Shown here piece by piece: positions 1-64,000 of a stretch of 64,000 bases of DNA. Origin of the DNA: Trichoplax adhaerens (taxonomy: Eukaryota > Animalia > Placozoa); contig NW_002060948.1 of NCBI RefSeq assembly GCF_000150275.1, forward strand, positions 1 to 64,000, in the 5' to 3' direction. The position numbers were made by a program, and so were the translations under genes. The notes below the pieces were generated by a model. That model made no database searches, was not told the DNA's origin, and was given only the letters and a program-made list of their open reading frames with translations. Each line of letters begins with the position of its first letter. Positions within the stretch are counted from its first letter, which is position 1.

Positions 1-63
1 CCCTAACCCTAACCCTAACCCTAACCCTAACCCTAACCCTAACCCTAACCCTAACCCTAACCC
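1..63. repeat. Telomeric repeat (CCCTAA)n = TTAGGG on the minus strand; chromosome end
   Basis: About 10.5 perfect CCCTAA units from base 1, C-rich strand 5', the orientation expected at a left chromosome end. Confidence 0.97.
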
Positions 64-1671
64 CTTTTATATGATCAAGAAGTGTCAGTTTAGTAACATC
101 GATTAGTTATATTTATCATAATCCCTTAATGCGATATTTCGGCTTCTTAAATACGAATACATTTAGCTTATTTTCCTGCAATACTAATGACATTATTTAT
201 TACTTCATTAAGACATACACTATATGTTCGATGATACATACTATCACTGTATCCCTTAACGCATAACTACCGTAATTAGCTGATTTCATTGCACAGTATT
301 TCATAGCTATAACCTATATCATATATGACTACTATACAGTTATAAGCTAAAAATATGAACTTATTTCATACGGTATTACAAACGGTCCATTGCTCTCAGA
401 ATGCTTCATAATTGATTTGCTATGGATGTGATCTTAGGTTTGCTTAAACTGTACCGATAACAAAAAGAGAGATCTTCTTTTCAGTAATTGAGATTCATAT
501 ACGCACTAATATTGCTGCTGTTCATACATATTCTCAACCTAAACAAGGTTTATCGGGTATGAAGAATACTTAGGGGTTCAAATCTGTTTCATTTTAATTT
601 TGGAATAACAACTATTGTTTTACTAGTCTGATTTTATTCTATTGAGCAATACAACATATAAGAAAAGAGTTGATATTGGTTGCGTGAGTCAGAATAGTTT
701 GGAAATTTCAAGCATTTTATTTCATTTAATTGATAGTGAATTAAATCGAGCGATTTCAGTGATTTCAATCGTCTTGCATCTATAATGCATAACAATATAT
801 AACGTATCATCACATAATTTTCTTCATATTAAAAGGTTAAAAGTCAAACTTAGCGATGCAGTGAAATAGATATTGAGTACATTGCATTTAGTTATATTTC
901 GAATCTAATAATATTTTAACTGAGACTGAGGAATTAATGCTAAATGTAATTTTCTTCATCAACGTAATACCGAGCTCCTCTAAAACCCGCATATTGCATT
1001 GATAATTAATTGATCGATGGAATCTTAATTGAGAAAGGCTAGCCGTGATGTCCTGTAGATAGTAGCCTTATCAATTCTTAAGATTGTACATAACTATTGC
1101 AATTTACTAACAAAGCCATGGAATAATTATTACTATTAATTCAGTATGCGCGCTACTACAGTATGCTGCTAGATATAATGCTGATTTATGTACTTGCATC
1201 AGGATCTTCGGTGATGAATATTTATAAATATTATGGGCTTCTACGATACAGTATCTAGAGACGATATATAAGTATCATTTTGCTATCTTCATTATATCTT
1301 GGCAATGCAACTTCTACGGTACTCAATGCTAAGATTTTACTAGCTATGATATATAATCACTGGTAAGATTGTTGCTCTCAGCTTGACTGATTATCTTGAA
1401 ATAAATCAAAATCTGAAACTTATCTTAGCAATGAGGTTAAAATGTCTACGGCACATTAATATGATCAAAATTTGACCATTTTGGTTATCACCGCATAAAA
1501 TGATAATACTTGTATTACTTTTAATTTAATAGAAGTGAGTTATTTTCCTGAATATGAGCAATTTTTATGAGCAAAAAAGTAAATTCTCTTATTATAGATA
1601 CACCAAACACACTTTCATGAAATAAGTCAGCGATAATACCACAATAGTGTAGATAGAATACAAAAATTGAA

Positions 1672-4600
1672 TCATGACATATTAAGATTAGTTGAAACTG
1701 ATGCGTAATAACCTCCGCCTGATTGTTGCGGTACACCATCATGGGCTTGGTGTGTTGTTATGTGTTGAAAATTAGCGTCTCCAGATACGGCATTTGAAGA
1801 GGCATTACTACTAGCAGTATACTGCTGGACAGTAGGTAATGGATAGGAACCATATCTATGGTTAAATCGAGTCATTAAATCTGGTGTGCCAATAAGAGGT
1901 AACTGCTGAAACGATTTGGTGGTAGAACCATATTGCGATGGACCAGCTCGTGGATTGCCTTGCATCAAGCTTTCACCTGTAAAGACAGATTGCTGCAATG
2001 GTACTTGCATGCCGTGATTATAATCCGGTCGACTAATTTGAGCTGATGAATAGGAATACTGATTTACACCAACGCTTACAGGCGCAGTACTACCACTAAT
2101 TGTGCTAATATTGGTTGCTTGTCTTTCACGTTTTCGCCATTTTGCGCGACGATTTTGAAACCATACCTGAACATATCAGAAAATGTCATGTTAATACATT
2201 TTCTTGGCTAATAAGCTATTAACGCATTGGTTATGAAGTAGGTATAATTTAAAGCATGCATTAAAATAATCTATAGTAAAAACTGTAAAGTCAATGCTGA
2301 TTTTCTTCTCGATAAACAGTGCGTTAATATGAGCAGTTATATGTGCATTGTATAGAGATGTCGTTTATAATACTGAATTGAGCTTCTCATAGTAAACACC
2401 TCAAAAATATAATTAATAGAATACACGGTATTGTATTTCTAAAAATTAAAGACCCAAAAGCGATTTATGAATTATTTTTTCGAAAGAATTAAATAATAAA
2501 TATTCATGATATGATTTGACGACTTTTTTCTCGGTAAAATCTATAAAGAGTTCAAGCCAAAGGTTGATAAATTTGATTTAGCTGAACATCAATATTCCAC
2601 CAATATAGCAGTGAAATCGATTGATATTACTCTATTTAGCTAAATCAAATTACTTTTTTTGCACCAAGATTGCTGAAATACAGATTTATATAGTACAGAT
2701 TAAAATTTTATTTGTTTTAATAGACTTATCGCATTTAAAGTTGCGTCCACTTTTACCGCTACTTTGATGCAGTATTATCCAATGATATTAAATAAAGCGT
2801 AGGAGGATTGTTTAATGAAATTCGACAGCTAAAGAAATTTATCCATGAAATTTAATTATTTTATGATATGAACTTTTCTTGATTAAGGATTAGAGCGCCA
2901 TTAAACTGAGTATAACTAATAGAAAAACCGACAGAGACTTGTCATAATCTCATTTACCATGTGGCATTCAAAGCATTCTACGAACGTCGATCTCATTTTT
3001 ATTAAATCTAATTAGACGGTCAGTATAATAATTTAATATGAGGTTGAAAGCTGGTTCTATCTAGAAGTATGTTACTCTTTGTCATCGTTTGGTTTTTAGA
3101 ATTACTTCATTTGCGACAGTTATTGAAAAATTCTTATTCGGACAGATTATATACTATATGTAAATAATAAGAACATGAAGATTACATAAATGGGCTATTA
3201 TGAGGAAAATTCATTGACGGCTATTTTTGCTGCTAAATTATAATCACGCCATAAACTGCAATTAATTAATTATAATTAAGTTATTATGATCTGATATTGT
3301 TTATGTCGTCGTGATGATAAGATAATATCGATTTAAAACTTCTTGTGATATTAAACATTGTCAAATTTAACTGGACTTTTATTAATTTTTTAATTGGTTC
3401 CTTAATTCGGTTCTCATCATAAAACGATGCTCCGCTGAATTCAGTGGACAAAATTAGAAATTTTGCACAAACGGTCGAATAGATTTCTATTATTAGGTGT
3501 TAAATTAGTGATCTTGCCNNNNNNNNNNNNNNNNNNNNNNNNNNNNNNNNNNNNNNNNNNNNNNNNNNNNNNNNNNNNNNNNNNNNNNNNNNNNNNNNNN
3601 NNNNNNNNNNNNNNNNNNNNNNNNNNNNNNNNNNNNNNNNNNNNNNNNNNNNNNNNNNNNNNNNNNNNNNNNNNNNNNNNNNNNNNNNNNNNNNNNNNNN
3701 NNNNNNNNNNNNNNNNNNNNNNNNNNNNNNNNNNNNNNNNNNNNNNNNNNNNNNNNNNNNNNNNNNNNNNNNNNNNNNNNNNNNNNNNNNNNNNNNNNNN
3801 NNNNNNNNNNNNNNNNNNNNNNNNNNNNNNNNNNNNNNNNNNNNNNNNNNNNNNNNNNNNNNNNNNNNNNNNNNNNNNNNNNNNNNNNNNNNNNNNNNNN
3901 NNNNNNNNNNNNNNNNNNNNNNNNNNNNNNNNNNNNNNNNNNNNNNNNNNNNNNNNNNNNNNNNNNNNNNNNNNNNNNNNNNNNNNNNNNNNNNNNNNNN
4001 NNNNNNNNNNNNNNNNNNNNNNNNNNNNNNNNNTTCCATAGCTTCCTTACCGGTGGAACTCTGTGAGGGGTTTCTGTTTCTTAAATAATCTGTTTGATTC
4101 ATTCGTTCTTCTACGGAAAAAAGAAGACAGTCAACGCTATTGGAGCAATAACAAACGAAAATCAGTTGTGGAAACTCTACAATTATTTAATATTTGCTAC
4201 ATTACATTATTAGTAAATAGAATTAGCATTATCGTTATGAAGGAGGGTAATTTTATAATACAACTGGCTGTCATAAGAAAGTTGATTAATTTAGTTATAT
4301 AGCAAAATACTATAATAACCGATATTTAGGGTCGATAGAAACAAGAGTATAAAAATGATGGCTGCTGTGAAATGTGATTGATGATAATCTGTTGAAGAAA
4401 ATATATCTCCAGCGGATATTAAACGATATCTTGTATTATAAAACAATGCGAAATAATCGTTAATGCTATTCCTTTTAATTCTAAAACTTTGACTTATACT
4501 CGGATTTTTGCAGAAATTGTAACAAAAGATTCATTCAATATCGTTTAATTTGATGCTACGTAACAAAAATTAAATTAAAATTTATAACGTGTAAAATGAC

Positions 4601-6690
4601 TTTGTCAATTAATGTTGATAGACAAGAAGGTAGGGTAAAGCTTGATTCACTTAGAGTTTAATAAATCAGTGTGTGCTTCATGGACTAATTTAACTTTTCT
4701 CTAACTCATGCAATATGATTATTACATTAGCTATAAAATTATTTTTACAATCATTCTATTTTGAGTAATACTCTTACCTGAGGTATAACTAAGGATTGAG
4801 TTAAATTTAATGTTGATAAGTTATAATTATAGCATAAAGCAAATGCTTCATCAACTCCAATAAGAGCCACAAGGGTTATAATTAAAACTATACTCATTTA
4901 AAAGTATTTATCAAAGATCTTTAATATACAAATCATCTACTAAAATGCGTTAATAGTACGTAAATGGGGCCCTTTTGGATACATTGGAGGTACAACGATT
5001 AACTTAATATTAATGATGGGCCCATGTTTATTTTATATTGGGCTAGATTAATGATTAGTTATAAAATATTAGAAACTTTTGTGATGGTTACCATTTCGTT
5101 GTGGTTATTATCCGAAAGTTATTCTTAACCAATAGAAAATTGAATCCATGACTAATATCAAAAGTCATACATTAGAGAAGTGTTTTTTCAACTGCATGTT
5201 TCTATATTGTAGAACTATTTATTGTGAATTATTTTTTATAATCAAAGTAACAATCTTCAATCAAGATTGCAGATTAATAGAAGAGAATAAACGTACGTAT
5301 TCTACGGTAATGGCGAGAAATGACGTAAATTTTCTCTGGATTAAGATTACCTTATCCTGTATATTGCACATCTGCTCATGCCTATCACATTAGTTTATAA
5401 GGTAAAAAACGATAACGTAACTACAAACAAAAGTTATGACCGGTCGAGTGGATAGGAATTAATTATTAATCTAATACATTTCTAATTACTCATGCTATCG
5501 CTTCGTTAGCTTTAATGAGATGAAGAAGTAGAACAGTTATACGCATTTAATTAATTGTATGTTAAATATACTCGTAAATGGAGCGAATTTTATTACACTT
5601 CAATGGAATTTGGATAAATTGTTATCTCTTAAAATTATGGAAAGCGATACTTTAGTCTTCAAGGCTGAGATAATAAAGAGATACTAATCTAGTATATTTA
5701 TGATGCTGATGAAATTAAGATAGTGTTACATAAGATAACTTTTTGAATATCTAATACTTAATAACATCCAATTGAATTGATTATAAATCGAGATCATATC
5801 AAAGATAGCCATTAACGATTTTAACTATTTTAATGTCAAATTGAATATGGTGCTAGAAAGTAAAGATTATATCTAGCTACTTGGATAATAATTTACGCTG
5901 ATCGATTATGAACTAAAATGACCGATAGAAGTTTAAAGATTTGGTTATTATAGTTACGATTATTTTTTATGTCAATAACGTTCTTGACTGGCGATATTAT
6001 TAGATTTTCGGAAAATGATTTACTAAATTAGGTTAAATTAGAGATATGACGCTACAATCATGTTAGAAGAATTGCATAGAGGTTGTTGATTATTTTATAT
6101 TGATGCAAAGGGAGAGAAAAGAAAGAACATGCTTGTTAAATTAAATTTTCATGATATTGATTTAAAGCTAGCCGTAGATAATATGATCTGTTGCATTAAC
6201 TGATATAATTTGCATAGCAATAATTATCGTAACCTAATTTTTTCTTATAACCCCAAAATTGAAGACGTTTAGCTACGTTCGACATGTTATTTAATTACAC
6301 AACTCTATTACAAATAAAAGCAAATTTTGAAATAAGATTGTCAATTCAGTTGAAATCTGGTTATACTTGTCAAGTTAAGATTACATGGCGCCAATTATAA
6401 AGTCAAATAATGATATTATAGAGTAATGATCAAATACTATCGGCCATTAGCCTTGTTCGACTTTTACTTTTGATTTATTACTTATATTGTTATCTAAATA
6501 TTAAAATTTCATTTTAATAGGTTATACAATTCATCTTATAATCTACTAACTCACCGGTGGTAGATTTATTAGTTGTAATATCTTGCTTTTGATTTTTGTG
6601 CGGGATTGCTTGTCCTTTGCCTGTCGTTGTTACTGTAGTATTATCGTAATAGAAATGGAGTTGTGAATTAACTTGAGAATTTTCTGCCAT
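1672..6690 (-). CDS. PRD-class Q50 paired-like homeobox transcription factor (aristaless/Arx-like); incomplete because of the assembly gap
   Basis: Exons (-): 6690-6555 (MAENSQVNSQLHFYYDNTT..., G|gtgagt), 4110-4051 (ERMNQTDYLRNRNPSQSST, phase-1 compatible, G|gtaagg), a missing exon, and 2166-1672 starting tcag|VWFQNRRAKWRKRERQ. That is helix 3 with Q50 and the PRD-class intron between homeodomain residues 46/47. No OAR or CVC motif seen in the C-terminus. Confidence 0.85.
3519..4033. other. Assembly gap (515 N)
   Basis: Run of N. Confidence 0.99.
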
Positions 6691-9600
6691 CGTCCACTAT
6701 CTTAAATTTAATATCCTGACCTACTTTGATTAGATTGTCTTGGAAGAGGAGGAGGAAGAGGAGGGGAAGAGGGATGATAGTCAGGCGCCACAGATATGTC
6801 AGCTAAAGGCACAGCAAGGAATAAACTTGTGCTAACGTCCATCATATTGTAGTATCCAATCAGAGCTAGACATGTTAATTAAAGAAATTTAATCCAAATG
6901 AAGTACATTGGACTAGGCGTGACTCTAACTTAGCCATAATTAAAAAATTGAACTTTTTGATAGGCAACCTATTCAAAGCACCATCTGTTTGAAGCTATTC
7001 TAACGTTAAAAGATTGAGAGGTAACTGAATATGAAAACAGATTATTTTTTGGTAAGTTGTTATGTTTTTATATTTGGTCAGATACAGCAAAGATTAGTAG
7101 CAATGACTTCATTACCGAATTTATTTATTTTTTGCATTACATGTTTAGTCATTGCGTATAGGCTATTCTTGAAAAATATATTTGCAATGTGTATTTGAAT
7201 TGATAGAAGTCATAATCTGTGAGACTAAGGACCTCGATGACGAATAGAATTAACATCCGTTCAGTAAATCGGATCGATATTGAATTATCTACTAACAGAC
7301 AATAAACATATGGCTAGATAGAGTTAAAAAAATTCATAAATAAATATATTTGCTAATCATTTAGAGTACAACAACTTTTTCATAGTGATTATTGACTTAT
7401 TTTTGGATCACTGATGTGAACATTATGTTTCAACATTGGTCAAATGTAACTATTTGTATTGAATTGTTCAAAACATTAATACAATAGTGTTGTAGTCTTT
7501 ACACCATTAGCAAGCTGAATAGGCAGCTAAATTGAATTTTCATGATTAATTAATAAGACAATGCAAATTGTAGCAAAATAACGAGTTACAAAATAGAATT
7601 ATGCCATCTTAGCTATGAATATTATCATTATTCAATTATTGACTAGTATTGTCAAAATAATAATAAAACTGAAAATACATTAAGATCTATTATTACTTAT
7701 CATTGATTCAATATGGGTTTCCAACAACACCAATTTTGGCTATGATCATAGTTCAAATCCATTGATGATTATGAATGTTATAGCTATGCTGCCAACAATG
7801 TGCTTAGAAAGATCAATACGTTTAATAAAATTGATCTTTCTCAATAGATGACAAGATGATAGTCAAGTTTGATCTATTTAATCATATTATTACTTTTTCT
7901 TACTACAGCGTCTGTATGACAATAATATTTTTTACTCAATATTTTGATCATTAAAATGGGTATAATAACATCAGCTAATAGATTTTAACTTTGGGTTAAT
8001 CTCATAGTAAAAAATGTGAGAACTTAATGAGATTTAATGCCTATATTATGCCCTATTAACTTGCGTCAATTTCTTACTTTTCTCATGATATTGATTTATA
8101 AACCAAGCCAGATTGGAGCTATAAGTGCGTGTAATTTTTTTACCCAAAAAATGTTAGCTTTAAGCAACGACTTTATCGTCCGTCCCTCCACAGATACAAA
8201 AAGTGTACAACAATTGAAAAGTACTATTCTATGAGCCTATCCTATCAATTATTCAAGATAAAACGAGAATAGGCAAAATGCCTTAAAATCAGTCTAGTCT
8301 ATTTTCAAATTGATTAGAGTATTAATTTCCAATGATAATTCGTTTAGGTAATAAAATTGTACTTCGTGAGTTATGCTAATCTCAAATATTTAGTCCTCGC
8401 AAATGCTCTAATTAGATATTTCAAAAGGGTCCATTTCATTTTCATGTCAGGCCAATTTACCATGTTTTTAACCAAAGTCAATAGTCCTTCAATTTCAAAG
8501 GTTAGTAATTATATGTCTGTATTAGCTATCGTCAATACCTCATTATATTGAGGTAGATAGAATAGTTATTATCCTTTCATTGTAATCGACAGGCATAAAA
8601 TGGTGATTATAGCTACAAATATTGACATTTTACATCCGTAAATCAATATGTAAAAGACTAATAATAACTGTTTAATATAGTATACGAGTATATTTATGAT
8701 TTAAAAGCAATTACAAGTAAAGAAATCTGAGCTGTGATGAGATCATGTTTTGCCAAGTTAAGATCGATATCTATGCTAATTTGATAATACTTTAGCTCTT
8801 TTTCAGGATAATTATTCTCTCCCTATAGATGTGGAGCGTTGGTCGGTATTGATTTGCATTAATTGGTCAATATTATAATATAATATGTATTTTTTAATTT
8901 AATTTTTAGGTAAAAACCCAATTAATATTATTCTTTTTAATATCATTAGCATATTATCAATCATTTGTTTTATACAATTTAGGATGATTTAAGTCCCATT
9001 ATAGACTACTATATTGTAACAGCTGCAGACTTAGTCTACAGTTTAACTGCTCGATACTAGGCTATAGAAAAAGGAATAATAACACATTTCTAATCAGAGT
9101 AAATTGCAAAGTAATAATCTATTATTTTCTTCGTCAGGATCGTTGGAATTGTTTAATATGACTGGTACAAAGATATTGGAGAAGATTGATAATGATATTA
9201 GAGAATATAAGGGTGTAAAGATAGGACATAGATTGCGCAACTAAAATGATACGGTAAACTTTATCGAAATTTTTCAAATAGACACATGATCTGTTTTCAC
9301 TATTATGCCAGAACAGTCTACTCAATTTAATTAAGGATTAAGGTCGTTTATCACAAATATTAGTAGTTAAATGTTTTCATCATTCATAAAACTGCTTCAA
9401 TTAATATTTTAGAAGTTTTTCATATCTAAATTAACGCTATCTGTTCGACTATATTGAAAAATAGACAGGCTTCATAATATTTACAAGATAATAATTTTAT
9501 TTATTTGACTCTTGCATAGCTTGATTTTTATGAGCCTTACACGATTATTATGTTATAGAATAAATTATATAAATTGATTCGTTTCTTTTGCATATTTAAA

Positions 9601-11015
9601 CGAAAAAATGGGAGTTATAAGTAGTAGTGATGCTGTTTGATGAGGAGGATATCTGCGCTATGATATGAAGTGTTATTAACCTTAAGTGGTTTAAATGATA
9701 AGTTTCTAAGATCAATAGGCAATCATCTGTTTTATTAATACATAAGCGATGATTTATAGGTGTAAATTGAAAAATTTCCTCTATTTTATTATTATGATGA
9801 TATTTATTTAATTTATTCTAATCGATATTACAAAGCAATTAAATTTATCTTGCAACTATACGCTTATTTAATATGATATTACTGGTAGTAACTCAATAAT
9901 CTTCATTGTTGTCACTTTATTATAAATCATAACGATGCTGATATAACAGAAGGATACAGTTTACTATTACAATGTTTATACAGTATTTAGAATGTGTCAC
10001 AAAGGAAATTATTTAGGTTAATGTGTCGAATTATTTTAATATCTCTCGAGCCAAAATTCTCGATACAAGATAATGACGGTGGAGCTATGTTATAGGATTT
10101 CTTCGCTTGTTTTACTCGATGTTTTAAAACGGCTTTTACAAGTTATTTGATGGGTAGAATCGGTTGTTTCATTAATGGCGTTATGAAGATCATGAAACAT
10201 GATCAGTACTTGGAATAGGGTGGATAATAGAAATACTCACAGAAAATTTGATACGGTTCGTTCATTAATACTCGGTGAAAATATTCAAATGCAGTGTTGT
10301 AGTTTGAAAAAGTTTGATGGCTTTCCCAGTTATCTCGAATAAATTGTGCGAAATAAGATATCTTTACATGATAGTATTGATATAAATTATGAATTTTAAG
10401 GTTGTCATTTAAAGAAAGATATACACTAGATTTTTAATGTAGACTTGCTAGTTAGTGCTAGATAATATTAAGATCGCTTTAAGTTATAAACGGCACGCAT
10501 GTATTCGAGATATTAACATACGTGTAATAAAAACAATAATAGAGATGATTTGGATAATCAATTGCTTATACGTATAAAGCAAAGCACATTACTTGATAAT
10601 CAAAAACTGAAGCATTATGTTACTCCATTTACTTTCGCAATCGAAATTTGAGCGAGTACAGATCATAGATAGTATCTGTAGTGATTTATACTAGATTATA
10701 TCCGGTGCATCTCGTTGAACGATATCCATATATACTCGCGCAGTAATCAACACAGCCTTCCATTAAAGTTGTGATCTGGTATGTGTACAGTGTACAACTG
10801 TACATATTATTATGGTATGATCTTTGAGCTTAAAATTATACAACACGGACGCAATATAAAGGACTACCGCGTTACCGTTATGGTCAACAAACCGCAACAT
10901 TTATAAGGCGGAGTATGAAGCGATTCAATGTTTCAAAGGTTAATATGTATAAACTCTAAAATACAATAAGTACGCGTATAATAATCGAAAGAGATCTCAT
11001 AAGGCGATCGTTATT

Positions 11016-11065
11016 NNNNNNNNNNNNNNNNNNNNNNNNNNNNNNNNNNNNNNNNNNNNNNNNNN
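11016..11065. other. Assembly gap (50 N)
   Basis: Run of N. Confidence 0.99.
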
Positions 11066-11400
11066 AAAAGCATAACCGTCACTGGTATTACCATCTATTC
11101 GTTATCCGCATTATCATATATATTTGGTAACGTATACATAGGTACGTAAACAGTTTAGGGGTAAAGGCATTATATAATGATCTTGTCAAACTGTACAGTA
11201 ACATAAGATAATAATAATTATACAGTACAAATTATCTATTAGAAAGTTTATCTGTAGCATTTTATAAAGCTGCCTTCGTAATATTAATTTCAAGATCACG
11301 AGCTATTACTATTACCATGTCATATATAAGAGCACTTTAAAACAATTCAACCTTGGTTGCATAGCAAATCGAAAAATCGAAAGGAACACAATAATTAATT

Positions 11401-14400
11401 TTAATTGTAATAAACTTTATAATATAACGTTTTAGATCTGAATAGGGAGTAAGAATTATCGAATTTCAATAAGTAAACGCCCGGAGAGGGATACGCATGT
11501 GTACCAACAATAACGTTTTGATGAGAGTTTCTTCTATCCACTGGAATAATTGTGATGACTGGCGTCCTCTTAGTTCCACTTACACCGGCCAGTTCTATAT
11601 CATCTTCGTCCCCGCTACCTCTATAACCTTCTTCGTCTTCGCTGTCGTATTCATCATCATCTCCATACTCCTGTTAATTTAATGAGTGGCATTATAACAA
11701 GTCAACGTTATTCTAATTTAAAGTTATACTGAATATAGATATAACTTACCATATTAGCGCCAGTGTCCGTTTCAAATACGGGCATATAGCCTGGATCCGA
11801 AAACTCAAAACTTACTCCAAATCCAATGTCGTAATAGTCTGTAGCGAATTCCCAATATAATTTTGCTCCTTCCGGGTTGGTAGGAACGCGAATTGTGATG
11901 GTTTCTCCTCTTGATACAACCAGCTTGGATTCTGAAATTTCATTATTTAAATAATGAGTAAGTCATCCAAAACAATGTTATGATTGCGATAACTAATACA
12001 GCATGTGAGATTTATAGCAAGATGCAAAGTGATCAGGTGATTCTTAAACAGAACAATAGTAGTAATAGTCCAATATACCAGCATCATCCTTGAGTTGATT
12101 AATAAATTCATGAACAGCGGGTCTAGTCCATAGTGAAGGCTGCGGTATATCCTTTAACATTATATGCTTTGGTTCGACAGCATTGTCAACATCATCACCT
12201 TTGTTAAGTTCAGTTACAGTCTTTTCGGAAATTGGAACTGTGACATTCTGTCGCAATAATTAGCAGAAATACTGTTAAATATTCGCATTACCTAAGATAT
12301 TAGTATCTTTAAAAAGTATCTCCCAATTCTGATAACCGATTACTAAAAATTAAATTAACATCAATTATTGAATTACATCTATCAATCATTCTGTGCTGAT
12401 ATAAAAGTAATGGCACACGGAAATGCGACACAAACTGCAAAGTCATACAATAATAACATTTTATCGCTAACTTGTTGTTGACTTGGTGTAGGGTTCGTAA
12501 TTTTGTTTTCTACGCCTTGCATTTGTTGAGGAAGCGATGCTGCAGCTGTTTGTATTTCAGGAGTTGTATTTGATTGCTCGGACTTTATAGAAGGATCAGT
12601 ACGTACATTGACATGGCTAAGCTCTGGGGATGGCCTAGAAGGATAAACATGTGCTTCAATGATTATAGTAGGCAACATTCTAAAGTATTTCTTTATTACT
12701 AAAGGCTGCTATATTGTATTGTCCTTTCTTTTTTTCAAGTATTAGAAATCCATTATAACAAGTAATCTACTCTAAAGAGCTCAGCAATTCAGAATTGTTA
12801 ACTGAAAGAATTTCATATTTAAATGTATAGTAGACTGAAACAGTTATTGATGCATTGATCATTGATAATATTATAATTTAAATAAGTGAGACTTACGTTT
12901 GTGTAGTAGTTTGTGCGTTTCCATTTAAATTTTGAACACTTTCACCGATTGGATCTTGATGAACATTTCCTTCGTTACCTCTTGTAGTTTGGGCCTGAGC
13001 CTTTTCTAACTCGATCTGCTTCATTTTTTGACGCAATGCTTCCTCTTCTAAACGTCGTCTTTCTTCTTCTTGCTCCACTTGCAGGCGTATTCTTATTGAT
13101 TCGGCACGCTTCATTTGCTGCTGACGGGCGTTCTCAACAATTCCTGTCATCCACTTTTCAAATTTTGGGGCGACACCAGATAACAAATCAGAAAATCCTA
13201 TCATCGCTTCTTCCTGACTTGTACTACCCAATGCTATCCATGCTTGCCTAACAGAAAAGTCGGTATTCAACCGATTAATAACCAAATAATGAAGGATCGA
13301 AATGTAAGTATAGTTTAGTTAAGACAAATCGATCGAATAGTAGGTGAATTGAACCTCCTATCATTTCCGATGACATCTAAGTAGCCAATTTCAGGTGCTG
13401 TTTTATGATCGAAGGGTCCACATTCAACTTGTTTCCAAAATGCTATCAGCCTTAACTTATCATTGTACGACATCTTCAATGAGGCTTTTTCTATTTCATA
13501 TTTCAATAGCAATATTAAATAATGAAGGATAATAAATTTTCAAAATGGTATCATACACCTATTGATATTTATAAGATTCATTAATAACAGTACTCTAATT
13601 TAATGTAAACTAAAGGTTATTTGACAATTTGCATGAAGGTAGTCAATTAATAGCCAGCGAAATATGGATATGCATGTAATCAATTTCGCCTAGAGGTTAC
13701 AAGGTGGTGTACGATATATTTTTGATACAGTTTATTCCTTTCCTGGGTGAAAGGAGAAGCTTTTGATATCTTTTGTCATTTACTCATCGAGTAGATATCT
13801 ACTACTGTAAATTGTGGATCTTGATTCAACATCGCGCTGATACCCCTTCCATACAAGTAGATTAACAAGAGACGGGTTTGCCAAGAATTGTTGACGCTTT
13901 CATAAGCGTGTCTAAAACGGCGGAGTGTCGTAGTCAATAAGTCACCTTGACAATATTATCATCAATGCATTTATTTGAAAGATTGGTAAAAACGATACGC
14001 TTAGGCTTACGTTTATATTAGGAAAGTTTCGATGAACATGTTTCTCTTTAATTCAAGTGAAAGACGCAAGAAATGCAAGTATACCAGTCATTGTTAACAA
14101 AGCTATAGCAGCAAATGGAGTCGTAGATTGTAGTATGGAAGTAAGATTTGACTTGCATCACTACCGTACTCCATGTAAAGCGTCAATGTAGTGAGTGAAT
14201 ATTGAGTAATGGCTATGATAATATTGCTATCAAGTACCGGTAATTGAATGCAGTTAATGATATCGTACTGTATGATGCAGGCGAGATCCTTGAGGTTGTG
14301 ACCATTCATAGAGTATAGTGTGCGTTTCTTCTACGCGTATGCTACTAAAGTAGGGTAAAGTATAACTGGTTCAAATGATGACTTGTTACATTTGCGCTAT

Positions 14401-15392
14401 GTGTGATAAGATAGGAGGACTACGTCAGGGCCAGTAGTCCTTGAATGCAATAGTTTACAGTTATGGATTTTGAGATTGATCAATGTGTAACTAACGCTGG
14501 TAGATAAATAGCGGATTGAAATAGCGACGTATTTGGCAAAAGTCTTTAGTATCCGACTGTCTATTCAATTACCAACGTCGACGAATGGTTTTTGTGAGAG
14601 AACTTGTAGAATAGCCTGTTGTTGAATAATGTATAATCGATTGCGGTAGTACTGTGCAATGGTATAATTGTTCAGCATACGATACGAGTCCATTGCTCGT
14701 ATATTGAGCTATATAATCCTGTCAACGTAAGCCTGAAGGAGAGAATGAAAGTAGTTCTCGGGTTGCATGGATATGATGGTTGGAGCTGTATTACTGGCAG
14801 TTTCTCAAGTATCATCGTTGAAGATGTTATGTCAATCGTCATGTAGTAGAGAATGGATGGATGACTACTATTGCTAACGAGTGCATTTAGCGATGTGTCA
14901 TGTAGTCAGGAAGTGCATTTAGCATTTACTGTAATTGATGGCGACCAACAGGGTTGTCGACCAACTTGTACAGCAGGGACTCTGACTACAATGCTGTTGC
15001 ATTCTAACTGTACTTGGCTGTCCATTGTACAATGGACACAATCTATTGCCGTGGATAACCCTTTCTGGACAAGATTCTATCACACTGTACAACAAGTCAT
15101 GGTATTTTACTTGGACTACAATCATAGGATAAGGAGAATGTTTGTTTGTGTGTGTGTGTGTATGTTGAAGACGCGAGTAGAATGGAAGTAGGACTACTAC
15201 TCTGTGAATTGAAGTTGGTATACCTTTGTGATAGAATTGAAGTGCAAGTTGGTAAGCGTCGGTAGTTGGTATTCCCCATTTGCCTTGAGCTTGGATGTCG
15301 GTTACATCGATATGAAGGGAAGAATTTGTCAAATCGCCTCCAATGCTGCTGTTGATATCGATTGATGCATTGAGTGACGTATTGCTATCCAT
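11401..15392 (-). CDS. ACBD3: Golgi resident protein GCP60 / acyl-CoA-binding domain protein 3 (ACBP + charged coiled coil + GOLD domain)
   Basis: Spliced exons 15392-15224, 13490-13355, 13247-12897 and further exons to TAA at 11403-11401. ACBP region [35 protein letters not shown]...[12 protein letters not shown]; [10 protein letters not shown] charged region; GOLD-domain [13 protein letters not shown]...[16 protein letters not shown] and [25 protein letters not shown]. Confidence 0.95.
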
Positions 15393-15452
15393 GCCACACG
15401 TTGGAAAGTCTTTTGAGAACGTCTTGAGAAGATGCACCAAGACAAAACTACT

Positions 15453-15475
15453 TCTCTCTCTCTCTCTCTCTCTCT
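15453..15475. repeat. (CT)n microsatellite just upstream of the ACBD3 start codon
   Basis: ctctctctctctctctctctct. Confidence 0.9.
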
Positions 15476-15530
15476 ATTTACAGAAGAGAATGGCAAGACG
15501 AGAATGAAGAAAGGATTTCTGTATTTGCTG

Positions 15531-16711
15531 CTGTACTGTACTGTACAGTCGCCAGTTCAGTGTACTGTACTGTAGGTTGTACAGTACAGACTGTACAGTA
15601 CAGTACAGGGATACAGTACTGTACAACTCCCTGGTCCAGTTCCAGTCTACTGTAGTACAGTACAGTACTGTATGGAAAAAGCGGCGCCGTTGTGCATTGC
15701 GTACTGTACACTGTACAGTACGCATGACCGTACAGTACTGAACATGGTTGTTACAGTACTGTAGACTGTACTGTACTGTACTGTAGTCAAGGAGCGACTC
15801 TTGTGTACTTTGTACTGTATCAAAAAAGCAGCGCATGACCCTACTGTACAGTGTACAGTACTGAACATGGCTGTTACAGTCAACTGTACAGTACAGTACA
15901 ATACTGTACTGTACAGTACCCCATGCACTATTCTGTGTACTGTACAGTGTACACTGTACTGTACTGTACAGTATGTACAGTACAGTACAGTACAGTAAGG
16001 CTTTGGAACTTTTCTTGTACTGTACTGTACAGTGTACAGTACTGTCCACTGTCTACAGTACATACTGTACAGTACAGTACTCGATGCACTATTCTGTGTA
16101 AAGTACTGTACAGTACAGTACTACAGTATATTGTACTGTACTGTGTGTGCTGATTCATCGGATTGGAAAAGGATCATACAGTACAGTACTATACTGTACA
16201 TTACTGTACAGTACTGTACTGTACTGTACTGAATGAGCCACTTTCTACAGTAGACCCAGTACAGTACTTTGTACTGTGCAAAACTCAGTCTGACCCAGTG
16301 CACGTGTGGTACTGTACTGTACTGTACAGTACAGTATGTGGAGATCGCTGCACTCTGCTTATCAATTAATTCATCAATTAATTAATTAATTAATTAATTA
16401 ATTATACAGTACAGTACTGTATTAATGAGTAATGAGATCGAAAAAAAGCCTTCTCTCTCTAGTACTGTACTCGATCTTCATCATAAAAGCGAGTCATTTT
16501 CTTCTCTTTATTTGCAATCCCCTTGACAGTACTGTACAGTACTGTATACAGTATCATGAAACTTTTTCTTTTTATTTTTACCCACTGTGTACAGTACAGT
16601 ACTGTAGACGTGTACACTGTACAGTACAGTACAGTACAGCGTACAGAGTCAACAGAGAGTGGTACTGTACTGTACTGTAGAGGCGAGACGGTATACAGTA
16701 CCACGTACTGT
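15531..16711. repeat. Palindromic CAGTA/TACTG pentamer array (about 1.2 kb) between divergent ACBD3 and DUF445-like genes
   Basis: Runs of CAGTA and its reverse complement TACTG alternate, giving many TACTGTACAGTA and ACAGTACTGT palindromes. Contains larger internal duplications and an (ATTA)n tract at about 16364-16403. Confidence 0.93.
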
Positions 16712-16876
16712 AGGTCGTGAGAGTAGAAACAGGCGTTCAGTCGTAGGTCGAATGGCTCTTTCTTCTCCAATAACATGTAGCTGGAAACCATTGGAGAGAG
16801 AGAGGACGATCGAGTCGATGCGTAGTAAAAATCCAGTAAAAGTATCATATTCTTTTATTATTATAGCATTAGCTTG

Positions 16877-18350
16877 ATGATGAAGATGGAAAATACCAGC
16901 AATGAAGTATCAGCCGATGATCAATCTTCTCTTCAAATCAAGATCGGAAACCGTTGGACGCGAATCATTAATAAAAGCAGCGTCAGTTTAGCACTCAGTG
17001 CTGTTATTGGTGGTATTGGTGTTGTCATTCTTGTGGCCAGTCAACAAGACAAAACTGCCCTTGCTGTCAGCCATTTTTTCTTATCTTGTGGTATTTTTGC
17101 CTTTGCTGGCGGATTCACCAATTGGTTGGCAATATTCATGCTCTTTAACAAAATACCATGGATATACGGAAGCGGGTAAGCACAGTAGACTATAGAGTAC
17201 GGTACTGTATGGAGACTTTGGGTACTGATGCAGATCCTTCTGCAACCTTGATCGATACAGTAGTAGACAGCAGTAATTCAATATACAATTATCCAGAAAA
17301 ATGGAGTTATAGTCCTGTAGAATCCAAAGTCGTAAAGCGTGATGCAGTTCAGTGCAATAGACTTCGCGTTCTACTGTACTTTCTTCCTACTTTTTACATT
17401 TTATACCATCATACTGCTACTGTGCTACATCCATTCTCTCCACAGTACATACTACACTCTACTGTATGAACTAGGCTCCATACACCAAATTCGATCAAAC
17501 TAAATCAATCACTTTGAGGAATAACATTATCGTAGTTTATGCAATGATGAAGAGCAAGCATGATGCACTAGAACACCAACTGATTCGTTTCGGTGTAATT
17601 ATCCTTTGATTTTAGAGTTATTCCTAAAAAGTACGTTGAAATTAGGATGACTGTCAAAGATGTCATTCTCAAAACTTTCTTTGAGGAAAGATTCGTGTCG
17701 CAGTACTTGTTGGATAAAGTCAATACTTTGCAAGATAATTTGGCCATGAAGGAGAAGATGAAGACTTTTCTCAACTCTAGTCAAGTCGATGAAATAATTC
17801 AAGAAAAACTAGAGGTCATGAAAACAGGTCAACCTTTAGGACAATCACTAACAAATATGGGATTTGATATCAAATCTTTGCAACCCCTGGTGAAGCCTTT
17901 TATAATTGGATTTGGCGAAGATCTAATAGACCATTTGAAACACAGTTTTTCTCAATCATGGAATGTAAGTTATGACGTTAAAGTTTGACAATCTGAATAT
18001 TGTAATTGTACTCGACTTATTCACTTGATTTATTTGTCTTACATGTTCTGCACGATGTTGCATGAACCACTTCATTATTCTGTACACAGGATACACTTGC
18101 TAACTTCAATAATAAGATTACTTCTCTTTATCTTATTATATCTTAGGTGAATAAACTACAGTCTATTTTTCGGTCTGAGATTGATAACTATTTGGATATC
18201 AGGTCAAAACAGTTAACTGCTGAAATCGTGACAAAGATATTGAAAGATGTCATTCATCAACACTTAGGATGGATCGTCGTTTGGGGATGCGCATTTGGAG
18301 GAATTTTTGGTGTCTTTTTTCAGGCAGTCGGCTTAGGACCTTTATATTAA
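16877..18350 (+). CDS. DUF445/UPF0754-like membrane protein, 3 exons
   Basis: Exons 16877-17175, 17616-17964, 18147-18350 splice in frame. N-terminal hydrophobic GIFAFAGGFTNWLAIFMLFNKIPWIYGSGVIP and C-terminal IHQHLGWIVVWGCAFGGIFG resemble the two conserved ends of DUF445 proteins. Confidence 0.8.
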
Positions 18351-20039
18351 TTGATTGATTGGGTCATGTTCAATTAATTTACATTATTTGTAGTATATCC
18401 TGAACAAGAAATGGACATTGCACGCAATAGTGCTACTGATCAGTACGTTTGTATACGGGTATTTTCAATTGAATTGGGATACGGCATGATGTGTGTGTTA
18501 AAGGATAACTTCTTTTATGGACAGTCCAATCAAGTATCTAGTGGTACAATATTATGTATATTGTAAGCACCTTACTAATTGATCAAATTGCCTTGATTGA
18601 TAAAGTAGATTGCGCAGAATGATCTTACTGTAAATAAATAAATAATAATATATGTACCACTGTATTAAGTTGTGTTGTATATTTTTGGAGAACATGGATT
18701 ACATGATGAAAATTGCATGTAGTGTATTTTAATATCTCTATATTTCAATTTTGTGATTGTACTAGATTGTACGCGTATAATATCATGGTCTATTGAAAAG
18801 TTTATAGTCATCACTGTTTATAACCTAGCGCCGTTGAGGTCGTGAAAGCCCAGAGAATTGTTGGCTCACGACTTTCCCAGTGTTGTCATGGACAGTTTCT
18901 AGAAATGCAAAAGATCCTTACATCGTGATAAAGTACGAAACGCCTACAGTACTGTAAAAATCAAGTGAGATATTGATGTTAAGTAACCGATAGTACGGTG
19001 TTGATGAAAAAGAATATAAACGAAAGCTTAAAATAGCGGTATATTGAATTTTTAATTATTGGCATATCGTTCATTGTTCAACATTCCAACGAATTAATAA
19101 ATTATTTATCTTACATCAACAATTGTTATCATTCAGTAGCATTATGGATTTTCAGCTTTGTTTGACGACAATTTTAAGTTGCTTGCCATTGGGGAATACT
19201 TCACTGAGAACTATTGATGTAGTTAAGCAGTGTAAGAAATTGGCAACAGCATGGATTATGAAGTGCACTCAAATGGAATCGTCACGGTTGTAATGTAGTA
19301 AAGTGCTGTGTATGTAGGTAGATTGAATTAATACAACTATCCCTACTTGTACTCCCATGGTGAGGCTTTGTAAGCCATCCTCTTTCATTGCTGGACGTGT
19401 ATGTTGTAGCGGTATACTTTATATGGAGCGATGCTGAATCAGATGCAATTAATAAAGCCAAATTGAAGTCTAGAACTGCCTTACTGTACAAATACAATTT
19501 GTGCTGGAAAAGTATGACAAACAGAACATTATGGATGCTGCTATTACTATGCCATACTCTGTACTTTATAAATATGTTGTACTGGTGGAAGTATTTCGTA
19601 TGAGTAGAGGCAGGCCTGTTTTCCATATCATTTTGGAACAACTACGACACCAAATACTAGTGCATAATGAACCAGTGAAGGATTACTGGACGATCACGCG
19701 TGGACTTACTGGACTCAGTATGGACAGTTCTACTATCGTCAAACTCGATCACAGCTTTAAAAATAGTCAATATCTGTAATCCTTTGCTTTTAACTATCGC
19801 CATTTTTGTCCTCTATGGGATGAATGATCAGTTGATCACCTTTGTAACATCCTACTGTAGCTCGCTACACCTTGTTTCAAGTACGCTACATCTCAGAGTA
19901 CAGAGAATTTTTTTCAAAGAAATGCTTTTCCTTGTAATAAAAGATACTCAGTGTGGATATTTTCAGTCTATCTACACGAAAAAATAAGTCCTTGAATCGT
20001 TTTCAAACAATTTCATGGACGGCATGACTGCCATTTCTT

Positions 20040-20340
20040 AGCCGACATGGCGGATCGTGTATACAGTATGTTATATATATAAGATATAAGATATACAGTA
20101 TATTGCACGCGACGTTCGTGTCGGTTGTGATCGCAGTGTTGTCATCCATTCCGTTAGATGACATTGCGCTTGCGTTGAAGTAAGAGGCGGAGCCTCAGGC
20201 CTTGTCAACCAATGACATCCACGGACGTTGAACAGGCTTTTTTTTTTCTTCTGGTACTGCGTCAACTGCTGCAAGTGAAGTGGAGGACGCTGACTTGTCC
20301 TCCTTGTTCATAATAAGTTAGTTGAAGTGAGAGGGGGGTT
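20040..20340 (+). promoter_or_regulatory. GC-enriched putative ARID4 promoter with YY1-like (ACATGGCGG, about 20045-20053) and CCAAT (about 20209) motifs
   Basis: Locally raised GC/CpG 300-600 bp upstream of the ARID4 ATG, motif matches by eye, TACAGTA motifs nearby. Confidence 0.4.
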
Positions 20341-20632
20341 GAAGTCTGACTTGACTGACATTCAAAAGGATGATTATATTGTTTCTGAGTCAGTGTACTA
20401 AATATACAATATACTAAAAGACTTGCAGTGAATCAAGTGGAAAAAACTATTCGAAGGAAAACTTGATTGCTTGGCGTGCGCTGGATGTTTTGTGGAAGAT
20501 AGTTGGAGGAAATTGATTGCTGGACCTTAATTTTGACGCGTTATCCAAAGGTGGGGGTAAAAGGCGAGCGATTGAAAGGAATATCGTAAAGATCGAGTTG
20601 CAGTAGTACAAACAGGAACGAAACAGTCAGCA

Positions 20633-23600
20633 ATGGTAAGACTTGAAAATGTGTCTCTCAATGGATAGGCTCACATAATCATGGATGTTTGTGTGTCATT
20701 TCTTCCATTCATGGTATATCATGGATGTCATGGCTAGAGCATTTGTCGATACAGTAGAGTCTTGAACTTGAGTTATTTTTTACTCCTGATTGCAAATGTT
20801 GATTTTAGTCAAAGAAAAATAACTTAGTAGTTCAATTTGAAGTACTGTAGAGTTTTGTTGTAATGAGAGGAGGAGGAGAAATTTTTGACAGAGATTTTTT
20901 TACAGGGGGGGGGGAGACGCTGTTGGCTGCCTTCTGATGCAAAGTAGCCTTGCAGTAGTGATTGTTAAGAACGTAAAATGGAGCATAGATCAACAATATT
21001 ATTATCATGTTACACTACTACTACAGTCTATCTCCATCGTTATAAAGTCTACTAGATGAAAATAACTGGTCTTGATAGATCGTCCAGTTGTACATTTCAT
21101 ATGTCCATATCGTCATTCCAAGCTTACTGTACAGGTTACATTCACAATGGGATTTTTCTACATGGATCAAAGCCAATCAGATCATTCATTGATCCTTCTC
21201 GCTATGGGCTAGCCATACACTCTACTACTGTATTCTACAGTCGATCTGCTTGGAAGATAATATTACATCAACGGCATTTCTCACCAACGTATGGACTAGT
21301 TTCACTCGTTCAATCAATTTTTGAAAAGGGTGGCTGCTGATTTGACCATTATGGATAACTCGATTGAACAATTGAAACTCTAAATGGTGTTATTAAATGC
21401 TGCATCAATGACTTTGGAAAACCGCTAGTTGTACGCATTCAATATTTTTTTTTTCCTTGATCGATTTCACTTATCATTTTATACACGATACATTACTTCA
21501 AATATTACCTCTCTGTAATCCACTTGTTTCCATCTTCTATGTCACTGCCATAAATAACCCACCAAGTTTAAACTAAATTAATTCTTTTCAATTCTAGACT
21601 TCAGAGGAGCCTGCATACTTGAATATTGGTACTGATGTTAGTGCTAAATATCGTGGTGCTTTCTGCGAAGCTAAAATTACCGACGTAAGAAAAATGGTTC
21701 GATGTAAGGTAAATTTTCCAACGAATCAACATCGTTTACAATATAGCAATATTGAATTTTAAATGATTTTATCCTTTCATTTATTTATTATATGCTATTA
21801 GTGCTAATCTACAGCGTAAACTTAAGTTGCCTTTTTATTACAAGACTGTATGTTTTTTTAGATTAAATTAAATTGGAAATGACTGAAATCGTATTTTTAT
21901 GTTGTTTAGGTTAACATCGGAAGAAATACTAACCCTGTTACAGTACTAGACGACTGTATTGTCCGTGGCGAGTTGAAGGTATTCCTAATTCAAAACTTGT
22001 TTGAACTACTTCTCTGTAATGTCAACCTCGATTGTAGTAGTCCATGATGATTAGAGTTAGCATCCATGACGAAACTATTGTAGATTTCGAACTCTTGCCT
22101 TTATCTACGCGTATAAAATTGACACCGTTTTGATGGCTTCAACATTCTACTGTAATTTAAGGGCATCTTATCAAGCTTGCTCATTGAAACTGATGAGCCA
22201 TGTCTATGGTACAAATGAGCTTATAGGCTTTATCTATTATATTTTTTTGACCATCAATATGCTTATTATATGACTACCAAATAGCAAAATAAAATCATTG
22301 CTAGTACCTAGAAATAATCAGTTCTATAAAATACCGCGGAGTTGTTGTGATATTGGAAAGTATATATCAATTCTTACAAATTTCAATTATTGTTCCTTTT
22401 AGGTTGGCAGCGAAATTGTTCTTCAAATGCCGGATGATACTCTCGCTAGTGGTAGTATCGCTAAGCTTACCGATGCTAGCACATATACAGTTGGTAAGTT
22501 AATGTTTTTCTTGTCATTACACGATATAACTTAGCAATGTTACGTTTCAAGAAAATTTTCTATTTAAACTTTCTCCTCCCCTCGGATAAAAATATGTTTC
22601 TCTCTACCCTGATCCATCATCAACATATTTCATGACAATTAAGTTATTCCAAACACTAAGTAAATGCAAGCTTTGTGCTATCATGTCATCAAATAGATAT
22701 ACGGTGGAATAAATAAAGAATGCTATATTATATGTCATTAACATGAAGTTGCTGAACTTAACTTCAAGTGTTTCCATTCATTTCAAGTAATGTTTATTCA
22801 TCACTTAGCATGCTATAGAACCGTACTCTACTATATTTGGTTAACTCGTTACAGTTTACAAATGCGCAGTACAACCACAACGTAGTCATAATAAATCACA
22901 CTGATATAGATACCATTAGAGATTGTACGATTAAAGTGTAATAAACTTATATATTGCGCCTTGAATTAGTTTTCGATGATGGTGATCAGAGATCCTTAAA
23001 GCGCACCGCACTTTGCTTAAAGGGCCAGAGACACTTCAATGAAAGCGAGGTTAGTACTTATTATTTAGATACAGTAGTCTACTTTAAGAGTTGCTTGATA
23101 TCTTAAAAGAGTAGACGCGTTCCGTTACTTCAATCATGGACTACCTGATGTATCTATATCTAGTAGTCCATGCTTCAATCAATAGGTCTAATGGTTGGGA
23201 TAAATACCGCATGTGGTTGTGCAATGTATAATATTGTACTCTACGCATATTTGTACATGTATAATATCTTAGTCACGTTGTTTGTTGGTCTGACTCGATT
23301 TTTGTACTTAACTATAAATATACTTATTTATAGACACTGGATCATTTACCTCTGACAAATCCGGAAAATTTTGGCAATCCAGTAGTAGCGGTAAGATTAC
23401 TCCATTTTAATTCTGTAAGTTATAAAAAATATGTACAAGTTATCAATTAGCAAATAATTGTATAAATTAGGAGTCGAAGAAAGTTGCTAAGAAATCGCAG
23501 CGATCAAGGTAATAATAATAGAAATTTAAAAAATCAATTTATCATCACTTCATGAGACTAAATCTATTTTGCTTTAATGCACTACTACTGTATTACATGT

Positions 23601-26600
23601 AAGCCACGCTTATAACTGAAATGGTTGGTTTAAATACAGGAATGATGATACTGAATCAGAAAGTAGTGAAAGCAAGAAAATCGGAAGTAATGAGCGCGCT
23701 CGAATTGCGAAGGTAAAATTCATAAAAATCGTCGACGAATTACATGTTACTACGTAAATTCAAAGTAGGTTAATGAGAAATCATTCTTTAGTAATTGTGC
23801 TTCTACTAGTGACATAATATCAGATCAGTTGCTATGTTCTTCGATTAAGTATCTACAGCATTCGTTTACATCGCTGCTTTTTGGCTTAATTGCGCTAAGT
23901 AGAATTTCGAAAAAGAAGCTGTTGTTAATTTATACTTTGAGCTTAAATAATGTAAATAAATTATGTTGTAATGGTAGATTGTCATGGTCAAGCAGAATGA
24001 CAAAAAGAGAAGTTGCTTTCCAGGCTTGGTTCGTAAATTTTGCTGTTTATTGTAGGTGTTATGTTAGCACTTATTTTACTCTTTTCTATTACTAAAATTT
24101 ATTAGCTGCAAAGGGATTCTGATCTAAACGATGACGTGGAAAAATGTTCTATTAGATCTTTCAAAGATGGAAAGATGTACGTTATTTTTTAATATGTTGT
24201 ATAAATATAAGTAGCTTTACAAGTGTTATCGCCAGTGAAATTTAATCGATAATGAGCATGTTTATAAATAACAGAATTTCGGTAGCCAAGAAAGATTTGC
24301 AATCATTAGATTTAAATTATGAAGCCGCTATAAATCAACTAAAAAGTAACGGATCTGCTCATAAGCCAGGTATGTACTGTATTTGATTGAGGCATCATAA
24401 TATATTAGTTAGTGTCTACACTATGATAATATGTCCGCAAAGCGATAAATAAAGTTGTATTAATCTATTTTCTCCATTTTATATTAAAATAATTAAAGCA
24501 CTGGAAAAAGCGATTACGTATATAAATGATGGTGAACTACCTGAAGACTGGCAGGTATGGAAAGTGTTTAAGAAAATAGAGTTACTACTTTACTTTCTTC
24601 CAATGTAGCATCCCTATCGATATTCCTTAGTTACGTTTTTATTTTTCATTAGGTTACCAATAAAGATGGAGATGATGTTGTAATGGACGAAGAAGCTGAA
24701 GAATTTATGGGTCGATTATACAAATTTATGGAAGATAAAGGTTAGGTTAATCAATTCAGGATAAATTATCTGATTCAATGGACATATTTTCTAACCGTTA
24801 TTTTTTTCCGAATTTATTAGGTACACCAATTACTAAGGCACCGGTCTTAGGTTATCAAACCTTAAATCTGTACAAGCTATATAAATTAGTTCAGAAAATG
24901 GGAGGAATGGAAAGGGTATTTAGTATATGAACTTGAAGATTTGAAATGTTATAGGTGCTGTCGTTTATTCATGAAAGTATTACTATTTTTCAGGTTTCAC
25001 AACAAATGAAGTGGAGATCATTATATTCTCAACTTGGTATAGCAACCATGATTACCAGTGCATCTCACAATATCAAACTTGCATATCAGAAGTATGGAAT
25101 TTGCGTTAATTTTCAAAATTTTGTAATACGAAAATTAAAAGCAGAAAATACGTTTCTATAGATATCTTTATCCTTATGAGTGCTATGAATATGACAAAAC
25201 TGCCGATGATAAAAATTCCCATAATGAAGATAGTGCGGAGAGTGCTAAGAGCCAAGAAGTACCCACATCTTCTGGAGTAATGATTGAATAGTTTTTGTTA
25301 TTTACACACTTAGTAAATTATAGATATTGTTGGCGGATAATTTAGAATTCAATAACAATAATATTATTAATAATGCTTTGTAGACTCTTAGACGCGAACG
25401 GTACAGAAGACAGCGCAGACGGAAAGGTATTTTAATATACAGTACAATTATTGTATAGGTTGTCTCGTAAAAACCGTAATGATACTTTGTGGTTTCGTAT
25501 AGAAATCAGTGAAGGTGACGATAGCACTGATGATGGAGTTGCCTCTGGTTCCGATGTATACAAACCAAGTTAGTTGATATTACTAATATTTTTTTGCTAC
25601 ATTTGGCCTTGTCATACATTAGAAACTAACACTATCTTATTTATCTGCTAAACAGTAGAATACCCTGGGAAAGACGCTACGTAAGTATAATTACAGATCA
25701 TTAGTATATATTTTTAGCATTGCCAATTGTGATAAGAAGTTTTGTTTCTGAACTTCACTCTTAATCTTTAGGAATGATAATTCAGACACTTATTCTGTTG
25801 GATCATTTGTATTGGTAAAGTATGGCAGGGGTAAAAAAAATTGCCAGTATGAAGCCAAGGTTAGATCCACTTATTGTTACTTCATAAATTAATTCTTAGT
25901 TGTAGTAAAAATTTCTTTCCATCGACAGATTCTTGAATGGGATGACAGTGATGAAAGTGGTACCACATCATATTTCGTTCATTATTCAGGCTGGAATAGC
26001 CGGTAAGTTAATTTAATTAATACGCGGAGTTACTTTACTATGTAATATGAGAAATCTCTAAAATGATTTTGTACTCAACAGACACGATGAATGGATCAAA
26101 CCAGATAGAATTATTCAAAAAATGAATCCACAAGGACTTTCAAGAGGCAATAAGGTAAGATCTTGCAATGTTACTATATTCTATAGTACCGATTAGGTTG
26201 CATATACAGATTACATACATATATACATAAAATGCTTTCTATGAATTATAAATTACTTATAGAATCCAGCTAAATCAGTATCGCTTCCTGTTCGACAAAT
26301 GCCTTTAAGAGGCGGCAGTCAATTAACCACTAATCCTCGCCGAAATAGCAGAAATGGTAACCTTAAAACGGAGCGTACATCTCCATCTAACAATAGACAG
26401 CCATCAGGTAAACGGATTAATTGTGCATATATTCGGTCAAGTAGCCCTATATCATCTCTTGTTGTATTACCAATAGGGAGAAGAGGTAGAGCTAGCACAC
26501 GGAACAGTCCACACTACGATAGTGAGGTGGAATCAGGTAATCCAGAATTGAAATATAGTTTCTGTAACTGAAGTTATATGCTAAAATTGTGATTTACAAT

Positions 26601-27718
26601 TTTTATTTCGTGCACGCTAGCACCATCCGACAGCCCAACTTCACAGAATACTAATTCTCCTGCAGATGAAGAAGCATCACATCCTGACGAAAATACGAGT
26701 AGTATGGAAGTTGTTTCTTATCAAGACGATGAAATAAATACTGCTAGCAGTAATAACAGTCCTAAAGAGAAGGTTGAAGCTAATGTAGAAGAAGAATCTT
26801 CTGAAGAAAATAAGATGGAAGTGGAGAGTGAAGAAATAAAACAAGATATCCCCCCTAATGATGATGATGATGGCGAGCCAGCAGAGGAATCAAGCCACGA
26901 AGAAGCAGAACAAGTTGAAGTTAAAAAAGAACCTGAAGTCACAGAACAATCACCTGAAACATGTGTAACTACTCAGGTTGATCAGAAAATCGAAGATAGT
27001 GCTTCTCCGGAAGAAAATCCCACGATTGAAGATAAGCCTACTACTGAAGAAAAGAAGGAAGAAAGTGAAGAAAGTAAAACATCAAACGATGATGCTAATA
27101 TCGATGAGAATTCTGATCCTGTAGAGCTAATTTTACCTCGTAAAAGAGGAAATAGGAGAAATGGCAATGCCAGGAAAAGATGTCGAAGTGATTCAACATC
27201 AGTATCGTCAAATGATCAAAGTAGCAAGTCTAATAATGATAGTAGTGCTAAGACTTCGACATCCTCTTCAACTGTTAGTGATGATAATGCAGAAAATGAT
27301 CTCGCAGGCATTTTAAATGGTATGTTATGAGCGTATTTTATGAAAGAGTTGGATATAGCGTTGTTAAGAGTTTTGTGTACATAATCTCCTAGATCTGGTA
27401 GTGTTAGGCGACTTACCTATCCGGAAAAGAATAGAAACTCTGCAAGTCAAACTAAATGAAATAAGACGTTTGTATAACAGTCGACGAGCGGAAGTAATGT
27501 CAATTGATAGGAAATTAAAGAAATATAGGAAAAAAGCGAAAGAGAAAGGTAACATTGTTACTATAATTTATGTAGACATTCGTAAAACTAATGCATATAC
27601 ATAAGTGGCTTGGTACTAATGTATACCAATTTGTGTCATTAACTGTTTTGCTTTCAATTTCATTTTAGCCCATAGCAATGGTGAATCGGTTGAGATTGTC
27701 GTTTCAGCGGAAGCTTAG
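20633..27718 (+). CDS. ARID4: AT-rich interactive domain protein 4 (RBBP1/ARID4A/B orthologue; Tudor-PWWP-ARID-chromobarrel)
   Basis: ATG|gtaag at 20633 then 21598 [27 protein letters not shown]; [44 protein letters not shown]; [40 protein letters not shown]...LAYQKYLYPYE; chromobarrel [22 protein letters not shown]; C-terminal coiled coil; TAG at 27716-27718. Confidence 0.96.
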
Positions 27719-28087
27719 CTGTCTTTTCAATGTACAGTACATTATCTTCGTTTTTCGATTACATTTACTAGCATAATAGATTTTAGTCTAGGATTGATGT
27801 CAGTCATGCTTTAGATCAAGATTGTAGAAAATATTGCAAGGGCTAATTGTTTTAAGTACATGATCGACATTTTTCGTAAAAGTAATAAATTATTCTTTTA
27901 CATGAACTTTGTAATCACCAGTCCTGAACCACGTTATTGTACTATGACTTTTACTCGGGAATAAAGTATAATAATCTCAATGACATGTAAATTTGTTGAT
28001 TCTTTCTATAAAAATTTTGTCAATTTCAATTCCGAGGTCAACAATAGGAAGTAAAAGTGTACAGATGATAGCAATCGAGTAAAATCG

Positions 28088-30997
28088 TCAGTTTTTATTA
28101 TGGACAGATTGTAATCTAGTTTTTTTAGGTTTTACATTTCTTTTAATATCCTGCTTTTGCTTTTTAAGATTTTTTCTTTTTTCTTTCCGTTTAATTCTCA
28201 ATTTTGCTGCTTGCTGGGCGTGCTTTTTACTGCTCGACTCTCCAGAGAATTTAAAAGGACCCTGTGTTTTCTTCTAAATCGAATATATAAATGATATTTA
28301 GACTTTACTTTGGTAATTGGAATCCTTAGTGCAGTACAGATATTTATGATTTTAACCTTTGATGTAGGCTGTTTTGATGATCGAAATACACGAAGGTTAT
28401 TGGTTTTATTAAAGGCCGAACCATGTAACTTTAAGGCCATGATTAAACTTTCGTTAGACTGTAAATAATAAATGTTGGGTAAGTGAACATCTGCGGTAGG
28501 AACTAAGCAAAGGGATTAACAATGATGCACATCTGTAATAGTGCGATGTCAATTTAACATGCCTTAAAGGTAACAAACCCAAAACCTTTACCCATGCCAG
28601 TTTTAGGATCTCTAATAATACGAATGGTTTCGACTTCACCACATGAATGGAAATGATCACGAAGTGATTCATCTTGGACATCTTAACGTTTAAAAATGGT
28701 AGAGATTATCTGTTACATACGATACCCTTCGCATATAATAACGGTATAAACTACAAGATTAACAATACATGAAATGGTTATTTTACCCAAAGGCAAGTTG
28801 CCGACGAATATCGACCTTTTATGGTCATGCTGAAAGTAACGTACAGTAAAATAAATAAATGCTGCATTATGTAAAGATATCGCAAAGGCGTTCAGTATTC
28901 TGAAGCACACAAGATATTTCATTGTTGACATACCTTCTTTGAATTTGAGGCTACATCAACTCTGATATGACGATTTAAAAGCTCTATGCCATTGCTGCAG
29001 TACATACATTATACAATATTAGGATTCTACCCTTATGAGAAGGATCTGCTGATAATCATGTGGTTATAATAGTAGTTACTAGCCTTTCCATTGCACTTTG
29101 AGCAACTTCCTTGGTTTCAAAAACAATGTATGCATTCATTGACTGACCCTGGCTGTGAAATTTTTTCCTGCCATGAATTTTAATTGGAAGAACATGAGCA
29201 GATTAATCGATAACTTAAGCAATGATATTGCATAGACACTTACTACGGTATTCAATAATGTGTCTAGTAATGGATTCATATGATATATAACATTAAGAAA
29301 TTACCGTATAGTTGTAAGTAAAATAACATGGCGTATCTAAACTTAAAACTGCATAGATAAGAGCATTAAATGTGAACTCACTTGATAAATGCTGTCTTTT
29401 TCGACATATTTGATTCAGCAACAGGCTAAATAAGAGCCAAATGTTAACCTTTTCGAAGTTACTGATTATAAGAGAATTATAATTCCTTGATAGGCATTAA
29501 GCTTACTATTGATCTAAATCTTATAGATTCGATATTGCCATATCTGGAAAATAGCTTTTTCACGTCCTAATTAGTTTATGAGGTTATTTAAAAAAAATCG
29601 TCATATTAAAGAGAGTCCAAAATATTAGAGACGATCTGTAGATTGGTACTCTATATAAAAGTAGTAATCAAGAATATTGGCCTTGTCACAAAGGCCGTAA
29701 CCAGCAAACGCCCATGTTACCTTAGATTTGCAATGCAATGGCAAATTTCCAACGAATATAGTTCGGTCATTTCTTTCATCACTAGGTAATACCGTAGTTA
29801 TACATAGGATATTCTATTCAGTGACTAGAATATCAAGTCTTGCATTATAGACGTATCGTTCACTTTACCTATCTGAAGGGGTTTTAGTAACGTTCTGTTG
29901 CTTTTCTGCTTGTTGATTTGCATCCTTACTAACATGTTCTTTATTCTTTGCAGCTGCAAAATCGTCACTTACTGTTAGTAAAATAACTTTTGGCTAATTT
30001 AAGTTAACAGCAAGGAGCTATATAGAGTAATATGATGATAACATGTCGTGCAACTAGGTCAAAAAGATGAATTTTTGATTATACTCTGATTCTATCTAAC
30101 TCGATCATAATAAAATTTCAAGTGATAACATACTGCATACAGTAGCGCACAGAATGATTAAATTATGATTGGAATTGCATGTACTGATAAGAAATAGCTT
30201 AAGAGTCTCCCTTTAATAATTGGTGTTAGTAATTCGTATCTACCATTACTCCGTTTTCCCTTGTTAGTTTACTCCTCAAGAAAATAAATCAAATAACATG
30301 CATGCTAAGGTTTAATAGAAAATGACCTTTGAGCTGCTTTGCGTGCATCTGATCATACTTCGATGTTGGAGGATCCAAAAATTCTACTGTAACTTTCTTA
30401 GATTTGTTGCTATCGTCGAATAACTTTGCGAGTGAGGTGCGTTTTGCTTTTGCTTTTTTCTTGTTATTTTGGGGAAAGACTGCATCGCAGATTGAGCCAA
30501 TCCGGTAATCATAATTATTTATTGAGAAATATTCAGGTAATACATCCTATAATTGTCATCATTATGAATGGTTATAGTTGGATAGTTAGATCAATGCTAT
30601 CTTATTCTTTGCAAATACAGTGTATTTGCAAATAATAATATACCTATAATATATTGCAAAAATTAATACGATTATACGAATCGAGCTTGATGAGTGGATT
30701 GGCAGTACTACACTGAACCAGTTCATTAATTTAGTCAGTAGACGAAATTTGATCAGGATGCATATGAATTATTCCATAGTATACTCAAATTTTCTGTTAC
30801 TTTGGTTATGCATTATGCAATATTATCATCAGGCAACTGTAGATTGCTACATCCAGGGTACTACCGTAATCTAGGCGTAATATTTCTGCTTATGATTACT
30901 AGCTGGATGTAACACAACGAGGATAGAGCGGATCAAAATGTATCACTTGGATATTCATATGGCTTACCTTTTTCGATTTCGATGATGTGCTAGCCAT
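28088..30997 (-). CDS. RBM34: RNA-binding protein 34 (Nop12-like, two RRMs, basic tail)
   Basis: Start [10 protein letters not shown]|gtaagc at 30997 (inferred); RRM1 [10 protein letters not shown]...[14 protein letters not shown]...SMNAYIVF...NRHIRVDVA; RRM2 [13 protein letters not shown]...[27 protein letters not shown]; Lys-rich tail ending TGA 28090-28088. Confidence 0.9.
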
Positions 30998-31544
30998 CTT
31001 GTTTTTATTGGCCTAATTCTACGGTATAACGAGATTGGATTGGTTCTTATTTTACTTCTGATAATTAACATAGTAGCAATGCAACTTTGAAAGTGCTTGC
31101 GAAACATTCCCTATGACGCTCGTGTACTGTGGTACTGTATGAAACGAAATGCTTTTCAAGATTCATCGAAAGAATAAATGCAGCATACCTTTACAATTAG
31201 AAAGTCCAAGTATTCCTCCAGTAAGTCTTGGCTCTACGTAGTGAATTACTAAACAATGATGGATTTCTACTACAGAATTAAGCTGCAGAAATTGATGGAT
31301 TCAGAATGCAATCGCTCTTCTTCTTCAGCGAGTATCTGCTGTTCTGCGCACGCGTAATGGGCATCGGTACATCATGTCATACAGGTACTCATGTGTCTGC
31401 CAGGGGAATGCTAGGTTTGCAATTAGTTTGTTGAATACAGTATGTGTACTTTATATCTTTGTGACTGATGACTGGTACACGATACAGTCGTAAAGCGCTT
31501 AGGACCATGGGACTTTTGGAATACAGTAAGAAAAATTCTGACAC

Positions 31545-31652
31545 ATACTGTACTCGACACACTACAGTGTACAGTACGTCATAATACTCTACAGCATGTA
31601 CTGTATACTGTACTGTACGGTACCGTGTACAGTGTACAGTGTACAGTACAGT
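31545..31652. repeat. Short CAGTA/TACTG palindromic array between divergent RBM34 and the small + strand gene
   Basis: tactgtact, actacagtgtacagtac, tactgtatactgtactgtac, gtacagtgtacagtgtacagtacagta. Confidence 0.8.
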
Positions 31653-32246
31653 AACCTGAATGAATTCGGGTGGAGACGTCGAGTCCTCTTCGCGTTCAAC
31701 CTGGTTTAACCATTTGTACGGCAAAGAATTGAGCGATTGCCACTCGCGCTGCCCATAAACGTCCAAACTAGCAATCAAATCGTCCAATTCTTTCATTTAA
31801 TTCACCCCAATTTATTGTAGCTGTTTACCAAAAGAAGTCTAAAATGTCATCAAGTCTTTTACAACAGGTAATGACTGTAAATGAATCGTCATCAATGTAA
31901 TATAGGAGACAATACGATCAGTACAACATTGGGATTTTACTGTACATACATAGCAGTTTGAGTAGTAAACACTATCTCTGGTAAACTTTTGTTGAAATAT
32001 TCTCGATCGAAAGTAGCCCAACCACGATATACATGTTAACGCTGCCATTCGCTACTGTCATGTATGTAGTTTAAAAGTATAAGATTAAATGGACAACTTC
32101 AACTACTGTAATAGAATTGAGTAATAAGTGTAGTTCAAGTGCTATACATTGAATCGTTTCTCGAGTACACTAAGTGTCATTATTGCAGCGATTGATTGAT
32201 ACGACACCTATTTGAAAGTATATTGCTATTATAATTATTATTATAG

Positions 32247-33157
32247 TTAGCGCTATTGGCTTATATCAACGGTGATCCACGTGGAAAAGATCTTTATAAT
32301 GCTACTGTTGGTGTAAATTTAGCCATGAATTTACATCAAAAATTCAAATCGTCTACCAAAGGAGATGCATTAAGGGTAAGATTTTTCGTGTAATGTTTGC
32401 AGCATGACTTGATTACGCCAATAACACTTATTATTTTCCTTTTAAATCTTAAATCGCTCTAAGTAGAAATTTGCGTCGAAAAATCTGATAACCTTGTTAT
32501 TATATTGTACTTCTATGATGCAATTCTTAGTTTTTGATAGACTAAAGTCAACAGGTATAGCGAAAAATATCTCCGAAAGTAGTGTTTGTTGCCAACAAAA
32601 ATTTCAGTGGTTGAGATACTAATGTCAGCCGTACTGTACGCAGTCTAGTGCTGCAATCAGATGTATTGTACATATAGTATATAGGTACTGCATTCATAGA
32701 GCGATACAAATTCGAGTATACAGAAGTAAAGTATCATACAGTATTAACTGTGTTGCTTAGTGACTGCAGTTCTACTCTACACTCTCATTAAAATCTTCCA
32801 ATTTTTTCAACTTTCTCTACTTCTGTTATTCAAATACTGCACTCGTACTGTATATTCGGAAGTGACAATTACCAAGACTGTACGCATTAATACCTGAAAT
32901 CGATAGAAAAATTAGTTGCCAAATCATTATGCTAGATTAGTATTACTAATGACATTATTTCGGTAGTTGTATTGCAACTTTGCGATGGTTTAATGGATGC
33001 TCAATTGCTTATTTGTTTTACCGATTAACTTACTTAGGCGGTAGCAGTCAACGGTGTTACTGAATATATTAAACATCACCCTAACGCTAGCGAGGAACAG
33101 ATAGCCGCAGAAGTTGTACGTCAAATTTCGGAATTTGTCAAGGCGTATCGTTCATAA
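32247..33157 (+). CDS. Small (about 85-90 aa) uncharacterised helical protein; first exon/start uncertain (candidate ATGs near 32060-32090)
   Basis: Exon 32247(or 32251)-32375 LALLAYINGDPRGKDLYNATVGVNLAMNLHQKFKSSTKGDALR|gtaag splices in phase 0 to 33038-33157 AVAVNGVTEYIKHHPNASEEQIAAEVVRQISEFVKAYRS*. Not in the ORF track. Confidence 0.7.
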
Positions 33158-35555
33158 TTGTACATAGGTCAACAGCTTTCTTCGTATTTGGGATAGATTT
33201 CGATGTTCATTGTAACCGATGAAAACTAGAACTCAAACAATATTTAAAAAATATGAGTGTTCACTATAAAGTGCGCATATTTACACTACGCAACATCATT
33301 CTTAATACCGGTGCTGTGTAGATTAAATAGCCCTTACTGAAATCCTTCAGTAATCAAATTTAATATTATAACTTTACTGTACAGTTTCTCCTATTATTAT
33401 CTCTTAAATCGTAATAATCCTGGATATATAATCATTAGTTGCTGATATGCTCATATAAAGTCATATATAACTTAGGTAGATGTCACTATGTCACGTACTG
33501 TATTTGCAAGATCATCTTACTTGACAAATGCCTCTATCAAGATATGGTGATTCAGTTGATGAACAGAGATTTTAAATAGATTTACTATTAATAAAATTGA
33601 TGAAAGAATGCTATGGATCTAACATTAATTTTGGATTCAGATCAAACTTTTATGTTTATGACATAAAAACATGCACATTTTTTCATTGTATTGAAATACG
33701 TAGATTAATTTCATAGATGTAGGCTGATACAACACGAAGCTAGATATCTTCGTCTGTCAATTTACAGTTGCTAAATGTGATCTAAAGTTTGCAGCTAGCT
33801 AGTGCAGGTGCGCCACATTCGTAGCAGAGGGTAGATTAGGACAGAACCGTTGAGAGAGCGGAGTAGATCATTTTAATCAATATTCGCCCATAGATTTTAG
33901 ATTGTACTGAATCGAAGCTTTAAGAATTAATATGCAGATTTGTACAGTAATATAGTTAAATATCACTTGTATAAATTAAACTGTACGTAAGATTGTTATA
34001 TAAGCCTAAATTGTTAAAGAATTCTTGTTATATCCATTAATGGAACTTAGATATGGGATAAATTCTTGTCGTTAAATGCTTTTGCCAATGAGGTTTTTGC
34101 GATCTGAAATTCTTGCTCTTATAATGTGACTATCAGCTAAGATACATATACACGTATAGTACACCTAATCCTGGATAGAATTCACCTTTGTCTTATATCT
34201 CAATAACCAGGTGATTAAATAGAATTCTGAATATCACACTCTAAATTCACCTGTCTTATAGTTTATCAGCAGAGATGAAAGATCCTCTGTGCTATATAAT
34301 GTCCGTAGTTACTCTGGCAATTAACGCTATCGACTTAAGCATGATAAGTTTATACCATTTCCCGCCTTGCCCATTTATTCCATCTTGCCTGATTAATGCA
34401 GATTTTATTTTCTCAAACTACAACGTGAATTTAGAAAATTGAGTAGATCATAAGCTGTGATTTCACATAGTTTATTAATCACAATACTCGATTAATAGGT
34501 GGCAAGACGTTTTGAGATACTGAACGATGATATTGATATCGTAGACTGTATATAGCTTGAATCAATATGGCGTTTGAAGTATAGCATATAATACTGATCT
34601 ATAGTGATAGATGTACCTACAGGTCAATATTGATAAAATCATCTTATTTAATTGGGTTAGTTCAATTTAAGATATGAATGGAATCCTCTTTTTGTTATGA
34701 ATTTGGATTTGGATTTGCTTATTCAAATCAAAGTTGAAATCCGTAGGCATCACATCACAGCGATATCCAGAATGCAAGGTACCGGCTCTGAATAACAACT
34801 TGAAAGGCAGCTAAATTAAGTCTATCATCATGTTTGGATTATTTAACGCTAAATATTGTATACCACAAAATATTATCACTGTAAAGAGTATTTCCTTGAT
34901 TGTATCAGCGCCAAATAAATAGAAAAAAAAGTCAAAGTCCTATTCCAACTCCGAATACTGAGACGTCAATAACGATGAAAATAGATGAATTAATGTACTT
35001 CCTTCGGATACAGAGAAAGAAAATGTCTAACTGTCAAAGTACTTATTCAAACTATTGGCTACCATTCAATACTTTACGTAGTTTTTGGCTGGTAATTGCC
35101 GGCATGACTACGCACTACTGTCATTGAAATACCATATGGAAATGCTAATACAATACTTTTATCGTAATATAGCAAACATTATTAATAATTGTTATTATAG
35201 TATGTAGTGGATGCCGTCCTTATCTCTTTTTTAACGAAAGAGTATTTTTGGTTCTGATTGATTTTACCACAGCTAAAAGAGATGCTAAAAAAAATAATTC
35301 GGTACAAGAGAAATAAATTTTAACGTGGTCAATTTAGTATCAGCGTCCTAGGAGAATGATCACTTTTAAAACAGAGATGCTATTATCGTCTAGCTGCGAA
35401 TACTCTAATAGAATAGATAATCAATACTCATTATAATAATAATGATCGCTATATCCATATAAATGTGTCTAACATTTTAGTAAAATGCAGTCATAAGCAA
35501 TGAAATATTTGCTGTTCATTTTACATTTATTGTCTACTTTGGATGCCTTTCAAAA

Positions 35556-35563
35556 TGACGTCA
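35556..35563. promoter_or_regulatory. Perfect CRE palindrome TGACGTCA about 340 bp upstream of the LC3 ATG
   Basis: Exact 8-bp match; function not shown. Confidence 0.35.
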
Positions 35564-35896
35564 GAAAGGAAAAACACAGGTGGTGTTGCTATCGTCTTTT
35601 GATATTAGGGTAGAGCATGAGCATTGAAAAAATAAATACAAAATACTCTCGAACAATGAATTCACAAGCTTGGCCAGAGTCAATTCCTACGCGATTAGCG
35701 TAGACTTTCTTCCATAGTATCATCAAGTTACGTAGTAGCTTTGATGTAGTTACGTATGTATGTTGTTTCTATCAGTTACAATCAACTATTCGTTTAGAAC
35801 AACTAGTCGTAGTTTGCCTTGTTGTTGAGGCTAATATTAGCTTATTTTATAGTAGCTATTACAGTCGATAAAATCCATTTCTAAATTATCGTAAAA

Positions 35897-38257
<2,361 letters not shown>

Positions 38258-39915
38258 GTAAAAGTTATCCACTTGGCTCGTTTTTAATCCAATCACTTTG
38301 AATTCCCGAAGTAGCAGCAATTACTTAATATATAATACAATAATCTAGAACGAAACGTTTATTTTAATTTTCAATCGAATGGTTAATATTGTAAGAAGGA
38401 AATAATTCTATCCTATTTAATACTGTCGTATAGATTGAAAGCATGTAATTAACAACGCTCCACTCATCATAAGTGAAATATCGATTGATGATAGTGTTGA
38501 TTCTTACGCTAGATAATTAATCCGCTTTTTAGATAGCAATAATTGCCATTACATTACGCGTACGTATCGAAAATCAACAAATAGAAAGAGATGTACATTC
38601 ATAGCGATTATATTTTTGGGTTGTTCATTTGAAAGAATATCTTGTTGAATACTATTAAACATAAGATATGGTTGAATAAAGTAAGAAATCATCTTAATTA
38701 CAATTTAAGTATAATGCATTATAGATATTAATTTTTACCTCATTGATATTCCTATCTAAAATGCAAGACTTGTTATTGAATACAAATACTAGAAATTTCC
38801 TACATGCAGGTATCGATAATTTTTGTTTTATGGCCTATTCTCCCATTTTGTGCATATTAATGGTAACTATCGGAAAATTTTATTGTTAAAATTTATTAAA
38901 GTGTCTAATAGAAATACTCCTACAACATTAGTAGTTCTATTTTACTGTGAGATTCAGATAATATAAATGATTGAATGACGTACTTGTAGGCATACGGTAG
39001 GTATTAATGCATCTACAGACTACTAAAAATTCAATTTCTCTAACAAATGTTGGCTTCTTTTATACTTGAGAATCTTGTCATTGCTACTATGTAGTATTAT
39101 AATATACTGTAAGATTAAAGATGAATATTTGAGCTATTTTGTACCCGTAATTTTAAAATCGAACCGAACCGAAGCTTACCATAAGTTAGTCATAAAGCAA
39201 AATTGAGGCCAACTCATTGCAGATATTTTATAATACACTTTCACAATAATAATCGATTGTTCAATATAGTTAGCATCATTTATTTGATGATAAAAAATTG
39301 GCACTATTTATGGATGAATTAAAGTGCTTAGTGTATACTGATGATAACAATATATCTTCAAAAAGGCATATACATTATGTAATGTAGGTCAAAATATCGC
39401 ATAAATCTTTCTTGAAATCAGCAACTGCGGATGTTATTGAGATCTTCACTTACAATATCACTTCTTATTCATCTCATCACTATGTTTCTACCTTTACAAA
39501 ATCTAAAAAGAGGTGATGGCTGATCTGTAAACATGAACTGTCGAATACCGCAGTATCCCTAAGCTATCTCCCAAGACAGTAGTCTCTATCGTTAACATTT
39601 CATCCAATATCCTAGTTTGTTAATGTCATAAAGTGGTAATACTGCAATCAATTCTAGTAAAATCAGTAGGTTAGCTTTATTATATAGCATTACCAAAGCA
39701 TTATAAATTCTTTTATTGATTTATATTACAAGTTCAACATTAAGAAAATTAACACAGCTAAGTTTTGGGTCAATCATTCAAAGCTGTACAAATCAGTAGA
39801 ACAGTAACATTTGCTACGTTTATAATATGCGTATAGCAATCACTGCCAAAATAGTAATACAGCAGAGTAATTATGATAGTAATATTAATTTATGGAAACG
39901 TCTTAGCATTTATGG

Positions 39916-40442
39916 TTATTTCTGTGAGGCTATAGACTCAGTCACTTGCTGTTGATGCTCCTGAAATCGAAGCATAATCCGTTGTGTCATTTTTAAATAC
40001 TTCTCCGTACAGTTTAAAGCACAGCCGATCTATTGAGCAAGTAGATGAATGATATTAAAAGTTAGTTGCAAACGCACATTATGATAGTCCGATATAGTAC
40101 TATAGAATAGAACCAATGTCTATCTTTGCCTATCTAGTGTGATAGATATTTTACCTCCAAACTTGAAATCTTTCGACTACTAAAGTCGTGTACACAATCA
40201 CTAAAACATGATTCGGATAATTTATTGTATGAAGCTAGAAAGTCGCGGAACTTCAATGTCGAAAAAATAGATTTCAGTTAGTAATAATTAGACCAGAATG
40301 TTGTTCTAAATGAATAATTTATGTCAGAGCTTGGTTGGCACTTTCTGTAGAAATACCTTCAATATGCATACACAGTACTGTACTTGTTAACGATATTTAG
40401 ACCTACCTGTCTCATATTTACGTCGTCTTGGCCGGCATTCAT
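39916..40442 (-). CDS. TIMM9: Mitochondrial import inner membrane translocase subunit Tim9 (81 aa)
   Basis: Exons 40442-40407, 40250-40155, 40029-39916: MNAGQDDVNMRQ-FRDFLASYNKLSESCFSDCVHDFSSRKISSLE-IGCALNCTEKYLKMTQRIMLRFQEHQQQVTESIASQK*; twin CX3C motif. Not in the ORF track. Confidence 0.96.
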
Positions 40443-41461
40443 GTTTGCAATATCCTAATTCCTTTGATCAGTGATAGTGAAATAAAAATAAATTTTATTA
40501 CGAAACGTATATACCTAAACGATCAAGCCATTTTAAACTAGCGGTCTTCTTCTTGCACCTATTGTCAATGAGCTTGTCTAAGTCAATTAAGGCACTACAG
40601 AGATTACAGAGATGGTACAGTATAATACTGGAAAATGATCATAGTGTACTAAATCCTAAAGGATACTGAGGTGATTGGACATTGAATGATGTCCATCCAG
40701 GTTTATCATTGGCAATTGCATGCTTCAATTATACACAGGTATACAGTATTATACAGTAGGAGGTGATCATAAACACCTGACGATCGTTGCCAGTACTTGC
40801 AACAGAATAATCAGGCTCGGGGATTTACGAACGATGATCATTTCAATGGACATACGGATAGTACTCTAGCGTGGTGTAAGCCCAACGAAAGCATATCTTT
40901 GCATGTTTGCAATGGCACAAGATTGTAACCTGGATTGAAGCCAGTAGAATACACAGATCAGATCAGATCCGAATAAAGAACGGTACTACAGCACTGTAGT
41001 AGGCTGCAATAGGCATCCTACGACATTGGTACAGTATGTTCTTTTTACTGTTGATAATTGTAAAAGAAGAGATAGTAAGATCATTTTAATGAGCACGAAT
41101 GCGCTGCTGAGCACGTCGGTCAATCTTGGGAGTAATGGTTGGCGTTCAATCTTTGCAGTGTGCTTGGCAAACCGCTTTCGCCTTTGGCAACGATTACATC
41201 CACGTCAAGTTGCACTTCAGGAGCGGTCAATGGCAATATAATGACTTACCTCAAATATCCTATAACTGGTTAATATGGGTACAGCAAAATGGCTAAAATT
41301 GTCTACCAAAATTTCTTGTAAGTGATGAGATGAATATCGTAAGGTGTTGTTGTACTTGTATGATTGACTGGCGTGTCGACAGCGTGTATGCACTGCGCAG
41401 ATCATAGCGGAATACTCTACTGTACGGTATTACCATGATGTCGCACACAAAGGTTTTACAA

Positions 41462-41858
41462 TGTACAGTACCATAGTGTACAGTGTACAGTACATACATT
41501 ACATTACAGTACTGTACAGTACAGTACTGTACACCGTAATAGTGTACTGTACACTGTACACTGTACACATGACCGACTACCGAGCACAGTATACAGTACA
41601 GTACAGTACAGTATCAGTGAACGGAACGGAAAGAGAGTCGAGCCATCTACAGTACTGTACTGTACAGTGTACAGTACACTGAGTACAGTACAGTACAGTA
41701 CATAGTACTGTATATCACACAGTACTGTACTGTACTGTACGTACAGTGTACAGTACACATGACCGGCTACCGAGCACTGTACAGTACATACTGTACAGTA
41801 ACATCATACTGTACAGTACAGTGTACAGTGTACTGTACTGTACTGTACTGTAACTGTA
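41462..41858. repeat. Palindromic CAGTA/TACTG pentamer array (about 0.4 kb) between divergent TIMM9 and TALPID3
   Basis: Same unit as 15531-16711, with two embedded copies of cacatgaccg(a/g)ctaccgagcac at about 41566 and 41756. Confidence 0.92.
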
Positions 41859-42057
41859 ATACGATCAGTGCAAAGCGTTCGTGTGGAACGGTTACATCTT
41901 CAATCCATTCGCGCGTCTAAAGGCCCATTTAAAAAAAAATATTATTCATATAAAGTTGATAATTGACCAAGACTCAAGGATCAAGATGCTGGCGAAACAT
42001 TCAAAGTGATTCATGTCTTCATTGTACAATATCTTAAGCTAACTCACTTTAATAATA

Positions 42058-45000
42058 ATGACTGCAGTAGATCGCCTTACTGTAAACGATACAGCATTCA
42101 ATAGTAATCAAGAGTACAACTTGCCTTATGCCAGTGAAATATTGAATGTAACCGGTGCTGCAGCCAATGCTGTGATCAGTGGCCTCAAGTTGACTGCAGA
42201 TGACGCCGTGGACGACAACCTTGAAAGCTTCAGCCATCACTCGCGTCATAACGGTAAGTTTCGATAGTCCAATGGCGTTGTAGAAACGACTACGAGAAGC
42301 AAATGATATTTTCAATGATTCATGTCGCCATTTTACAACTTTCTCCAGCAAGCAATCAAAATGTAACGTCATATTCTCTCTCCAATGTCGATCATCTTGT
42401 TCTTCGTCGTGCTTCTCACTTTTACTAGACTTCCAACCAAATAGAAAAATACACTTGCAGTACGTAGAGTATCCTACTATACGATGAGTACACCAAGCGA
42501 TCTCGTACTTGCAGTCTTATCATGCAAATAGATTAGCCTTGGGCAGAGTGGTGCCAATGATTCTGCAATCCTACAACGAGCTGTAAAAGAATAACAATCC
42601 CATTACAGTATATATACACTTCAGTACAGTATATTCTTTCTCACTTCATGTTGGTTACACGTATTTTGTAGCTCTCCATGATTGCAAAACTGATCAAACA
42701 CTGCAGCATCACCACGCTATACTGTACCAGGAATATGGAATAACAAATCATGATGGTAATAGACCATACTATGCCTACACAATTCGATCGAAAATCAAAT
42801 AAGAATGTTGATTCCCGGCTAGCTGTAGCTTACTGCCAGGAGAATACTGTAGATGCGCGTACTGACGTGTATCTTTTACCTAACCAAGTGGATAGAATTT
42901 ATTCTATAAGCAACGCTATAGCCATTTACGGCTTGGAATACTACACACTGTGGGTCAGCATGATTCTAAAGAAAAAACATCGCTTCCAAATACTCTTCTA
43001 TATTTATGAATATAATACATAAATATTGTCCTCTACTATCACTGTACGACATCCTGCAACTCAGTAAATGTACACTAGGTATTCCTTGATTGATTGATCT
43101 GTCTGATCACTTATGAGGTATTACTAATAAAGCTTGCAACGATTGCTTGCTAATAAAGCTTGCAACAATTGCTTACTATTAAAAATACTCAAATGCTTCT
43201 GATATCCAAAAGCATTGCTGTTTTAATGACTATCCGATTGCATAAAGATAAAGAAGCCCAAGTGTGCAAGTCCAACTAGTTATCTTATCAATAGACATCG
43301 ACGGACATACTGTACACTACTACATCACTCTTCCACATCAATCAGCATACAGTTTATTACCCGATACAAAACATCCTTTTATCAAATGATAAAATCCCCT
43401 ATAATGTTGTGAATTATTCGTAATATACTACATGTCGGTATGGCAATCATCATATCTTTCTCTTCTACTCGAAAATGTCCAGGCTAATTTCCTACAATGT
43501 TATAAACTGCTACAGATATAGACGATGGTCTCACCACAGAAGATGAAGACGCACTAGAATCTGTACAAAAGAAATCTGCTAATGATACGAAATCGAAAGA
43601 TACCCATGCAGATAATTGTAAGATTAAAGACTTGTAAATTATAGCTTCTTTTGATCATATTCAATATTATAGCATTCATTGCCACATTTTTCTCTATTAT
43701 TTATACTCTACTCTATTATGATAAATCTTGCTTGTATCTTATTACTGTAAATTGGAACCATAGCATACTTTATCAATCGATTAAGTAAGGCTATCAAGCC
43801 AAATTTTACTACCATCAAAAATCCGATACTCGAGTGACAATCATGACATAATCAAAGTCCACAGTCAATCCCTTATAACTGAAATGTCAATATATTAGCA
43901 AGCATTGAATTGGATTGTTTTGTTGGGGTGTTAATGTTATAAATTTACAATCAATATCTTCGATGATGATTAACTGAATTAATGCTTTTTAGATTTGAGA
44001 CAAGACAGAAATTCTTATGCTTCCAGGCATCCAATCAATACCATAAAGGTACTAACATAACTAAATTACCTTTAGCAGTATTGTCGAATTCTTGTGTGAG
44101 CAGTTAACTTCATAGGATACTACATGATATTTCCATACAGACAATAGTAATAGTAGAGCATTTTAAATAATCAGGAAATCTTCAATCTTACTTGGGTAAA
44201 ATATCATACTTGGTAGGTGTACAATGTATCATCCATCGTAATCGACGTTGGCAGTATAAGATACTAGCTTATAGTAAACGCTGTAGTGACTTTTTCAACA
44301 ATTTTTGAAAATATTATTCAAGATTTACGGTATTCCTATGTTGCTTTTTACTTGCCAGTAGGTACTGTAGTAGGAATTAACAGTTAAGACGGTTCATGAC
44401 AAGGACCATATGACCGCACTCAGACTACCATATTTACCGTCTTCAATCTTTGCCAGGCTATTATCTGCCGCCTGTGCACTATCGTATGCCTTGCAACTAT
44501 ATAATATAAGTAATGTTGTTAATAGGCTAAAACATATCGCTTAGTAATTGCTTTCTACAGCAGTTTGTACAACAAAGATATGATACCTGGCCACAAAATA
44601 ATGATATGATTTATTATAGCACGTACGATAGCGTGTTAAAAATGGTAGCAATTCATTGTACGTTAGCTTTGCTTTTAAGTTTAAAAATATCTAATTTCGA
44701 ATAGTGTTCATAGTTATATAGTTATTAAATTGATTTTACTAAAAAATCCGAAAATATTGCTTTTTTATATATAAGTCATCAAATCGCTCGATACAACAAG
44801 GAGAGCATGATACTACGATCGAAATTGGAAAATTCGAAGGTAAATCGTAAACTTCGATAATATAATTTATGAATTAATGATATATTATTACTACCCTATA
44901 TATACTGTATGTATACTGGAAATTAACCTATAACTAGATTTGCTCATTGGACTTGATTTTATATACCTGTCTTCTTGATTATAAAATAGACAAACTTGTC

Positions 45001-48000
45001 ACTCGTTCCTTCAAGCTTAGCGATCGCGAACAAAAATTAAAATCTACGTTCATACACAGGCAAGTGTAACTCTGTTAAACAATTTCAGATATTGAACTTT
45101 TATGAAAAAATTTAAAGGAAATATACGATGTGATTAAAATACACTGTTGTCCATAAATCTTACTATTTATCACCTTTTTTTATCGAATAAGTAGCCAAGG
45201 AAACCGAAATAAGCCTATTAAACGGGTCCTCCAACCAAAATTGATCAAGAATAAAATTAATGATGACTTTCAACAGACATCTCAGCAATCGAAGGAACCA
45301 AATATTGCTTCTACAGCTGCAGCTGCTGCCGCCGCCGCTGCAGTTGCAGTTGCAAATACTTCACCTATTTTAAAGGTGAGAAATAGAATAGACGCATGTA
45401 CATGAATTACCGTAATGTAACTGCATCAGTATTAAGTTGCACTATTCTAAAATGTTGCATATCTTGTTCTACATGCTTACGCTTCAACTATCGCATTCAG
45501 GTTCAAGAAACGCTAGAAAACAAATTAAATGAACTCATCAATCGACTTCAAGTAATAGATAACAACATTAACAAGAGTGATTCCTATCGGAGTGAACAGA
45601 ATTTACTTCAAACACAAAATAAACTTCAAGAACAAGTTCATAGTCTAGTCAATCAGCTTGAAGGCTTAGAACAGGTCGAGAAATTCATATTGATATTTTT
45701 ATTTGTGCTATAAATTACTAAAGTGTTTTTAACGTCGTAACTATGAATTTCAGCAGAGAGATGTTGATAGAAAAAGTAAAAGTGTACTCGAAAAAGGTCA
45801 CCCCGTAAGCACGTCCAAGTTGTTACCTTCTCCAACCGATAATGATGGTAATGCTATCGCACCAAATGACAATGTTCAATCGCAGTCATTACACTATAAT
45901 AACAATCGGTTAAATGTTACTCGTGATGTTATGGCAAACACTGTTAGATCAGATATAAAGAACAGTAATAATAATCAATACGCTTTGGCTAAATTTGTTG
46001 GTCCACGCACCAATCCTCCTAAGCCAATTGAAAAAAATCACTCCAAGCAAGCTAGAAAAAAAGAAAATCACGAAAGAGGCAAACTGTTAGCAGAAATACT
46101 ATCATCTGAAAGTTCTCCATCGTCAGTTCATGATGAAAATCGTTTAGGCAGTCAGTTATCCAAGAAGTCAATACCTAGTACGAAGATTAAGTCTAATAAA
46201 TCAAAAAATTCTGTTAGCGTAAACATTGGTAATTACGGAGAAACTAAACCGCTAAATTCCTACATGTTGCCACACTCACAATCAAGTAATCGGAAGGAAG
46301 ATATTCTGATGGAAGTTAGTAATCGGCAGATATGGAATGGGATAGGAAAAGCTGAAGATGATTTAAAAGAGATACTCTCAACTTCGAACATTATTGATAA
46401 TAATTTGGAAATTGTTTCGCAAGTGAGCCGCTATCGGAATAGCATTTTTAGTAAGGTTGAAAACATGAAAACATTTCAAGATATAAGCACACAACGTATT
46501 AAAATGGAGGTTAGCAATAGGATTGAGAATATTACAGGTGAAATAGAACCGGAGATTGTAGCGGCTTTAACTAAAGTAGTAATCCCCCAGAATGAAAGTA
46601 ATAGTACAGGCGGGAAGATAGATGAAACTAAAAAAATTGATACCGTCAAGGGTCATCGACGATTTCTGAAAGGCAAAAAGGAATCTAATAAAAAGGTAGA
46701 AAATGATTTCGCTGTACATAAATCCAAAAAGGGAAAGGTGAATAACTCTATTAATGGAGACAAGACTAGCCTTAAAGAAAGGATGCAATCTCGAATAGGG
46801 CTTGAAAAGGGATTACACAGGAGAACCAGTAACGATACCTCCAAATTCAATATGGGCGGAAATTATTATAAAGCAGAACCTAGGCGTCAACGGATTGATT
46901 GTTTACCTAATTATGAGTCAAAGGTAATTCCTTTAGGATACCCTATTATATCTAATTCTGTAACGGTAGAGGATACACACAAGCCTATGAAAGACAGCCA
47001 AGATCTTAATAATTTAAAATCGAGAGAAAATAACAGTGCGCAGTCGGTTAATCTGTGCAAAGACGAAAATATTAAAGAAAATGGTATGTATATGTTCATT
47101 AGTTGAGTTAATTTATGGTTATGAATTAAGTATTTAATGTTATCTAATAAAAAATTAATTAAGATTTGCTCTAATTTTATTCACTTTCAATTTTACAAGT
47201 TGATATTCATGTAGAAGAAAGAAAGAGCCCTCAAGTAGAGGAACAAGTCATTGACCATCCTGTTAATAAGGACAGAAAAGCCGAATTACAAACTGTGTCG
47301 CATGAGGACAAGCCGTCTTCATTCAGTAGTGAAACTGAAGAAGAGATTCCAATCAGGGTAGGTTGTATACGTGTGATAATATTCTCATATTATTCTTGTT
47401 AGTATTATATATTTGCAATTTAATGTTGGCCTAATATTCAATTGTAAATTATGATTATCTAGAATGGAAACAGTGATAAAAATTTGGTAATGTCGTTATC
47501 CTTGCAAGGAGCACGTCTCCAACCGAAAAATAAATCTCCTTCATACAACGCTGAGCCTAGAAATCGGTATATCAGCGGTAAATACTTTGGTGAAACAAAT
47601 ATTCTAGAATCGGAACAACAATTGCAAATAATGATACGAAATAATATAGTTGATTGGTATGAGTAAATAATATATGGAAATTCGACTTATTAAAGTTGTA
47701 AAATTTTATACTGTAATATATATGAGTTACTACCAGGAATTTAATATTGTCGATTTTATTTATAGGGTTGAACAGGAACTGATTGCAAGAATAGTTTCAG
47801 AGGCTGGTAATATACGCAACATCAGTAATGTTGATGTCGAGAGTAGTAATGAAGCAGATGAATCTTCCTCGAAGAGCAGCGAAGCTGATCTCTGTAATTG
47901 GATATTTATATTTAATGTAAACAGTTGAGTAAAGTAAACTACGGCTAATACATGCTATTTTTCTTGGTTGTAATTTATTCATTTATAGTAAACCAAATGG

Positions 48001-50401
48001 GATCTCGAGGTTTGCAGTTACTAATTGATGCCGGAAGTTCTATCAATCATGAAGCAGTAGAAAACCTAGTATCAGAGGTTTTGACTGATAAATTGAGAGA
48101 TCAGATGGCCGGAGCACAAGTTGAAGATGGTAATGATTTCAAACGTCTGGTAGACTAACGTCACCAATAATGTTTTTCTAACATGTAGTAAAGTGCTATT
48201 AATATAACTTCTATTTTCTGGCTTGTTTTAGAATCTGAACATAATCTAATATTAGATAAAACAGTTCTAACGCCTCAACCAACACCGCCAGAATCAGATT
48301 CAGACCATGAATTTAATGTGATTGAAGCTCCCAATGTATATACACCTCCAAAATCGAATGCTTCTTCATCGACATCATCTGATCTAGAACAAGGACTAGA
48401 CACTATAGTAAAAAATGAGGATAATGCATACGATGAGCGTAGCATTGATAGTGAAAATTTAACAGAAAATAATCCACAAAAAGATATAGAGGTTTGATCA
48501 TGTAGAATCTACTTTTATGCAAGTCACTATTCCTATTATTGACGTGTCTTAATTAAAATGGAATACATCAACAATAGGATTCAAAATTTCAAAAGCCGGA
48601 CCTGGATACACCAATTCTGAGTCCTTCTGCAACGCCTCCTCCTTCGGAAATCGAAATGGTTCCTCCAGTGACTCCTACTCCGTCTGAGTCTGATAAAGGA
48701 TCAATGAATATAGCGATGGAGGACCTTTCACTGACTTCGGAATCAAGCCAGAGTGATGACGATCTTAACCAAACCGTAATTGCTAGCCATAAGTACGGTG
48801 GCACCACTCGAATTTATGATGAAGATGAAGAATACAATTCGCAACATCAAGTTTATACTTCAGTTTCTGAAAAGCAAATGATCGAAGGAATAGACAAGAG
48901 TGCAGTAATTGCGCCTAGACCTATGTACGGCCTTAGTAATCTATATTTGTATACATTGAACTTTGTATTGCATCATGAAGGCATCAGCATTGATTTAATG
49001 TTCAATTATTAACGTAGTAGTTATTTTTCCACTTCTGCTGAAATTGCTAACGATGACGAGTTATCAGTAATACAAGAACTGCAACATTCCGAGCTGTCGA
49101 ATACAGAAGTCGAGAAAGGTAACGTTACTAATTTGTTCAGTTCATACCGTTGGTTACAGTTTTCTCTGTAATACTTATTGTTAGTTTTTAGAATTAAAAA
49201 ATGATAAACATTCTGGTAGTTGTAGATGAAGGAAAAGTTAGCCCTAAGACCATGTCAGAGTCTAGCTCTATAGTTACAACAAATGATACGTATGGAGATG
49301 GTATTTCGGAAGGGGAATTGTTGACGAACGAATCAACTGCGTATGTAGAGTCGCGGAGTGAAGGAGAATTTGTGCATAAGAATAAAATTCAGAAGGATGC
49401 ACGGCCACATTATGAAGCCGGTGAAATGATTAATACCTATGTCTATTGTTAGTATGTATGCTAAATATTTGAATGTAATTTTAAAATTTTTATTTGCTGT
49501 CTTTGATTGTAGCTATCAATTCTCGAAGATTAATTGAAGCTATTCTGGATGATGAACTACCAACCGAAAGCGCTAGTAGTGACACAGTTATGGATAACAC
49601 ACTAAGTGAAGTTAATCCATTACCTGATGATGTTAGATATAACGAGATTTTAAATCAAAAAGTTATTACCTTTTACATGTTCTTTAGTACAGCAATTACA
49701 GTTTGTTGATTTTGATAATAGGATGGGAGCTGCTCAAGCGAAGGTGAAATTTCGCCTGGTGCTAGGCAAGTTAAAGTATCAAGCATTGACCAGGTAGAAT
49801 TCGACAATGATGGCAGTGAAGGTCAGCTGAGTGTTGGACAGGTCAATATCGAAAAGATTAACCCTACATTAACAAAAGGAGACGTTGCAAAATCATCAAA
49901 TCGTAACTATCCAGACCATATAGATGATGGCAATGTAGAGTCCACGGCAATTGGTGGCATCAGATATGTTACGCCTATATCAGCAACTACAGAAATACCT
50001 GCAACTGATATTAGGCCAAAACTGCCGGACAAACTAGAAACAGAAATATTAGACTGTCATTCATCCAGTCCTTCAGAATTAGAGCCGTTAGGCGCTATTG
50101 CAGCAGGTAGTATTTACTGTAATATTTTTAGTTTCATAAATTGGAAACATTTTAGATTAAATAAACATTATTACATGTTATATTCGGTATACAAATTTTG
50201 GTATAATCCTTTCTACCATATATTTATACGCGTATATTTACGTATTTGTCAGGAACTGACGGCATGGAATTTGTGACGGAGGAAGAAGACAAGGATCAAT
50301 CAAGAGTTTTTATGCGTTCTGAAGAGATATACGATAATGATAAGGAAGAAGCAGATATTTCAGTTTTATCAATGGATGACATTGATAGTATATCTGGTTA
50401 A
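42058..50401 (+). CDS. KIAA0586: TALPID3 centrosomal/ciliogenesis protein
   Basis: Multi-exon ORF from ATG 42058 (first exon to 42253) to TAA 50399-50401. Conserved TALPID3 blocks: AAAAAAVAVANTSPILK-VQETLENKLNEL, IRNNIVDW-VEQELIARIV, GLQLLIDAGSSINHEAVENLVSEVL, TPQPTPP and repeated SEGE motifs. Head-to-head with TIMM9 as in vertebrates. Confidence 0.88.
43125..43178. repeat. 26-bp tandem duplication in TALPID3 intron 1
   Basis: ctaataaagcttgcaac(g/a)attgctt x2. Confidence 0.8.
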
Positions 50402-52065
50402 AGATACTTACGCAACTAATTATCCAACATATTGCTCGCATATTTTGTCCTTAGTCAGCCCAACTTATACGTTCTGCAGGGTGAAAGTGATGTTAGTTAG
50501 ATCTAGCTCATAGAAAAGGATTATATTATTCTGGAAGATTTATTCCAATCTGTAAAAGAGATGATATAACGTCATATCATTAAATGTTACTGGCATGATT
50601 GCAATCCAATTTAATGTACCATATATGAATCCAACCGTGTTCAGGTTTGGAGCCGCCAGACTCTCTTGGTTAAAATGTGTAATATATGTATGTTCGATTC
50701 ATAATTTATTGTCATCGTACATTACTTGTATATTAAACTGACTGTAATATATACTGTGTATAACATACGAAAACTGCTTGTAACATGAGATAATATGTAT
50801 TGTTTAGTTTAGATTGTATTGGCTATAAATTTTGGAATCTGAATATAAATGTAGGCGTGAACTTTATTTATAAAATTACGAAATGTATTATTTTTGAATC
50901 CAATTCGCTAAAGCAGTTACAAGTTGTAGAGGTAACAATAGATAGTATCCAAGTATATGTATACAACATATGTATAGCAATAACGATATAAATTAATTAA
51001 GGTTTGCCTCTGTAGTACGTAAATTGTGTATATGCTATATTGTATATTAAAATTGCCATAAGGACTTGATTATGCTTAGCTATTATCTTACGAGTATTAT
51101 TAATATGGTCTAACGAATAACGGAACTGTAGCATTAACAATAAATAATTGCTAATTTAGCGTAGAAGTCCTATATTAGTACCATCGACAGATCTTTTCTA
51201 AAGGATTAATAAACATTGAATAAATTGTAGCGATGCTGTAACAGTTGCTCTTCACGCCTGGTGCTGTAATTAAGAAATCAGGAGTAAAGGAGGACTGATA
51301 AAGCGTACATCTACAGTTCCCCTCTCCCGTTTAATATTAATTGACAATAACAAGAGTAATGCTATAAACCGGCTATGGCATCTGTACTAAAATCTTTCAT
51401 TAGGCATTTAAAGACATTTTGGGTAGCTTAAATTGACAAATCCTATAGAGCGGCCTCGCGCCTGTTACGGACGAACATTAATAAAATTATAAATTTGTGA
51501 ATTTTAATACGAATTAGAAAATTTTACATAACAACAGGTACAACTATTGCTATCAACCAGAGAATAGCTTATGACGAAAACATACAAGACTTTAAAGTAT
51601 GTACTTAATTTAATTTGTAACTAGCGATCCTTCGTGTATACTATACAAGTATACATATTACATGTCAACCACTGTAGTATTGTAGTGTTAGTACCAATAA
51701 TGTCACTTAAGTACTCAAACTAAAGGTAGTGCAGTACTACAGGATCTCAAGAATTTATTTACCATGATTTATTTTTTGTTCTTGCTATTATTAAGAGTCA
51801 TTTCTTGTCTAGCAATTTTGGACTAAAGATAACCTAGTTGGATAATTGGTAGCCGCTGTAATTTTGGCATAGATTTGCTAAATACAGTTTTGGTAACGTT
51901 GACATGCTATATATTTTTACTAATCATGAATAACATATTACAATTTTTCTAAATATGGAAAGGATTGTTGTAAATTGAATTAGTGTTACAGATGTATTCA
52001 AATTTTTGGCTGTGTCAGTAATTACATTAACAGTAATTAATGTCAAGTAATTTAATTGCATCACT

Positions 52066-52183
52066 ACTTCATAGGCTGATAAGTAAATATTACAACTTCC
52101 ATTGCTTATTCTTAGATTAATTGTATCACAACTTCATAGGCTAATAAGTAAATATTATAACTTCCATTGCATATTCTTAGATT
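52066..52183. repeat. About 65-bp-period tandem duplication, upstream of SYT
   Basis: acttcataggct(g/a)ataagtaaatatta(c/t)aacttccattgc(t/a)tattcttagatt x2. Confidence 0.85.
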
Positions 52184-53572
52184 GAAATCTAAACACAAGC
52201 ATACTCATCACGTCACAAGGCTTGAACTCAATGATTTATCTGACTCTTAATATCAGCTACTTGTGAATTTTTATGATTACAATAGAATTACTTGCACCGT
52301 TATTAAGACTTATGATCGCCATAATGCAATCATAAAATTTCGAATTCTTTTCCCGTTATGCCATGAATGATTTAGAGAAAATTTGGTATTTTTGTATCCA
52401 ACTTATGTGCTGAGTTGATATATTGTAGATAGCTATAGACATATGACCTTACCTAACACATGAATATTATATTGGCGTGCATGAATACCTGTAGAGTGCA
52501 GACTCGTTTCTAACTGTGCCATCGTCGTTGGTTCGTAGTGGCTGTATGATTACCGTAGGATTTATAATGTACAAGTGTGCATATACGTATGCACATATAC
52601 GCATATGAAATACTATGGCAGAAAATTTAAAAACGACGATTCTTATTTATTAAATTATATGGAAATTATTTAACTTTTACTGAAGCAACTTATTTTAAGC
52701 AACAGGCGAATTACTTCAATTAACGTTCCTTTCGCAATAATATGAAAATTATGGTGTTGTTATTATTAACGGACTGTAATAGAAGAGTTATGAGATATGA
52801 CCCAGTAAAGGTAGATGATTAACCCTGCTGTTGATGGCTATAAGCCCTTCTCAATCAATCATACTATTATAAATAATAATGTTGATTTAGCATTGTTTAA
52901 GTAGAATTGACCATAAGGTTGTCATTTATGAAAATAGATTTGGTTATAACGCTAACCAACTTATGTTGTTTATAGATAGACTATTTAGGGTAGCGTCTCA
53001 TCGGCAAGATAATGGAATAATTCAATTGTTAACCAGACGCTAACTATATGGCAAACCATCTTTGCTGTTTTTAACAGTATGTTGCATATTTTAACCTTTT
53101 TCAAGTTTAACGGTCACTGACTATTGTTCGTGACAAACTACGCTAAGACAGGCTGATTAGTTTAGTGTAGAACTTAGTTGACATGAAAGATAATATCTGG
53201 CTACATTTTTCTTGCTATTAACTTTTTATCTCCCTTGTAATTTAGTTCCTGCGGATTTTTTAAGCACTTTTTCTGTACATGATTGAGCTAGTGATAGCTT
53301 AAAACGGTATTATCGTTGTAAAGGATTCATTGAAGTTTATTTTGCATTTTCAACAATTCTTGAATTTTAAATTACTTTGCTGCATTTTGATATAAAGTGA
53401 TACAAAGATTGAGTCGCCATATTTTCTATTCGATATTGACAAGTCTTATACCTGTGCAAATTTTAGTCGTAGCTGAAGTTGTATTGCAGTGCTAGAACAG
53501 GTTATAGATTAAATGAAAGGATGCATACGGCAATATCTGACTGATAAGGATGTATAGGCAGTATCAACCAAA

Positions 53573-56500
53573 ATGGCAAAGTTACCGAGTAAGTTCAATC
53601 TTTTATGAAAGACGTATAAATATTCACTAATTTTAAATTTTCATTTTGCCTTCTTGATTATCATTGAGATAAATGATTTGCTTGGTAGAATGCATTCAAA
53701 TTTATATTGTGCATTTTACTTTAAATCTATGGTAGTGCAAGAGAATATTGCTGAAGCGATGCAGCAGTATCCAATTTACAGATTATTTTCAGATATTATT
53801 AGTGATCTGATTTTAGCTCTAAGTTAATAAGATTGGATAATGAATAACAGTCTTTTCTCTTGGATATATTCCTATATTTTTATTGCTTACTTAGTAATAC
53901 TATCCAAATTAGCCCGATCTTATTTTAAATTGCAGCATACTGCAAGAGAAAACAGTGGAAGGGATAGTTGACGTCTTCTAGATGACTACCAGAAAACATT
54001 TTATTACTATTAGCTTGCTATGATCAAAAACTTAAATCTTAGCGGAGTTATTAGGGAATAGTAATTTTCTGTTAACTCTAATCTTATATTGAGCATTCTC
54101 TCCTTACTAGTACAGCTCTAAAGCCCATAAATTTTGGTTAAAAATAGTAGAATAAGATATCATTTAAGGCACAAATAAATACGTATCATGTGCAAGGATA
54201 CATTCTTATTTTAGTACCTTGGATTGTGTAATACTAGCTTTGACTTGATAGAATTTGATAGGGAATAGTAATATGTTTTCTCTCAACTCTAACCCCATTA
54301 CTTACTGTACTGTATGTTATCATATTGATGTTTGATGTTAATAAATTCATAGTTTACATCGATAAATTGATTTTTCACTTAAAAATGGTAGTGATAAAGT
54401 AAATTTATCAACACAATTTAATTAAAGAAATTTTAGAATTATTCTTGAAAAAATCCATTTATATCAACTGCCATACTATCTCTTTTTGATGCCGTTCCCC
54501 TTAACATCATAAATAGATTTCAGCTCTGCTTTTTGCTAAACCACTTTTCTATTCTTATAAATTTATCGTTTATCCGATATTTTAAATTATGCGTTGATAT
54601 AATATCCCCCTAAATCGAATGGATTCTAGCGCTATCCAATAATACATTTTCAATAAAAATCTCTCATTATATTTTGACGCCGCTGACAACATTACTCAAG
54701 GAAATTTTTAGTCGTGCTTCTTACTCGAGTTTTTATGTTAATTCTTTATAATTAATATCATCCATTATTATACCAAGGAATACAAGATTATCACCCGCGC
54801 TTTTATAATCATTTGAAGTCTCACGACTTACGGTTACTGATCATTAACCTATCTAAAATTTTTACTTTACCTTTATCCAACTTTAGTATTTTGCTTTCCT
54901 AATCTATCTAATAGTACCTCTGCCAACCATTATTACATTGTTGCTGAACATTAACGTATCTAAAATTTTACCTACCATTATTTAACTTTGCTAGCTGCCT
55001 TTCCTTCCATCTCAATAGTAACTCTTCCGGCTGTTATGACATCGTTATCGATCATTAACGTTTCTAAAAATTTCACTTACAATTACTTAACGCTGTTATT
55101 TGCTTTTTTATCCTATCTAAATAATACCATTACCAGCTGTTCTAGCATCAATACTGATCATTAATACGCGTATATCCAACTTTTGACTTACCCTCATCGA
55201 ACGTTGTTATTTGCTTTTTCAATTCATCCAAATAGTAGCTCTTCCTGCCGTTATAGCATCATTACTGATTGTAGTTAATACGTATATCTAAAATTTGACT
55301 TACCATCGTCTAACGTCGTTATTTGATTTTTTATTCCATGAAAATAGTACCTCTGCCAGCCATTGTTGCCCTTTTCATCATCTCTATTCTGCTTGTGCTC
55401 CTATTAATCATCTACTGTACCATACTACATAAAAAGAAATGTAAAAAAATTTGTTGCGAGAGTTGTCCATGTCATAAAAAATCAAAACCGAGGTCACTAT
55501 TGCCTGGTACGGATGCAGAAGATGGCTCTGATGATAGTATCGATCATAATGATGAGAAATCCGATCTATTATTGAGAGATCGGCAAAATAATGCATTAGA
55601 ATCTGTTCAAGTGCAAAAAAATTATGGTGAAGATCGCAATCAACGACGTTATACTAATAGTGCCAATATAGCAGCTGCTACTAGTAGACCAATAACTCCA
55701 TCGATAAGTAATACTAGTCGGCAACAATATGATCGAAATTATGCCAATGGAAATAATACTCGAATTGCAGCCGGTCAGCAAAATGGTGCTCGAACTTCTG
55801 AAACAGAATCAAGATCAACTCCTTATGCACGTACTGGAAATACGAGTAATTTACAATATGATGATCGATCGCTTAAATCTATTCCTCTAACATCGACTAA
55901 TGATAGTGATAATTATCCTAACGATTCAGCTCCATACCATAACGACGGAAATTCATCATCGGTGATGCCTTACCATACTATACCTAATCCTAGTATTTCC
56001 TCACAAATTAGTAGTACCATACCCGATGTCGATGAACAAGATCAAAACAACTCCGATTACGAAGAAAGTCTTTCTCAATTAAATACTAGAAGTGGTCAAG
56101 TTCAATTTAAAGTTACTTATGATACAACAAAATCAACTGTTACCATCAATATCGAAAGATTAAGCGATTTACCTGCCAACGTTAGTAAAGGCATAGTATC
56201 AGTCCATGGAGCTTTCCTTGGCAGTAAAAAGAAACGCTTCAAGACTAAACGGCGTAATATGCGATCAGCCATCTTTAACGAGAAATTTGAGTTAGCTAAA
56301 ATAAGTCTAGAAGACATGAAAGATGCAGTTTTACGCTTACGAATTTATCACACTACTGATAAAATTTCCTTTTCCTCGGAAAAAGTCATCGGTGAATCAT
56401 TCCTACCCATGTCTATCGTTGCATCATATGAGAATGCTGAATCAATCCACCAAACTACAGCTATTCAGCCAGTAAAGACAGGAATTAATGGACAGGTAAA

Positions 56501-59500
56501 CTTAAGCACTCTAGTTTAAAAGTTTACATCAATTTGCAGTACGTTGATTAATTTACTATTACAAATAAAAGTTTTTACTGTTTTATGACTTTAATGCAGC
56601 ATGCAGTCTTTCACCAATCATATCTCGCTAATGATCATTTCTAATCTTCTTCATTGCACTCTATCCCATGCTATCCTCGCCTATAGTCACCAATGTCTAT
56701 TTAAATTAAATCCAGTAAAGAAATGTATTTCTTGAAGAAAGTAGTTCACAGATGGCCTACTCGCTACACAAATTAACAGCATGACTTGAAGATTACACTA
56801 TAAACTAGTTTCTAACAAACACGAGCTCAAAAATTCGTTTCCAATCATCAAAATGAATGTAGATATCGTTTTGTTTTTATTCTCTTTCTATTTTACGTTT
56901 ATTTTTTTCGCTTTCTTTTCCGTTTAATGTTGAGGAGAAAAATTTTCATTTTATGTTGATAGCTAAGTGTTTATAGCCATGATAGGAATTGAACATGAAA
57001 TTCAATACGCTATAGACTCACGTTCCATTCTAGTAGTTCAAGTATTTGGATATACTGTGCGTAGCTTACGTCGGGATTTCAACGTTACCTCTATGCTAAT
57101 CTAGCCATTATCCGTATTGCGGATGGAGATTATTACCATCCATGTTGGTTATCTCATTGGGTAGGCATTCTCAGTTTAATAAGGAAGGCCCTAATCGAAA
57201 ATAACGTTTCATAAGACAAATAAGTGATTCTTCAACACAAGTTCTCGCGCCTTTTCCTTTAATTTTCCCTTCATTTTCAATTCCTGTCATAACTTTGCTT
57301 TCTCAGTAGATACTAATTGTGTTTATCTAGTATATATTACGACGCTATACAATATAATGCACTATTTTAGTTACGGATACAAATGATTTTAAACTCGCAC
57401 CAGTCCTTTTCTCGTCGATAATGAAGCTAAATCTTGCATTTGTGACATAAAATGGACGCAAATAAGGTTCTATTCGGAAATAGCGTGCTCTGAGGCAAGC
57501 AGACGACAATTTAACCTAAACACTCGCCGCATTTTCCCCTAATTTACTCTTAATTTGGGTATAGTACTATATGTTTCATATAGTATGGTAATACCGTAGG
57601 AATATCAATTAGATGCGTTCGAAAAGACCTCAGTGAATTTCTTACAACGAATAAAGTAAATGACATTGCATAGAGAAAGATTTGGAATGATTTAGTTCTT
57701 TACTGCATATACGTGATTATAGTATACCTCATGTCTTTGAAAAGATCTCAGTGAGTTTCTTAGGACGCATAAAGTAAATAAGATTGCAAGATGGAAGTTC
57801 TGCAATTATAATGTTGTTCTACTTCTATTATATATCTGTAACAGGATAGTAGTAGAAGGACAAATCAGACATCATTAAAACCTTTCAGCTAATTTCGTAA
57901 AACGTAAATTACGCTTAGGAAGATCTGAAATTAGAGTATTCTGCTACTTCCACTATAGTTCATAAGCAAAGAAGGAAGATAAATCAAACCCCTTTGAAAA
58001 ATCTTCCGTACAATTCTTATCACGCAAATAAAATTGTATCCATAACCCACCAGAAGGAGTAATAGTGTATTGGAAGTTGCGTATAGAAAAGATCTAAATG
58101 ATTAACTCTCTCCAAATTAGATTATGGCATACTAGTGTAAATACAAATTAGATATCTTTAAAAATTTGTAATCAATTCTCCAAATTACTTATCCATAATT
58201 TAAGCTGCCATCAAGTCCGTACTCAAGCATAGAAATAATTTACGACATAACCCATAGGTTCTCTAAGAACTTTCTATCCGTAAATTTAAAGCTATCGCGC
58301 AGCAAGTAATCATAGATATCATTTAGAATTGACAACATGGTATAACACTTGTTAAGATTGTCAATAATAGCTATGAAACATATCATATAGACAGTTTTTA
58401 ATTCGTCAATAGTCACATTCCATAATTTTTTCTTTGAACTCATGTACTTGTAATGAAAGGCCTCTAGTCCTAAATGATGTAATTAAATTTTATGGCTAGT
58501 TTCTGTCTTTCTTTGCATTGAGGATATTTTCGCTTACTGTATGATCGTCGTTTTCTATTAGCCGCTTAATACATTGCCATCACACTTGGACTTACCTGAT
58601 TCAGCTAGTATATCAAGTAATGGGTCTTACGAACTATCCTCGATGCTACCTCATGGGAGAGTTCCGGAATTATTAGTTTCCCTGACTTACAAGCCTAAAA
58701 TTGCTCAATTTTTAGTCAAAGTTATAAAGGCGGAAAATTTATTCCATCCTGGTATGGCCAATTTACCAGGTATATCAGTCTTATTCACCATTCCTTTTTA
58801 GATCTATTCTAAATACATTAAATTATACTATGACGACTTTTGAACATTAAGACTGACAATGCATTTTAGCTAACCTTTACTTCACTCGAAAGCTCTTACT
58901 CTATCACGCTATCTCAATTTTTCTGGCACAGCTTGATAGAAAATAGTAATATCCTTTTCTAATTAGGATTACCTCGCCTTTGTTGTTCTCTTTCTCTCTT
59001 TACTCTCTGTCTTTTTCATTTCTGATGTTAAATTAATTAAGGTTATCCATGTTAATGTCATTAATCGTGTAAGTATTCATTCAATCAAGTTGTTTAGCTT
59101 CTGTTCTATATTTTAGTAGATCCCTTTCAGAATCTCGATGAGTAGTGTTGATAATTTCATTAAACTTTTACTGTACTGAATTCGATATTTTACAGTACAA
59201 AATCATTGGAGAGATTTAGTATGAAATGGATGATTCTTCTGACAATGAATAGTGAAATTTTAACGTAAAATTGATTTCTTTTAGGTTATAGTAACTATAG
59301 TTTATCGTCCGTGACATAAATTTATAGCTTCAAATATTCATTATTGAGACCCTGTTTAGCTTGCTATATTATGATAGTAATCATTCACTGCAATGAAACT
59401 GGGCTGATTTTATTTTCAATTGTAGACTCATATGTCAAGGTAACACATAAAGATCATCATGGTAGATTACTCGATAAAAATAAAACGGGATTACAAAAAT

Positions 59501-59763
59501 GCAGGCGAGATCCGGAGTATAACTCTACTTTTGCTTATGATGCAAGCCATAAACACTTTGTTGAATCAACTTTCCATTTTTCCATGGTTCAAGTGAAAGG
59601 AGTTGGCAAAAGTAAAGACTTATTAGGCGGTTTCTCCATAGGGAAGCAATGTAGTGGTGAGAACGAAAGAGAGCATTGGAATGAAACAATTCGATTACCC
59701 AATCAGCCTATGGTAAGATGGCACGCTTTAATTCAACGAGATGAAACAAGTATGCAATATTAG
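53573..59763 (+). CDS. SYT14: Ca2+-independent synaptotagmin, SYT14/SYT16 family (N-terminal TM + C2A + C2B; about 569 aa)
   Basis: Exons 53573-53588 (MAKLP A|gtaagt), 55348-56495, 58562-58769, 59426-59763 splice in frame. TM PLPAIVALFIISILLVLLLIIYC then a Cys cluster; C2A GQVQFKVTYD...SKKKRFKTK...IFNEKF...VLRLRIY...EKVIGE; C2B HGRVPELLVSLTY...PDSYVKV...GENEREHWNE...VRWHAL; canonical Ca-binding Asp set not evident. Confidence 0.85.
54835..55370 (+). repeat. Five degenerate tandem units of about 104-112 bp, each an intron 3' end plus the start of the SYT TM exon
   Basis: Recurring tctaaaattt..acttacc...ttatttgcttt...aatag|tacctctgcc(a/g)gc..gttat; acceptor-equivalent positions at 54914, 55018, 55124 (AA), 55235, 55347. 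Confidence 0.85.
57617..57790. repeat. Diverged duplication with about 119-bp spacing in a SYT intron
   Basis: gaaaagacctcagtgaatttcttacaacgaataaagtaaat vs gaaaagatctcagtgagtttcttaggacgcataaagtaaat. Confidence 0.7.
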
Positions 59764-61327
59764 GATGAGATTAGAGAGAGAATTGCTTCAATGCCTCTGT
59801 TTTCTGTCGATACTACCTTGAAGACGTATTTTCACCATGATTTTACGTAACAAATTTGTAAAACCATATTAGATTTTATTATATGACAGAATAATCACAG
59901 AGAGTAATTTATAAAATTAATAACAAAAATGAGTATAAGCCAGTTTAGCGAAGTAACATGTTGTCGATTGAATTCAGTTGCGAACATTATTCTAATTCAA
60001 TTTTTCTTTCTATAATTCGATAATTTTTCAATGCAAGATACCCAGTAATCAACAGATTAATCCATCTAATGTACAGTTTACCCTTGCTATAACCCAACAA
60101 AATGTTAAAATTTATTATGATAAATATTATTACGCCAGTGGATTTCTATTTAATGATTTTGATTCAATCTATGGTTACCATAATTTAATCAAATCTAAAT
60201 GTATCTTGTAAGTATTTTCTTGCTATAAAAAAGTACCATCAAGATTTAGCATATAAGAGCTAGTATGAAATAATCCGTTTTAGTTGATGATTATAGTAAT
60301 AATTTGATTGCGATGTTGACGGTAGTATTAGCAGTTCTTGAATCTTCTAGAAGCATGATTAATGTTAAGATGAAATCCCGTGCTATCATAGACATACGTT
60401 CATACAATTCATTAAAGGATAGGGAATTATCCCAAATGAGCTGTAATAGCTGATCTTTACAAATTAAAAGTAGATTGATTGAAAATATTCTGAGGATTCT
60501 ATTTAGCGGTTGCTATCTAATTTAAGCTAGAATATTTCTTGTACTCTGTGAAATTTCATTAATTTCCAAGTAGCTTTTAAAGATCCGTCATAGTACTATT
60601 TCATCCTTATAACTATGGCTGATTAATATCTATATCTACAATATTGCCTATCATCTATTCTAATAAAGTATTAACCCAATACCTTTAACAGTGATTTAAG
60701 TTGATTTTTTTCCCATCAAATTTGCTTATCCGATCGTTAATTATTAAGATATTTATATCAATTATTTTATTACGGTCCTCTACGCTATATTATAATCTAT
60801 AAGGATGATATAACTAGCTAATAATATTACTTAAAGCTCTTCTTATTTGCTATGGATTTCATATAGCAGCATAATTGTTGGAGGCTTGCTTTGTAAGGTG
60901 ACTAGTAGATGCGCTGATGCTAAAATTATTAGCTATGATATTATTAAGATCCGGAATGTACAATTTAATAATCGATTGAATTGATTATCTTCAAACCATT
61001 TTTGGGGATTTATAATAATAAAATTATAGACTATAATGCCAATTATATAATTAAACTGTGGAATATATGGCATAGAGTATAATAAGCTATTGCTTTATGG
61101 GTATAAAACTGATTGAAGTGGATTTACAGTCAAGCCTAATGTACGCATATGCTGCATGCTGATTTTTGTTTATTATTGTAGTATAACATCATCGTTCAGG
61201 AGCTAGTTTTTACATGCAATAAAAGATCAATCTACTACGTAGGAAGAGTATAGGACAGGACTATCAAACACTTCTAATATTCGATAGGACCTACTTTAGT
61301 TTTAGTAAGCAAAGAACAATTAGGAAT

Positions 61328-62914
61328 ATGGATGATGATGGCCAACTAAAGTCTATTGATTTAAATCGTAAAGTACAAAAAGCACTATGTAGTAATCAGT
61401 TACAGAATACATGCCAGCTAATGGTGGAAGCGATGAGTTATACAGATTGCAAGCCATTTTTGTAAGAAATAATTCTGTTATTTCAGTTTAATACCATTTC
61501 TTTAACCTAGTCCGCATTGCTATTGTAATTTACAATTCGAGTTTGATCATTATTAATGAATCACATTAGTTATAGTTTTCCCCAGTTTTCTCTGCATGGT
61601 ATTCGAACTTAATGATTTTCGCCAATCGTTTTAGTTACAGTTTTCTCTATCATTCTCTGCTGGATAGAAGCATTTCAATTCTTGAGTTAAAATGAAATTT
61701 TTGCAATTCAATGCATAATGCTATGAAATACTGTTTATTATTCAATTTTTTATGTAATACTAAATATTATATCATAGCATTGCCCATTGATTTCTTTGAA
61801 ATGATTTCAATTATTGAAATGTTTCTCTCAGTATTTTCTAACCGGTAAAATAACGATTTCATTTGTCTTGGTTAAAATTGATTACGCAATCAACGGAATG
61901 TATTCAGTGCTATTTGATGTGATATTATGGCTAACAATATCTGCAAATTGCGTTAGCCATAATTTTTTTAACATCTAAAGGCGTTGACAATAAACTCATT
62001 TGTGTCTATTTCACTTCTTCCGATTATAGATCACGGAAGCCAGATAATTTAATACAGGACTACATCGATGAATTGATCGATCAATATGATCATGTAGGAA
62101 TATTTTTGCTTTATAATGACATCTGTGAATAGATTTTCTTACATCGGATATACCATAATTAGGCATTTGAACGTTAATTGGAATGAATAGCGTAATCTCG
62201 TTGCTTTTTTTGCAGTATTGTTAAATTCTTATTACCAGCAACTTCAAGTTTGCTCGCAATGAAACTCGGTCACGAATTTATCAACCATTATTATTTACTT
62301 TCGAGTGTCTCTGATTGTTTGCCATTTAGGTTATCGATATATTTCGTAAAGAACCAAAGGGATATATAAGTAAAGCTGCAGTTCTAGTATTAGCAAATAA
62401 ATGGACTGATGCAAGGTTTGTCGCATTTTTAGCTATTGACTCTTTTAAGGCATTGTATAGAAAAATTAGTATATCTTTGGAACTAATAGCTTATATAATT
62501 ATTAAGGGGACACCTTAATAAATAAGGGAGCTCTTTTACAAATTGCATTTCTATATCTTACTGATTATTATTAATATCATTTTAGATTAACTTTGGGTAA
62601 AGGTCTTATGGTATGCAGCGACAAAGACGAAATAAGGTTTAGATTCATATTCTACATGCCTATTTATTTGTAACGTTAAATGTCAAATATAGCTATACGT
62701 TAGAAAAGATAATCTATCCTAGCTGCTGGATGAAATGCTGTAAAGTCAGAGCTAACTGTTGTATAAAATTGATAGGGAAGCTCTAAACCGATTGAATCAC
62801 GTATTTCGAGAAACTGAAAGCGTCAAAACATCTTCCAATAGACTGAATTACTATAAGCGTAAGGAAACGTCTAGTTTACCGACTGTTAAAGATGAAGAAA
62901 GTGTTGAAATGTAA
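61328..62914 (+). CDS. Uncharacterised 157-aa protein with TPR-like helices, 5 exons
   Basis: Exons 61328-61461, 62030-62093, 62330-62415, 62586-62636, 62776-62914 all GT-AG and phase-consistent: MDDDGQLK...YIDELIDQYDHVIDIFRKEPKGYISKAAVLVLANKWTDARLTLGKGLMVCSDKDEIREALNRL...SVEM*. Not in the ORF track. Confidence 0.65.
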
Positions 62915-64000
62915 TTTATTTGCAATCGGAATTGGTTGATATTGAATATTAGTATTAACTAAATGGACATGGAAGTACTCATCTATTTCTAAGATTACTT
63001 GTAATAGGAACTATAGATATTAATATTAGTATACCGTTACAGTATGGGAATACTTGGATTTGTATCTTGATTACCGTTGATTGTATCATATAGAATATTG
63101 AAGGTAAAGTTAGTAACTGATAGTAACTCCAGTTATCTAATCTGCACTATTTGATGATATACACATATTTGCCATATTGCAGGTAATTTATTCAAAGTTA
63201 TCGTATGCACGCTGCTGTATTACATGGCAGCTAATAAAAAATATTGCTATTAATATCTGTCATCTCTATGTAATTTACAATACATTATTAAATATTTATT
63301 TACCTATGCTGCAATATATATCTGTACTCATTATACGAATGCGACTCTTTCGCTTCTTTCACATGCGTGATTGAGTCCTTGTTTCGGTGTTGTAAACACA
63401 CACGCGCCCTTTATGGTATCGATAGCTGAAAAATCTATAAACAATGAGCTATCGTAGGCGTCAGGGAGTTAAAGCATACATTTTAGTCAGATAAATCAAT
63501 TACAATTTAGTAAAGTATGCCTACGCTTTTGCAGATTATACAACTAATGTAACTATTCATAGTAGAAAAGTATATTTTAAGGATATGAACTTCCTTTCGT
63601 TATCGCGTGATGATTCCAAAAAATTTATATCATATGACTACTAATATAGCAAAGCCGTAGATACGGATATAGTATTAGTATCATTATTACATGCATTATA
63701 ATTATTGAGAAAAATATCGTTGCAGGGTTTAAATTTATGAGTGACGAATTAAGCAAGTTTGTTACTAAACAATAATAAAAAATTTATTTTCGTAATTTTT
63801 AAATAGACAAATAACTCGTTATGTTTCATATAATAATAATTGCATTTCAAGTGCATAAATTACCAGTCTCGATGGTACTTAAATATTCTCCTTAAATTTG
63901 TTTTGACATTATTAATATTTATATAGTCGTGCTAAAGAATTCTTGAAATGATAATAATTATTGGAAATTTGATTAGTAAATGTATAAATATACTAGCTTG

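Follow-up and report, generated by a model that had tools for sequence, protein, structure and literature searches.

Three palindromic arrays between head-to-head genes

How does a placozoan genome label the starts of its broadly used genes? The question is raised by a 64,000-nucleotide stretch of Trichoplax adhaerens DNA (contig C1409; hereafter the window), in which three dense arrays of the pentamers CAGTA and TACTG lie between genes transcribed away from each other. The original prediction took the arrays for a candidate lineage-specific promoter element present at every divergent gene pair. We therefore asked what the arrays are, whether they belong to divergent pairs as such, and how they may have arisen.

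The arrays scored lie at 15531-16711 (array 1), 31545-31652 (array 2) and 41462-41858 (array 3), precisely where they had been placed, and none has a strand. Array 1, a 1.18-kb patchwork of (GTACW)n runs, contains GTAC 98 times; blocks of 123-160 bp are duplicated within it, and a tract of (AATT)10 occupies 16364-16404. In array 2, which is short and degenerate, GTAC occurs 11 times and a 7-bp variant forms the run (GTACAGT)4 at 31620-31647; this is the only array that lacks a 3-unit perfect run. Array 3 (397 bp, 44 GTAC) contains a 184-bp higher-order duplication (41461-41600 vs 41645-41781). Array lengths range from 108 to 1181 bp, and we saw no relation between length and the genes alongside.

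GTAC occurs at 91 per kb in the arrays against 3.7 per kb in the rest of the window, most commonly 5 bp and next most commonly 7 bp from the neighboring GTAC, and TRF reported period-5 tandem arrays in the window. Counted in 500-bp bins, TACAGTA and TACTGTA number 83 in 15501-17000, 9 in 31501-32000 and 31 in 41501-42000, with 0-4 per bin elsewhere. The window as a whole holds 197 TACWGTA heptamers, compared with 14.5 ± 4.0 expected from dinucleotide-preserving shuffles, and 35 copies of GTACWGTACWGTAC (0.00 expected), all 35 of them within arrays 1 and 3. Across the genome (105,631,681 bases in 1414 contigs), (GTACW)4GTAC gave 2688 matches, whereas the reversed control gave none. The strand symmetry originally ascribed to the arrays is borne out by 79 GTACA and 59 GTACT, A and T spacers being present in near-equal numbers.

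All three arrays lie between the 5' ends of divergent genes, as had been observed, and in five of the six flanking genes the ATG or first exon is 55-220 bp from the array. To the left of array 1, on the minus strand, an ACBD3-like gene has a probable first coding exon at 14922-15392, assigned from its open frame and codon score, with the first Met at 15392 (139 bp from the array); its downstream exons encode ACBP and GOLD_2 domains (13318-13539, 11711-11962). To the right, on the plus strand, the probable first coding exon of a membrane-protein gene (16877-17176) starts with a Met at 16877, at a distance of 166 bp; this gene had been called DUF445-like and gave no Pfam match above the cut-off. 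Spliced RNA contigs define two divergent first exons on either side of array 2, which lies in the gap of ~380 bp between them. The minus-strand exon (31189-31326, ~220 bp from the array) belongs to a gene with downstream exons at 30967-31018, 30327-30545 and 29869-29953, supported by spliced contigs with CT..AC joints from three RNA-like runs; the contigs end at 31274-31326. We could not confirm the name RBM34 given to this gene, whose RRM-like exon has no Pfam match. The small plus-strand gene opposite begins ~55 bp to the right of array 2, with exons at approximately 31708-31865, 32245-32374 and 33037 to ~33997 (GT..AG joints, three runs). The first coding exon of TALPID3 (42058-42252, plus strand; gene model P0001, 1359 aa, exons to 50398) has its ATG at 42058, 200 bp to the right of array 3. 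The sixth gene, a minus-strand Tim10/DDP (TIMM9-like) gene (39919-40454), consists of exons at 39919-40029 and 40137-40277 and a probable ATG exon with a GTAGGT donor at ~40407-40442, which places array 3 ~1,020 bp upstream of it.

No dense array is found near the homeodomain gene or next to the telomere (CCCTAA x10.5 at 1-63), in agreement with the original prediction, nor in the 3' third of the window. The supposed SYT gene, which we took to be the 401-aa open reading frame at 55314-56516, indeed has no array; its name is unconfirmed, as it has no Pfam match.

A published repeat and its distribution

The arrays consist of a T. adhaerens repeat, (ACAGT)n, whose link to promoters was published in 2010; they do not constitute a new element (Wang et al., 2010, Biol Direct 5:18; PMC2871265). 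In that study (ACAGT)n was the dominant Trichoplax microsatellite, accounting for 78% of all pentanucleotide repeats; 54% of the ACAGT repeats were located in the 1 kb preceding a gene, and the repeats were enriched at genes for translation and protein modification (PMC2871265). Organism, repeat unit, upstream position and housekeeping bias are the same here. The window is T. adhaerens DNA, it contains perfect ACAGT/ACTGT repeats longer than 12 bp (the GTACWGTACWGTAC copies counted above), and the arrays lie up to ~1 kb upstream of a gene 5' end. The assignment to Trichoplax is supported by the arrays on contig C1414, which coincide with scaffold_1 coordinates in the ACAGT table of Wang et al., and by a Trichoplax sp. 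H2 entry that shows 100% identity to the product of a gene lying further along the contig of the window (L141). The earlier study treated the repeat as a directional perfect microsatellite, whereas we find a mixed-orientation patchwork of GTAC+W units; the 7-bp variant, the enrichment of lone heptamers described below and the presence of one array common to head-to-head genes are absent from that study (PMC2871265).

Lineage specificity holds for the mixed-orientation patchwork only, since metagenome contigs commonly carry pure (ACAGT)n arrays: at least 120 unrelated contigs have arrays of at least 7 units.

Divergent pairs as such are not what the arrays mark. If any promoter may carry an array, about half of the array-bearing intergenic regions will be divergent, and for this reason the finding of three divergent pairs out of three has a p of ~0.125. 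Our comparison sample was 200 kb of scaffold_1, with gene junctions taken from a crude exon predictor. In this sample array H (1164126-1164536) lies at a tandem promoter, 2 kb past the stop codon of the plus-strand Vangl/Strabismus gene (Pfam Strabismus match, 2e-73) and 150 bp before the next plus-strand ATG; no minus-strand ORF was found between stop and ATG. Two predicted divergent junctions (~1032.6-1035.2 kb and ~1097.7-1103.4 kb) contain single 9-mers and no dense array, which, given the crude exon predictor, suggests rather than establishes that some divergent pairs have none. The head-to-head association follows from two promoters having one island in common. What stands of the proposed orientation-independent housekeeping mark is that the arrays are promoter-proximal, indifferent to orientation and located at broadly used genes; the claims of novelty and of specificity for divergent pairs do not hold.

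A candidate recognition unit

Isolated heptamers had been suggested to cluster near gene 5' ends, and they are real as shores of the arrays: 28 of 74 lie within 1.5 kb of an array, where their density is 3.1 per kb compared with 0.87 per kb (binomial p = 7e-7). One sparse cluster, six TACWGTA heptamers in 1.2 kb (20062-21232, no strand), lies between two plus-strand gene regions and may be a weak array belonging to a tandem promoter. Even at least 300 bp from any array, lone TACWGTA is 4.2-fold enriched, and TACAGTA and TACTGTA are the top two among the 64 TA-NNN-TA words; we found no enrichment of lone GTAC far from arrays. The lone heptamers are flanked by A at -1 and T at +1, not by G or C, an AT-rich context like that of TA targets. 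Within the arrays, the spacer W switches between neighboring units in 25 of 74 cases (34%), compared with 64 of 2264 (2.8%) in the (ACAGT)n arrays of metagenome contigs. Together these data narrow down the word that a factor would read: the palindromic heptamer TACWGTA (or GTAC repeated with a period of 5 bp) rather than a directional ACAGT.

Promoter islands and competing explanations

We consider it fairly probable that the arrays, the promoter-associated (ACAGT)n islands of T. adhaerens, act as an orientation-independent cis-element and undergo turnover. The data above establish what the repeat is, how it is built, where it lies and how often it occurs; a binding factor, the exclusion of nucleosomes and a causal part in insulation are inferred. 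Such an island, a patchwork of overlapping palindromic TAC-W-GTA heptamers equivalent to GTAC at 5-bp intervals with the A/T spacer left free, takes up much of the untranscribed gap upstream of a broadly expressed gene, and two such genes lying head to head have a single island between them. The island may serve as a multi-copy landing platform for a putative factor, probably dimeric, that reads the palindrome. Bound to the island, the candidate factor would hold the promoter region open, possibly with exclusion of nucleosomes, and might cause the local insulation seen in Micro-C models. Islands would lengthen and alter by replication slippage and by duplication of 120-190-bp blocks, and an A/T change at the spacer would flip the apparent orientation of a unit without inversion. 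Higher-order duplications in the arrays and the heptamer shores around them are signs of turnover. Several observations weigh against this explanation: sites every 5 bp overlap and lie on opposite helix faces, making full simultaneous occupancy impossible; array size varies tenfold without a visible tie to the genes; and TIMM9 is 1 kb from array 3. Open chromatin could also be the cause of the promoter association and not its result.

The closest functional analogy is offered by the (GA)n/GAGA-factor promoters of Drosophila and the CpG-island promoters of vertebrates, which are low-complexity, orientation-free tracts at broadly expressed and bidirectional promoters and are linked to open chromatin. 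The likeness is one of working and not of membership, and their sequences differ from the Trichoplax arrays. Closer to hand, the Chimaera model, applied to T. adhaerens Micro-C data, identified the ACAGT repeat as an insulation-linked motif (NAR 2026; PMC12817080); the motif is the same, and its tie to insulation at gene starts, drawn from a sequence-to-contact-map model, is a purely in-silico attribution. Placozoan housekeeping promoters form hubs, and this same promoter class is marked by repeat- or transposon-derived sequence (Kim et al., 2025, Nature; PMC12221973). The Mutator-TIR motif of that study is another word, 'ACGG' repeats as described in PMC12817080. We found no ACGGACGG in the window, the motif being known to us from that description, and a single GAACGGAACGG at 41621, a word that is not enriched genome-wide (37 vs 43 in the control).

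The arrays could be nothing more than a slippage-prone pentanucleotide repeat that persists in nucleosome-free promoter DNA, with neither function nor transposon link. The unit is competent for slippage elsewhere, as its metagenome arrays show, its strong single-strand fold (z = -10.1) would favor slippage, and the arrays interrupt assemblies and differ in size. We nevertheless regard this as unlikely: over three-quarters of the pentanucleotide repeats share a single motif, which concentrates in the DNA upstream of genes (PMC2871265), arrays elsewhere are pure, lone heptamers are enriched far from arrays, and GTAC is retained while the spacer is scrambled; neutral decay would strike all five positions equally. 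An action through DNA shape, with no specific reader, appears very unlikely. It would take the form of a cruciform or hairpin absorbing negative supercoiling between divergent polymerases, or of a flexible tract unfavorable to positioned nucleosomes, and a location between divergent starts fits it, as do the many imperfect inverted repeats, the pyrimidine-purine steps (one per 2-3 bp by direct reading of the sequence) and the fold of array 3 (-117 kcal/mol vs -75 ± 4 in shuffles). That fold indicates self-complementarity only. The longest perfect palindromes measure 18-22 bp (22 bp is the maximum in any array), and in most inverted repeats the arms are far apart and 72-90% complementary, neither of which extrudes readily from duplex DNA; the best pair with a short spacer has 24-nt arms with 83% complementarity, and the cruciform extrusion envisaged in the original prediction is weakly supported. 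Array H, moreover, lies at a one-way promoter, and a 5-bp period has no net rotational preference for or against nucleosomes.

A further explanation is suggested by the heptamer itself. TACAGTA and TACTGTA are the canonical footprints left by Sleeping Beauty, whose fourth base is ambiguous owing to mismatch repair (PMC6943129; bioRxiv 10.1101/659086); the array word and its central A/T ambiguity are thus identical to a Tc1-type scar. To take this identity as pointing to a transposon-scar origin is a novel reading, based on sequence comparison. The arrays might then be excision scars of a Tc1/mariner element with CAG termini that used TA sites in open promoters, each cycle of insertion and excision at a TA adding C(A/T)GTA, with A or T chosen at random through repair of an A:A mismatch between two 3' overhangs. 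The scars would have accumulated, or a few footprints would have seeded a repeat that went on to change by slippage; a regulatory effect, if any, would be secondary. Repeated insertion and excision would account at once for a unit of 5 bp, a spacer scrambled between A and T, and a location in promoters. The arrays can be written as (TACWG)nTA, with CTG (131) and CAG (115) among 608 inter-TA strings and a nearly unordered central base, unlike ordinary (ACAGT)n arrays. Lone heptamers, and not lone GTAC, are enriched in a TA-target context, the genome contains Tc1-like remnants (HTH and DDE_3), and DNA transposons (Mutator) are documented at placozoan housekeeping promoters (PMC12221973).

Against this, transposable elements make up 0.13% of the genome, none active, with only 11 Mariner/Tc1 fragments (PMC2871265), and thousands of arrays of tens of units would require enormous past activity. 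A footprint of this kind marks a former insertion site with one scar, whereas the arrays have tens of units. Non-canonical footprints are present inside the arrays at no more than background shares, and TACATA, TATGTA, TACTA and TAGTA are not enriched outside them (0.8-1.1-fold). Among five Tc1-like loci examined we found no element with TA-CAGT termini, and terminal inverted repeats were not detected in the 3-kb loci of these coding remnants. Spacer switches are less frequent than the 50% that independent events would give, the 7-bp variant TA-CAGTG-TA (32 cases) requires an extra assumption, and the identical word is predicted if the site of a factor is palindromic and leaves its central base free. 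We know of no description of arrays of tens of units as footprints. We judge it improbable that the arrays are such scars, and more doubtful still that transposon scars turned into promoter DNA, whether as Tc1/mariner footprints TA-C(A/T)G-TA set side by side or as seeds of a slipped repeat. A placozoan-conserved Tc1/IS630-like transposase gene lacking the first catalytic aspartate (358 aa, L141:895-1971) is also present; if the arrays did arise from scars, its product would be a candidate reader of end-like sequences.

Placozoans are among the simplest animals, and the promoter islands favored here bear on how a compact genome marks its housekeeping promoters. Most pentanucleotide microsatellites consist of this repeat, which is present at the starts of thousands of genes and is probably a main part of that marking. 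The identity of TACWGTA with the canonical Tc1-type excision footprint adds a concrete, testable hypothesis for its origin, together with a candidate protein.

Repeat structure of the CAGTA/TACTG arrays

Three dense CAGTA/TACTG arrays lie exactly where the original prediction placed them, at 15531-16711 (array 1), 31545-31652 (array 2) and 41462-41858 (array 3). The heptamer TACWGTA (TACAGTA/TACTGTA) occurs 197 times in the window versus 14.5 ± 4 times in dinucleotide-preserving shuffles, and the three-unit word GTACWGTACWGTAC has 35 matches where 0 are expected. GTAC reaches 91 copies per kb within the arrays and 3.7 outside, where base composition predicts 2.9. The commonest GTAC-GTAC spacing in the arrays is 5 bp, followed by 7 bp; the arrays also hold duplicated blocks of 123-184 bp and 32 cases of the 7-bp variant TA-CAGTG-TA. 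Across the 105.63-Mb assembly (1414 contigs), a word of five GTAC units gave 2688 matches versus 0 for its reversed control, and many unplaced contigs of ~1 kb are made up largely of it.

In 264 kb of Trichoplax DNA, A and T spacers are about equal in number, and W changes from one in-phase unit to the next at 25 of 74 steps (34%). An A/T change at the spacer reverses the apparent orientation of a unit, so that no inversions are needed, and the repeat is better written as GTAC plus W, or as overlapping palindromic heptamers TAC-W-GTA, than as a directional repeat. This patchwork is unlike the ordinary directional microsatellites of metagenomes: among at least 120 contigs with seven or more in-phase GTACW units (L021-L140, from JGI and others), the spacer switched at 64 of 2264 positions (2.8%) and almost all arrays were pure, single-orientation (ACAGT)n. 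The mixed-orientation exceptions were L035, L071, L094 and L118.

At least 300 bp from any array, lone TACAGTA (116 copies) and TACTGTA (115) exceed the expected 27 and rank as the two most enriched of the 64 TA-NNN-TA words, with A at -1 and T at +1 preferred over G and C. Lone GTAC is not commoner than CATG or GATC; the dispersed unit is therefore the heptamer and not GTAC. Isolated motifs had been said to cluster near gene 5' ends, and this clustering is real, taking the form of array "shores": of the 74 isolated heptamers, 28 are no more than 1.5 kb from an array (p = 7e-7). The next words in the TA-NNN-TA ranking, TACCGTA and TACGGTA, are enriched about 2-fold outside arrays in the window and in a 200-kb sample of scaffold_1 (contig C1414), and such variants occur within arrays too (GTACCGTAC, GTACGGTAC). 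One scaffold_1 stretch (L013, 1122933-1124066) carries five short GTACWGTACWGTAC words 130-370 bp apart, within 13 kb devoid of predicted exons; this dispersed layout, unlike that of the arrays, is possibly a longer tandem repeat containing the word.

The arrays break short-read assemblies. In the DNA-like run X1, contigs break off at either border of array 2 (31548 and 31651), and bin depth at 31461-31657 is 10,068 versus ~100 elsewhere, a pile-up of array contigs drawn from all over the genome. Array-like ends on RNA-run contigs from other loci indicate that some arrays are transcribed. Array 1 also contains a perfect (AATT)10 tract (16364-16404), palindromic across 28 bp.

Gene neighbourhoods of the arrays

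All three arrays lie between the 5' ends of divergent genes, as judged from open frames (array 1), RNA contigs (array 2) and a gene model with exons (array 3). The single exons adjoining the arrays gave nothing usable in Pfam; gene names rest on the P0001 gene model and on Pfam matches of other exons, searched one at a time. To the left of array 1, a minus-strand open frame has its first Met at 15392; exons downstream of it encode ACBP and GOLD_2 domains, and the gene is therefore ACBD3-like. To the right, the plus-strand open frame of a membrane protein has its first Met at 16877. Array 2 is flanked by two genes whose structures come from contigs of three RNA-like runs, exact transcription starts and RNA levels being outside the reach of these contigs. 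The minus-strand gene on its left, with a first exon from 31189 to ~31326, had been named RBM34, a name that Pfam did not confirm; the small plus-strand gene on its right has exons at ~31708-31865, 32245-32374 and 33037 to ~33997. Spliced contigs on both strands thus place array 2 within a ~380-bp gap between two divergent first exons. A protein homologue search with a minus-strand ORF at 31392-31796 gave no hit, and the RNA contigs rule this ORF out as the array 2 gene, showing the small plus-strand gene instead. The right neighbour of array 3 is TALPID3 (42058-50398; model P0001, 1359 aa, 100% identical), whose ATG lies 200 bp past the array end, and its left neighbour is a minus-strand Tim10/DDP (TIMM9-like) gene, assigned by Pfam, with a probable ATG exon ~1,020 bp from the array.

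As predicted, dense arrays are missing near the homeodomain gene and the telomere, and the same holds for the last 20 kb of the window. The telomere repeat CCCTAA (10.5 copies; window 1-63) opens contig C1409, of which the window is the initial 64 kb, and the following 15 kb are free of GTAC arrays. At 54833-55361 there are tandem repeats of period 105-112 bp (2.5 copies, ~75% identity), which overlap the first part of an open frame of 401 aa (55314-56516) without a Pfam match. An Rfam search and a bacterial promoter scan returned nothing relevant.

The original prediction held that the arrays mark divergent pairs as such. If any promoter may bear an island, divergent regions have twice the opportunity of tandem ones (two promoters against one), and about half of the island-bearing regions should be divergent where divergent, tandem and convergent regions occur at 1:2:1; three out of three then has p ~0.125. 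The comparison covered the scaffold_1 sample, in which 7 arrays make divergent and tandem shares anecdotal. Gene strands there were taken from a codon-score exon predictor, Pfam checks and the distances of Wang et al., AT and GC skew being useless here for this purpose; the predictor gave the correct strand for every window gene checked but is crude, and the training of its codon table is dominated by one giant, nearly intronless gene. In this gene, on the L005-L007 stretches (1047220-1069770), a plus-strand open frame of ~17.7 kb is followed by two of 0.7 and 4.1 kb.

The stop codon of a single-exon, plus-strand Vangl/Strabismus gene (Pfam 2e-73) precedes array H (scaffold_1 1164126-1164536) by 2 kb, and the following gene, also on the plus strand, has its ATG 150 bp past the array. 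No minus-strand ORF lies between the two genes; array H stands at a simple one-way promoter. For arrays F and G, the 9-13 kb on the far side contain no predicted exon on the minus strand; the RPS25 array, next to a doubtful exon prediction, was left out of the tandem count. Two predicted divergent junctions, at ~1032.6-1035.2 kb and 1097.7-1103.4 kb, carry no dense array. The supplementary table of Wang et al. lists the nearest downstream gene only and so gives no intergenic orientation class. Together, tandem array H and the two array-free junctions speak against a mark of divergent pairs as such. On this evidence, from a small sample and a crude predictor, what the islands mark is promoters, one island simply serving both genes of a head-to-head pair.

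Relation to published motifs

The original interpretation is partly upheld: the role of promoter mark is supported, while a mark of divergent pairs and a new element are not. The candidate element is already published as the Trichoplax ACAGT repeat (PMC2871265), and the ACAGT repeats of C1414 match the scaffold_1 coordinates in the 2010 table of Wang et al. base for base. Pentanucleotides are the commonest microsatellites of Trichoplax, and ACAGT makes up 78% of them (Wang et al., PMC2871265). Of the ACAGT repeats, 54% are found up to 1 kb upstream of a gene and 85% up to 5 kb, functions in translation and protein modification are over-represented among the associated genes, and ACAGT was suggested to be a transcription-factor site (PMC2871265). 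More recently, the Chimaera study of T. adhaerens Micro-C maps returned the "repeating motifs ACGG and ACAGT" as sequence features that determine insulation (PMC12817080). Placozoan housekeeping genes also form promoter hubs marked by a Mutator-TIR motif (Kim et al., PMC12221973), which is a different word from ACAGT and is missing from the arrays of the window. GAACGGAACGG and TACGGACGGACT were tried as the "ACGG" loop-anchor motif at the arrays and rejected, as neither is enriched genome-wide (TACGGACGGACT, counted as a 12-mer, 7 versus 9 for the control). ACGGACGGAC stands beside or inside two GTAC arrays (L012:5879 and L017:4229; scaffold_1 1115879 and 1164229) and may be the literature's "ACGG" loop-anchor/Mutator motif.

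Function and origin of the arrays

From their position and the published insulation model, we infer that the arrays probably act as an orientation-free promoter or boundary element that would offer many overlapping palindromic sites to a putative, probably dimeric, factor. Further along C1409, an intact ORF of 358 aa (L141:895-1971 = C1409:3537595-3538671) has the appearance of a domesticated Tc1/IS630-like transposase, with HTH_28/HTH_32 and DDE_3 domains. No terminal inverted repeats were detected around it. The protein has a 100% identical counterpart in Trichoplax sp. H2 (entry TrispH2_008830) and two same-length relatives (53-54% identical); in these two and in the protein itself another residue stands in place of the first catalytic D of the DDE triad, whereas more distant relatives retain the DE, including the first catalytic aspartate. 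Any tie between this protein and the arrays is speculative, but it makes a concrete candidate binder.

Cruciform formation, proposed originally as one possible mechanism, is a weak alternative to a multi-site promoter or boundary element. A single strand of array 3 does fold at -117 kcal/mol versus -75 ± 4 for shuffles (z = -10.1), but the longest perfect palindrome in the arrays spans only 22 bp, and this fold is more plausibly a source of slippage. The retention of GTAC next to scrambled spacers and the enrichment of lone heptamers agree poorly with a purely neutral microsatellite.

The heptamer is also exactly the word left by Tc1-type transposons: Sleeping Beauty and its relatives leave TACAGTA and TACTGTA as their canonical excision footprints, made up of the target TA, three terminal bases and a second TA, with a middle base that is ambiguous because an A:A mismatch arises where the two 3' overhangs pair (PMC6943129; bioRxiv 10.1101/659086). 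Repeated insertion and excision at promoter TAs, or a few footprints followed by slippage, would account for a 5-bp unit with a free A/T and for the position in open promoters. We nevertheless consider such an origin improbable, given that Trichoplax is almost without transposons (PMC2871265), non-canonical footprints are not enriched, the Tc1-like loci examined revealed no element with such termini, and the 34% switch rate falls below 50%. Our search of the literature on the heptamer in Trichoplax and on footprint-derived microsatellites found no earlier proposal of it. The coincidence between the array heptamer and the footprint merits a proper test.
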